From assembly GCA_030295235.1 (NCBI GenBank), contig AP026140.1, positions 1 through 64,000 of the forward strand: a DNA stretch of 64,000 nt. The letters are read 5' to 3'. The DNA is from Fistulifera solaris. Its lineage: Eukaryota. The notes beneath the pieces are model-generated. The model saw only the letters and a program-made list of their open reading frames with translations, had not been told where the DNA came from and did not search any database. This document shows positions 1 to 64,000 of this stretch, piece by piece; the stretch's first letter is position 1, and each line of letters opens with the position of its first letter. Made by a program: the position numbers and the translations under genes.

Positions 1-129
1 AACCCTAACCCTAACCCTAACCCTAACCCTAACCCTAACCCTAACCCTCAACCCTAACCCTAACCCTAACCCTAACCCTAACCCTAACCCTAACCCTAAC
101 CCTAACCCTAACCCTAACCCTAACCCTAA
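1..129. repeat. Telomeric repeat (CCCTAA)n / (TTAGGG)n, chromosome end
   Basis: About 21 near-perfect CCCTAA units from base 1 (one variant near 48), with an abrupt transition to unique sequence at 130. Confidence 0.98.
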
Positions 130-378
130 GTAAAGTATTGTATCGTATTTCGAACTCATTCTCAAAAGCAAACAGGAGATTATGGAACTAGAAACACCGC
201 GAGCATGATGAGGATGTGTGTCTTTCGTCGCTGATCCGGCGAGTATAAATGAATTTGAACGGCTCGTATTCATGCTACTTGATAAAAACTGCTCTGTGCA
301 TAGTTATGATTTGATGCTATCAAATTTAATTCAATTATTTTCTAAAGTAGGTATTCACTGAGCTTTTTCATCCATTGT

Positions 379-3300
379 TTATCGGAAACGTAAACCTGAT
401 GTACGGTAGCTCGACCTCTTCGTCTGTTTCCTTATCGCTTGCAATTACTTCCAAGATCAAAAAGAGCTGATTCGAGGAAACTCTTTCTTGGTAATACTCG
501 TAATTACTTCCGTCATTTTCATCGCTTTTCGCTCTTCAATTTTTTTTCTTGTTGGCAAAGAACGAGTAGAGAATGCTGACGCCGTGGGACAACATGCTGA
601 TTTCAAGGTTGTAGTGTTCCTCAAAATAGTCCATGAACTCTCCCATCGCGGATATCTCCCAATGTTATATCCAAGCTATCCCAAGCGTGTCCACTCCCAT
701 TCCTTACCCTGGAGCTTACTTTTGGTCTTGGCAGGTGGATTCGGTTCCGACATGGTCATGAACGGCACTGCCAAGTTCAAGAAACCGTTCTTGTACGCCT
801 CAATCGTCAACTCTTTGCGCGGGCGCCCCGATCAGCTTGTACAACTCAAGACAAATGAGTCCCGTCACCAAAGTGGTCGTCGTTGCAATTGCTGGAATAA
901 TACGTCCAGCAATCGCTCTCGAGCGGTGAGCATCAGCAGTAGGGATACTATAGTTCATCGCGCGGCAGTTGGAACAAGCGGTAACAAAGTTGTTGTGTGC
1001 GTCGATATCCTTGTCAAACTCAATTGCTACAAGTTCCATGCCCGCAAGTTCAGCCGGTTTGGGAAGCTGCGCGAGCAAGTCCGACACGTTATCACTTTCT
1101 TCACTGCTTTTCTGTTCTTCAGCTTCAGCGTCGTTGGCAGCAATCTTGACACCTTCAGCAGGAACAAAGTCGGGAACGATGACTTGCTCCAACATATCCA
1201 ACACATCAGCATCCGCAGGCACTTGAATGCCGTACATTTCCGCTCGCAAGTTCGCGCCCATGACGACAAATTCCAAATGCGTCTTCATATCATTCGCGTC
1301 GGCATCAATCGCGTTCGGGTCAAACGCGAGGGGTTTCGGACAACGCTTCGATCCTGACCAGAACAGTTGCCCGCTGCTCGTCACTTGATCGGCGGGGAAG
1401 TTGTGCAAAAGCTGCAAGATCTGGTTGGAAAACTGATTTTCGAACGTCAAGCGCGCCCACGTCACGCAGTCTTGATACGTCGTGGGACGATCCAGGGTTT
1501 GAAGCAATAACTTGATCGTTTCCGCTTTGGTGTTTGGATGCAGCGATTCCAAGTACATGTCGCCTCCTTTGATGTAGCTGTTCACTTCCCTCTGCGGCCT
1601 GCTTGAGGCGCTCTTCGAACCAGTCGCGCGCCCATTGCAACGTGTGCTCGATCTGGTTGGGAAAGTTTTTTAACGTGCAAACCGGAATACTCTTTTCGGG
1701 AGGGTCGCGAGTAGCGCCGTAATGCTCCGTCAAGTGAGGAACGACAATCTGCGTGTTTCCCTTCGTCCCAAGAGTACCGCTTTCCATCATCGGCAAGCGA
1801 TAGAAAAGACAACGCTGATCGACGTACAACCGCGCCTCGACATTGTCCAAAGCCGTACAAACTCCCGAAAGCTTGTCATAAAAGTCATCTCCGAACAAAT
1901 GCTCCGTGTCGGGTGCAACCTTTTCCTGATACGCCGTGATTTTGAATTGTGGGTTCATGTGCTGCGCCGCCTTGGCCGCCGTGGTACTTTTGAACTCGTT
2001 GATATCCGTGTTGCGAAACAGAAACTGACGCGACAAGTTCGATTTCTCAATGCGATCCATGTCCGTGACATGAACCATACCTCCCGAACCGCAAGCAACA
2101 CCCATCATGGCCCAGTTCTTGAGCATTTCACAACCAATGGCTCCAGCGCCGATCAAGAAGTAATTCAAGGCTCCCAATTTTTCTTGCATGTCTTGACCAA
2201 AGACGAGGACTTGGCTGTCGTAGCGAGTGTTCGAAGTTGCTGTCAAATCCGATGACAACAACGCATCCGGTAAGCACTCATCCGCGTCCAGATACAAGAA
2301 ACCGGAAATCGGAGTGAACTTTCCGGAACACGCCTTCAAGACTTCCTGACCGACAACGCCTCCCAATGCCGCACACATGGGACTCAGAATCGCCCGACTG
2401 CCATGCGCTAAGTGCAAGACAATACGCTCTGCTTTCGCGTCTGCGACGGCATCGGGATTGATCTGTTTCGCCAGAACAAGTACTTGCTGACAAGCGGCCG
2501 CATCCGAGGGAAGCTGTCCATGCTGATCTTGGTACTTCGCGACAGCCTGGAAAGCCGCATGCAGCAAAGGAGGACGGTCAAACTTGGCGAAATCGCTCAT
2601 CATCATGTTCTCCCGGATTCGCCAATTTGTCTTTGTAGGATTCAAAAGCCATCTTGACGGGTTGTTTCACCTGCGTAATGTACCCCTGTGCGTGCTGCAC
2701 GGTTTGTTGCGTCAGATCGAGACCGTCGAGTGTAAAAGTATAGGGCCCGGTCACCGTAACAAAGTATTCGACATTGTTTTCGAGCCCGGTAACTCCTTGC
2801 AAACGCGAAAAGGTGACCTTGTCGCCGGTCTCCAAGCCATGTCGTCCTTGATCTTCCAACACCTTGACCGTTGGAGGCGCTTCATCGGTCAAGACCGTTT
2901 CAACCTGAGAAGTAGCCGCTGGTTCTCCGTCTTTGTCAAATACCGAGAATTCTGCACCGAAATCACAAAAGACTTGACCGAATACCGACATGGTCAAAGC
3001 GTAAATAAAGGAAGCACCCACAGCACGGCACTGCTCATTAATGGCAAACAACGTCTCTGTGGGCAAAGGGATGGTGACAACCACGACCGAGACATTTGAA
3101 GTAATCAATTCGGTGACTGTTTCGGCTGCAAGATCGGGAACATCCGCGAGATCTACCTTAACATAAGGATTCAACTGCGCCAAGAGAGGACGACAGATAC
3201 TAGCTCGACTTTTCCCGCTCGCCAAATCCTCCGGCGTCAAGTAAAAGTTTCCTCCTAAATCAAAGGACGTAGGAGACATCGGATCGACGAGAACGATACG

Positions 3301-3566
3301 ATTCAAGCCAGCCAGAATAGTATTCTTGGCTACTTCGACACCGCAACCGGAAAGACCCACCAACAAACAAGTCGAAGCCATCATACGACGTTGCGCTTCG
3401 TGTCCCATGACGTACAACTGACGCGAATACAGCTTCTCGTCGACTGCAAAGAAAGAAGGAAACAAGGAAAGAAGAGTGAGCCTTAAATGAGAAAAACAAG
3501 CAGTAACGAGAGACTTTTGTATGTATCTCTTTCATGCGCACCTTCGGCTGTTGCGGAAGCATCCAT
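379..3566 (-). CDS. UBA1: Ubiquitin-activating enzyme E1 (frameshifted in this assembly)
   Basis: Exon 1 3566-3542 (MDASATAE), GT-AG intron 3541-3444, then VDEKLYSRQLYVMG. Second adenylation domain IGAGAIGCEMLKN / SNLSRQFLF, catalytic IPVCTLKNFP, AGRIIPAIATTT. C-terminal UFD-like part read by hand to a TAA at ~381-379. Frame switches near 2600, 1590 and 800, plus several between 700 and 380. Confidence 0.95.
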
Positions 3567-3995
3567 TTTATCTTGCGTCATCGAATAAGCTCGTTTTTCG
3601 TAATAAACGTTGCAATTTATTCAAGAGAGATGATAGTCAACACGCGGGAAGTTATCAAACCAGGAGACGAAACACAATAGATAAAGACTCTCTTTTGTGC
3701 GCTGCCTCGCAAAGCTTTGCAAAACGACATCGTCGTACCGTACCAGGTAGGAGCGTCTACGTAAAGGTCACGGGCAGTTTCGTACGGATCTCCTCCGATG
3801 CGGAACGAAATCCTGTTGCGCGAAAGCGTCGCGCTCTAGGGGTCAGTCACTAGCTACGAATCACGATTGAGAAGAGACATTTTTGGGAAAGATGACGAAA
3901 AAGGACACACAACGCGCACAACGACGACACGCAACACGAAAACACAAAAACACTCATCGACAATCAACTTCGTTCATTCACTAATTTCTCTCAAA

Positions 3996-5359
3996 ATGAA
4001 CCCTCCTCCGGGTATGACGGCGGCTTTGTCACGCTTACAAGCTGTAAGACGAAAACGACCGCAACCGTGGAAGCTCGCTGGCGTTTTAATGGTAATAGGA
4101 TTGGGGCTTTTACAAAGTCTCTACCATCTTCAGCAATCGCTTCAATTATCGGAATTTCAGGAACAATTCACTGATTTTTTCTCTTTTCCAAACGCTGAGG
4201 TCTCCTCTAACAACTACTACGACCAAAATGACCATGACACGTATTCGCGTTTTGCTTACGCCTTTGTAATAGGAGGCTGCGATCCGACGAATCTACCGAC
4301 GTATCAAAATTATCTCTTCAATATTGCTGTTGCTGCGCGCAATCTAAAACGTCTCGGGAGTCAAGCGGATGTTGTGGTGCTCTTTCAAATGTCAAAGACC
4401 GCCACAGAATTGCAACTACCGAAACAAGATTTAGAATTGTTGCATGCGCAAAACGTCACTGTTTATTACATCCCTCAACAATTGACAGGGCGGGAGTCAT
4501 TCTATCGAACGCAGCTAGACAAATTCCGAATACTGGGGCTGACGCAATACGAAAAAGTTCTTTTTATGGATGGAGATATCATGCCATTGTGTAATCTGGA
4601 TCCCTTTATGGAGTACGAAAAATTTCAAGAAAATGTTGTCATGGAAGGATTATACGAGCCGTTCAATGGGGGATTTTTCATGTTAAAGACGGGATATTTA
4701 GAAGAAATTCAACAAATTATTGAGAATCGCGAAGCCATGGCAGCCGAACTAGAGTATCCGCACTTTAATTTCACCATAGGATGGGGTCAAGACTTGACGT
4801 ACGATCCTTGGGTGAGCTTAAGAGAGACTGGGACAAATTGGTCCTTTTTAGCCGGATTCGCAGATCAAGGCTTGCTTTATTACTATACGAAATACCATCG
4901 CAAATCTGTCAGTGTGTTACATCGTGATGGCGGCGTTCATCACTATGGCTGGAATGGTACGGCCGTTTCCGAAATCGGCCCCTTCAATGAGACCATTGAT
5001 AGCTTGCACAACGTCACAGATCTGGATTCTATGCTACGCTTGCCCGGCAAACATAGCCGATTCCATTATCCTTTTAACTGTTTCGTGCACTTTACGGGCA
5101 ATGCAAAACCTTGGCTTCTGGTGGTGCACCTGACGATTGTTGCGTACCAGAGACACAAAACAAGTCAGCAAAACATTTTTGGATGTACGAGCTATCGGAG
5201 ATACTGAAAGAACATGGGCGCACGGATGTTGATATTCAAACTCATTGGGATCAAAAGAAGAAGAGGCAAAGACCGGCTCTGGGATTGTATCCAACGTATA
5301 CACAAGTTGTCAACGCGAGCTCCAATATAATGACTCGTCTGAAACGGGTTAGGCCGTGA
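3996..5359 (+). CDS. GT8 / glycogenin-like glycosyltransferase, type II membrane, paralogue 1
   Basis: N-terminal hydrophobic anchor; KFRILGLTQYEKVLFMDGD (DxD), PFNGGFF, DQGLL, HFTGNAKPW. Frameshift near 5115 joins ORF 5111-5359, which matches the C-terminus of the intact paralogue at 12579. Confidence 0.8.
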
Positions 5360-5788
5360 GAACATTTATAATCATCTTTTGGTAGTATCAGTATTTTTGG
5401 CTTGTGGAGTGTTTGGACGTAATTACTTTTTTTGAGTTAGAGGCTTGAGCTCTGCTTTACAAGTAGAGCTCTGCAAACTGTAGCACGGCACTTGAGGCTT
5501 GTGGCTTGTGGCTCTGTCATCAACTCGTGGCTCGTGACTAAAGACATAGCGGAACAAATAAACGAAAGCGCTACCAAAAACGTTATTCATGTATCGATCA
5601 GAGAGTAGCGAATACGCCCAAAACAACAAATCAAAGTCCGAGTAGTCTAAAGTTTTCTTAAAAGTCCCAGGAAGAAGCCGATCAAGAGCAGGAGTGTACA
5701 TAAAAATTGAAGCCCTTTTCTATTTTCTTTGACAACAACGACAAAAATCGTAACGATTGAGCGGAGACACCGACGCCCTTTAGAGACG

Positions 5789-7101
5789 ATGCAGCAACAT
5801 TCTTCCTTTCGATTCAAATATGGTTTCTGACAATTATTGCAGTTGCAGTGATTCAATTTCGGGGGAACATTCATTACGTCGAAACAGCTCTGCGGAAATC
5901 GAAGGATGCCTCGTCGACCCCTACAATGAATGAGCTTAGAATCTCGTCCGATCATTCAAAACACTCCGAAAGCGCCGAGATCTCTCCAAAGTTCGCATAC
6001 GTATTCGTTATTGGTGGCTGTGATCCAACGAATCGAGCCAGTTATCAGAATTACCTTTTCAATATTGCTATCTCAGCACGAATCCTCAAGCGACTTGGAA
6101 GTCAAGCTGATGTCGTGGCTCTCTTCAAATGTCACAAAAAGCCAAAGAGCGTCAACTTCCAAAAGATGATCTAGAGCTGTTACATGCACAAAATGTTACT
6201 GTATATTACATTCCTCAGCAATTGACAGGACGAGAATCCTTTTACCGAACGACGTTGGACAAGTTCCGTATCCTGGGCTTGACACAATATGAAAAGGTCA
6301 TTCTCATGGACGGCGATTTTTTACCATTGTGTAATTTGGACTTTTTCTTCACCCATGACACTTTTCAAGAGATCGTCGTGATGGAAGGTCTGTACGAACC
6401 GTTCAATGCTGGCTTTTTCATGGTGAAAACTGGAATGTCACGATTACAGGAGATCCAGGAAATCATAGAAAGGAGAGAACGGGAGGCACTCAACTTGACA
6501 TACCCTTACTTCGATCTAAAAATGGGGTGGGGGCATGATTTTATCGATGATCCTTGGGTCTCATACCGTCAAAGCGGAACAAATTGGACGTTTGAATTTG
6601 CATTTTCGGATCAGGGGCTTTTGTATTACTACGCCAAATACCACCAAAAATCGTACAGTCTGCTAAATCGTCGCGGTGGGGTGACGCATTACGGTCCAAA
6701 TGGAGACACGGTTCAGATGATAGGCTCAAATGACCGTTCGCTCACTCAATATAGCTCGGTTGCTGAACCAGTTGCAATGATGTTGAATGCTAAGACTCGT
6801 CGTCATCCTTTTTCCCGCTGCGCTGCATGCTTCATTTCACAGGTACGACCAAGCCGTGGCTTGGTGGGGCGCTCCGAAAGATTGCTGTACGAACGAAACC
6901 AAGTTCAAGTCCGGAAAGCATTACTGGATGTATGAATTACATGAGCTCATGGAGGAACTGAACCGTGATATTGATCTAAAAACGTATTGGGACCCGCTAA
7001 AAGCCAACCATCGACCAGCGCTTGGCTTGTTTGCTACATCTGATCAAGCTCTGCATGCGCAAACCAATCTGTTAACAGCTCTACTGCCAATAAATTCGTA
7101 A
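5789..7101 (+). CDS. GT8-like glycosyltransferase paralogue 2 (frameshifted)
   Basis: Pieces 5848-6174, 6129-6935 and 6787-7101 carry FAYVFVIGGCDP, LMDGD, PFNAGFF, DQGLL and HRPALGL, colinear with paralogues 1 and 3. The start codon at 5789 is inferred. Confidence 0.75.
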
Positions 7102-7433
7102 TACATTTTTGTCCTAGCAAAAGTAAGTACTTTAGTACTCCTGTTCAAAATTTAGTCGAATGACGTCATACCTGTGACTTCGGCTTGGGTTCAGGACTCC
7201 TCACCAAAAAGATTTGCCGAGCTGCGGACAGACGTTTACTTCTTACATGCTTACTTACCGCTTTCATGATCATGTCGCTTGATACACAGCCGTCCCCTTT
7301 TTTTGACTTGTCGTTGCACAACAAAAAAAACAATTGAGGTGTTTTTCGTGTTTGACGCCTTCGGTTGAACAAATACGACAGTCAGCTTAACCATCGATAT
7401 TGATCTATCTAGTCTCATCAATCTAAAAAGAAA

Positions 7434-7843
7434 ATGTTTATCCCCAAGGAAAACCGTATTGCTACTTTCAGCTACCTGTTCAAGGAGGGAGTTTGTGTCG
7501 TCAAGAAGGACACTCGTTCGCAGACGCATCCTCACATCGAAGGCCCAACCAACTTGGAAGTTCTCATGCTCATGAAGAGTTTGCAATCGCGTGGCTTGGT
7601 CAAGATCACCTTCTCGTGGCAGTACAACTATTGCTATTTGACGGACGAAGGTATTGAATATCTGCGAAACTACTTGGCGCTTCCTGCTGAAATCGTTCCT
7701 AATACGCACAAGAAGCAGGCCGGTCGTTCTGAAGCGCGCGAGCGCGATGACAAGTTCGGCGGGGTGGACGCCCTGCTTTCCGTGGTGGAGATCGTGAATA
7801 CCGTGGCCGTGAAGGAGGATTCGGCCGTGGTGGAGGTCTCTAA
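7434..7843 (+). CDS. RPS10: 40S ribosomal protein S10 (eS10)
   Basis: MFIPKENRIATFSYLFKEGVCVVKKD...SLQSRGLVKITFSWQYNYCYLTDEGIEYLRNYLALPAEIVPNT. A single indel in the G-run near 7760 restores the typical tail RPAFRGGDREYRGREGGFGRGGGL* (TAA 7841-7843). Confidence 0.95.
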
Positions 7844-7903
7844 GACAGAAGATAATTTATTGCGGTTAGACTCTAAGACAGAAGATGATTTATTGCGGTT
7901 AGA
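7838..7903. repeat. 33-bp tandem duplication spanning the RPS10 stop codon
   Basis: ctctaagacagaagat(a/g)atttattgcggttaga at 7838-7870 and 7871-7903, one mismatch. Confidence 0.9.
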
Positions 7904-8392
7904 CTGACTTTATTCAATCTTTTTCTTTTTTTTTGCCTTCTGAAGCGACGCATACGAATCTTTCACAACCATCTGAGGCTAGGTCGTTGATTGCGCAACC
8001 GTCGGAGAGGTTGATACCGGTATCAGTATCAGGTAGGCTAGACAAATGTTGGATGGCAAGAAACGACACTTTTCCTGTAATTTCATTCTGAAGTGAGGGC
8101 TAGCAACTGCCAACGTCAAAGAAGAATGGACTAGCAAACATCAAAGATCAATCATCAGCCTCACAGCTCATGACTCAGAAAATACAATCCAGTCTTGGTA
8201 AAAACGGTCAACACTTTGGGCCATAGTGCTTTTTTTATACACCGTGCGCAACGACGGACCGCAAAAAACGCGGCGACTGACTTTTCTTTTGTTCGCCGTG
8301 ACAATAAAAACATTATGCGTTGAGATCCTTTTAAAATTGAGAAACCCTTCTTGATTTGCGTCTTTGTTCATCTAATTCATACGGAGTATAAG

Positions 8393-9136
8393 ATGAGTGA
8401 ATACCAACCGATAAATTACAGCGCGAGCGAATCAACGAGTGATCTTTTGGAAGATTCTTTGACGTGCCCTTTGTGCATCGAGTTCTTCGATACAGATTTG
8501 GAAGGATTTGCACCAGCAGAAGCGCGACGAACTCATTGCTCTAGCAGGGATTCGCGAAAACCTTTGCTATCTTCAGAGACGCGTCTACCTGTCTCATGCA
8601 CAGCTTGCTGGTTTACGTTTTGCAACGCTTGTTTGCATCGATTAATGTATCGACCGGGCGGTGTTAAATGTCCCACTTGTCCGAATAAGAATCTCAGCGT
8701 AGCAGCGCCGGCTGTCAATATACCTTTGGTGCGTCTCCTACACCTTATAAGACCTATGGTAGAGACCCCGGTACCATCGGTTGATGTTGTGCGCACTGTG
8801 ACCCCTACAAAAGAGAAAGCGAAAACCCCCACTAAGGCGAAGAAAACAACTGCAAAGAAAGCTATGCAGAAAAGAGACAACCATAGCGCTCTAAATGCAA
8901 CAGCTGCTGAGTGCAAGCATTTCGGTAATGGTGTTTACCAGGTGCAAGCCATTGTCGGTCGTCGTTCATCTCCCGGAAACAAGTGGTACAAAGTACGCTG
9001 GGCTGGCTATTCAGGAGAGGACGATACTTGGGAGCACTGGAAATCCTTGAAACACCTTGATGATGTGTTTCTTCAACAAATGCGACTGCTGGACGAACAA
9101 GCTGAGAAGAAGAAAAGAAAATATAATACTATTTGA
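8393..9136 (+). CDS. RING-type zinc finger + chromodomain protein
   Basis: LTCPLC...CTACWFTFCNAC...KCPTC followed by VNIPLVRLL; Lys-rich linker; C-terminal YQVQAIVGRR...YKVRWAGYSGEDDTWEHWKSL chromodomain signature. Confidence 0.8.
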   Translation: MSEYQPINYSASESTSDLLEDSLTCPLCIEFFDTDLEGFAPAEARRTHCSSRDSRKPLLSSETRLPVSCTACWFTFCNACLHRLMYRPGGVKCPTCPNKNLSVAAPAVNIPLVRLLHLIRPMVETPVPSVDVVRTVTPTKEKAKTPTKAKKTTAKKAMQKRDNHSALNATAAECKHFGNGVYQVQAIVGRRSSPGNKWYKVRWAGYSGEDDTWEHWKSLKHLDDVFLQQMRLLDEQAEKKKRKYNTI

Positions 9137-9352
9137 TCATAGTTGGGTCCTGCCGTGTTTGTACTAAACACGCACATGAACTTTGGGGCGCAGCATTCGA
9201 TGCTCCCATTGAAGCGCTTCCAAAATATTCATAGTATTATGAGCATGTCTCTATTAACGATTATGTTCTGTTGTTATTGCACGTTGCTTGTGTTGTGCGC
9301 CTCGTTCACCGTAGCAGTCTTATTTGGGTCACCAAACCGTGACGACTCAAAC

Positions 9353-10279
9353 TCATTCTGTTTCCCCCCAACAGGAGGCTTTGATACCTATCTTTTCTTC
9401 TAAAAGCAAGCCAGCATCTACATCATCCAAAGAAATTTCAATATAGGTCAGGGATGGATGCTCCGCAGCAAATTCTCGCACATGGTTCGTTTGCCAAATG
9501 TAAAATTGTCGAATGTCATCGTCCGTTCGATTCCGTTGTGGCTGTTGGGGCCAAAGCCGTCTACAGGTTTTCAAATGTGCCATGAGACCACCCCAACGCT
9601 GCACACTGCTGACCCAGTCATCCGGATCTCTCGTCGACAAGATGATTGTTCCTTGGGGGTATAACCTATAGAATGCATCTAGAGCGTAGACAGATGGGTC
9701 CCAACAACCGTCCATGGCATTGTTATCCGTCCAGATATCGTAATTTCCGCATCCTCGAAACATATCTAGTCTTTTGGATAGATTTTTAAGCATACAGACA
9801 CCTGTTCGTAGTTTGTTCTCACCAAAGTAGTGCACCGAGCGCTGTCCTCCGCAACGAAAGTAGGAATGAAGCGACGTGGTGCCGCTTTTGAAGATACTTG
9901 CCACCAGTACAGGAAAAGGAATCTTAATCGGTGGTCTTTGGAAGTACGCGACGCGTGTTTGTGGTGCAGGTTTTTGTAAGGATTTGACTGTATTGGTGCC
10001 ATTTACTGATGTAGGTAATGAGCTTTTTTGCGGGACGGGCTCATGAGATTGGACTTTTGCGTGTGATGTACCTTGCGGCAAAGCATTGATTGAAGCATTT
10101 GCTATTGTTTTATTTGCTGTACTTGTACGAACTTCCAGCGAACGCTTGGAGTTCGCCAAAAGATTTTTAACATCTGCATACATCGCCAAGGAGGCGAAAC
10201 AAGCAATACCAAGAAAAGCAAGTTGTACAAAATAACGCATGTGCCTCCACCGCCTCCGTAGTTGTCGTTTGATATCCAT
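9353..10279 (-). CDS. P-loop sulfotransferase-like type II membrane protein
   Basis: N-terminal TM helix; VLVASIFKSGTTSLHSYF (PAPS-binding loop-like) and IILSTRDPDDWVSSV (3'-phosphate-binding-like). Confidence 0.65.
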   Translation of the reverse strand: MDIKRQLRRRWRHMRYFVQLAFLGIACFASLAMYADVKNLLANSKRSLEVRTSTANKTIANASINALPQGTSHAKVQSHEPVPQKSSLPTSVNGTNTVKSLQKPAPQTRVAYFQRPPIKIPFPVLVASIFKSGTTSLHSYFRCGGQRSVHYFGENKLRTGVCMLKNLSKRLDMFRGCGNYDIWTDNNAMDGCWDPSVYALDAFYRLYPQGTIILSTRDPDDWVSSVQRWGGLMAHLKTCRRLWPQQPQRNRTDDDIRQFYIWQTNHVREFAAEHPSLTYIEISLDDVDAGLLLEEKIGIKASCWGETE

Positions 10280-10700
10280 GTTTTCGATAAAGAATAAACG
10301 GTGTGTGAGAAAGAGCTGCAACTAGAAGTTATGAGGCTTTCTTCATTGGTTGTATAACCTTCAATAAAATGAGGGGAATGCTGACCGATGACGGAGGTGT
10401 GCACGCATACACAACACGGCAAAAACACTCCGATCTCTGCGATGATCGACGTGCGCCCTAACACGGTTTATACCTATTGAACAGGAGCACCTACTGTCTG
10501 TTGAAGAAAACATCATTACTTTAAAAAATAAAAAGCTACTCGCTACTCCGGAGTACAAAGCTACATAGCGATATATGTATGAAGTAATATGTACACAGCC
10601 ACTGGTGTTTGCCCATTGCCCATTGTGTTTTTCCCCTTCTCCGTCTCGCAGTCATCATTCATTATCGCCATCGTCGGCAAAAATCATCGCATTTTCCATC

Positions 10701-10724
10701 AAAAAAAAAAAAAAAAAAAAAAAA
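10701..10724. repeat. Poly(A) tract (24 nt)
   Basis: Direct reading. Confidence 0.9.
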
Positions 10725-10802
10725 CTCCGCAAGAAGAAACACAGGGTGCAATACAAAAGTGGAGCGCATGACACCAGAAATCGTCAGCCGTAAAGCAAAG
10801 TC

Positions 10803-11811
10803 ATGGCACGTTCCGGCAGAACAAGAATGCTTTGGCTAATAGCGGTTGTTACTGTCACAATAAGCGGATTCTTCTTCTCGGCGACTCTCGCTCGTGCTTA
10901 CCTGGAAAATGACCTGTCATGGAAGACAACAATCGACGAGCTGGAGGGAATCCTTATAGAAAGCGGGGGAGAGAACTTTGCCGATGAAGCGGATTCGCAA
11001 ATAGTCGTTGCTATCGTTGCTTGTACCAAGTCGAAAGACGACTGGAAATCAGTCAATGCGACAGCTCTTCACAATATTCTTATTCCTTCAATTGAACGAA
11101 CCGTAACGCCCTCCGAAACAAAAACATGTGCGTGTCGATTTGGTGATTGGATTTGATGATAACGACCCGTTCTGGAACGATCCTCAGAAACGAAAAGAGC
11201 TACAATTATCGACTCGCGTTCCTATCAGTTTCATTTCTGTTCCGAAACAACCCAGTCGACCCTTTCGGATTCCTTTCAACGAGGTTTGCAAGGCAAGCTA
11301 TGAGTATGGGGCTGATTTCATCGCTCGGGTGAACGATGACTCGGAATTCATCAGTCCTGGATGGATCACCAAAGCCGTGAATCGATTGTCGCAGTACAAT
11401 CCACCTTGGGTTGGCGTCGTCGGGCCTACATGCCGACAAGGCAACACAAAGATTCTTACACACGATTTTGTGCATCGAACCCACATCGATATATTTGATA
11501 ACTACTATCCAGATGAGTTCGATAATTGGTGGATCGATGACTGGATCACTTACGTGTATGGACCCAAACGGACGACGAAGTTACCCGATTGGGAGATGTT
11601 TCATCACACTTCCAAACACGGACAAAGGTATCAAGTAGAGCAATCTCTCAAGAGGCAACTACCATTAAGTCTCCGTCAAGGCGCACGACAAATTGAATTG
11701 TTTGTACAGCGCAACGAATCGCAAGTGCCGCTTCATGAGCGTACAGTATTGGGAACCGATCGATTGGCTGGTATATGGGGTCCTATGGCGGATTTTGTTG
11801 CTTTGCATTGA
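10803..11811 (+). CDS. Putative GT-A fold glycosyltransferase (algal family), one frameshift near 11125
   Basis: N-terminal TM anchor; IGFDDND, DFIARVNDDSEF, GVVGPTCRQGNTKILTHDFVHRTH, FDNWWIDDWIT. Confidence 0.65.
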
Positions 11812-12578
11812 AGGTGATGAGGTTTTAGTCAATTACAGCGCAATCTACGGACAAAAGCAGTTGAGGGTACGTTCAGTAGGCAAAGACTAGCAATTTCGAC
11901 AACGACGACCACGGGCTTATCCAGAGTTAAATGGAAGCAACGGTTGTCCCTTGCGTCTCATTGCTGACTTTCCCTCGTATTTAATGAAAATCGGTTTCGC
12001 CGGTCCTGGATCATGGGCACATTGATTTGGGATGCTAACTTAGACTTGAGCTAGTCTAGTATTCAACGAAGTGTTCCTTCCCAACAGCAGTTTACTTTGT
12101 ATCTGTTTGTGTTAAATTAGCTCCCGGCATGATTATGCGCAATGTTATTGTTGTACGCTCCGTAAGATCATCAAAAGAATTTTATTGTGGACAACATGAT
12201 CTTACGTTTATTGTCCTGTTGGTTTCCAAGACCTTAAAGTTCGGTATCTATTCCGTATTTGAATTGGATCCGGGACCGGGACTGAATCTGTCTATCGTCG
12301 CACTTAGGGATGAGGATGATACACTTTGCGATATACTAAAGTCATGCGCGTGGTCATGAGTCATGAGTCATGAATGACCTCGTCGTGACCGACCCTTTTT
12401 TTCTTTTTTTCTTCGTCCTCGCATGACCCTACCAGGTATCGCTTCGTGCCTCGCTTATTTCGCACATAAAAACGTGACGACACAGTTCATTCATTCTTCT
12501 TCATCACTCTTTTGCCCGTTGCATTTCAAAGAGCTTGACACATCAAAGGTTAAACCAGGCAGACGAGGAGAAGCTACG

Positions 12579-14123
12579 ATGATCGCATCGCCGTCTTCTG
12601 CAACGCTCACAAGAGCGTCCTCGTCAACAATTTCTACAGCAGATTCACTGCGTCGTTCCTTGCTTATCAGTTTCTTGATAGCGCTAGTTATAGGAGCATT
12701 ACAGCACCTTCAGTTCTCGAAAACGGTACGAAAAGGATCTCATTTCGAAAGCTTACATCAACGCTTCGATCTGCCTGTGATACGTTCTTCGTCAGCCACA
12801 AATAATTACGAAATCACCGAATTAGGCGAGGACTCCTTTGATAATCTTCCCACACAACCTAAAATCTCTTCTGCACAACAATTACGACCTCCACCACAAC
12901 CTCCCCTTCGAACTCAAATAACTGATACCTCAATAAACAAACCCCCGCCCAACGTTAAAGCCAGCAATCGCACCGATGTCCCTTTTTCACAATCACCCTT
13001 TGCCTACGCTTTTGTAATAGGAGGCTGCGATCCAGAGAACCCGCCCACCTATCAGAACTATCTGTTCAATATTGCAATCGCGACGAAAATACTAAGAGAA
13101 GTCAACAGCACGGCCGATGTAGTCGCGTTGTTTCAGATGGGACAAGATGTACCCGCCGGGGCGTCACTGCCACGGCGTGATCTGCAACTGCTGCATGCTT
13201 TGGGAATTTACGTCTACTACATACCACAACAAACAACCGGTCGTCAATCTTTTTATCGAACACAGCTAGATAAATTTCGGATACTGGGGTTGACACAATA
13301 CGAGCGCATCTTGTTCATGGATGGAGATGTGTTGCCATTAGGGAATCTCGATTTGCTTTTTGAGTTGAGTATGAACGGAACGTTACAAGAAAATGTAGTC
13401 ATGCGAGGTTTGTTCGAGCCGGCGAATGGCGGTTTCTTTCTTGTCAAACCGGGGCCGCTAGAAGATATTCAACGAGTCATTGAATGGCGCGAAGAAACGG
13501 CATTACAACTTCCTTATCCGCACTTTGACCCAGACATTGGTTGGGGGCATGAATTAACATCGCCATGGCTGGCACAAAAAGAACAAGGAACCAATTGGAC
13601 GTTCCTGGCGGCCTTTGCAGATCAAGGTCTATTGTACTATTATACTATGTATCATCAAAAATCGGTCAGCTTCTTGCTGCGAGACGGAACGGCGGAAAAT
13701 TGGCAATATGCGCCTGACGGTTCTGTGCACCTTCGCAATCATGTCTCATTATTGAACTTCAGTATCGCGGAAATCAGCGCTATTCCGGGACGACATCACC
13801 ACTACAAATTTCCGCTCAATTCGTTCATCCATTTTACTGGCGCAGGAAAGCCTTGGATGCGAGGTGGTCCTCCTGAAGACTGCTGTACCGAAGAGAATAA
13901 ATTCAAAGAAGCCAAATATTACTGGTTCTGGGAATTATCAAAAATGAATGAGGCATTAAATTTGGGAATTGATTTCAAGCAGCATTGGAAAGACGGCAAA
14001 CATAGGCCGCCGTTGGGTTTGCATCCTGTCTACGCTCACGCACTGAATGCTTCATCGAACTTACTGACGCCTTTGGAGAGAGTCTATCCAGAAAGTGCGG
14101 CCGACTTCAACACATTTCATTAG
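12579..14123 (+). CDS. GT8-like glycosyltransferase paralogue 3 (intact ORF)
   Basis: TM anchor, Pro-rich stem, LFMDGD, PANGGFF, DQGLL, HFTGAGKPW; colinear with paralogues 1 and 2. Confidence 0.85.
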   Translation: MIASPSSATLTRASSSTISTADSLRRSLLISFLIALVIGALQHLQFSKTVRKGSHFESLHQRFDLPVIRSSSATNNYEITELGEDSFDNLPTQPKISSAQQLRPPPQPPLRTQITDTSINKPPPNVKASNRTDVPFSQSPFAYAFVIGGCDPENPPTYQNYLFNIAIATKILREVNSTADVVALFQMGQDVPAGASLPRRDLQLLHALGIYVYYIPQQTTGRQSFYRTQLDKFRILGLTQYERILFMDGDVLPLGNLDLLFELSMNGTLQENVVMRGLFEPANGGFFLVKPGPLEDIQRVIEWREETALQLPYPHFDPDIGWGHELTSPWLAQKEQGTNWTFLAAFADQGLLYYYTMYHQKSVSFLLRDGTAENWQYAPDGSVHLRNHVSLLNFSIAEISAIPGRHHHYKFPLNSFIHFTGAGKPWMRGGPPEDCCTEENKFKEAKYYWFWELSKMNEALNLGIDFKQHWKDGKHRPPLGLHPVYAHALNASSNLLTPLERVYPESAADFNTFH

Positions 14124-14752
14124 TGGTCCTAGCAACGTCGCTTTGTAGTTGAAGACCGCTTTGTAGTTGAAGACAAGTTTCTTTGGCTGGACTTAGCTTT
14201 TCGATATGTCTTGACAGCAAGGATGTTCTAAAGTTATAGATTTTGAATAGAATGAGCTTTAAGAATTCAGGATGTAGCGCTATCAGGACGTTTCGTCGTG
14301 CACCCTATAATTTTCCAGCACACATAGTTTTTGGAATAAAAAGACATTCTCGTGTGACTGAAAAATATTGGGGACTGACATTGACGGGTGTGACACCTTT
14401 CTATGGCCAAAACAGTAGTATCGTCTACACGTCAGCATTAACCAGCGCAAGAAAGCCAAAATGTGTCTTTGAACATGCACACGCGAACATCTTTTTCTTC
14501 TCTCGCAGTTCTTCTTTTTTCTCATTATTGAAAGAGAAAGAAAAGGAACGACAGACTATCTTTCCGTCACGTCTCTGTTCATTCTTATTCGAAAGAATAT
14601 TAAAATAAAGTTCCCCGTTGAATTTAGCATGAGCGACAAGCGCTTGTAAATTGAGAACACCTTTTATTTTTGCACGGAAGTTTTTCGTTTCCTTCTATCG
14701 GCATTTATTCAACTAGGAGTGATAACAAAACAATACGAAGCAATAAATCACA

Positions 14753-15507
14753 ATGAAATTACAAAGAAGGCTTGCCTTTATGCTATTTTGTGCGCTTTTG
14801 AATCATCTGTCGGCGTTTCAACCTCGACCGCTGAAAAGGCCGTCTGCAATCTCAAACAACAAGCAGTTTTTATTGCGTATGTCCGATGTCCCTCGTGAAG
14901 AGAACGAAAAAGATGACGAAAGAAACACCTTTCAACAAACACTTGGATCCTTCAAAAACCTCCTCCTCCCGAAGATCTGTTTGTATTAACCGGTGATGTC
15001 TTGGCGCTCTCTGTCTACGGTCTCGCCGATCACATTGTCTCACAAGAGTTGACACACCAAATGGTTTTAGATAGTCCGAATCCGATGGAACTGCAACAGA
15101 AAATGGCAGCTGATTGGGGACCGCCTGTGTGGCTTGATTCAACGCACAGTTATCATCAGCACGTATTACAAGTTACACTCAGTGATAAACTTGTGACGCA
15201 TTACTCGCCGCTACTCGAACCAACCAGTGTAGCTGTGTGCTTGCTGTTAGCATCTTGGCTTCTAGCGGGATGGTGGCATCAAGCGTTCGCAATAGAAACC
15301 ACGCGAAATGCGGAACGAAACTTGTTTAAAACGGGTCAGACTTGGCTAACATCGACCGCAATACTTGTCAGCATAGTAGCTGTTTCGCATCTCATTATGG
15401 AACCCGTTACATTTACGAAAGGAGATATCTCGTTCCTCTTGGATACGCTCACTGTCATGGCTATGTGGCGATTCATGGTTAGCTGTATAATAGATTGGAG
15501 ATTGTAA
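14753..15507 (+). CDS. Plastid-targeted multi-pass membrane protein (DUF3054-like, tentative); frameshift near 14970
   Basis: Signal peptide ending LSA|FQP (ASAFAP-type cleavage) plus a basic transit peptide; DLFVLTGDVLAL reads in frame into ORF 15001-15507, which has several hydrophobic helices. Confidence 0.55.
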
Positions 15508-15842
15508 AGTGTCAAGTGAAGGGAAGCCGTTACAAGGATGCTCAAAAAGGAAATGACACGGAAAAAGACGAAGTGATGATTTAAGAGCAATCCAAGTGCT
15601 AACAAGTCGAAAGAACAGAATATTACAAGCCCGGGCACCAAGACTTACTACCCATAGAGACTAATGTTATCACATAACTCAGTAATTAAATGGGTGCTGA
15701 TGCACTGCTATTTTCTCCTTTACGGAGAACACAAGTAATGCTAATTACCACATTCACCTGTCCGTTCCCTCTAGAAACTAGCGCTTCGAATCGATCTTAG
15801 CGACCACTTAGTTAAGATACAAGCATTGACATTGTCCTGTAA

Positions 15843-18800
15843 TTAAGATTCTGTCATTAGAGAAGAAGGATGGCCAAGGGGCTTTTCGATCATGTAATTT
15901 TGTAGCGTACGAGTACAGTCGTCGATTGTTATGTCACACGAAGATAACCCTAGCAGAGTAAAATCCCAATTATCACAGCTACGGAACAAGCACCCAAGAG
16001 TTAACGTTCTGGTAGGAAATGTGTCGAAATCTGGAAACGTACTTCGAACTAACTCTTTTCCATCATCAGCATTAAGCATATTGAACGCAGCAGACAGAAT
16101 GTGGTCCGCTTGTTCACCAAGGTACGGGCCCAGTGCAAAGCATATGTAATGAACATCAGCTACAGCTTTGGGTAAAGCGACTTGGAACCGGTCTTCGGCG
16201 TAGGCAACAGAACGATCTTCCGATCGCGGATTTTGACGGTGTATGACGTCAAGAAGATGAGTATCTTTGTCCATCAAAAGGACCAAGGGCAGAACATTTT
16301 CACCGTTGGCTACCTTCCAATACAGTCCAATGCTAAGGTTTTCCGGAAGTGGTGCAGCATAGTCCTGGACTCGAATACAGTCACCCGAGCGCATCAATGC
16401 AGTTCTCTCAGCTCGTCTAGATATACGAGTGGCAGATCCTTGGGCAATCATCTGTATTTCTGGTTGCATACTGCCGAAATCACGAAATCTTTGATAACCG
16501 GCCGCCATGACTTCCAGGTCCCACGCTTTCCTGTTCTTTGTTCGAGACATTTGTAAGAGTACGACACACGTATCCGAAGCTGAAAGCCGAGGAACAAAAC
16601 GGCCGACTCCTTGACCGGTAATAGCATCTTTACACCGTATTTCTAACGACTCGATGTCTGAAAAAGAGTTGTTTCTGGCGGTCATCACAAGGCAGAGTGT
16701 TCCGACGTTCAACGGGACGTTTTCCAAATCAACTACTACCGTGTCGATTGTCGGTTGACCCGGTAACTCTAACCGTTCAGGAAAAACAATAGAGCGGTTG
16801 GGATTTGTTCGATTTGCGAAATATACTGATTCATCCCACAAAATGAGTCCGCTGCCTAGATCAGTGGCTACGAAACTGGTCTCCAAATACGGCCCCGACC
16901 TCCATGATAAATCTAGCGCTATCTTCGAATGCTGCCTCAAAATAAAGACATGGTCTGGCATCAAAACAGGATAGAACTTCGCATTCATCTGAACCTGAAC
17001 CTCTATTGAGCCACTCGCTCTGGCGCAATAGAACTCCGTCGCTTGCTCGGATCGCGCCGCAACAGTGTACCAACATGATGCCTCCTCTTTAGGCAATGAA
17101 AATAAAATGGCCCCCATAAAAGTTTCTTTCTTGATTTGACGATCAAAAGACGGAGTTCTAGCTTCTCGCTTCTATTAACAAGCTCTTTTGCCATATCCCC
17201 GCCAATTTCACAAACGATTGCGCTTTCTTTCCAAACAGGATTGCTTGATCGACGCGCAGGGCCCGTTTTACCGCAAGCCTTGCCACCAAGATATAGCTCA
17301 ACAAGAGGTTCTGCTGGCTTCATTTTACCAAATATATTGCGATCCAGTGACACTAAACCACGGCCCTGGGAGACGATAACAGTCAAGGTAGCGGATGACA
17401 TGATTGAGCTCATTGCATGTCCGTTAGTATTTGATACGGAAGAACTTTCCTGCGAGTGAAAACTCGAAAGAGAGGACTGACTAGCCTGAAGCGCAAATGA
17501 GGGGCTATCGGACGATAATTCGGTGCTTCGTATAGACTCGTTGGCGTCTTTCTCAATCGGAAAAGTATTTTCAAGCTTGCTATCTACGGTCACCCCCGCT
17601 TGCACCAACCCATATGTAGCTGAAGCACCAAAGGAATGCATAGATTGTGAATGAGGCTTTGTAGATTCGATATCTATCGTTCCTGTTCTTGGTCCAACGT
17701 AATGTAGCGATGAAGACAACCGGCCTGGAGACCGCTTTGTTACTGCCATTGCTGGCAAGACGGGAGTCGCTTTTGCGACTTTCAACGCCGGGTTTTCTTT
17801 TCCGTTTGAGATGAAGCTACTTGCATCCTTTGTGAATGATTGTTGAGCACTGATATTATTTTCGCTTCCCTTTGATGCAAGTATGCGTCGCGGACGCACA
17901 GCAGCGGTAACTTTCCGACTCCACAGAGATCTTTTGGTATTAGAACCAGCGCTCGACCCACTTGATGAGATGTTTGTGTGTATTGTTTGTCCATTGTCCG
18001 CTTCAGATGCTAAAGAATTTCGTTCGGGTATGTTCACTACCGTAAGTACTTCAGCGCTACAGACTGCATCATCAGAGGACTTCACACGACGAGGAGGGGC
18101 ACATTTTCTGCTGCTTGAGGTAACCTTATCAGCTGATATACTCCGCTTTGGCATTTTTTGCTGACCTAAATTATTTTCATGGATCTCTATACCTCCAACC
18201 GGTAGTAGCACAGGATTGACCGCATAGCCAGCCGATGAGGGAATGCGGTGAGTTTGTTTCTCGTCATGCTCTGCCTCGCTAGTGTCAACATCGCTCTCTT
18301 CAGATTTTTCATCCCTTTTGTCATTATGATCTTCCATTACAACGGGCAGTCCTGCTTCGATAACTGCAGGAGTGTCATCACTTGATTTCGGAAAGAATTT
18401 TGTTTGAAATAATTTCGATTTGACGCTCGGTGATTCAATGTGATGGCCTGGCGGATCACGAAGCGGATAATCTTGCCTTCCAGATCCCCTATCGCGACGC
18501 CCGCCGCGTCGTTTCCCCGGAAGATGAAGCGAAATCATCAGAAGAGTTCCATCGTTTTAACGGCCTTCTTTTTCGACTCCCATTGTCGAACCCTTCATGA
18601 AAAGACCAGTTTAACAGCTCTGGATTAGCCCATTGTACTCTTCTTCTTTCGTTGCGTACCACATGCTCTGTGCTTGACAAGCGAGTGCTAGAACTTATCG
18701 CCGACTTTACTGTTATTTCTTCGCCAGAACTCTTTATTATTCTTGGCCGCGAAGGATTCGAAGAAGAGTGCTCTCTCATCTCGCTTACAATTTCGGCGCT

Positions 18801-19139
18801 ATCTATTTCATCCACGAACGATGATTGGTGCTCATCATCTTGATCCATTTCTTCACTTTCCTCGCCTTCTGTGGCTGATTGAGGTTGCGAGGAAGTGTTT
18901 TCCTCTGGAGATTCGTAATCGTTTTCGAAACTATCTCCAGATTCCGTCTCGGACGACTCGTCAGAATATGATCTTCCGTAAGATTCATAGTCACTATCGA
19001 AGCTTTCTTCTTCTGATTCCGAGTAAGAAATGTCGTGTAAATGTGGCTCCGACGTAGAAAAGCTCTCTTCAAAACGCGTAGGCTCACTTTCAGAATAATC
19101 AGACACCATTGTGTTGTCTATTTCTTGTTTTTCCGTCAT
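15843..19139 (-). CDS. Disordered N-terminus + C2 + two TerD-like domains, paralogue 1 (frameshifts near 18500 and 17110)
   Basis: C2: LTVIVSQGRGLVSLDRNIFGKMKPAEPLVELY...NPVWKE...LELRL. TerD-like: LDLSWR...ESVYFANRTNPNRSI...VDLENVP and LSIGLYW...LLMDKDTHLLDVI...RSEDRSV...VHYICFALGPY. Confidence 0.7.
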
Positions 19140-19805
19140 GCGTAAATCCTTTTGAAGCTTGATGAGGCGACTTTCCGTTATCTCTTGATCAAATTAAGCA
19201 CTTGATGGCTGCTCTTGGCGTCGCTCAAGGACATGTCGGTGACGTGCTTGTTGAGTTTCAAACGAAAACTTGGCGACCCGTTTGAGAAACAGAACACCAA
19301 AGCGAGCAGTGAAGCAAAATTAAGGGAATAAGGGGGCGAGAAGCCAAAGAGGAGGCGAGAGTGTGCTTGTGAAAAGAAATGCCTTGGGTAAGCGCTGTTT
19401 CGGGAAGACTACTTCCTGTCTCGGACAAAAATTTGAGATGACTAAAGTCCAGACTATTTGTTTACTTTGTATTCAATATTAAAACTATCCTTGGGTACCG
19501 TTTTGACAAATACTTAAAGACTTTCGGCCGAAATGACTGCAAGACTTAAAACTCTATAGTAATATTATATGATCCAGACATCGTCAAATCGTGAATGAAG
19601 TCAAGTTAGTCCGGAGCCACGAGCCACGCTAGCAAACTTGGTTCTCGGTGTTCAAAAAAACTGAAGTTACTAGACTAGTCTACTTATTATTATAAGTAAC
19701 AATGGCATCGTACAAGTAAAGTTTAGTGCTTCCCTTTAATTCTTTTCTCTTTTTTAAACTCAACGCATATCAAAGCCCTAAAAACTATTTTACCGGCGAT
19801 CTCTT

Positions 19806-22800
19806 TTACCAGATACTGGCAACTTTCAACAGAAAATCTTCAGGAATCATGATGCTTTCTTTTGGAACAGGCACCAGAGGAGGTAGTTTACATGGTAGTT
19901 GTTCAGGGAGATCTCCGGGTGTAGGTAATCGACTTCGTTTCACTTCTTCTCGGAAAGCATGTGCCACTTCGCTGCTGTTCGTCGCTTCTGTGGGACGTCC
20001 AATTACATAAAACATCCACGGAGAATCAACCGAGGTTCGAAGAAAACAACCTATCAGAGCTCCCGTCCAAGTGGTAGGTTCTGGTACGTCATAACTTATG
20101 GCAGCATGGTTGTCGCCACCAAAAATACGACAGTGCAAGCTCAACAAAGGATCAGCTACTTGTCCATTGTACGGGCCCAAAGAAAAACAAATGAACATAG
20201 TTCGGCTGGAAACCCGAGTCAAGTCCACTTCAATTTTGTCGCGGTAGTTTCCGAGCGGAATGTCATCATCGTCTTCCTCGCCTTCTCCGCCGCAATGCAG
20301 AACGGAATTGTCGCGACTATTTGGATTTTCAAACAAAACCTCGTCGAGTTTGTGAAAGTCCCTGTCAAGTAATGTTATCACACTATCAAGCCGAACGCGA
20401 TAGTGAGTGCCCCATTGTATTTGCACAAAAATCTCATTCGGTTCCAAGTAATCTTCAACTCTGATGCAACTTCCCGGCCTTAGCCACGCCGATCGCCGAG
20501 CCGGCGGAACGTTATCAGGAATAGTGTGTCGACAGAAGGCATGAAGCTGCGGTAATAAGCTTCCGCATTCTCGAATAACAGGATAACCTTGACCAATCGG
20601 ACACAGTTCCCACGAATGATCCTTCCGGGTAATCCGAAAGAGAACCATGCTGGTGTCCCCTCGCGACAATTCTGGGATGAATCGACATACTCCATCATCG
20701 GAATCAGTATTAATGCAGCGTAATTTTAGAACACCCAACGCAGCCAAATCATCGCGCGGCATGCATAATACCATAAACAGCGACATGACGCTCTTATGGA
20801 CCTTCTCCAGTTCCATTTGCCAAATTTCCTCGCCATCTGGACGGCAGTAAATCTTCTGGTCCGATCTCAGCACACCCCACTTCACTATGCTTTGGTTGGG
20901 GTTTACTGCCCGAGAGAAGTAGATGCTTTGATCTGGAATTACTTGACCGACTTCGTCCAAAGCCACACATGCTGACTCTGCGACTACTTTCTGATATCCC
21001 CAGGAGAAGCCGATTGTTATATGATTTGGCAATTGCAGCAAACTGCCTGGCACTACATCCGGAGCAGCCGTTGCGATAAAGTCAACTGAAACAAGAAGCT
21101 CCCCAGAAGCCCCAGGGCTGAACAAATCGTGGTGTCGTGAACGCTTCATAACACGATACCATGTAGCAGACTGACTTCCTACAACAGGAACCTGAACACA
21201 CCCCATGAATTCATCGTTCCCTAACATATCCTGGTCGCAAAGTCTTAACTCGATTTTCTCACCAGAGCGAAGTAAGGCTCGAGCTTGGTCACAGCCTAGT
21301 TTTACCTGAAACATGCCCCGCTGGAACACTGGATTTATTGTTTTATATACGGTATCACTCGTTCCGACACATTTCCAGTTATGGTTCTCAAAAACAAAGG
21401 CCTTGACAAAAGGATCTGACGTCGTAGGTCGTCCCAGTAAGTCTTTGTCCATCGCCACCAAGTTTCGACCCTGCAAAACATGTATCAGCATAGTGGCCGA
21501 TCCCATCGTTCGACCAATTACTTTGCGAGCCACAGGAGCGACACTTTCGGCTTCAGTAAGGTCATCTGATATGACTGGGGTGTTTCTCGGCAGCTTAGCA
21601 ATGGCTGCTCCTAACGATGCTCTTCGATTCATCCGACGCATCGCACTCGAACTGGCACCATGTGTTGTCGAGCCACGCCGACTTGCCATTGGGGCGACCT
21701 GCGTAGTCGTTGTAGCTTTATTTGTTGCATCTGACGTAGAAGCTTTGCGATAGAGAGTATTTGTGTTGGTTGTAGACATTCGCCTGGCAGCCGCTGTCAC
21801 AGATGCTCGCCGTCCACCACGTCCTGCGTCCGTTTCCGAGGTTCGGGATTGTTTCATGATTTTATCCCAATCCGAGGCAGCATTTTCTTTGCTTCCTTTT
21901 CTTTTTTCTTTTCCAAAATGGCTAGCATCCCCAAACTACTATCCGAGTTGGATCGAACCAAGACTGGCATACCATCCCCGGACTGCTTTCGATTACTTGT
22001 CCCGTTTTCTCTTGGCTCCAACATCTCCATGAGATTTTTGGAAGAATTTCGACGTCGCGGTTTTGTCTCATCATTAGGTTCTTTTAATCTTGGCCGAGAA
22101 GAGGATCGCTTCGGTGGCGATCCCTCTCCAGTACGAGGCCGTCTCTCTTCATCGCTGTGAGCACGTCGCGGCCGAGGCCGTGACGCCGGACGTGCTTCAC
22201 GAGGTTCACCATCACCCAGAGAATTGATGCGTGGCCGCGACGAGCTGCGTTTTCTTCCTTCCTCACTTCCCAATTCTCCTGTTTTGGGACGACGACGAGC
22301 ACCATTTTCAGAACGGCGCTGTTGATCCGAAGACTTTGACTTTTGCGAAGAATCTTTACTGACATTCGAAAAGAATTATCCGCCGAGTTTGTGGTTGATG
22401 AAGGTTTTTTCCTTGGTGATTTCGATGATGAAATTAGATTTTCTAGATTGGCGTCATCAGTACTTTCGGAATGCGTCGATGCTGTCAGAGACGTCGCAGT
22501 CGCCTTGCTAGATCTTTTTTGAGGTTTCTTGGCCTCTTCAGCGGTTCCATTCCCCTCTGTACGTTTTGGCTTAGAGCAAGAGCTGATTGTTTTTCGATTT
22601 GTGGGCGATAAATCAGTTTCTTCCTCATCAATTTTCTTTGATGCTGGACGAATTGCCTTGCTTCGCTTCTCCGGGCTATGGTGCAAAGACGTATGCAGCT
22701 CTTTATTCGCCCGCAGCTTTCCACTGTTCTTTAACAAATGAGGTGATGAATTTGAGCGCGATACTCGCCTCCGAGGAGCTTTATCTTCATCTCCAGTCTC

Positions 22801-22884
22801 AGGTTTGTCTCGAGGAGGTCGAGGACTCGAACGCTTCATCGGAGATGTCATCTCGGCAGACGACGAATCGCTGGCTGTGTTCAT
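19806..22884 (-). CDS. Ser/Arg-rich N-terminus + C2 + two TerD-like domains, paralogue 2 (frameshifts near 22280 and 21900)
   Basis: C2 with Asp ligands: QGRNLVAMDKDLLGRPTTSDPFVK...LCDQDMLGNDEFMG. Best-preserved TerD: LDSVITLLDRDFHKLDEVLFENPNSRDNSVLHCGGEGEEDDDD...KIEVDLTRVSSRTMFICFSLGPYNG. Confidence 0.8.
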
Positions 22885-23366
22885 TGTTGCTTAATAATTC
22901 TCTCTCTACTATTTATTACGAAGATGTCTTGATTTAAATAAAAGAATGATTCTAAACAATAGCGTCGACGAGAAGAAATAATAGTCACTTATTGTTCTTG
23001 TTATTTTGTTTGCTTCCCGCCTTCGTCTCACCCGCCCGCCCTTTCCTTTTGTCGTTCAAAAACACAACGGCAAACGGGCGAACGGAGACGATGAGAGACA
23101 TCAACAGGGTCATTATGCGGTCATCCGGGTCATACGAATAATGACCCTGACGACTGACGACTGACGACTGACTCGTGGCAGAAATAATGCAAAATGCAAT
23201 CACTAGACTATGAAGCGAAGCTTGCCGAGCCTTCGTAAAGAGCAAACATAGCATTCTATGACGAAATATCGTGATTTATGGTATGGTTAAATCCAATCGT
23301 GTAAAAATATTCCATATAAGACAGAATCGTTCAACTTCTTCGTACCCAAACCCTCTCAATCTAGTT

Positions 23367-25691
23367 TTACGGAGAGCCTTTCATAGCTTTGAGCAATTGG
23401 TCGGCAGGAATTACTCCAAACGAACTATCTAGATAAGATTTCGCAGGCACGTCAAACGGCTCAATCGAAAATAAGGACAAAGGTTTTGGTGATGGGCGGA
23501 GATTGTGAACATAGTCGCACAATGCGTGTAGCGAATTGCATTTCGTTGGAGAACTAATTGCCCAAAATTCCCAGGACGACTCATCTGACCGGTTGAGACA
23601 TCCGACTAGGATATGTTTGTAGCCACAATTGGAATCAATAGGACAGTCCGTAAAGCGAATGAGCTGAGCTTCCGTTGCTGGATCCCAAATATGGCAGGAA
23701 AATTCCGCTGTAGTAATGAAAGCTATTGTTTGAACTCTCATACCGATGCGGTGCAATTCTAATTCGATCATTTTTCGAGTCATTGTGGCACTACGATCTC
23801 GCGACTTTGTGTGATGCTGATCAATAACGTCAACGCGCTGACCCCGTTCATCTAAAAACAATGCCATGACATCCCCTTTCTTGCATCGAATGTCTACGAC
23901 CAAACTTGTCAGGCGTGGACAGTAATCAAGCAGCCGAATACATGTACCTGGTCGCATCCAGGCTGTCCGTGGAACACTCGCAGGATCTTTTATAACATCG
24001 CGCGCAGACATGTGCAGCATTGGTATCAAGGCCCCAAGATCCGATATGATCGGAAAAGATTTCATTAAAGCCATCATTTCAAATCCATCGGATTCGAAAG
24101 TTATTCGACCAAGCAAGGTGATTTGGCGCGCTGGAACTTTCATCCGACCCAGCCCTAATCGCTCTTCCAAAAAGCAAGTCACAGGTTCCGACGAGTCATT
24201 TACCGCAACAAAAAAGAGAGCCGCTATCGACGTCGGGAGATCTTTCAAATTGCACCGCAATAATGAAGATTGGCGCTCGAGTGACCCACTTTTGTTAGTT
24301 TGAGACGAATCACCCAAGCATTCATCCCACTGGACCAGCCCATGCTTCTTGGTGATTGCGATAGCCGAGATAGGAGAACTACAACGCCAGTAGCACGTGG
24401 TAGGAATATTCTCTAAAACCGAACCAGCGTCTAAGTCATGCATTGTAGACCCCTCTAGTGTAATATATGCGCAGACTTCAAATGGTGAATCTTCTATCGA
24501 GAAAAACCAAGATGAATCTGTGGTGTGCATAGGCAACGGTATCGACCCCAGAACCTGCTCACCATTGTAAACACGGAGCTCAATAGGTTTGTTATCCTCT
24601 TCATTCTTCAAAAAATTTTTAGCCTCGTCACAGGACAGCGACATCTGTAACGTCACAGGTGAAACCGAAGTACCCGAAATCGCTACTGGCTGTGATACTT
24701 TTTCGCTCCATTCGTTTTGGGACGTCAAGACGAATGCTTTGTACCACAATTGCGCCTTCTTCTGAATCCACTTTGAAGGTACGAGCGCTTGTTGAAGATC
24801 AATAGTGATGTTCAGTCCAGCTAGGGATCGCACAACGGTGCGGCGACGGGAAGGCGACCTTTTTGGACTAGAGGTAATCGATCTGTTTCGTGAATTCCGT
24901 TGAGCTTCATCACTAATGTTTTGATGGCAACTTTTGGCACTGCTGCGATGCTGACGAATCGACTGCTCTCTATGAGTACCTTGAGTGGATTGTGGTGTTT
25001 TGAGACTTTCCGACTCTGTACCAGCACTTTGGGATCTTCTCAAGATAGGCGGAGAGGCACTTTGCAATTGTGCCGATGAGTGTCGAGTCACCGGACGTGG
25101 TGTTACTGGAGTTGATGGACCTGACGTCGATAGTGTGGGGACTTGAGCACCAACATCACCCGCCCGAGGCATACTGAGTCGACGACGGGGACCGCCCGTG
25201 GACCGAATGGTTCGACGAGAAAAGGGCGAGTCGACAAGACTTCCGCGTCGGGGCGTCTGGTTACGCCCCGAATCCAAGCCACTTGCATTACCTGTCGAGG
25301 AACGACGGTGCATCGATCGACGCGGCGACGAGCTGCGCCGAGGACTGACTCGTTCAGTCGCACGAGTCGAATCGAGCGATGCTCGAATCGTACGTTGATG
25401 TCGTGATATAGATGGACTTCTTCTTTGTGATCGTCTGCTTTCTATTGGATCGCTTCTCTCCGTGTCACTGCTACTTTTCGACGATATTGACCTCGATCGA
25501 GCAGCTCGTGACCTCTCTCTTCCAGACTCAAATTCTTCACTGTGGAGGCCTTCATCTTGGCCCCCAATTGAAGTACTTCTCGTCTTTTTATCGGGTTGAT
25601 TGGAGCGCAACGCCGACCGACTTTCTTTCGGCTGCGATGTATTCTCTAGCTGATCATCTTTCATCATTTCTGTCGCCACCATTTGTTTCAT
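23367..25691 (-). CDS. Ser/Arg-rich N-terminus + degenerate C2 + TerD-like domains, paralogue 3 (intact ORF)
   Basis: Continuous ORF sharing IELRV, WDEC, LKDLPTSIAALFFV, DLGALIP, RTAWMRPGTCIRLLDY and KSRDRSA with paralogues 1 and 2. Confidence 0.75.
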   Translation of the reverse strand: MKQMVATEMMKDDQLENTSQPKESRSALRSNQPDKKTRSTSIGGQDEGLHSEEFESGRERSRAARSRSISSKSSSDTERSDPIESRRSQRRSPSISRHQRTIRASLDSTRATERVSPRRSSSPRRSMHRRSSTGNASGLDSGRNQTPRRGSLVDSPFSRRTIRSTGGPRRRLSMPRAGDVGAQVPTLSTSGPSTPVTPRPVTRHSSAQLQSASPPILRRSQSAGTESESLKTPQSTQGTHREQSIRQHRSSAKSCHQNISDEAQRNSRNRSITSSPKRSPSRRRTVVRSLAGLNITIDLQQALVPSKWIQKKAQLWYKAFVLTSQNEWSEKVSQPVAISGTSVSPVTLQMSLSCDEAKNFLKNEEDNKPIELRVYNGEQVLGSIPLPMHTTDSSWFFSIEDSPFEVCAYITLEGSTMHDLDAGSVLENIPTTCYWRCSSPISAIAITKKHGLVQWDECLGDSSQTNKSGSLERQSSLLRCNLKDLPTSIAALFFVAVNDSSEPVTCFLEERLGLGRMKVPARQITLLGRITFESDGFEMMALMKSFPIISDLGALIPMLHMSARDVIKDPASVPRTAWMRPGTCIRLLDYCPRLTSLVVDIRCKKGDVMALFLDERGQRVDVIDQHHTKSRDRSATMTRKMIELELHRIGMRVQTIAFITTAEFSCHIWDPATEAQLIRFTDCPIDSNCGYKHILVGCLNRSDESSWEFWAISSPTKCNSLHALCDYVHNLRPSPKPLSLFSIEPFDVPAKSYLDSSFGVIPADQLLKAMKGSP

Positions 25692-26220
25692 CTCAAAAGC
25701 GCTTTGCTGCTTTGATGGCTGCGAAAGATGTTGCAAGAAAGGTTTTTGGAGATGCCGATATAAAGAGAAACCCCAAACAAGATTGATGTAAAACCAAACA
25801 TCGACAAGGACTCTTTCTCTGCGTGCCTCCAAAGGTCACAAAACTCGAATAAAATCCATTCAAAAATTCAAATCCTGAAAATGTCTCATCACGTCTCGAA
25901 GCATTATCAAATTATTTACTCTCACGATCGCGCGACGACGGCACTAAGGAACACCGCAGAAGCACAGTAGCTAGGAGAGTACTAATAATTTATCTTCAGT
26001 ACGCCGCGCGCATAAGCCCCACCATAGCCGAGATGGCACGCTAGTCGTGTCTTACTCGTAAAATGTTTTAGGCTTTTCATCTAGAGATCCGACTCGTCTA
26101 GTCTAGAGTTTAGCCAAGAGTCGATTTTGTCGCGAAGTTTATCTAGCATACTACATTATTAACAAGACTAGCGTTAACATTACAAGAGAGATCAAATTCT
26201 CTACCCAAAGTAGCTATCGT

Positions 26221-27030
26221 CTAGGCGTCCCGGGCCAGTCGAAATGCACTTCTTCTGCGCTTTTGCCGTATCAAGGGAGGTTTCTCCCGGCTAAGTTGTT
26301 GCAGAGATTGCGCGTGACGAGCCAGGCGACGAGCGGCGGGTGATTCGAGTGTTTCTGAGATTTGTGGGGATGCCGAACCAATTTTTGTCATGCTCAGACG
26401 ACGCCGTGGGGGCAACTCGGCTCCACTCGTACGACGACGCTCAATAGAAGCCGTGCGTCTACGCCGAGGTTCGACGGAAGAGGATCGACGAGCTCTTCGC
26501 GGAGTTTCAGGAATAATTTCTGACGCTGGTGGAGAGAGAACAAGGAATTCTTGTTCTAGTTTGACTGCCGAGGACGTTCTTCGTGGCCGACGCCGAGGAC
26601 TGCGTTTCGAAGAGTCATTCGATTCGTTTGTTTCATTCGATTCGTTCGTTTCACTCGAGTTATTTGTGCAAGTCGACATTCTCCGCCTTGGACGTCTAGG
26701 AATTGTCTTATTCTCTGATGGATGAGGAGAAACGAGTGGCGAGCAGCTTTGCATTTGCTTGAGTTTTTCTTTCGTGAGAGTATGCACATCTCGTTTCGGC
26801 GTCTGAAAAGAGCTCTTATCGACGTCGGTATTCCATTCTCCCGAAGAATCAAAAGGAAAGTCATCTTCAAACGCATTAACAGAATCAGAATGCACTGTCG
26901 ACGGAGTAGAAACAAAAAAGTCGTCGGCTTTTAAACGAGGTGTCGAGGGCGTGACGGCTCCTCGTTTCTCGCGAGGTGTTGTTACAGGCCGCGGCCTGCT
27001 GCGACGACAGCGCGGTGTAAGCGGATCCAT
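26221..27030 (-). CDS. Hypothetical Ser/Arg-rich disordered protein
   Basis: ~270 aa ORF from MDPLTPR with many RRxS/SPRR motifs and an internal (NETNES)n repeat; no domain recognised. Confidence 0.6.
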   Translation of the reverse strand: MDPLTPRCRRSRPRPVTTPREKRGAVTPSTPRLKADDFFVSTPSTVHSDSVNAFEDDFPFDSSGEWNTDVDKSSFQTPKRDVHTLTKEKLKQMQSCSPLVSPHPSENKTIPRRPRRRMSTCTNNSSETNESNETNESNDSSKRSPRRRPRRTSSAVKLEQEFLVLSPPASEIIPETPRRARRSSSVEPRRRRTASIERRRTSGAELPPRRRLSMTKIGSASPQISETLESPAARRLARHAQSLQQLSREKPPLIRQKRRRSAFRLARDA

Positions 27031-27599
27031 GGTGTCTGCGACAATTGATCTGTCGACCCGATTATTGTTGATTTTGTTGTTGCTCTTGTTGATCGATGGA
27101 TGAATGTTCATGTTTTACGCTCACCATCGCTGGTTAATGTTGGTGTAGGCGAACTTTATGCGTCATGTTTTATTGTGTCATGGAAGAAGAAGGAAGGTCT
27201 TGCCGGTAATCTACTGGGTATTATGCGTTAAAAGAACTGTAAAATTTATCTAAGCCTTACAATACAATGGGAAAAAATGTACTTTTAGGTATACCAGTGG
27301 CGATCTGGATTTAGGGGGGCTTGGCAAGTAAACTTTACACATGCTACTTTCTATTAAGACCACTGGATACCTTTTTGACTACAACTAGTGTGTGATAATG
27401 ACCCAATATGACCCAATTGCGAACCCAAGATGAACTCAAAAACGGAGGCAGTTTTTATGTTTTATGGTTTTTCATCGTCTCATCTACATAATAATCGACG
27501 CGCAAAACCTAGCGCAAACCACGTTGCATGTTGAACTACTGCGGTCAAAAAATGAATAGGTCTGCCTGTTTAGTTTATGAATTTATGAAAGGAATACTT

Positions 27600-28670
27600 G
27601 TCTGTCCTTCTGTCGATAAATTTCCATACGAGAGCTACGTGAAATTACGTAGACATTCGAAGCGTTGCATCAACCGTTCCATCAACGTTTTGGTATTAAA
27701 TCGACGGCGGTTATTGCTGCCCGATACGAAGCCAACACGGCGCGCAAGAAAACGTTGACATCTGTGCACTGTAAATGCAACAATTAGATGAAAGCGAAAA
27801 ATGCATGCTCCGGGTTACCCTGCAGAGATAAATTTCCTACGGCGGCTAATTATTCGTTCCACCAACGTTTTGTTTTCAAGTCGGTGGCCAATACGCTGCG
27901 CAAGGAAACGTTGACCTCTGTGCACTGTACATGCAAAAATTGGATGATGGCGATATACTCAATATCCGGGTACCCCTGCAGAGATAAATTTCCTACGGCG
28001 GCTACGTACAAGACGCGTAGACATTGGAAGCGTTGTATCTTTGTACCTTTCTATGTTTCACGGTAAAATCAAAGTTGATTATTGTTTCAATACACACATC
28101 AGGGATGTTCGGAAAAGTATTGTTGACATTGGTGTTCAAAAGAAGCAAAAAAGGGTGCGATCAAAATTAGTCAATCTCCGGGTACCCCCTCTGTCGATAA
28201 ATTTCCCTACTAGAGCTACGTGAAATCGCGTAGACATTCGAAGCGATGCATTATTCGTTCCGCCAACGTTTTGTTTTCAAGTCGGTGGCAATTATTTCAT
28301 CCCGATACGAAGCCAATACGCTGCGCAAGGAAACGTTGACCTCTGTGCACTGTACATGCAAAAATTGGATGATGGCGATATACTCAATATCCGGGTACCC
28401 CTGCAGAGATAAATTTCCTACGGCGGCTACGTACAAGACGCGTAGACAATGGAGGCGTCGTATCTTTATGGTATTCACATTATTTCACTGTCAAATAAAA
28501 GCTCAACATTGTTTCATGGCTCGCATTAGTGAGAATGGGCAAAGTGTGTTGTCGGCATGGGTGCCCAAAAGACGGGGAAAAGTGTGTGAGCAAAATCAAT
28601 GCACTCCGGGTACCCCTCTGTCGATAAATTTCCTTACGAGAGCTACGCGTGAAATTACGTAGACATATTT
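27600..28670. repeat. Tandem array, ~212-bp period, with a ~65-bp hairpin-containing core in two variants
   Basis: Core ccgggtacccct(ctgtc/gcaga)gataaatttcc...gctacgt...cgtagaca starts at ~27600, 27810 (truncated), 27966, 28178, 28391 and 28606. Confidence 0.9.
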
Positions 28671-28816
28671 TGCATCGCTGCATCGCTTTCTGCATCACAC
28701 GTTTTTGCTCGAAAGGATCTCGGTCTTACGTCTTACCTGCTATAAAACTCGAAATGACCTCTCTTAAAATCTTTCGTAATATCTCATTCCTTTCCACTGG
28801 CTCAAAATAAACGATA

Positions 28817-31140
28817 ATGTCTTCTCAAACAGTATCGAGACGTCCACGGGCTCGTCGACATCCAATTCAAAAGAGATCGGAAACTGTTAACGAAGACATC
28901 GGTCATGAAGGTATCACGGACGACAAAAATCCTACAGATCGGCACGATAACTCAATTTCAGCATCTCAAGGCGCACACGCGTCCCCTAGAAGACGTCTTG
29001 TAAGTCATCATAACAGTCCTCGCCGGAAATTTGAACGAAGTCCTGTTCGAAAAGCACATCATTCGATGCCCAAGGTGCCTTTGCAAGCATCATCATCGCC
29101 ACCGCCGTCGCCGAATTCAAACGAGGACAGCCGCGACCATGCTCACACTCACGAAGAAAGCAAATCGACGTTTTCTTCTCATCGACCCAGAGTACGACGT
29201 CGTCCTGCTATCGGAAAATTAACCATTCGCGTCGAGCAATTAAAAGCAGTGAATTTAATGCCTGTCACTTATCAAGTACCCTTGGAAATAAAGGCGGACT
29301 CGGTAAAGAACATAGGAGTGACACTCGTCAATACACTCAAACAGCCAACGAACTTGACACGCGCGATGCGCAAAGCTCCAGATGCTCTCATGAAGACCCC
29401 AGCAGTTGTTGTTTCGAAAACATCCGATGCCCTTAAGAAGTCTGCAGACACTTTTGTGCAACTGCATTATTTTGATTACGGTTGGAAGTCCGGCCCGAAA
29501 ACCTCCATACAAAAACGAACCTGCTCACCGGAATGGCCGGACGAAGTGCTAGAATTACACTTGGGGGCCGATGCAGCGCAAGCCTTGTTAAAAAAGCGGA
29601 GAGCGTTTGGAGTTGCGACTATGGAGTCATGATGCCGTTGTGGGGGATTCGTTTCTAGGGAGCGTACAAATACCATTGTTACCCGAAGAGAAGGAGAAAA
29701 GAACGTCCTACCGTGTTTTGAAGCGATCGCCCAATGACTCCTCGTTACAAAGTCACCATGCGACAGGAGAGTTGACTGCACGCGTTTCCCTGCACGCCGA
29801 AGCCATGATTGATCTGCATCGTGGAGATTCTTTTCCTTCGCAGCAATCAAAGATCACTTTGGGCGTTTCTTGTCGTAAGAGCTGCTTTGAGAGCAGTATG
29901 GTCGTTCTAGATCGAGAGGGTACTGTTATGTGGGACGAATGTGCTTACCACGAACACTGTGTGACAAAAGCTGTCAGCATGGCTTACAACGATTCCGAAT
30001 CAAAAGATCTGAATTATTATCACATGGATCGTTGCACCATTGACGTCGATTTCCGAAATTTGCCGGACAAAGCGGCGGCGCTGTTTCTTGTTGTCTATGT
30101 GCCCTCCGAGGAAGCTGCACTCCAGCTAAGAATATTCGAAACTGAATCAAAGACTGCCCTAGCTCGCTACCTGCCGCACTCGGTGAAAGCCTCGCACACT
30201 ATCATTTTGGCCAGGCTATCACGGGACCCTGACGGTTGGTCTTTGGCACCGATCGGTGAGAGTTTCGTCGAAATACAAGATTTTGGCAATTTACTTCCTG
30301 TCATGCAAAGCTTGGCACATGATTTGATTACAAAACGACCCAGTTCGCAAAATATTTCTGCTACGGCGGTGCTACGGCGACAGAGACCAATTCTTTTAGG
30401 AAATGGCAATGTGGAGTGGAAGCTCCGTATATCCTGGGAAGAGAAACAAAATGACCACGGGAGTATGAACTTTGTCACGAAAGCATTGCTACTGGACGGG
30501 GACTATCACACTATGGACCACGTCGATGCCAACCTACAGAGCTCTCTGAGAGGTGGCGTTGTTTACAAGAAAGGATGGAGTCCCAAACGCTCGGAAAAAT
30601 TTGAGGACTTTCTTCTGGACAAAATCGAGGCCACCATCATCCATGATGTGCAAAACGACATGGGCGGCTTTACTGACGAATATGTTCTGCATCTTTCCAA
30701 ATTGTCAGGACGGGTACGTCATGTTTGCTTCAACATTGTAGTGGCTAAGAAAGGAGAGCAAGCTGGTAAGAGCTGCATGGAAAAGGTTACCCTGCTCCTG
30801 TACGACGAGTTGAGCAACACCGAGTTCGCACGTTTTGTGTCGCCAGTCCAAACCGATTCGGGTCTGCTTGTCGTCTGTTTTTCTCGATGTGATACGGATA
30901 TTCAGAATGGTGACTGGGTTTTCGAAGTTGCAGGGATACCAGTGGCAGCTTGTCCGTCTGATGTGGGGGAAACAATGGAAATTGTTCTTTGGGCAGAGTG
31001 AACACACTGAGCCGTATGCGCTCGTTCCCCAACAAAGCGCCGATTTGGATATGCTGTCCAGAGATATGCCGTCTTTCAAGGTTGTAGACACGACGCCAAA
31101 AATCATCGCCGACGAAACTTTACTCCAATATCGGACCTAA
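28817..31140 (+). CDS. Ser/Arg-rich N-terminus + C2 + two TerD-like domains, paralogue 4 (frameshifts near 29595 and 30995)
   Basis: LTIRVEQLKAVNL...TSIQKRTCSPEW...LHLGADAAQALL | LELRLWSHDAVVGDSFLGSV; VMWDECAY, VDFRNLPDKAAALFLV, DFGNLLP, LLLDGDYHTMDHV, LHLSKLSGRVRHVCF. Confidence 0.75.
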
Positions 31141-31660
31141 TGGCAAGATGCCGCGCTGAATCATCTGGTTCTTTTGTTTCCTAATACTGTTTCTGGGGTG
31201 ATTTGATAGATGAGTCAATTATTTTCTAGTTAGGTATAGCCGGGAGTGCTATTCGATTGTGTCACACCAACAGTCCCTCGTTACTCCGTAAGTTTTACAC
31301 TCGAGTTGTCGTACCGGTAGGAAGTGTACAGTTTTGACGAGAGTGACCGTCATCTTAGCAACATAAAGCCCGTGGTGAAATGTCGATAAATTTAGTATGA
31401 ACCGACATCGCGAGCGTCTCATTGTCCTACTTTCCTGTATCAACACTGTGTAACGCGATGCAATAATACTCAATCCCGTTTGCCTGTATGCTCGAAATTA
31501 ACCCGACGGAGCAAATCAAACGCGCTCGCGTCTCGCGGAGAGCGCGTTTTCAGCGCCTTTCGTCGAAAGGAACACACAACGCGACACAGCGGACATCCCC
31601 ATTTATTTCATTCTTCGTTGTCTCTTGCCAAACACTAGAAACACAACAATTAATTCAATC

Positions 31661-32344
31661 ATGCGACCAGAGAGCTCTTACGTAGACGATTGGTGTGTTT
31701 TCGAGGATAGCGAGCCTAGCTGGAATGACGATTCGACGAACTTTGGAGTCGACTTTGTAGTTGCCGCTCCCGCTGCTAGTCCGCGTCGTCGCGTTCGCCG
31801 AGCATCTCTTGCTTCAAGCTTATCACATACAGCGGATGTCTCTGAATCATCGATAGGAGGAGGCAGAAGCGTTAAATCGGAGCAGGTGAGACCGTCAAAA
31901 ACGCCTTCAAGGGCAACACGTCGGCTGTCGCTTCGGGCTGGAAGTTCCACGCAGCCATCTCGTCCAGCGCCTCCTCGATCACCCATCAAGAAGAACGCTC
32001 GTCGCCGCAGTTCAATATCGCACACAAATGAAAAATTATGCGACAATATGGCATCCTGCAGTCTCCTTGATCTCATGAAAGTCAATCACATTCATGTCGA
32101 TACGGCTTCCTCCAGTAGCGGCTCAGCCACGCCTCCTCCTCCCCCAACAACCAGCAATCACAGTCCCCGACGACGAACCGTAGAGGAGCACAACAATTCT
32201 CATAGCAGTCCCCGCCGCTCTTCCCCTCGACGTACTCGTCGGCTCGTTTCTATGCCGAAAGTGGGATCCGCGAATCCTGGACCCCAATCCAACGAGAATG
32301 CGTGTACGCGTCGCATGGCTCGCCGCATGTCATTACAAGCATAG
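31661..32344 (+). CDS. Hypothetical Ser/Arg-rich disordered protein
   Basis: ORF with an acidic-aromatic N-terminus (YVDDWCVFEDSEPSW) and repeated RRxS/SPRR motifs. Confidence 0.6.
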   Translation: MRPESSYVDDWCVFEDSEPSWNDDSTNFGVDFVVAAPAASPRRRVRRASLASSLSHTADVSESSIGGGRSVKSEQVRPSKTPSRATRRLSLRAGSSTQPSRPAPPRSPIKKNARRRSSISHTNEKLCDNMASCSLLDLMKVNHIHVDTASSSSGSATPPPPPTTSNHSPRRRTVEEHNNSHSSPRRSSPRRTRRLVSMPKVGSANPGPQSNENACTRRMARRMSLQA

Positions 32345-32991
32345 AGAGAATGCATAAATGTAAATAATAGTTTAGAAGCAGAGATTCCCCCGTCTTGTTG
32401 ATGGTAGAGACGCTAGAGAAGAGTCGTCATGGTTCATGGTGGGCTCGGTTAATCGCATCGACTTCCCATTTTCCATTGGGGTTAATTTCGCCTTCGCGCG
32501 CCAGTAGTGCAGAGAAAGAAAAAGATCGTGTCGTATGTCACCCAGTACTAAAAAAAATCGACGGTCGAACGTCTGTTGTGAAAAAGAGGAGCCCAGACAC
32601 AGTTGTCCGAGTTCGTGACTGTGAGAATGTGAGAACACAGAACACGAAACACTCTAAGGTTCAAAGTGTAGCGAACTCGATCGATGTTTGATGGTTAAGG
32701 TTACAGTTAACTGCCTTCATTCTTCATCCCTTCGCCATAAGGCCTTCGCCTTGCCTTCGCAAAGCAACCGCATCACCACCTCTCATCATTCATCATTCAT
32801 CATTCATCATCATTAAAGCCACCTACGATCAAACGTCAACCACTTCATTGCTGCAAACTGCAATTGATAATCGAAACTAAATTCAAGTAAAGGGTGTGAA
32901 TTGTTTTTAATTGAGCAACGAACGAATTAAAAGAAGCCAACAATCATCGTCCTTTCACCTTGACACACAACAACATGACACATTTGGACGA

Positions 32992-34167
32992 ATGGATGTC
33001 ACCAAAAAGAAGTTCTACCTCGAAGAATCGTTTACTTCATCGACGCAGGCATCGGACGAATGGGAGGTCTTTTCGTCGTGGCATGAAACAATTCTCGTCT
33101 CTACAATATCAGAGTCTCCAGTCAGTCGGCGTTCATCGCTTGGATGTAACAACGTGCACAGCGTCACTTCACAGCGACTTCTCTCTAAGCCTGTTGAGTC
33201 GCCTCGCACAACACGCCCCTGTCGACCGCCGCATTCCTCGCGAACACTTCGACGGGTCTCTGAATCGGGTCGCTCCTATTCTCATTTGAAAGAAAAATCC
33301 CTCCATTCCACAGCATCCCCGATCTCTGTCGTATCGAGTCGCAACGTGTCGCCCTCGCGACGCCGACGACCTTCCGCAGTATCCGCCTCTCAGATGTCGG
33401 CACGAACTACCGATACATTAGCATCATCCCATCATCTCCTCCCAAGCGAACGACGTAGTAATGTTGAATTTGTTCGAAATTCACCGCAGCCGCAGCGAAA
33501 GTCGCAGCGACGAGTCCAAGAGACTTCGGAATCTAGACATAGTCAAAAGGTTCTCGCAACGAAAGAACGGAGAAAAGAGTCGTCACCGGATAGAAAAGAG
33601 TCTCGCCAGTCCTCTTCTGAGAGGCGTGCATCAACCAGAACGAAAGAAAACCTCTATTCTCTCAAGGATACACCACGACGGAGACCAGAAAAGCCGGAGG
33701 AGTCACCGCGAATAACACAAAAGAACGTCTCGAGAGAAGCAACGAAAAAGAAATCAAATTTGAGACGAGCTTCTATGACAGAGGGAGTCACCAACGGTAC
33801 AGAGAAATCCGTTTCGAAACGAACAAGCGATCCACGCAGCAGTAATTACCTCTCTGTCTCACCGCGTCGTCACCGTGAGTCGATGACGTCCAAATCATCC
33901 CTGCATCGATCTTGCAGTCGATCGAAATCACGCAACAAGGCTCGTCCTACGGATGTCTCGGGTCATTCTTCCGCGAGGAACAGCCAAAGTCCCAGGCGTC
34001 GCGTGTCGACAGGACTCGGTACTGACAATCCAGTCTGCAAACTCGTTGTGCGACAACTACCTCATCCAGGTTCTCTTCGAAAGGGATGCATTGAGATCTT
34101 GAAAAAGTCGGATCATTCGGTGCCTTCACCGAAGTCCGTTTCACAACGTCGCTATTCCGTATTTTAA
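32992..34167 (+). CDS. Hypothetical Ser/Arg-rich disordered protein
   Basis: ~390 aa ORF from MDVTKKK; DEWEVF near the N-terminus, many RRxS motifs, ends RRYSVF. Confidence 0.6.
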   Translation: MDVTKKKFYLEESFTSSTQASDEWEVFSSWHETILVSTISESPVSRRSSLGCNNVHSVTSQRLLSKPVESPRTTRPCRPPHSSRTLRRVSESGRSYSHLKEKSLHSTASPISVVSSRNVSPSRRRRPSAVSASQMSARTTDTLASSHHLLPSERRSNVEFVRNSPQPQRKSQRRVQETSESRHSQKVLATKERRKESSPDRKESRQSSSERRASTRTKENLYSLKDTPRRRPEKPEESPRITQKNVSREATKKKSNLRRASMTEGVTNGTEKSVSKRTSDPRSSNYLSVSPRRHRESMTSKSSLHRSCSRSKSRNKARPTDVSGHSSARNSQSPRRRVSTGLGTDNPVCKLVVRQLPHPGSLRKGCIEILKKSDHSVPSPKSVSQRRYSVF

Positions 34168-34584
34168 GCAACGAAAGCGGTATCATTTATATTCGTTAAA
34201 GGCGTCAGGAACAACTGACGATTGTTTCAGATTCATTCAGGATGATAATGCATCTTTCAGAATGATGATGTTTTATTCAGTCGAATGCAATGAGAATGAG
34301 ATCTCCTCAATCCCATGCTCTCTAGCCAATGTACTTTCTGAGTGTGAATTCCGAAATCATTCACGAGTTTTTCGATTTACTGTGTTTCACAATGTAGAAA
34401 CCTTTCCGAAGGGCCGCCTTAACTGTGATTGCTTCGAAAAATGGATCGTTCCTTGTTTTCGCGCTTTTCTCCTTGCAAAATCTTCTTGCAGCGCGATCGT
34501 CGCATCATTCTCTTGATTGCGAGAGCCGCGGCTCCGGCATTATTTCTCTCATTGCTATCTGCAATCCTCTCTCATTTCGACTCA

Positions 34585-36550
34585 ATGATGAAGAACACGC
34601 AACGAGACGATGTATCCTCGTCGGACGGATCCAGCGTGGACGAAGATGTATTTGCGGGAAACGATTGGTCCCCAGAATCATTGCATTCTGCAACGACGAC
34701 AACGATTCCTCAGCAGCAACAGAATCAGCGACACAGCAAGCAAAAAGACGAAAACGACCGACTCATCTTTGTCTTCGAAGTCGCGTAAGATTACACGAAC
34801 GCATTCGCAACTTCGCAATCTGGTGTTGAAACTGCTCTCTCCTGTTTTGCGATCGTCGAACGCAACGCAAAGTCAATCTGCCGGTCCCGACAGACCTTTG
34901 AAACGTACTGCGAAGGAAACGCAACAATCTCCGGTAAAGAAAGACACTTCTCGTCGACCTGGTAGCGGAGATTCTGCATCGCGACGTCCTGCGCCTCTCC
35001 AGAGTCGTGAAGTTGCGCTTGACAAGGAAAAGAGGCATTCGCGGCGCGACTTGACGGCAAAGCAGCAGCTCAAATCGAATCGTCGACTTTCAATTAGCAA
35101 CACACCTTGTCCAAAAGAAGCAGTAGAGAAACCTTCGATTCCGAAACGACGATCGATAGCAAATGGGGCATCGGAGGGGAAGGATACAGATCGTCTTGTT
35201 GCGTCATTTGCGAGTCAAGCCAGTGTCAAAGTAACAGGAAAGACACCTGCAGCATCAAAGACTGTTTCGATAGACGTCGTACCTCGATCCGATGAAATGT
35301 TGAAACACCCCAAGCCATTGCCGAAACAACCTTCCCGACGTACCGTACAAGCACCCGCTGCAGCAACATCCGTTCTACGCAGCCCTTCACCCAACAAGAA
35401 GCAAGCTTCGGATAATAGACTCACGTTTGCCAAGACGCCGTCTCGTCGAACGATCAAAGGGGGGCAACACGTGCCCAGTCAATCCCGTCGGAAACTGGTA
35501 GAAGGCTCAGGTCAATCACGACGTAAACTGGTAGAAGGCAGTGCTCTTCGAAGTGAAAGAAACCTTGCTCGTACAGAGCTTTTGTCTGCAAACATTCCGC
35601 CCCCACCCTTCACCGATACAACAGACAATCGCGCAGTGCGGAAAGGAGTAGATGAACGAACGAGTATCGCGAACATATCTCGAAAGGAATTGATTCAGAT
35701 GGCATCGCAACGACGCTTTTCGTCGTCAGGTACGGAAGATGTGTCGCCTCGGGGGCCGTCTCGGAGAGCCTTGACGAAAAGTCCCATTGCGAAAGATCGT
35801 GGAGCCAACAAAGCGGTGCAACCCGTCAGCGAAAAGCAGCCGGATATTGAATGGAAGCCCGAAATCGTAGAGAACGCCTGGCAAACATGGTCTCCAGTAC
35901 GCTCAAATGACCTGAAAATTGTTCAAGGAAGCGTCGTTTCGCCCGGCGTTTCCCCTCGTCAGTCGCAGCGAGTCTCGATCAGAACGATTGGTGCATCCTC
36001 TCCTTCCTTGCGCAAAGTTTCGCAGATAACCGAGGAGAGTAGTTCCAGCGCCGGTCGTAGCAAAACGAAAAAGGATCTCTCGCGCCGTGCTTTGTTGAGT
36101 TCAACGGGAAAATCACAAGTAAGCTTGAAGTCGCAGCGTTCGTTGACCAAGAATGGAAGAGATAGCAACTTGGTTGATCGTCGAGTTGATCGTCGAGTTG
36201 ATCGTCGAGACGTCGTTCAGCCATCGCGCGGCGCTTTCAAGAGAACTGACACAATGAAGAAAGGTTCGACGCGAAAGCTGGTTCGTACAGAGGATAAGAC
36301 TTTGGGGCGCTCTTCTTCGAAAAAGAATGTAACGAATCGTGCAGCTCGACGAGGGTCTATCGACATGAAGCCTAAATCTCCTCGGCGACGATCTCTATCA
36401 CCAACGGAACCCACCGAAAGCTCGGACTTGGATTTCAGCCAGTCAAATATACCCCTATTTCGTCTCACGTACAAGAATGACGTCTTTCGCTCCGAACGCG
36501 TGCTCGAGAAAGAATTCGAACTGGATCCAATCTTGAACAAGGTGAAATAA
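34585..36550 (+). CDS. Hypothetical Ser/Arg/Lys-rich disordered protein (probable frameshift near 34745)
   Basis: 646-aa ORF with internal repeats (QSRRKLVEGS x2, DRRV x2-3); an acidic N-terminus MMKNTQRDDV...FAGNDWSP lies in the neighbouring frame. Confidence 0.6.
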
Positions 36551-36903
36551 CTACGCTCAGTGTCCTAGTGATATTAGCGCTCGGCATATTGCATCAATAG
36601 CTTAAGTACAAGGGTAGACTTTCTATCATCTATCATTGATCATTGGTGCTTATCTCAATTTTGTTGTGGCAATCCGTCTTTTTTCCCTTTCAACTTTTTT
36701 GAATTGCAGCCCGCTTTAGCATAATAAGTACATTTTACTGTACCTCTATTTGTACTGTTTAGCGTCACACCGGTCATAATGCATCCTCCGAAGAAAAAGT
36801 CTCGTCGTCCATTTTCGTTCTTCACTCATAATAACCGCAGCAACGAGGAGAATGAAATTCTTCCCGTTTCAAGTTCCTTCCTGCCCATAATATAGTTAAT
36901 AAC

Positions 36904-39471
36904 ATGGGAGAAGTCGACATTTCCTGTAGTCCCAGCGCAAAGGCGACAGTTCGGTTGGGAAGCGCTATAACGACACGATGCTCTCCTTCTGTATGGATCG
37001 ACGATGCAACGCTCGACACGGTATTCTGTCCTGTTGACGGTCTTTCCATTGCTTCCACTCTTGACGATGTATTCTGCTCAGCTCCAGCGGATAATTCGAT
37101 CGTTGAATCACCCACGCAGCGACGGCGAAAGCAGCTTGGCGAAGTAAGAAGCCCTCGACAAAGAGATCCACAATCTCCTCTTAAGAAAGACAACAATAGA
37201 CTTTTGTCACCGAGAACTCCGAGCGGGCGTTCTTCGAAAGACCTTTCAAAGCATCGCAAAGCGGAAATAAAGAGTAGCCCGTGGCATCCGAGTGCCTCGA
37301 AGCAACGAAATATCGAACAGGAGTCGTTAAAGTCGCCTCACGCTCAAGATGATATGATTCGGAAAAATTCACCTCTCAGAAGTGCTTCAAAGTCGCGATT
37401 ACAAAGTCTCGAAACAGCTGCCGAAATGCGAGGGACAACATTAAAGAGAAGGAGTTCGGTCTCACAAAGAAAGGGTGCCAGGGAGATGCGGAACGATGTA
37501 CTCGCCAACAACTCGAAACGAACACGAAGGTCGTCTCAAAAGTTAGCAATAATGAATCTTGAAAAGCGGATCGAACGGTCGGCTAGTTCACATGGACGAG
37601 GGAGTTCCGAGCCTCGTATACGAGCTTTGAGACAGCAAGAGAAGGATGATGTTGTCGAAGGTGGGGATCGATCATCACGAACACGCAGTTTAGAGAGGAA
37701 AGTAGATCAGCTCCAAAGCACTCAAAAGGGAGGCAATAATGTTGTCAGTGATGATAAACTGGGCAAGGAGAAGAGAAAGGATATGTCAATCGCCCCAAAG
37801 CGATCAAAAGTCGTGCCTGGGCGAAGTAGATCGGCGTCGGGGTTAGAAAGGTTAGCTGGTCAAACAAGAAGAGCACTTAATAAACGAAGTAGCTCGGATT
37901 CTCGAATCGCACAAACCGATCGTGATCACGAAAGTCGTACATCCAGCGAAAACGTGCAGAAGAAAGTGTCTCCTCAGAGAAATCGTTCGAAAGGGCGCAC
38001 AGAAAGTTTGCAAAGTCCGTCTGGACGCTCGCGGCGATCACCTAAAAGAAGGAATTCCAGTCCACGGGTTGAAAACACCGCGGGCAAATTTGTTAAAGGA
38101 ATTACCGACTCTTCCCAACGCGCAGCGAGATCCTTGCAACGAAATAATTTGAAAGCGAAAGGTAACAATGAAGTCACTAGGTCCGAATTTTCGAGAAGTT
38201 CGCACAGACGAAGAACTTCAAAGTCGCCCATCAAAGATTTCTCTTTACAACAAAGGATCGATGTTAGGGAGAAATCACAACGCACACGTGGCTCACATCC
38301 TACGAACAGTTTTCGAGGTTATATCGAAGAATCAGTAAAGGGAAAAAGTGAGCGGAGGAGTATTTCACAAGATAAAAGGGAAAAGTGGAAACATCGCGGC
38401 TCAAAATCAAGGATCGTTCTTCCCTACGATACAGACAAAGGTGATAGCTCAAAGAGCTCCAACGAGCCGGGCAACTTGATATCTACCGACCTGCAGTTGA
38501 AAAAACAGGGGCGCAAAATGCAAGATCTAGGGTCATGGACAGACACAATGGTCGGTTCCGAATCATCGCCGCACACACATTCATCTGACGTAAATGATGC
38601 CAGCCCCAAGTCAGGGACTGTAAACAATTTTCAAACTGATAAGGGGTATCTAATAAGACCCTTTTGGCGAAAAAATCATCAAAGTACAGATAAGAAAAGC
38701 CCTGCAGCAAGACGCGGCACAAATCGTGAGTTGGTATCGTCACAAAATCTACAATATCCCTCACAGAATTTCGAGCATGAACCGGAGAATAATAACCGTC
38801 AACACGGTACAAAGTCAACAAAGAAAAAGACGTCTTTTCCCATGCTGTACTCAAATTTCCAACCGCTCTCCGGGGAACTTGTCGGGGATGCGAAGTTATC
38901 ACAGCATGAGTTGTTTATGACACGAGAGCACTTTCCCACTGCGTTGGAAGCATTAGAAGCATCAATAACTCCGAAAAAGAGGGAAAGATTGGCACTTTTA
39001 CAAACTGCCGAAACAAATAATGAGCAACACACACCTGCGTCTCCACGAGGACGAATTAAGAGTTTGAGTCCAACGAGATTTATCAAGAAGGCATCTAAAC
39101 GATTCAGTAGCGCGGTGGCGCAATTTTCTGAACGCGTGCTACCAGTTGGTACACGCGAGTCTTCGAGTAGAAAAGGGGAATATGCTCAGAACAATATAAC
39201 TCTATTACGAGAGGAAGCTCCCCGGGAGCCTGCTGTCCAATCTCAAGAAAAGACTCTTGCTTCAAGCATGCAAAGCAATATCATAGACGACGGCTCAAAG
39301 GAAGACTCAATCACGTTGAAAGAAGTTAAAGGAAGCCCCAGCCCAAAGCAATCAACACTCTCACGCGCCAGACCCCGCAGTAGATCAGCGGGTCGTTTGC
39401 AGCCAGAAAACGATAAGGCGACGGCTTCCACCCAACGGACAAACAATGGCAGCAATCAGCACCCGCATTAG
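36904..39471 (+). CDS. Hypothetical large Ser/Arg/Lys-rich disordered protein
   Basis: 855-aa ORF; the exact ends are uncertain because indels are possible at both ends. Confidence 0.6.
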   Translation: MGEVDISCSPSAKATVRLGSAITTRCSPSVWIDDATLDTVFCPVDGLSIASTLDDVFCSAPADNSIVESPTQRRRKQLGEVRSPRQRDPQSPLKKDNNRLLSPRTPSGRSSKDLSKHRKAEIKSSPWHPSASKQRNIEQESLKSPHAQDDMIRKNSPLRSASKSRLQSLETAAEMRGTTLKRRSSVSQRKGAREMRNDVLANNSKRTRRSSQKLAIMNLEKRIERSASSHGRGSSEPRIRALRQQEKDDVVEGGDRSSRTRSLERKVDQLQSTQKGGNNVVSDDKLGKEKRKDMSIAPKRSKVVPGRSRSASGLERLAGQTRRALNKRSSSDSRIAQTDRDHESRTSSENVQKKVSPQRNRSKGRTESLQSPSGRSRRSPKRRNSSPRVENTAGKFVKGITDSSQRAARSLQRNNLKAKGNNEVTRSEFSRSSHRRRTSKSPIKDFSLQQRIDVREKSQRTRGSHPTNSFRGYIEESVKGKSERRSISQDKREKWKHRGSKSRIVLPYDTDKGDSSKSSNEPGNLISTDLQLKKQGRKMQDLGSWTDTMVGSESSPHTHSSDVNDASPKSGTVNNFQTDKGYLIRPFWRKNHQSTDKKSPAARRGTNRELVSSQNLQYPSQNFEHEPENNNRQHGTKSTKKKTSFPMLYSNFQPLSGELVGDAKLSQHELFMTREHFPTALEALEASITPKKRERLALLQTAETNNEQHTPASPRGRIKSLSPTRFIKKASKRFSSAVAQFSERVLPVGTRESSSRKGEYAQNNITLLREEAPREPAVQSQEKTLASSMQSNIIDDGSKEDSITLKEVKGSPSPKQSTLSRARPRSRSAGRLQPENDKATASTQRTNNGSNQHPH

Positions 39472-39869
39472 CTTCGGGAATCCGTAGATGTAAATGACCC
39501 CGACATTCGGTATTCTTCTTCGATTTAGATGATGAGTCAGCAAGAGTCGTTTCGCAATGACTGGGGAATCTTGCTCTTGCAGGTCGAACCGACATGGCTA
39601 CAAGGACGGTTATCATATTCTGGAAGTCAGCTGGTGCGCTGTTGTTTGTTTTTTATATGGTGGAATTGTGAAAATGATGTTTCAAACTTCCTTTATGCAA
39701 TTTGTTAATGAAAGATATCTTTTAAAGGTTAATAAATCGGCTACCGTCGCACGGGCTTGATCTGCTCTATTTTTCAATTTGCATATTCCTCTCATTGCGC
39801 ATCTAGCTCCAGAAACCTCTTCTTCGCTTGCGAGCAATCGGCCGACTCTGGACCCAGTGACACAATGTG

Positions 39870-40934
39870 TCAGTGTGATGTGAAAAAAGAAAAAGCAAGC
39901 CGTTGCATACTCATCTGCGATTGTTGTGCGGTTAATTGCAACATCGATCCGTGGTCGATGTCGATAGCTAATTTAGCAACACCATGGGCAAAACGGTTCC
40001 ATTTGCATAAGGAAGCGATGGACTGAATCCAGAGATGTTGAGACAACCCAACTAAATTAACCTGTTTTATGCAACCATTCTGCCGCAAACTTTCTCGCAA
40101 TGAATTTGCTCTTCCCTTATCGAACCGGCTTCCTACATGAAATGTAGGCGTCTCTACCGTACATGTTGCCAAGGCGGTCATCCACTGGACCCATTGCGAT
40201 AGTGCGAAACAAGCCATTACATCCGTTCCAATCTCTAAATGTTTGAAGTGTAGGTAACGTTGTACCCATTTCAAAAAAGTCGAGGACGCATTACCCTCCC
40301 ATTGATCGGCTACCTAACCGATATCAATAATATTTTGTTTCCTTGCGAAATCCATTATGTCTGACAATACTCCTAGTTGTGAAGCAACACCGAATCCGCC
40401 ACTGATTCGAAGGGAGGACACATGACAATCTGATGGTAGGATGCATCCATAATCAAACCAGCAGTCGCGTAGCTCCAAGAATTTTGCACGAATCATCCAT
40501 GGAACCGGCAAATCGTTCGAAAAGTGCAAATTCAATAAAATGTGTCGGTCGACAACGATGTCTGCTAACGAAGTAAAGAAGTCGTTTGAGGTATGCCATT
40601 GAAACGGAAAGATTTGTTCGATTTGCAGACAAGCCAAAGGTGTTGTTCGACGTGCCAAGCTGCTCAAGAAAATGCTTTCAGCCTTGCGATTGGGAAAAGC
40701 CGTACGTCTACGGAACACAATGACGGTCGTAGACTGGGCCCAGATTGATAGAGACTCCTCTGTCGACTGCTCACTGATAAGTGGTAAAGTGAATATTAGA
40801 TTGCTTTCGTCGCCGCTCTCCTCGCCATCATCCTCATCATCCTCATCGCTACTCCAAGACGTAAGATTTCTCAGAAGACGAGACTCCTTCCAATGACATG
40901 TAGCCTCGAACCCCTGGCTTAACCGATTGAGCAT
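39870..40934 (-). CDS. Hypothetical protein, possibly a degenerate RNI-like/LRR family member (frameshifted)
   Basis: Consecutive minus-strand ORFs 40314-40934 and 39870-40274; the tail SLRESLRQNGCIKQVNL...LCKWNR resembles the C-cap of diatom RNI-like proteins (recall only). Confidence 0.35.
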
Positions 40935-43431
40935 TTGAACTACTCCTTAAAAACTCTTCATTCATTCTGATGTAGCAAAAAAGAAGTGTCCATGACAGCA
41001 AACGCGTTGCCGAGTATAGTAAAGGAGAAGCTTTACCAGGTACAGGCAAGACATCGATCGTGCCACAACAACCCACAACAACTAAAAACGCGTCCATTTT
41101 CAAAATTTCGAAATACTCATCGGACAACAAGACTACTTTCTAGAGAATTGTAGTGAGTACCGAATACTTTTTCCAACTTTACACCCTAACCTTAAGGTAG
41201 GCGCTTGGCGCTTGATGCGAAAGAATTACCTGGTACTTGTATAGATCTCGTGGACGTTGCCCGTGATTGAAACCCATTCGGACTAACACCTTCAACATAA
41301 GTGCCACCGACTGAATCACATAAGAAAAATTGAGTCCAGGAATCAATAGAGTGATTCATATTTTTTTGGCTAGCCTGTCTACCTTAAACGCTCGCGCTTA
41401 CTTATATTTATATTATTCGCTTTGGAAATGGGAGTCTCGCGTCTCGCGAGCTTTGGTGTGTGCAATAGGGATACACAAAAACAAACCACGAAAAGTAAGA
41501 ACATGTGGGTCGATATTGGATTCATAGGAGCGAGTAAAGAATAGGTTGCTGCTTTCGCTCTTCGCACTGTTCATTGCACTTGGTGCGACGTTTGACGTGA
41601 TCAAAGTGAACACGAAATGCACGTCACCGTCCCCCACCGTCACAGGGACGAAAGACGAAATTGAGAACTGAGAAGGGTGATTCTGGGAGGGAACTTCGAT
41701 GTTACTCGTTACTTCGTATGATTAGCTAATCGTGATCCATTATCCATTATCCATTCCCAGTCCGGGCTTTTTTTCTAATAAACGCTAAACATTAAACAAT
41801 AATGTGACATGTGACTGTATCTGACACAACGTGAAGTCATTAGACAAAGGTTAGATGTCATACGATACACTTAGCTTTATACGACTTCACTGGGGAGGAC
41901 GATACAAGATAAAAGTAACGATAGACGATAGTCTTTCAAAATTATCAATAGCCGGTAAGGTAGCTAAGGAATAAGGAAGTACGGCTTTCCCGGTTTCCGG
42001 TCTTTACGATCACTTGAATACTTTGTACGTACATAAGATCTTATAGGAACCTAGAGTTACGAGTTACGGGTTACGGGATACAACATACAACATACAACTT
42101 GCAACTGGCCGCATTCTGGATTCTTGATTTCTCTACTCTCTACAGTATTCTGCCCTACAGTACGAATCCTGGCTGACTTCTCACACTCTCTATGATAAAG
42201 TACTGCGGTTCCTACGAGTTCGTGCAAAGCGAAAAGCGAAAGAGCCGCGATTAGCGATTGCCGATTGCCGCGATGGACGTACATAGTCGTGTTTTATTAC
42301 CTGGTATCCGTATCTCTGGTCATTGCTTTGCATCTGAACCCTCCACTTTTTCATTTGCTCAGGTATCAGCAGACGACCACAAGCTTTTGGAAATCAAACG
42401 ATTGACCAAGCATGCACGTCGTTTCGCCAATTACCAAAGTTTACTCTCGCAGTTCTTCTGCACCGGACTTGGTTTCCAACAGGTCCAGAATAATGATCCA
42501 AACGAAGTCAACTAGCGAGAAAACCAGCCGTGATCTGAGCCCAAACAAAGGTGTTAGTTTTGGATCCGTTTTACAACACAAGATCTACAAAGGAGTAGAT
42601 CCAGAAGGCTGTGTGCGGTATCTAACGAGGACGAAAAAGAATCAAAGTCTCAGGGACGTGTGGGATTCTCTTGAAGACTACGAGGCAGAGAAAGAAGCTG
42701 AGAAGGACAGCGTAATACAGCGAAAATGTGTTTCTTTGCATCAATGACACTTCACGAAAATTCACCCTTCAAAACACCACATCAGTGACACCAACAAGTA
42801 GGATTTCGCAAACCGATTTTATAATTTTTTTATTTTCGCCCAAATCGTATAGTCTCATCTCTTTTAGTCATATACCATGCTCGCTTCAATGAAAGAGATT
42901 ATTACCGAAGTCTGTTTGATAGGGAGAATCATTTCATCGCCAACATCCTTTCGTCCTTGAGACTCGAGACGGTGGATCGTATTTTCTCTTTCTTGCGATG
43001 TTGCGCTTTTGTTTTGTCGTTTGTTGTAGAGGCAAGTGTCGCAGCGTGATGACTGTAGCGTTTTTATGTAACCGCTTTTCTTACAGCTTACAGTATTGCA
43101 TCTCGGGACCCGGACCCGGGACTGAACGCAGCGGCTTGTCTCTTTTTCAAACCCGTAAACGAAAAACACGTAAATACATTTTCGGCGAACGCAACGAGAG
43201 ACGAGAACACAACTTTTCTGGGGCAGTTCGAGAACAGAAGTAAGTTGATTATATAAAGTCCGCATCGAGAAGCGAGCTGGATGGCTTCTGTCTTCCGTCG
43301 TTATTATCTCGTCTTTTCAAAGCGGAGCTCAGCTTTTGCGTTTTCATTTGAACACACAATATAAAGTTGTTTTCGTGTCACCACAGCAATAGAAACGAAA
43401 ACGACGCATGTCATTGAGCTATTAACATGAA

Positions 43432-46352
43432 ATGGCAATCACTACAGCAATGACTTCTTCAAATGGATCAAAGAATGTGAAGCAAAGAGGAGCAGATCCA
43501 CCGGGAAGATCGAGAAAAAAGCCGGACGCCAATAGCGAAAATACAGACGGAGTTTCTCCGGATGGAGTGTTAGACAATGAGCTTTTCGCAGAAAGACGTT
43601 CCAAGAGTCGAGGACGCTCATTGGGTCGATCTGCTAGTAGCAGGGGATTGCACAGAACAACTAGCAGTCGCTCCCTTGCAAAATCTCGGAGTAGCCGGTC
43701 TCTAACAGCTTCTAAGGATAAGAACGGTAGGGATGGAAACGAAAGATCAAAGAGCCTAGGAAGGGGTGAAAGAGGAAGATCGAAGAGCCGAGGGAGAAAA
43801 AAAGACAGCCACGGAAGACGGTAGGTCAAAAAGTCGAAGAAGAAAAAACAGAACGCGGTGAAAGGTCGAAAAGTCGAGGAAAACTAGATCAGAAAAGAGC
43901 ACAAGAAACAATAACCTCTCCACATCCTGACGGAAATGGAGATCAGGTACCAAAAAGCGATCGCGTCGCTAAGATGGAGGTGACATCAGCTAAATTGACG
44001 CAGTCACCATGTCCCTTGACCTTAGAAAAGACACCGAGCCCGGTCTGGTTCAAATCGTCGCAAATCTCCATCTATACAAGAACTTGATGCTCCTCTGATT
44101 CCACCGATACGAAATGTTGAGTCGATCCCAACGTTATCACAAAAATCCGTGAACAAGCTAACGGCCGATACAAACGTTGAACCACCTGCCGTGCAACGAG
44201 GTGTAAGGCGAGTCGTCAGCACACGCCGACAGTACGACGACTATAAGGTCTCCAAAGCGATCCCAATCGACCGAGGATATCAAGATGTCTCCAAGAAGGA
44301 ACGCCGCCAACGCCCCGCCCTCTTTTTTTTGAGAGAGAACGCACCCTCCAATGTACCAGTAAATACTTTGCCAAGACAACGCCCCCAGTAGTTCAGATGC
44401 TTTCGACAAAGTGAGTCTTTCGAAAAACTTTCAGGCGACGGATGATAATCCTTTTTACCAAACAAAACGATCGATGAGCCCAACTCGAATACCGTCAAGT
44501 ATACGCAATCTACAAAAGTTCGCGATAAAGGATAATTCTGCTCTACCAAAGTCCGCTTATCAACCGCGAGAATCGCCGAAGACCAATACACAAACCCTGG
44601 TGGCATCCGCGTCATTGTTTGTAACTGTTTTGGAAGGGCGTAAGCTCGTCCCTATGCAGCGCAACATGCTTGGTTTTAAAACACATTCTCATCCTTACGT
44701 TGAGGCCTACGTTGACGGGAAACTGCTTGGTAAACGTTGCATGCTTACCCGAACCGTCAATCCAGCATGGAAGAGCGGCAATTCGTTTTCTTCCCATTAT
44801 GACGGCACAACTGCCAAAGAAAAGGCTTCTCGCAATGAGGAAATAGAATTACGTGTTTATCATCTTGGAAAGGGTGGTGTGTCTGTATTCATGGGAGCCG
44901 TGCGCATTCCTCTTTTAACACACGGTCGAGCAGAGTGGTACCCTGTGCAGCAACGCTCCGCTCTGGAAAGTGGATTGTATTGCCTTTCTGCCTCGGGAGA
45001 GCTGAAAGTGCAAGTGAATTTTACTGCACATTCTTATCCAGAATTAAAGCCTGGTCACGAGTTACCGATCTCTGGAAATGCTGAGATATCACTCAATCTA
45101 TCTTGGTCCGGCGATTCCTCCCTCGAAGCGAGCTGCGTCGCCCTTGACAGAAACAATGGACACGTGCTATGGAAAGAATGCGTATACTTTCGCGAATCGG
45201 ATTAACTTGAGTAGCTCTGTCGCACGACCGGAGGTGCGAGATCATAACGATGAGGCCACACGAGATTCGTTGTTATTCGATTTTGGAATGGTTCCGGGAG
45301 AATGTTGCAGCTTTTTATTTTGTTTTGACGATTCGCGACAAATCATGCACGCTCTCTGACATTCAATCCTTTCAACTTACTATCAGAAATGAGTCGACAC
45401 GCGGAGAGGATTAGGGCGTCTATCGGTCAATTTAGCCTCTAAGGACACATCAGCTATATTGTTGCGCATCGCTCGTTCGACCATGGGGACAGTCAACACT
45501 TGGAAACTTACAACAATTATCAAAGGGTATAAAGTATTCGCGAGTTTGGAAGCCTTTTACCCCAACTTCAAGATCTCTCGAGCGATATTCTGCCACAGAT
45601 AGGAACTCCTACTGAGCCGAACAGCACTGATGCGATGTGGCGACAGTCTTCAACTTCTGGATTACGTACCCGATCATCTACCAAGCAAATTGGTGACTGG
45701 CTTCTTCTGGAAGGTCAAAAACAAGGAACCATTGAAAGTCGAAATATCTCTCCTCGATGAAGAGTTGCGGGAGGTAGACGCGATTCACAGGACACAACCA
45801 GGGGCACTCATGAGCCAAGGCGTTCTATACTCCCGGGAGGAAACGAAGAATACGAGAAGTTCGAGATAGCCTTTTCCCAACTATCGTTAGATGTACATTA
45901 CATCTGCTTTGTGCTAGGTCCTTGTAGCCGTCAGAAAGTCGATGATATCGAAAATGTGGCTTGTCATATTGTAAACCCCGCTTTGGGGGGCTGAGTTAGC
46001 GATGTACATTGTCAAACTTTGAAAGTGTTCCCACAAAATTGGTTGGCCTAGGATGCTTCTACAAGACTGGAAAAGGATGGAGCTTTACCATTCTTGGTTT
46101 ATGTTCGCTGATACAACCTTTGCGGGACGTCTGAGCGAAGCCACTCACATATTCGAAAATCCCCTGGAACCCGCCATCTCACTGCCGCACCCTCGACTTC
46201 TCAAAAGCGTCATGCCGCCAGCAATACCACTGCCACCGCCAAGACAGCTAGCGTTATCGGACACAGTGGAAGCCTATCACAAATTTAATCACGGACAAAA
46301 CGTGTGTACCTCTACTTTACTTACAGTACGCAGACAATCAGAGAAATCATAA
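43432..46352 (+). pseudogene. Ser/Arg-rich + C2 + TerD-like paralogue 5, heavily frameshifted (pseudogene or poor consensus)
   Basis: C2: LFVTVLEGRKLVPMQRNMLGFKTHSHPYVEAY...VNPAWK...IELRV...FMGAVRIP. TerD-like: SCVALD...VLWKECVYF; MRCGDSLQLLDYVPDHLPSKLVTGFFWKV...LLDEELREVDAI. Broken into many short ORFs. Confidence 0.65.
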
Positions 46353-47360
46353 TAGATCTAGAAAGTTTAACAGGATTCCACAGTTTCCTTTGGATAGAAG
46401 AGCAATTTCTGATGCTGTTTGCAGAAAGTCAAACGTTTGCTGTTCGAGATCTGAGAAGAGATCGACCGACTTGCAAATCCATGATCTAGGTAAGAGAAAG
46501 TTGCGTAGGCATAGGGGATCCACAGATCCAATGTATTTTATAAAAAAAATATTAGCTTCTGCGTGAAATAGAGACTCTCTAAAGGTTACTCTAGAGATTA
46601 GGTTCTGCACCGTTTCCGCAACGCAAACATGACGCAAGATACTCATTCTTGCATCATACATCACCACTCACCATTCACGATACGCCATGTTCTCAATTTT
46701 CGGCAGTTGCGTGCGTGTTGTGTGTCAGATTCGCAATTCGCAATTCGCAATTATTCGCAGTTTACCAATTTCTTTTTTTACATTTTGCAAAGGCAAGTGC
46801 GGATTGCGGCGAGGATGTCGAGTGTCGAGTGTCGAGTAGACGTTCATAGTACAAAACTAAGGGGCTAATGGCTACTGGAATCATTACATCTTAGCCCATA
46901 GTTTAGGGTTCGGATTTGATTGGAAGAAGAACGTGGAACAGAAACAGCCAGCTGTTCCAATTGTTCTTTCAGTAGTACAGAAGAAAGGATTCCTTTTTAT
47001 GTTTTTACAAAGAGGGAAATGAATCTGACGTCAGGTTGAACTTCTCATTGTGTGTAGGGGAAAAATGCTAACATCGAACACGTCGGCGTTTTTTCTTCGG
47101 GGTGCCTGGATCGACGCAGTTTCTCTTTCTGGTCGCTGATTTTCACTTGAGAACTTCTGGCGTGAATGACAAAGTGCCGCAAGCTGTTACGTAGTACGTA
47201 CCCATCGCCGTAGCGGATAACCTGAGTAAGGAAATGGAGAGAAGCGAAAATACAAGAAGCAACTCCACGACTTCGTAATTCGAGTTGAGCACTTGTGCTC
47301 GACAGCAAAAAGGCAAAAACAGGTAAACAAGAAAGCTCAAACTCTCGGTATAACAAGAAG

Positions 47361-48538
47361 ATGAATAGGCAAAAGGTACAAAGAAAGTCGAAAGGCGAAA
47401 ATAGTTCTTCCACCCTCAAGAACTGTTTCCCTTCGAAACTACACTACATACTTAACGAGATGGAGAAAGACGGACTTGAACACATTATGAGTTGGCAATC
47501 GAGCGGTCGGTCATTCAAGATTCACAATCAACAGCTCCTCGAAAAGGAGGTTCTTCGGATGTAAGTGTACAAAAGTTGCTTCTTCAATCAGCAAGAAACA
47601 CAGCAATAGCCAAACTGTACTGCAAAGGTACCCTACAATGCATGGACTGATATCTCCTCTCCTTGCTCGTTTAGGTACTTTACCCAAACCAAATATGCGT
47701 CATTCCAAAGGTACAGATATGCATTTTTTGTGCTCCTTTTCACTATCCATTGCTAACAAGTTCCAAAGGCAACTGAATATATACGGTTTCGTTCGAATCA
47801 GCTCTGGTACGTGAATACACTTTCAACCCCGTGCTTGTTTTCCGTCTTTACCAGTCTGTTCGCTAATCGATAGATTTCGACGGTCTGTCAGGTGCCGATA
47901 AGGGTGGCTATTACCATAATATGTTCCTCAAGGACCGCCCTGAGCTTGCGAGTCAGATCCCACGCGAAAAAGTAAACAAAACGGGCGCCAAGTCGCAAGC
48001 ACAAAGGGCACCGACTGCAGGAGTACAAGAATCGACAGATATCAATCAGAGCCGCGAAGCAGCTCAACTCGTTTCACAATCGTTTCCCATAATGGCAAGT
48101 CCATCGTTCGTCGCTTCGAATCTCTCGCCGATGAATCGAGCGCACGTAGCGTCTCCTCCGCCCATCGTGAATTCTACTAGCAATCTTGGTTTGCTTTCGT
48201 CGCTGGTGCTGTCTCCGAACACAACTACTGCGCTTTCCAACCTATGCGCAAGTCGGATCGGCCAAGAGCTGCTCGCGCTGCTTGTCCAACCCGCGCCGCA
48301 AATCCCGCAACTGCCCAACGCAGCGATACCGCCCGTCAATCGGTTACCAGCTGGGCTATTGCAACGTTCGGCTCCAGAGAACGCAGCGCTGTTGGAGTTG
48401 TTATTGCGCAGTGAGGGCACAGGTTCCAGTATCAACGAGAACTCCATTCTCTCTGCCGCAGAAGCACACTTTCGGAATTTATTGAGCAATAATAATGCGC
48501 CATGGACACAGTCTCGGCAACCCGGTGACCATCCTTAA
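47361..48538 (+). CDS. Heat-shock-factor-type DNA-binding protein, 4 exons
   Basis: Exons 47361-47560, 47675-47710, 47769-47806 and 47892-48538, joined by GT-AG introns, give FPSKLHYIL...IMSWQSSGRSFKIH...MYFTQTKYASFQRQLNIYGFVRISSGADKGGYYHNMFLKDRPEL. Confidence 0.92.
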
Positions 48539-48592
48539 GCCACGGGTTTTTCAATAAAGGGGGAAGGGCAACGTCGTGAAATGACAACTGAC

Positions 48593-48687
48593 TTGATTTG
48601 ATTTGATTTGATGTGATTTGATTTGATTTGATTTGATTTGATTTGATTTGATTTGATTTATTTTGATTTGATTTGATTTATTTTGAT
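48593..48687. repeat. (TTGAT/ATTTG)n pentanucleotide microsatellite
   Basis: About 18 units with a few interruptions, just 3' of the HSF stop. Confidence 0.95.
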
Positions 48688-48914
48688 GACACGGTATTTT
48701 TTTTGTAATGATAATTTTACTAAAACAGAGCTAATGCCAAGAGAAGCATTCTCTCCGTCATTATTTGTAAATGTAAGCTAAGGGAGACCTGAAAGAAGAA
48801 AGCCATGAACCATGAAGTCTTCGTCGTTGTTTGTTGATCAATCATGTCACCGTTTTGTTGCGTTTCCTCTTCATTCGTGACAGGATCTAGTCCTATAAAA
48901 GGCTTCTACACATT

Positions 48915-49094
48915 AGGGGTTGTCAAAAATAAAAAATCCCCGCGCTCTCCGATTGTTTCGCTCCGAAATAAGCTAATCATATCACACCATTTGTAAACCC
49001 TCCATAACGGCAGCCAATCAGATAGCGAGAAATTTCCGCAACGAAATAAACGTGCGACAAAATAAACGGGGAATTTCAATTTTTGACAACCCCT
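48915..49094. mobile_element. Putative MITE (~180 bp)
   Basis: Imperfect 28-bp terminal inverted repeats (aggggttgtcaaaaataaaaaatccccg versus the reverse complement of cggggaatttcaatttttgacaacccct), flanked by ATT on both sides (or TA if the TIR starts at GGGG); no coding capacity. Confidence 0.7.
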
Positions 49095-49451
49095 ATTGAA
49101 TCGATAGTATTTACCGCCAAAACAACTCATTCATTCTGCTGAGGTGTTTGTATCAGTAATTTTCGACCGGCACAAGCAAGAAGTAAGCGGACATTCCAAT
49201 GCTTTTTAATAAATCGATTATCGGTTTGCAAGTGATGACAACACTTACCAATACCAAGAGTTCTGGGAGGTGAAAAATTCCAGATTTTCTGGATGAGTGA
49301 AAAACAACTCTGAACGAGAAAAAACAACTCGCCCAAATTTTCTGTATGACTTGAAAACGCTCAGAGTTTCTGTTAACGTGGAAAACAACTCACCCAAAAT
49401 TTCAGGTCAACTGAGAAAACGATCATCCAGCTTTTCTTCTACAATCTCTAC

Positions 49452-50090
49452 CAGAATTTCTGTACGACGGGATCGCTTTTTCCAGATAATCTGGAATTCA
49501 ACAGAAAATCCATTCTGTCGAAACCACTCTCTCATTTTTCGAAGTAATACATTATAACTTTATCTGGTATGATCTAATACAAAGTGTTGAGATTTTCTCG
49601 AACCGGCGCAGAACCTCTGCGAGAAAAAAAAACAGCTGGTCCAGAATTTCTGGATCCGTCAAACAGAATTTCTGTATGATGGGATCTCTGTTTTCCAGAT
49701 AATCTGGAATTCAACAGAAAATCCATTCTGTCGAAACCACTCTCTCATTTTTCGAAGTAATACATTATAACTTTATCTGGTATGATCCAATACAAAGTGT
49801 TGAGATTTTCTCGAACCGGCGCAGAACCTCTGCAAGAAGAAAACAGCTGGTCCAGAATTTCTGGACCATTCAAACAGAATTTCTGTATGACGGGATCGCT
49901 GTTTCCAGATAATCTGGAAATTAACAGAAATCTTTTTGTCGAAATCGCCGTATCTTATATTGAAGAAATACATTTATAACTCAATCTTGTATGATCCAAT
50001 ACAAAGTGTTGGGATTTTTCTCGAACCGGCGCAGAACCTCTGCGGTATGAAAACAGCTGGTCCAGAATTTCTGGACCAGTCAAACAGAAT
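49452..50090. repeat. Tandem repeat, 3 copies of ~211 bp, palindrome-rich
   Basis: Units start at 49452, 49664 and 49875, with a fragment at 50085; they contain ttccagat-a-atctggaa and ctggtccagaa-t-ttctggaccag. Confidence 0.93.
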
Positions 50091-50418
50091 ATTCCATATT
50101 TTTTTTAGAAAAGTGAAACACCATCCTTCGTATTTCCAGACTTTCTGAGTTTGTGTATAGCATTATTCCTGATTATCCAGATTCTCTTGAAAGGTGAACC
50201 AACACTACTCCAGATATTCTGAAAACGTGAAAACACTAGACCTATTCCTGATTTTCCATGAAAGTTTCTGGAAAAGTGAAACACCATTCTTCCAGACTTT
50301 TTGATAACGTAAAAAACACTTAGATGAATTTGCGCTCCAGTTTTTTTCTTTATTACATGCGCAATAAAGGACTAGTTCTATTCCTGTACAAGCACGATGT
50401 TAACTGCCTTTCCTGATC

Positions 50419-51537
50419 ATGCCATCTTTATCAGAAGCAATTGGACGGTGGGAGGAAAGAAAGGGAAAGGACTCTTCACACGTAGTTGATGTAATGGCCG
50501 TTGTGACTTGCCGTCGCGACGAGTCGTCGTCATTGATGAATACAAGGAATGGTCGATATCGTCGAATGGATTTAGCAGATCAACAATCACGCGCGTCTCT
50601 TCGACTTTCCGATTCAATCAGCTTTGCTAGTATGCCTACAGAGGGTAGCGTTATCACTCTATTCGGTGTTACTATAATGCAGGGAGCTCATGATGTTGAG
50701 TTGCGGCAAGATGGAAGAACGCACGAAGGTCCTTTGTGGCAAATAATGCTTCCGCACAACGCCACTGGCGAACAGCGACAGGAAAATCAACAAGCTGCGG
50801 CTTTATGGGTGTGGTGGCAGCAACAGAATGTCAAAGCGTTATCAGAACCCAAATGTGTCGATCGAACGCTTGGTGAAATGGCACTGACGGCAGGCATGAA
50901 AGGGAACATTGTCGCTCATGTATGCCAAGTTCAAGTTTGTCATCCCAAGCGCGTGAACAAACGAAGATTTGGTCGCACGCAGCCTCATATCATTGCTTTA
51001 CTTACAGACGCAGCGCGCAAGACATTTGTATCGTTGCTCGATAAGACAGGAGCATTACTTCAAAAACTGCAACGCGCACATCAAACTCAGGAGCTCATTC
51101 GTATAACATCCGTGCAATCAACAACGAGTGATGGAGAAGAGGTTGTACTGGTCGCAACACACGACACACAGATTCATCCCGTCGCGACGACGAATTCGCA
51201 TCATTTGTTCAGTCCGGAATCACAGGCTTTCTTATCGCAAATGCCTTCGTCTTCACCGACAGACGTACGCAGCATCATCTCGCCATTATATCGAATCAAC
51301 AAAAGTCGGACGGTTCCGTATCTTACTCCGGGACGTGAGGCTGTTTTGGAAATTGAAGGAGAATCGGTTCTTGCGAATTATTTTACCGTGTTTGATGTAC
51401 TCTCGTGTGGCGGCGACTTACTGTTATTGCAAGCCTTGATCGATGAGGCGATTCCATTACGGTGGACGATTCGTAATGACGGCGTTGTATCGCAGGTATC
51501 ACTGGTCGGATTCCCATTGAATGTCAAAGATACTTAG
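50419..51537 (+). CDS. Hypothetical protein, possibly tandem OB-folds
   Basis: Intact 372-aa ORF; beta-rich patterns VDVMAVV...RRMDLADQ...GSVITLFGV and GNIVAHVCQV...ALLTD...ELIRITSV. Confidence 0.6.
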   Translation: MPSLSEAIGRWEERKGKDSSHVVDVMAVVTCRRDESSSLMNTRNGRYRRMDLADQQSRASLRLSDSISFASMPTEGSVITLFGVTIMQGAHDVELRQDGRTHEGPLWQIMLPHNATGEQRQENQQAAALWVWWQQQNVKALSEPKCVDRTLGEMALTAGMKGNIVAHVCQVQVCHPKRVNKRRFGRTQPHIIALLTDAARKTFVSLLDKTGALLQKLQRAHQTQELIRITSVQSTTSDGEEVVLVATHDTQIHPVATTNSHHLFSPESQAFLSQMPSSSPTDVRSIISPLYRINKSRTVPYLTPGREAVLEIEGESVLANYFTVFDVLSCGGDLLLLQALIDEAIPLRWTIRNDGVVSQVSLVGFPLNVKDT

Positions 51538-53440
51538 TTTGATAGACAAATGAATGTTTACAAGGATGAGAAAACACAAATGATCGAGAAAGAGGAAGAG
51601 TCGAAAAAGTCGTCACATCGACAAGGCTGAGGCGGAGAAAAGTTTGCGTCGTCAAATAACAATTAAGTGAAACGACGGTCGCCCAACTGAATTTCTCACT
51701 TCCTGCTGCGAAAGATCATTGAACGTAACGCTGTTTCATTACTATACGTCAACATCAGATCTCAGGAATGCGACGTCTTCCACAACGATTCTCCGCACGC
51801 TGTATTTATTGACTTCGAGAACGAGTTCCTCTAGAGTGTTTAAACAATCAATGATTAATATTGCAAAAATATTTTTTATCAATGCCTATATTTACAGTCG
51901 ATGTCTTTATGTTTACGACGATTTGCCATTAACATCACTATCAGTGCGGAAATCGACAAACAAGTGTGAAAACTTGTGTTCGAATCTCTTTGAAGTAACG
52001 TAAAACGAAACACGTATATCTCCTACACCATCGCTTATCGGAAGACTTACCTGTGCTTGGCTTTGTACATTATTTCTAGTTGCGCTGCCCGGTGTCTGTG
52101 AAACGAATACAATGAAATGGCATTACGAATTCACTTACAACTTCTAGCGTGCCTTGTCGATATTTAGCCAATCACGACAAAGGCTCCACTGATAAACGAA
52201 TATTGTTCCTGTGGTTCTTGTTCTTCTTGAAGAACACTGGATGAGGAATGTGTCGATGATGGGAGTGAAATGGAAGTCGAGTATCCTTGCAAGGTCGAGT
52301 CATCTTCTGAAGCGACCTCGTCAAGACACTGGACGTGTTTCTCGGGTCGAGACGAATGTTTGACATGAATCGGTCGTCGACGAACGGCGTACTTGCTGTG
52401 CTTTTGTTGTAATTTCATGGTGAAGAGTGAATGCGGATCGGCGTTGAGATTGTGTCACCTGTGAAAGAGAGACGATAGCCCGTGCAAAAAATTGCGTGTT
52501 GTGCTTGCGTTCGTTGGACGTAGAAAATGAACTTGATCCAATGTACCGGCTAAGAAAAGTTCCCGACGAGAGACTTCACGAATGGTGGTGATTGATTCGT
52601 TCGCGCGTCTTCTTCGTTTACTCTATGTGCTATGTGCGAAGTGCGAAGCTCAAGCACAAGAACTCGCGAACTCCCGAACTGCAGAATTTAGTTCCGTCTT
52701 TTCAACATCGAAGCCTTCGTCGCCATCATTCTGTTCAACTTCTTCGCATTTGTCACAAATTTGTGACGGCCAATTCTTTCAATGTTTAACCCACGTTCTA
52801 CATTTAGGGCGTCTAGATAAAACGGTACTCAAGTTCCCTAGCTACGGAGTAATTGTTTTGCACTCGTCGAAATAGAATAAGTAAGTTCGTAAGCGCTCGC
52901 GTCTCGCGTCCAGTTCGCTTTTTCGTTTTCGCCGCCTTCCCGTTGCATACTACGTAGGTCTAGTAGCAACCCCACCAAACTGCAACCATAGCATTCCTTC
53001 AACGGGGGCTTACCGAGAAATGAAAAGGTTTTATTATGCAACCCCGGATACGGACACGTCGTCATGGCGATCCTGAGCTATGAAATTAGAAACCCACGTT
53101 CAGTCCTCTGTTTTAGAGACGACAATTTGTGATTCCTATGATCCTTTATAATGAAAAAGGAACGGAGGATGCCGAAGTAGCACATGCTGTCCTCCGACAT
53201 TACAGTGCGGTGGTGCTACCTGCTACTCTCATTCTTGTCAAACTGGGAAATCAGTCGAGCTAAAGACGTCTTTGCGCTATCAAACCTCTCAAATGCCTCG
53301 ATTGATCGGTCCGTGTTCACATTTCCATTGACTGAAAAGCAACAACAAAAAAATGAGATGATTTTGTTCATTATTTTGCGACTTATCGCAAAGGGTGCCG
53401 CCGAATATTATTACGTAAACGCTGTCGAAGATTCTGAAGA

Positions 53441-55745
53441 ATGAAACTCGTCTTTACTGCTCTCTGTTTCTTGTCGTCGTTCGCCTACTTCGCGGACGCG
53501 AAATGCGGTGAGTCGCCTCCTTCACCGCCAACGAACTTGATGACATCGCCAACGGCCGGTACCTTGCGGATCGATGCGACGCAGTATTGCGAAAGTTATG
53601 GTACTCGCATTGAAAAAACAAATCAAGGAGAGCCGTATGTCGGTTTCTTGGATCCCAATGACTGGATGGCCTTTGATGTCGAGTTGCCCACGGCGGGGAC
53701 GTATCAAGTGACTTACAGTGTTGCTTCCATGACCGGAAAAGGATCTTTTCAACTCGAGCAATTGGGAGGATCTACCGTCTACGGAAGTATTACTTCTGTC
53801 CCTAGCACGGGAAGTTGGTATTCGTTCACGACGGTGACGCATACGGTTCAGTTGCCGCAGGGCAAGCAGGCGTTGGCAGTGGCGATTCGCCAAGGTGAAT
53901 TCAACTTGGATTGGATTGAGTTGAAAAAGATATCTGGTGACGCTCCCGACAATAGTGTTCCTCACGCTGCCTGTCGTGCGGATGAATACCTCCAGATCAA
54001 TGTGGGTCAAAAGAATCGTATCTCGGCTGTGGATTACTGCGACGCGCGAGGTGTTCAACGAAAGATCAGTCAGAATGGAGGCTACCACGTAAGCAGGATC
54101 GATGCGAATGACTTTGTGGCGTATAACATTGAAGTGCCCAAGTCGGACCTCTATCGGATCAGTTATCGAGTTGCCAGCAAAGATGGATCGGGCGGACTTG
54201 TTCTCGAAGTGTATGACAAGTCATCTTTTGGGACCGTATCGAAGCAAGTGAATATCCCATCGACGGGCGGATTGCAAAAGTGGGCTACCGTATCGCATAC
54301 AGTCTACCTTTCGCAAGGAAAGAATATCTTGGTTGTTCGTGGGAAAGGTCGCGGATGGAATTTCAAGTCGATGGACATTGTAGTGGGAGCCGTATCGCCA
54401 AGCCCTCCGGTGACCAACCCTGTGCCAGTGCCTCCTCCTGTGACGTTTCCTGTACCTGCGCCCGTTCCCGCTCCTGTAGCAACCCCAGTGCGTGCGCCAG
54501 TGTTTTCAACACCCAGCAACGGCTTCGTTCGCGCCGATGGAAAGCACATCGTTGACGGTAACGGTAACAATTTGATTCTCCGAGGACAAGGTTTGGGAGG
54601 ATGGATGCTCCAAGAGCCCTATCAGATGCTAACAGTCGAAGCTGCACCAAAGGGGCAATGGCAGATGTTTCAGAAAATTGAGCAAACGGTTGGGACGGCC
54701 GGTTTAGAGCAGTATCATCGAGCATGGCTGGACAACTGGTGCACGTACGAAGATGTCAAGGAACTGAAAGCGTCGGGTTTTAACTCGATTCGTGTTGCTT
54801 TGCATTATAACCTTTTCACGCTTCCCATTGAGGAAGAGCCCGTGCGAGGAAGAGATACGTGGATCCAAGACGGGTTCGATCGGTTGGATTTACTGCTCGA
54901 ATGGTGTCAAAAGAAAAAATCTATTTGATCTTGGATCTTCATGCTGCGCCAGGTGGACAGGGACGAAATTCTGCTATCAACGACTACGATGATTCAAAGC
55001 CAAGTATGTGGGAGGATGAGGAGAATGTCCGTAAATCGATCGCACTTTGGGTCAAGTGGGCAGCTCGGTACAAAGACAATACGTGGATCGCTGGTTACGA
55101 CTTGCTCAATGAACCAAACTGGGGTTTCGAGCCGGGACACCCGAATGGATGCTCAGAGCAGACGAACAAACCGCTGAAGAACTTTTACGATCGCGCCATC
55201 GAAGCCATTCGCAAAGTCGACAAGAATCATATCATTTACATCAACGGCAACTGTTGGGGCAACAATCACAAAGGGATGTGGCCGTTCGCAGACAATAACA
55301 TTGCGTTGAGTTTGCACCGCTATTGGATTGAAAATACCGACGCATCGATTCAGGAGTTCTTAGACATGCGAGAAAAGTATAATGTGCCTTTGTGGATGGG
55401 AGAATCGGGCGAAAACGACAACAACTGGTACAAAGGCGCAGTTCAGTTGTTGGAGCGTCACAACATTGGATGGGTAAGTACCGCGACCTCTCTTGTCAAA
55501 TGATCGAAACAGCAAGCTAACGTGCGTCAACGAAGGCATGGTGGACTTGGAAAAAACTTCAATCGTCGTCTGGTTCTTACTCGATCAACCCGCCTGCTCA
55601 GTATCAGACTCTGGTAGATTATTGGGCATATGGAGGTAACAAGCCAGCAAATGCAATGGAAACTTTGATGGAGCTTGCTGAAAATGCCAAATTGAAAAAC
55701 TGCATCCGTAACGATGAAGCGATTGCAGCTCTTACCGGTATCTGA
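53441..55745 (+). CDS. Secreted CBM6-CBM6-Pro-rich linker-GH5 glycoside hydrolase
   Basis: Signal peptide; two CBM6-like repeats (VGFLDPNDWMAF...STGSWYSFTTV...FNLDWI); LRGQGLGGWMLQEPY, LILDLHAAPGGQ, YDLLNEP (acid/base), LWMGESGEN (nucleophile). Frameshift in the A-run near 54915; intron 55474-55535; last exon AWWTWKK...TGI* ends 55745. Confidence 0.9.
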
Positions 55746-55811
55746 GGTCTCTAGTTCTTTTATAAGTACGACCTTACTCAATAGGACCTCCAGTAAAAAA
55801 TGATTACATCT

Positions 55812-58007
55812 TTAATCCTCCCTACTAACTTCCAAAGGTGCCACTTCAAAAGAGACGGAATTGATTCGCATTGAACCATTAATCTGTTCAAAGTTTTGGA
55901 TCAGTTGACCAGTCGCGCCTATACAAAGAGGACACGAATACATGTCATGTCGCACTAGTTCGCCCTGTTCTCGTTTAAGACCGCACTGTACGATCGGATG
56001 ATCTCGGACATCTTGCATCGGCTCTGGTCTCTTACAAGGCATGCAGAAGAGCCCCGCTGGTCGCAATGTAGGGACGCCGTACACTAGCCACTTGAGTGTC
56101 CCGAGCTGAATCGTATCTCTTACTTGCGTACCCGCCTCTTCCAAATCATATTTCAGCAAACTTTCGTATTTGCTGCATTCCCACCACAGCTGTTCCAATA
56201 TACGAATGGTTCGCTGCCCCTCGTTTTCTTCGTTCAGCAGTCCTAACCAGTACAGAACAGCTATTAACCGTGACTTGCTGACGAGCAGCGCGTCACTGTG
56301 TTTGACCGGAGCGGGTAGTTTCATCGCAACGCTATCGGACAGGCTTAAAGCATTGGGTGCTGATCCTAGCAAGGCGAAACCGAGTAATCCCTTATAAACA
56401 GCATTTGACGAAGGCAATGAGGAAGGTATGGGCCGACGACCAACATTTGGCTGTTGCAAGGCCAATACCATTTGCTCTAAACGAGCCGCTGCCACCGGAC
56501 CGGTGACTCGATTCTTTCTAAATCATGCATCAGTGCTTCCAAGTCTGTCGCATACACAGTCGTAAATACAGGTCGGCTCAAATCATTCCCATTGATGTTC
56601 CACTGTTTCTCCGTGGACTGGGGATTGGAAGCGCGTGAACGACGATGTCGAAGGTGCGATGGACTAGCGTTGACACCAAACGCACCCGTCACCGCCTCGG
56701 GAACTTTACGCACCGCAAAATGATTGTGCCATTGATTCAAATGATTCAGCACAAGCACTCCTCGTCTCAATAATGATCGTAAACCAGGATTGATCAGCAC
56801 TTCACGTGACAGCGGTGACGGAGCAATTAACAAATTTCCGTTGTTGCTTGGCAGATTGCGACGATGATTACCGACATAAAAATGGGAAGCGACTTCAAAA
56901 AAATACAGCGGGAGAGAACAGTTTCCACCGACACGCATCATTCGGTTGACTCCATTGTCTGGCCAATAAATCGGTCGTGTATTCATGACCCGGTAAAACA
57001 ATGATACGATCTGCCGTCTCGCGTGGCATTTGCAGATGCGATACGCATCGATGTAGCAATTCGGCAAAGCATCGTTCCATGGCGTAACCAGCAGCAGAAG
57101 TTCGAAGGAGGGAATCCGCAGTCATTTTGTTAGCTTTGGTTTCTTGATTCGTATCAATATCCGCTTCGAAGGGAACTCCCGATCCACCTGAAAATACCGT
57201 ATCTCCCGTAAACAGCAAGGCAGACATGGAGGAAGAAGTCGGAACCTTGGGACGCAAAACGTAGGCTAAAGAGCCACGTGTATGCCCTGGCGTTGCCACG
57301 GCCTCAATTTCAATGAAAGCATTCATATCGTTGGAATCATCTGCCGGAAGGGGAATTATCTGACCATTCACTAGTGTGTAATTGCAACATGGAACTTTCT
57401 CGACTGCACCTCCCATAATATGCTTCAATGTGTCTTTAAATTGGTTTTGCAGCGCTCGATTTCCCGCCGTATGATCGTGATGTTTGTGTGTACTGAGGAT
57501 ACTGACAACCTGTATCCTCCGCTTTCGGTAGTGCCTTTCGCTAATGAAATATATTTGTCGCGTGACTGCTTCCGCATCACCACAATCAATGACGACGGCG
57601 AGGATGTTGCCGCTGGCAGCGGTTGGCACCGAAACGATGAGATATCCTAAATTATCCATGAATTGAGGTAGAGCGTGCACATAAATGCGTTGCTCCACGA
57701 CGGCTAATCGTTGCTCAATCGCTCGACTGTGATATCCATGTGACTTGTCGAGACGGCGAGCTCTCATCGCAAGACGCATGATATAAAAATGCACCCATCG
57801 CCCGATCGAAAGCGGATACAGAAACTCGACAATAAATCCCATTCGATTCGTTAGCGGCTGTAAAAACAACCCCAAGAGAAAGGTAGGGAATTTCAGAATC
57901 ATTGTGAATAGCCAAAGTAAACAGAGAAGAATGAATCCGGTCAAAGTCAAAGGCGACATGAGGCAAGGATTGTGTCGCCATTCGCGAAGAGAGAAAGGAT
58001 TTGTCAT
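55812..58007 (-). CDS. Glyoxalase II / hydroxyacylglutathione hydrolase-like metallo-beta-lactamase with N-terminal TM segments and a C-terminal extension (frameshifts near 56900 and 56490)
   Basis: DNLGYL, THKHHDHTAGN (THxHxDH), TPGHTRGS, LFTGDTVF, LPGHEYT, then REVLINPGL in the next frame. Confidence 0.8.
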
Positions 58008-58419
58008 TGTCTCTGTTCGCGATAACAGCGTCTGATATTCGTTTTGCGTCGCTATTTTGATGATTTCGTTTCGCTTTTTGATTGTATTGCAACAAAGGAG
58101 ATCAGTTGCGAAAGAGGTTTGGTTTTGAGATATTATTTATAAATTACAAATTGCTGAATGGATTGGTCTAATTATTTGAAAGTGTTTTGCTCTCTTCAAT
58201 CGAAAAGGGGAACAATGCAGTAAGGTTAGGGGTACGTTTATCGACGTTTTAGGTTTTAGCACATTCTTTTTCAGATCGTTTTTGCAGTAAATTTACTTTC
58301 TTTTCACCAACAACATTGCTTCACATTAATTCACAGTTAAGATGTTTGGTAAAGAACATTCCTGATACCTTGAAACGCATGAATAAAGTTAGATGTGAAA
58401 TTTCGAAAGGCAACAGAGT

Positions 58420-58680
58420 TTTCACGTAGGCCTCGTAGGAACTTTATTGATGCAGATGGTATCTGAATGCTGCATGTTCCTACCACACTGTTTTTGAAAA
58501 AAGCGGGAACCAATCACACTCAAAGCTTCTCCACATGAATCTAACATACCTTGCGATTATATTCGAAATGGGGTTAGCAGAATAGATGCAAAAAGGAAAA
58601 GATGTTACACTGCAAAAATCTACGCGATTCTACGTAGGCCTCGTACAGTAGAGAAATTTATCGACTGAGGGGAACCCGGA
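58420..58680 (-). repeat. Dispersed reverse-strand copies of the 27.6-28.7 kb hairpin core
   Basis: Reverse complement of 58618-58680 = tccgggttcccctcagtcgataaatttctctactgtacgaggcctacgtagaatcgcgtagat; a second partial copy at 58421-58450 lies 208 bp away. Confidence 0.75.
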
Positions 58681-59287
58681 TATTTGCTATGTCCTGTCAG
58701 TCGTCCGCGTCGTCTCATTTTCGACGCGACCGCCGTCGACGCGATCTCTCTTCTCTAAAATAATGTCGATGCGAGCCTGTTAGTCTAGACCTACGGAAGT
58801 CTTTGAATAAAAGACATTGCTTTCTTTTGTCGGCTTTTGAAAACCTGAAGTTAGACTGTCTCCGAAGCAAGACTTTGAAGCTACGGAGGCGAAATGCTCA
58901 TGGTTTCGATCGCAGCAATCTTTACGTTGTCCAATCGCGAAGATGCGTTTGAGCGTTCGGGTGCTCGCGTCAATGATCATCATGTCAAACTATTATTGTC
59001 GTCAGAGACTGCGTGAAATCGCATAGATCTTAGCTGATTGCGATCTTTTGTCGAGTGTCGAGCGGGGTATTTCATTTCAGAAATTTGCGCCGAACTCTCT
59101 GTGCTTCTCTAGGCGCAGTTCTACATGAAGGGAAACTTGAGACTTTGATACCTTTCTGACAGCTACAGTGCCTGTACTTGATACTGTACTTGATTCGTCG
59201 ACTCTATTATTTGTTTCTCCGGAAGCACCGTGTCTCGTCATGGTTCGGCTATTCATCTGAAGTCTATAAAAATCATGGAATTCATCA

Positions 59288-59381
59288 AGCATGCGATCAG
59301 TACGTTTTCTACACGCAGGGGCACCAGATTGGCACGCGCCTCGGTTGTCAGGTTGTCACTTTTTGACAGAAAGATACCCTG
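59288..59381 (+). promoter_or_regulatory. Upstream block conserved between the two FBP1-like genes (copy 1)
   Basis: agcatgcgatcagtacgttttctaca...ggcacgcgcctc...ggttgtc..ggttgtcact...aaagatacc, also present at 62033-62132. Confidence 0.6.
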
Positions 59382-59444
59382 CGACAAATTCGCGCCACAA
59401 AAGGCTCACAATTTAATGTTTGAGCTGGTTGATTGTTGACTATC

Positions 59445-61027
59445 ATGAAATCCGGATTTCTCTTTTTCGCACCGTTGCTGGTAACTGCGAACCAGTTCTT
59501 GGATGATCGTGGCAGAGCACATGTGTTGCGAGATGAGCCTCGCGTCCTCTGCTCGGCTACGACTGCCGTTTCTCTTCTTCATCTAGGTGAGGCTTTGCCT
59601 TTGTACTGCTCTACCTTATTGATTATTCGTCAGGTGCTAACCGTCCTGATGCTCTTATGTCGATCATAGGAATGCCGCTCGATTGGCTTGTTGCCACCTG
59701 GGGTTCACCCTTTAACCGTGTTTCCAACCTACGCAATGGCACAGAATCTGAGTTCTTTACCATGGATATTCAGCTAGACGATCTTGCGGTCTTAAAGTCC
59801 AAACCTTCCGTAACCCATCCGGATTGTCTTGATGAATCGAAGCCAGAAGACTTGTGTAGCGGCGTGGACGAAGCAAAGGTGGATGCTCTTCAAGGAGTAA
59901 CACTGATTATCGACGTTTCGGGAAACCACGGTTATGATCCTATCGCCATTAACGCTTCAGCAGCATTGAATGCCCCAGTCGTGACCATCGATTCTTCTTT
60001 CGATGGAGCACTTAACTGCCTTTCGACCCCAGAAAACTATCTCGGTACCATCGATCAAAACTGTTACAGAAGGTCTTACTTGGATGTCGTCAACCGTATT
60101 TATGATATGGCCGAATGGATGGGAATCGATACTCGTCATGATCGTGACTTACTTTGCAAGGCCACTCAACGTTTTCAACAGGCAGCCAAGCAAGCTCACG
60201 ACAAAGGGATTCGGTTCATGTTGGTTGCAATTCAAGGTGGAGAGTTTGAAGAAGGGAATATGCGCATGTATGTGACGAACCCATTGCAATTTAGCACCGC
60301 GCGTACCATGGAAGAAATAGGTTTACCTATTTTGTGGCCTGGTCTGTGTAAAGAAGATATTTGCAAGTCAATGGGAGAGCTTCCTGCGGCGTACGAAGTC
60401 ATCCCCGCATATCTTTATTTCCCAAAGTGCCCCGTCGGCAAAATCGAAGCGAGTTGTGCCAGGGACACGCTTTACAAAGTTGACTTTTTCTTACTTGAAG
60501 GTTACGGGTACCAACAACTAGAAGATGATCCGGAAGGGTTCAAGAAGTTATTTCCAGACCCAGCGCTTCTTGCAGGGCAGTACATGGCGTTCCCCTTTGA
60601 TGCGCATGTTTATTCCCATCGCTCACTCTCTGGCTGGTTAGAAGTTTTGACGGAGCGAATCGAAAATGCCAAGCGTCTTCATGATCCAAGCCCTTGTTCG
60701 GAGGCGCACGTGACATCTCTTCAGCATATTAACTACAAAGATCTCGAACTTGGTGGAGGTGAATACGCTTGCTGGAATCCTCAGTATCACAATTCTGAAT
60801 ATGCTACATGTCCTCCCGAGGAAGTGACCGAAGGGCTTTCGAATGGCGCAGTGGCTGGCGTGGCATTGGGTGCCATTTTTCTCGGAGCTCTTCTCATGTT
60901 CCTTGTCATGAGATTTGTGTTGAATTATCGCACTGGCATCGACAAGAAATTTCATGAACCGGTGGAGGAAGAAAAGGAGCTTGAATCAAATACAAGCCAG
61001 GCGTCACACGTCAATGATGCGGCCTAG
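59445..61027 (+). CDS. FBP1-like membrane-anchored iron-siderophore-binding protein (periplasmic-binding-protein type), copy 1
   Basis: Signal peptide then FLDDRG (cf. FTDDRG at the start of bacterial Fe-siderophore substrate-binding proteins), TAVSLLHLG, intron 59587-59669, PDPALLAGQ, a C-terminal TM helix (GAVAGVALGAIFLGALLMFLV) and a short acidic tail. Confidence 0.65.
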
Positions 61028-61099
61028 CTTTCAGGATAAATGCGCGTCAATAGGTAGCCCGAGCGCTGTTGTAGGGATTGTTTATAAAATTTTGTTGTC

Positions 61100-61625
61100 A
61101 TGAAATAGTCTTTACAGGCACTGCAGCACTTTACGTCGAAGTTCCTTTTGAAGCGTTGTTTTGTTCATTTAATATGGACCAAAGTGCCGTCCGCATTATT
61201 TATAGCCACGACTGCTCTTCGGTCTTGAATCATGATTCTTTCGAGCGACATTGTTACCTACAATCTATTATTATTTGTCACAATTTCGTAAGCCTATCTG
61301 TCGTTGTTCCAATACAATCAATCTTCTTGGCAGCGTTTGCATTACACGACGACTCAATAATATTACGTCGAAAAGATTACGAAACGTTGCCTGCCATTTT
61401 TCACTATCGAGCAAAGTGTAATCTGAGTTATCCAAGACAGCAATTCAGTCATGAATCAAATTCCTTTCGAACGACAATACGGGCTAAGCCAATAATATTT
61501 CGAGAGCTACATTTGTTCTTGTTACAGTGAATAGTCTTTGGCAGCGTTTGCAACATACGCTTTGATGTTATTTCGTCGAAAAGCCCGCGATACGTTGTCT
61601 TCCGTTTTCTACTATAGATGAAAGT
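61100..61625. repeat. Degenerate tandem repeat of ~210 bp between the FBP1-like copies
   Basis: ttggcagcgtttgca...cgtcgaaaag...cga(a/t)acgttg...actat at ~61328 and ~61537; catga..ctttcga(g/a)cgaca at ~61231 and ~61450. Confidence 0.55.
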
Positions 61626-62032
61626 GTGGTCCCTATTTCTCCAAGACGGCACTTTTGTCAGGAGTCATGAATGAATGTTCGCCACCTGCCTTTATGCAAT
61701 AATACAACATCCCCTTTTGAAATAATAATACGAAGTCTATTGAGATAGTTCCTCAGATGAGAGAATCTACCAAATAGAAAAGTCGGCTTTACGAATCTAT
61801 GCGTGCGAGTAGTGGATTGCTGCACGAAGTAAAGATTTGCAGTGATCAGATGGTATTAACAATCTGTTGACCGCTTGAAAGATGATAATATGAATGGTAG
61901 CAAATAATGCTGTTCTTTGGGTATGCTTCTGATGGAGACAGTCTAGAGCTAGAGGGAGAACGATACATACGAGCTCGGTAGGTGAAAGGTGAAAGCCGCG
62001 TTTGCGACAACCGTACAATGAACATCATGTAG

Positions 62033-62132
62033 AGCATGCGATCAGTACGTTTTCTACATGCAGGTGCACCCGATCGGCACGCGCCTCATCGGTTGTCCCG
62101 GTTGTCACTCTTTTTACAAAAAGATACCGTGC
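62033..62132 (+). promoter_or_regulatory. Upstream block conserved between the two FBP1-like genes (copy 2)
   Basis: Aligns to 59288-59381, while the sequence further upstream shows no obvious similarity. Confidence 0.6.
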
Positions 62133-62196
62133 CCTTCGCCAAGATCGAGCAAGACGATGATCGAGCATTCTTTGTTCAAGCTTGTTGAGGTACACC

Positions 62197-63788
62197 ATGA
62201 AGTTTGGGCTTCTCTTTCTCGCACCCTTGTTGGTAACAGCGAATCAGTTCTTAGATGACCGTGGTAGAGCTCATGTGTTGCGGGATGAGCCTCGCGTCTT
62301 TTGTTCGGCGACGACTGCCATTTCTTTGGTCCATCTAGGTAAAACTCGTTCTCTCTTTCCCTACTGCTCGTTGCCGTTTACTAAGCTAACCGCGTTGGTG
62401 ATTATTTCGTAAACTACAGGGATGCCCACCGATTGGCTGGTGGCTACTTGGGGTTCACCTTTCAATCGCTTTTCCAATCTAGCCAAGGGCGAGAAATCTG
62501 AGTACTTCACCATGGATATACAGCCCGACGATCTTGCAATCTTGCAGTCGAAACCTTCCGTCTCGAATCCAGATTGTCTGGACGGAACTCAGCCGGAGAA
62601 TTTGTGTGATGAGATGGATGAAGCGAAGGTCAAAGCTCTTCAAGGAGTAACACTTATCATCGACGTTGTGGAAAACATTGGATCGGATCCCTTCCCTCTC
62701 AACGCTTCTGTAGCATTGAATGTGCCCGTCGTAACCATCGATTCATCTTTTGATGGTGCTCTTAACTGTCTTCCGGATGCGGTGAACTACCTCGGTACCG
62801 TTGACCAGAATTGTTACAAAAGATCCTACCTGGATGTCGTCAACCGTATTTATGATATGGCTGAATGGATGGGTATCGATACCCGTCACGATCGTGACTT
62901 ACTTTGCAAAGCCACACAAAGATTTCAACAAGCAGCTAAACAGGCTCATGACAAAGGTATTCGGTTCTTGCTAGCTTCTATTCAGAATCAAGAATTTGAG
63001 GAAGGAAACATGCGCATGTATGTAACGAACCCTTGCATTTCAGTACAGCACGGACCATGGAAGAAATCGGTTTGCCCATCTTGTGGCCTGGTCTCTGCCA
63101 AGAAGAGATTTGCAAGTCGTTAGGAGAACTCCCTGCGGCGTATGAGCTTGTTCCGGCGAAGTTCTACTTCCCAGACTGCCCCGACGGTCAAATCGAAGCA
63201 AGCTGCGGCAAGAACACTTTGTATAAAGCGGACTTCTTGTTGCTAGAAGGATTCGGCTACCAGCAACTCGAAGACGACCCGGAAGCGTTCACGAATTTGT
63301 TTCCAGACCCAGCGCTTCTTGCCGGCCAATATATTGCCTTTCCTTTTGACGCGCATGTCTTCTCGCATCGCTCTCTTGCTGGCTGGTTGGAGGTTCTCAC
63401 CGAACGTATCCAGAAAGCCAAGCGTATTCACGAAGCCACTCCTTGTTCAGAAGCGCATGTAACCTCTCTACCACACCTCAACTACAAAGATGCGGAGCTT
63501 GGTGGTGGCGAGTACGCCTGCTGGAATCCTCAGTATCACAATTCTGAGTATGCCACTTGTCCTCCTGAAGAAGTAACCGAGGGTCTCTCGAATGGTGCAG
63601 TCGCGGGCGTGGCAGTTGGCGCCATTTTTGTTGGGGCCTTTCTCATGTTTGTTCTCATGAGATTCGTGTTGAATTATAGAACTGGCATCGACAAGAAGTT
63701 TCAAGAGGCTGAGGAAGAAGAAAAGGAGCTCGAGTCAAACACAAGCCAGGCGTCGCATGTGAATGATGCAGCTTGGAGGAGTGAATGA
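62197..63788 (+). CDS. FBP1-like iron-siderophore-binding protein, copy 2 (frameshift near 63035)
   Basis: Tandem paralogue of 59445-61027 with the intron at the same position (62339-62419); the C-terminus reads through to DAAWRSE* where copy 1 has TAG. Confidence 0.65.
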
Positions 63789-64000
63789 GCAAGTGTTTGT
63801 CCGGAGTATTCTTTGTGTATTATTTGTTTTCTTTCGATGTCGTTCTAAGTAACTAAGCAATAACGTTTTCAAGATGTGATTTATTATTAGTTGATATTGT
63901 AGAATGTTGATTCCATGAACATAGTTATGATAGTGTGATTGTCAGTGCCGATGATTTGCAAAAATGCACTTACAATCTCATTCCATCCGCCATAATAGAC

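Follow-up and report, generated by a model that had tools for sequence, protein, structure and literature searches.

Five diverged C2-TerD-TerD paralogues in Fistulifera solaris have lost most TerD Ca2+-ligand residues

Results

Five intact paralogues at one locus

Five genes within one 64-kb stretch of Fistulifera solaris DNA (the window) raise the questions of whether they encode real proteins joining a disordered N-terminus to a C2 domain and two TerD domains, and whether such proteins sense Ca2+, as the first-pass annotation proposed. A tblastn search of the whole window with the annotated g2 protein P0001 (FisN_6Hh458), to which g2 is 100% identical, finds exactly the five loci that this annotation had placed and no others, with E-values of 8.7e-40 for g1, 0 for g2, 2.2e-16 for g3, 3.9e-32 for g4 and 6.2e-26 for g5 (Table 1). 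All five genes are intronless. Starts and stops derived independently for all five genes coincide with the earlier ones. A high-copy repeat block, with a contig word depth of 544-1722 versus ~11-19 in the flanking genes, sits where the cluster switches from minus-strand to plus-strand genes. The only transcript trace among g1-g5 is one 165-base contig of RNA run X4 (28816-28980) at the 5' end of g4; an X4 contig also covers the Ser/Arg/Pro-rich frame between g3 and the repeat block at a depth of 23.7.

Table 1 Features of the C2-TerD-TerD cluster, in window coordinates
Feature	Position	Strand	Description
g1	15843-19139	-	~581-aa acidic, Ser-rich disordered N-terminus
g1 TerD-TerD and tail	15846-17144	-	
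g1 C2, N-terminal part	17147-17395	-	
g2 (FisN_6Hh458)	19806-22884	-	464-aa Ser/Arg/Lys-rich N-terminus
g2 tail	19809-19985	-	
g2 TerD2	~19986-20489	-	
g2 TerD1	~20535-21032	-	
g2 C2	~21063-21500	-	
g3	23367-25691	-	single open frame; 289-aa Ser/Arg-rich N-terminus
g3 TerD2	~23499-23969	-	
g3 TerD1	~24006-24413	-	
g3 C2	~24444-24824	-	degenerate
Neighbouring frame	26221-27114	-	Ser/Arg/Pro-rich disordered protein, not a family member; no folded domain detected
Repeat block	27605-28647	.	high-copy direct repeats, families D1-D4
g4	28817-31140	+	131-aa N-terminus
g4 C2	29210-29596	+	large insert
g4 TerD-TerD	29595-30968	+	
g4 tail	30970-31137	+	
Open frame, g4-g5 interval	31502-32344	+	Ser/Arg/Lys-rich; no Pfam match
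Open frame, g4-g5 interval	32911-34167	+	Ser/Arg/Lys-rich; no Pfam match
Open frame, g4-g5 interval	34592-36550	+	Ser/Arg/Lys-rich; no Pfam match
Open frame, g4-g5 interval	36856-39471	+	Ser/Arg/Lys-rich; no Pfam match
g5	43432-46352	+	394-aa basic N-terminus
g5 C2 and start of TerD1	44606-45190	+	
g5 remaining TerD1, TerD2, tail	45192-46349	+	nine short frame pieces

Inspection of the reading frames reveals the apparent frameshifts reported earlier: two each in g1 (near 18515 and 17145), g2 and g4 (near 29594 and 30965), none in g3 and at least 11 in g5. The breaks lie in homopolymer runs. Those of g2 fall in T and A runs, at each of which the annotated P0001 has one extra base and so reads through both. 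Independent contigs restore the frame at seven sites, namely 30965 in g4, where contigs of both X1 and X2 lack one base, and 44035, 45191, 45538, 45985, 45998 and 46105 in g5, where each indel shifts the frame as needed; one such contig, X1 record 8, differs from 7.9 kb of the window by 22 gaps and just 6 substitutions. On a single contig of 57,073 bp in the second subgenome, the homeologues of g1 (P0127, FisN_6Lh459), g4 (P0129, FisN_6Lh453) and g5 (P0130, FisN_6Lu455) are intact across the frameshift sites. P0127 reads through 17145 and is 85% identical to g1 over the C-terminal part, P0129 reads through both g4 sites, and P0130 is 86% identical to g5; the g3 counterpart P0131 is 68% identical over its C-terminal part. 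The genes are conserved beyond the second subgenome in related organisms, with intact counterparts in other assemblies. The frameshifts of the window are assembly errors at homopolymers, corrected by independent contigs, P0001 and the homeologues, and g1-g5 are real, intact paralogues.

Domain architecture and fold

All five genes have the proposed architecture, with a strength of Pfam support that differs between them. TerD exceeds its Pfam gathering score of 25.3 bits in g1 (53.8), g2 (58.9) and g4 (29.8), and C2 exceeds its score of 22 bits in g2 (46.6), g5 (40.0) and, barely, g1 (22.3). The C2 domain of g4, whose pieces in the window score below threshold at 15.9 and 14.7 bits, reaches 31.9 bits in the intact homeologue P0129, and P0130 scores 61.4 bits for TerD and 29.4 bits for C2. 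Membership of g3, the most diverged copy, is carried by alignment and fold, since no Pfam match exceeds threshold (TerD 12.3 bits); g2 is the least diverged. The colinear C-terminal blocks described by the first-pass annotation are visible in the alignment (xELRL/V, WDE(C/S)xY, DFGxLxP, RxAxxRxGxCIRxxDY, SxDxSV and xICF), with g4 departing from the RxAxxR...DY block, and structural Gly, Pro and Trp residues are nearly invariant across the family.

AlphaFold models of g2 (pLDDT 85.9, pTM 0.77) and g3 (pLDDT 90.3, pTM 0.80) are confident; their fold is partly inherited from the family, since the input alignments contained canonical relatives. A failure of the C-terminal halves to match TerD had been named in advance as grounds for rejecting the family, and both models match it at Z 13-20. 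By VIA-align, g2 matches SCP2 (Z 19.7), RSP1 (Z 16.2, 343 residues), 3ibz (Z 15.9) and C2 domains (Z ~15.7), and g3 matches SCP2 (Z 19.9), RSP1 (Z 16.9, 299 residues) and 3ibz (Z 14.3). Among C2 domains, that of g2 aligns with Munc13-1 C2B (Z 15.7, 29% identity), and the best structural match of g3 is CEP120 C2A (Z 11.3, VIA-align).

The N-terminal heads, 131-581 aa long, contain 14-21% Ser and 6-17% Arg. Since BLAST finds no significant pair among the five at E<=0.01, their description as unrelated and low-complexity is fair. No hydrophobic segment is seen in them, the highest 19-residue Kyte-Doolittle mean being 1.48. RRxS-type motifs number nine in g2, five in g3 and only 0-1 in g1, g4 and g5, counts to be read knowing that composition alone would yield such motifs in Ser/Arg-rich sequence. 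Five further frames in the cluster share this composition (14-21% Ser, 11-15% Arg) and carry no domain. Comparison of heads and neighbouring frames gives no similar pair with the low-complexity filter and one pair (E 0.004) without it; g3 and two of these five frames nevertheless have RR(R)L(V)SM(P/T)(K/R)xG as a common motif.

Relation to a diatom-wide family

A family search shows a C2-TerD-TerD protein of ~590 aa to occur across diatoms, with 286 matches, and both Pfam domains are present in 119 of the 120 of these that were listed. The organism names given for canonical matches are all those of diatoms, and Bacillariophyta is the commonest taxon in the Atlas clusters. Among 1.84 billion representatives, just six clusters are of the window type (455-1688 bits), followed by canonical forms at 325 bits. 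The canonical proteins carry only automatic labels ('TerZ', 'stress response protein SCP2', 'C2 domain-containing protein'), and the literature searched yielded no functional paper on diatom C2-TerD-TerD proteins. The earlier remark that no characterised protein of this architecture is known therefore stands as far as that literature goes, but the architecture itself is common in diatoms; the family is a widespread one that has been labelled rather than characterised.

Canonical proteins, represented by P0007 of Craspedostauros australis and P0042 of Seminavis robusta, are colinear with g1-g5 across C2, TerD, linker, TerD and tail, and have the same linker motifs, DFGxLxP and RxAxMRxGxxIRxxDY. 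In contrast to the window genes, they begin at C2 and have no disordered head. P0007 scores 184.5 bits for Pfam TerD, compared with 30-59 bits for window genes and 31.7-61.4 bits for intact counterparts. Window genes are 27-36% identical to one another and 24-30% identical to canonical proteins. In a tree built by a quick method from 14 window-type rows plus P0132 and 35 canonical rows, the window type splits from the canonical type at 98% SH-aLRT, a grouping to which long-branch attraction could contribute and within which relations are poorly defined; the branches of g3 and g4 are 2.17 long versus a median end branch of 0.3. Judged by sequence, the window genes form an offshoot of the canonical family on long branches. 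Their position on one side of this branch and their low mutual identity fit the proposal of an ancient amplification at this locus, after which the copies diversified. No F. solaris canonical copy is named among the matches listed, and if the species has none, g2 may be the orthologue under relaxed constraint.

Loss of Ca2+-ligand residues

Ligand retention was scored against 32 canonical rows. For C2, five aspartate positions were used, which we take to be Ca2+ ligands from synaptotagmin C2A. All five are kept in 30 of the 32 canonical rows; g1 keeps three, g2 five, g3 one, g4 two and g5 none. For TerD, 14 motif positions were scored for acidic or Asn residues, following the residues that, in the available text of PMC8779313, make up both Ca2+ sites of Klebsiella TerD. 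Canonical rows keep 12-14 of the 14 in 27 of 32 cases. With positions in diverged loops being alignment-dependent, g1, g2 and g4 keep six each, g3 two and g5 five, and eight counterparts of the window genes keep 3-7. The site residues of TerD-type Ca2+ sensors are thus present in canonical homologues and largely gone from the genes for which a sensor role had been suggested, and only g2 retains the complete set of C2 aspartates. Because of that alignment dependence, and because the TerD2 loop of g2 carries the acidic stretch EGEEDDDD, a potential Ca2+-binding site, loss of Ca2+ binding itself is a prediction from these residues. By its C2 domain, g2 may still be Ca2+-responsive. The canonical protein, which keeps every synaptotagmin-type C2 and bacterial TerD ligand residue type, probably binds Ca2+ at several sites and acts as a peripheral membrane protein.

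Discussion

With moderate confidence, we read the window genes as Ca2+-insensitive scaffold or adaptor derivatives ('pseudo-sensors') of the canonical C2-TerD-TerD protein, a reading to which ligand loss, retained core and disordered heads together lead. Local duplication from the diatom-wide protein would have produced five paralogues that each gained a Ser/Arg-rich disordered N-terminus and kept a compact three-domain beta-sandwich core with its inter-TerD linker. Most Ca2+ ligands disappeared from the two TerD domains and, except in g2, from C2 too. The folded core could then act as a docking platform for protein or membrane, comparable to the structural part that tandem TerD-like domains have in radial spoke protein 1, and the head would carry regulation, probably by phosphorylation at RRxS-type sites. 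We infer all three functional elements, namely Ca2+ insensitivity, scaffold role and phospho-regulation.

The original model, read as making each of the five a membrane-recruited sensor of Ca2+ or stress whose C2 and TerD domains both bind Ca2+, is unlikely. The best structural match of the g3 C2 domain, CEP120 C2A, is not known to depend on Ca2+. The TerD positions are mostly lost in genes and counterparts alike and the C2 ligands reduced to 0-3 of five in g1, g3, g4 and g5, against which stand the full ligand sets of canonical members, the intact C2 aspartates and acidic TerD2 loop of g2, and the Ca2+ binding of Klebsiella TerD described, by citation of its structure paper, in the available text of PMC8779313. 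Decay of the duplicates into pseudogenes is very improbable and already largely refuted: the many frame breaks of the window, above all in g5, are assembly errors, and the loss of ancestral ligand residues goes with intact counterparts in the second subgenome and other assemblies, confident models and family-wide structural residues.

The proteins could instead help to build a large assembly of the cytoskeleton or membrane skeleton as structural subunits, with tandem TerD-like beta-sandwiches as building blocks as in the radial spoke head (RSP1) or the trypanosome flagellum attachment zone (FAZ28/FAZ30); we consider this doubtful, to the same degree as the sensor model. Raphid pennate diatoms are not known to have flagella, so the same flagellar complexes would be impossible here. 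A common fold does not show function, and evolution as fast as the longest branches imply is unusual for core structural subunits. Such a role would nevertheless accord with the superposition of the whole TerD pair of g2, and likewise that of g3, on RSP1, with the match of RSP1 to a TerD-TerD profile (E 1.8e-10) and its imperfect ligand motifs, like those of the window genes, and with the TerD domains of FAZ28 and FAZ30 given in the accessible part of PMC10953051. This alternative overlaps the scaffold reading, the main difference being that it predicts a stable, stoichiometric complex. Less probable still is that the main function lies in the Ser/Arg-rich heads (nuclear or RNA-associated, RS-domain-like, or in condensates), with the core a passive or regulatory appendage. 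The five domain-free frames of the same composition and the motif shared by g3 and two of them would then mark one functional neighbourhood, but heads and neighbours are alike only in composition, and between homeologues the core is 84-88% identical and the heads, where both can be aligned, 67-78%, making the core the more constrained part.

Chlamydomonas RSP1, an 814-aa flagellar structural subunit, is the only solved eukaryotic protein found to superpose on the two TerD domains together (Foldseek E 1.2e-13); identity is ~16%, a profile search showed no C2 match in it, and F. solaris presumably lacks flagella. Synaptotagmin, Munc13, ferlin-type, CEP120 and PI3K C2 proteins have no TerD domains. 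Pfam TerD is carried by Dictyostelium capA/capB (CABP1) and trypanosome FAZ28/FAZ30, for which the accessible portions of PMC3188802 and PMC10953051, respectively, report no C2 fusion and which are likened here by description only. Together with RSP1, these proteins mean that the tandem TerD-like arrangement is not unprecedented in eukaryotes. Bacterial TerD proteins (Klebsiella pneumoniae 2kxt/2kxv, Streptomyces coelicolor 3ibz, the SCP2 chain of 9a6r) share the per-domain beta-sandwich fold, and sequence-profile matches to them reach E 3.9e-31. They are single-domain proteins of ter stress operons that bind two Ca2+ through DxD and GDNxTGxGxGDDE, whereas the window proteins, missing most such ligands, are tandem, fused to a C2 domain and a disordered head, and eukaryotic.

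Intact cluster genes share a colinear C2-TerD-TerD core

Each of the five cluster genes (g1-g5) encodes a disordered N-terminal head followed by a folded core. A tblastn search of the whole window with P0001 (hypothetical protein FisN_6Hh458 of Fistulifera solaris, 1026 aa, NCBI) and two canonical relatives, the latter belonging to the ~590-aa C2-TerD-TerD proteins of diatoms, returned exactly five loci. These independently found loci coincide with the five genes placed by the first-pass annotation (feature table). The open frame 19806-21935 (709 aa) is 100% identical to P0001, and none of the five genes needs an intron.

Inspection of the alignments reveals a colinear order of C2, TerD, linker, TerD and tail that is common to g1-g5 and the canonical proteins. 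At the Pfam gathering scores (TerD PF02342, 25.3 bits; C2 PF00168, 22 bits), TerD is recovered in g1 (53.8 bits), g2 (58.9), g4 (29.8) and P0130, the intact homeologue of g5 (61.4), with two TerD stretches each in g1, g2 and P0130 and one in g4. C2 is recovered in g2 (46.6 bits), g5 (40.0, within its longest frame piece) and g1 (22.3), while two pieces of g4 score 15.9 and 14.7 bits, below the threshold, and its homeologue P0129 scores 31.9 bits. Neither domain passes in g3 (TerD 12.3 bits; C2 none), nor does Pfam match TerD in its counterpart P0131; despite these sub-threshold scores, g3 aligns block by block with the other four genes.

The number of frame changes is two each in g1, g2 and g4, none in g3 and at least 11 in g5, all located in or beside short homopolymer runs. 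For g2, P0001 corresponds to one additional base in a T run and one in an A run. When contigs of four public sequencing runs were aligned to window positions 26401-46400, 65 indel places were found in 20 kb, and 7 of the 12 listed fall on frame junctions, where the independent contigs change the frame as needed (feature table). One contig of run X1, spanning 37054-44944, differs from the window by 22 gaps versus only 6 substitutions. P0130 is uninterrupted across the four of the other five g5 junctions that lie within its range, and alignments of g1-g5 to their counterparts are gap-free at the frame junctions. The frameshifts are assembly errors. Given the contig indels at the junctions and the uninterrupted reading of P0130, the five genes are to be treated as intact, and a pseudogene reading is rejected on the homopolymer-run errors, the independent contigs and the intact counterparts. 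Many assembly frameshifts here are errors, and a frameshift by itself is no ground for calling an open frame of the window a pseudogene. A ubiquitin-activating E1 (ThiF, FCCH, 4HB, SCCH) and a CBM6 + GH5 cellulase each appear split over two overlapping frames, and these splits are probably further assembly frameshifts.

Positions of cluster genes and associated features in the window
Feature	Position	Strand	Basis or remark
g1	15843-19139	-	tblastn, head 581 aa
g2	19806-22884	-	tblastn, head 464 aa
g3	23367-25691	-	tblastn, head 289 aa
g4	28817-31140	+	tblastn, head 131 aa
g5	43432-46352	+	tblastn, head 394 aa
Ser/Arg-rich neighbour frame	26221-27114	-	open frame
Ser/Arg/Lys-rich neighbour frame	31502-32344	+	open frame
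Ser/Arg/Lys-rich neighbour frame	32911-34167	+	open frame
Ser/Arg/Lys-rich neighbour frame	34592-36550	+	open frame
Ser/Arg/Lys-rich neighbour frame	36856-39471	+	open frame
Motif RR(R)L(V)SM(P/T)(K/R)xG	~25187	-	g3 head
Motif RR(R)L(V)SM(P/T)(K/R)xG	~26406	-	26221-27114 frame
Motif RR(R)L(V)SM(P/T)(K/R)xG	~32237	+	31502-32344 frame
Contig-restored frame junction	30965	+	g4
Contig-restored frame junction	44035	+	g5
Contig-restored frame junction	45191	+	g5
Contig-restored frame junction	45538	+	g5
Contig-restored frame junction	45985	+	g5
Contig-restored frame junction	45998	+	g5
Contig-restored frame junction	46105	+	g5
Direct-repeat block	27605-28647		units 156-581 bases apart
X4 (RNA) contig	42080-42844	+	skips 42211-42299 (89 bases)
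Ubiquitin-activating E1	1323-3531	-	two overlapping frames
CBM6 + GH5 cellulase	53438-55503	+	two overlapping frames

The TerD fold is predicted twice in each modelled core

Structure models of the g2 core (564 aa, mean pLDDT 85.9, pTM 0.77) and the g3 core (485 aa, mean pLDDT 90.3, pTM 0.80), built on alignments that included canonical relatives, each present three beta-sandwich domains. In VIA-align comparisons, g2 residues 145-320 match SCP2 (9a6r_B) with Z 19.7 and rmsd 2.5 over 170 residues, and g2 matches 3ibz with Z 15.9. For g3, residues 286-440 (TerD2) match SCP2 with Z 19.9, and residues 138-273 (TerD1) reach Z 13.5 to 2qng and 13.3 to 2qz7. Since both models match TerD structures, the assignment of the C-terminal halves to TerD made from sequence at first pass is upheld, with the fold present twice. 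The C2 domains of the two models have different neighbours: g2 residues 1-146 match many Ca2+-binding C2 domains at Z ~15-15.7 (Munc13-1 C2B, 15.7), and g3 residues 1-127 lie closest to CEP120 C2A (Z 11.3) and PI3K C2 domains rather than to those of synaptotagmin type.

A further match extends across both TerD domains. Residues 160-525 of g2 align to 7jtk_A (radial spoke protein RSP1) with Z 16.2 over 343 residues, and g3 does so with Z 16.9 over 299 residues. Foldseek with the g2 model ranks 7jtk_A at the top (E 1.2e-13, 502 aligned columns). A profile restricted to the TerD-TerD portion, searched against PDB sequences, also recovers this 814-aa entry, annotated as 'Flagellar radial spoke protein 1' (E 1.8e-10), through stretches 13-218 and 350-398. 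Chlamydomonas RSP1 is also represented by 7jrj_F.

The cluster belongs to a diatom-wide family

To place the cluster, 1.84 billion cluster representatives were screened with a profile built from g1-g5, which matched 1228 of them at E<=1e-3; of these, 314 reached E<=1e-10 and 68 reached E<=1e-30. The six strongest matches, scoring 455-1688 bits, all belong to the window type, and canonical proteins come next, from 325 bits. Three of the six are the F. solaris proteins FisN_6Lh459 (GAX17156, homeologue of g1), FisN_6Lh453 (GAX17153, that of g4) and FisN_6Lu455 (GAX17149, that of g5), which share one 57,073-bp contig; this contig is the homeologous cluster of the second F. solaris subgenome. The other three come from further assemblies. 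There, P0002 (g2-like) and P0131 (g3-like) are each reported from a single contig of 8827 bases, and P0005 (g2-like) and P0128 (g1-like) each from a single contig of 10266 bases. Judged solely by the equal contig sizes within each pair, gene adjacency is probably conserved in these assemblies.

Core identity to the counterparts is 84-88% for g1, g2, g4 and g5, and 65-68% for more distant g1-like and g3-like proteins. The core is better conserved than the heads, which are 67-78% identical to their counterparts where comparable. Within the cluster, g1-g5 are 27-36% identical to one another and 24-30% identical to P0007, a canonical protein of Craspedostauros australis. Structural Gly, Pro and Trp residues are nearly invariant and linker motifs are conserved in canonical and cluster proteins alike.

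A search with P0007 returned 286 matches at E<=1e-3. PF00168 and PF02342 occur together in 119 of the 120 matches listed, most of which are 560-660 aa long, and the organisms named among them are all diatoms (Craspedostauros, Seminavis, Odontella, Skeletonema, Thalassiosira, Chaetoceros); two more organism names are abbreviated 'Staur...' and 'Syned...'. The nearest three ESM Atlas clusters are C2/TerD clusters, with Bacillariophyta the commonest recorded phylum for two and the third lacking recorded taxa. Automatic names in the sources include 'tellurium resistance protein TerZ', 'stress response protein SCP2' and 'C2 domain-containing protein', and the first of these is misleading on diatom proteins. 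The first-pass annotation had allowed that the architecture might prove to be a common, already characterised eukaryotic family; the former holds for diatoms, and as to the latter, no functional study of diatom C2-TerD-TerD proteins was found among the papers listed by literature searches, where a single paper mentioning both TerD and C2 domains dealt with the Leishmania FAZ. Given the wide diatom matches, the automatic names and this search, the architecture is common in diatoms, already visible in databases and functionally undescribed. No canonical copy bearing the name Fistulifera occurs among the listed 120 of 286 or the listed 120 of 226 matches, which does not imply its absence.

Fifty rows were placed in a quick maximum-likelihood tree, where 14 window-type rows and the metagenomic sequence P0132 are split from the other 35 with 98% SH-aLRT support. 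The branches of g3 and g4 are long, at 2.17 changes per site where the median end branch is 0.3, and long-branch attraction may have contributed to the window-type grouping. Within it, g1 and g5 are sisters (99% SH-aLRT). These sisters lie outermost, one at either end of the cluster and on opposite strands, and g3 and g4 are innermost. An old inverted duplication that started from a smaller array would fit this layout.

Ca2+ ligand positions are mostly lost in the cluster proteins

The residues of Ca2+ sites Ca1 and Ca2 of Klebsiella TerD are given in PMC8779313 and correspond to the motifs DxD and GDxxTGxxxGDDE. The HMMER alignment of P0007 to 2kxt places the Klebsiella site residues at DLD and GDNRTGEGDGDDE motifs, and each TerD domain of P0007 carries both motifs. 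Fourteen TerD motif positions (seven per domain) and five C2 loop aspartates were then tabulated for 45 sequences, comprising 32 canonical proteins, g1-g5 and eight window-type counterparts (ligand table). The five C2 positions, in loops 1 and 3, are ones we take to be acidic Ca2+ ligands of the synaptotagmin type.

Occupancy of Ca2+ ligand positions
Sequences	TerD acidic/Asn	C2
Canonical (32 rows)	12-14 of 14 in 27 rows	5/5 in 30 rows
g1	6/14	3/5
g2	6/14	5/5
g3	2/14	1/5
g4	6/14	2/5
g5	5/14	0/5
Window-type counterparts (eight)	3-7 of 14	

Among g1-g5, only g2 keeps the full C2 set, as scored at positions of the synaptotagmin motif. Since the exact residue scored in diverged loops depends on the alignment, and the TerD2 loop of g2 still holds an acidic run, these counts do not measure Ca2+ binding but argue strongly that the cluster proteins have lost it. 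The first-pass interpretation thus divides: the domain architecture and TerD fold stand, whereas Ca2+ sensing of the TerD type is not supported, with only 2-6 of 14 ligand positions left in g1-g5 versus 12-14 in 27 of 32 canonical rows. The remaining five canonical rows have lost motifs in a single domain (TerD1 in P0147, P0150 and P0153; TerD2 in P0133; P0137 in part), and these independent losses indicate that degeneration recurs in the family. P0138, from another lineage of the canonical family, has lost its C2 ligands (1/5); all six are diatom or metagenome sequences.

Disordered heads and the Ser/Arg-rich neighbourhood

The heads of g1-g5 contain 14-21% Ser and 6-17% Arg. BLAST finds no mutual similarity among them, and a crude hydropathy scan (maximum 1.48) reveals no signal peptide or hydrophobic/membrane segment. 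Sites of the RRxS type number nine in g2, five in g3 and zero or one in g1, g4 and g5; sequence of this composition is expected to contain such sites. On the minus strand, g1-g3 and one neighbour frame face away from plus-strand g4, four further frames and g5. All five neighbour frames are rich in Ser, Arg, Lys and Pro (14-21% Ser, 11-15% Arg), a composition of the same type as the g2-g5 heads; each holds 6-9 RRxS-type motifs and none has a Pfam match. With low-complexity filtering on, no homology among heads and neighbour frames is detected; searching a tiny database with filtering off yields one weak pair, the g4 head with the 34592-36550 frame (E 0.004). Across all six reading frames, the window holds three copies of the motif RR(R)L(V)SM(P/T)(K/R)xG, which presumably fits the RxxSxP form of a putative 14-3-3 mode-1 site.

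Contigs of run X4 touch four of the five neighbour frames. Over 26401-46400, one X4 contig of 165 bases falls on g4 and none on g5, uncovered parts being uninformative. X4 behaves as RNA, one of its contigs being spliced and ending in a poly-A run at 42844. That contig represents a spliced and polyadenylated transcript whose open frame is ~110 codons long.

Between the minus- and plus-strand sets lies a direct-repeat block, where contig word depth is 544-1722 (neighbouring genes, ~11-19) and loose ends and joints are numerous. This high-copy element sits exactly at the flip in gene orientation. The flanking genes are ordinary ones and encode the ubiquitin-activating E1, two GT8-like proteins, a chromo/RING protein, a sulfotransferase, the CBM6 + GH5 cellulase and a metallo-beta-lactamase fold protein.

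Possible roles and comparison with known systems

The cluster represents a Ca2+-site-degenerate variant, restricted to one lineage, of a diatom-wide family that is known but uncharacterised. Canonical proteins of ~590 aa begin at the C2 domain and conserve the ligand motifs, whereas g1-g5 carry heads of 131-581 aa and degenerate ligand positions. Ca2+ signals serve diatoms in the sensing of nutrients, osmotic stress and grazers, and we know of few downstream Ca2+-binding effectors in these organisms. Built from three Ca2+-binding modules and conserved from one diatom genus to another, the canonical protein is a candidate effector open to test. The graded ligand loss in g1-g5, from the C2 sites kept in g2 to almost none in g3 and g5, amounts to a natural experiment that could tell apart roles of the fold that need Ca2+ and roles that do not.

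A kept core, lost ligands, gained heads and the stronger conservation of core over heads lead us to infer, at about even odds, that the cluster proteins are no longer Ca2+ sensors of the TerD type and that the core has become a docking platform with regulatory heads. The core would dock proteins or membranes and the heads would carry the regulation, and in g2 the C2 domain may still bring the protein to membranes in response to Ca2+. A more elaborate account, which we consider unlikely, holds the canonical protein to be a diatom-specific multi-site Ca2+ effector and the cluster proteins to be Ca2+-blind decoys that take up the same docking sites, on membranes or proteins, by means of the kept core and linker and are steered by phosphorylation of their heads. 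Were the decoy account true, a Ca2+ pathway of this lineage would receive a second input, driven by kinases, and the tandem TerD-like module would be a scaffold that recurs in eukaryotes, in diatoms as well as in the radial spoke head and the flagellum attachment zone.

For the docking platform, RSP1 offers a comparison. In the literature searched, no paper linked the radial spoke to TerD. To our knowledge, raphid pennate diatoms have no flagella. The tandem TerD-like domains of RSP1 and of the g2 and g3 models superpose as a pair, and the RSP1 motifs are imperfect, with FDLS in place of DLD and EGDD in place of GDDE. RSP1 sets a precedent: its tandem TerD-like domains, imperfect sites included, serve as structural parts of a eukaryotic assembly.
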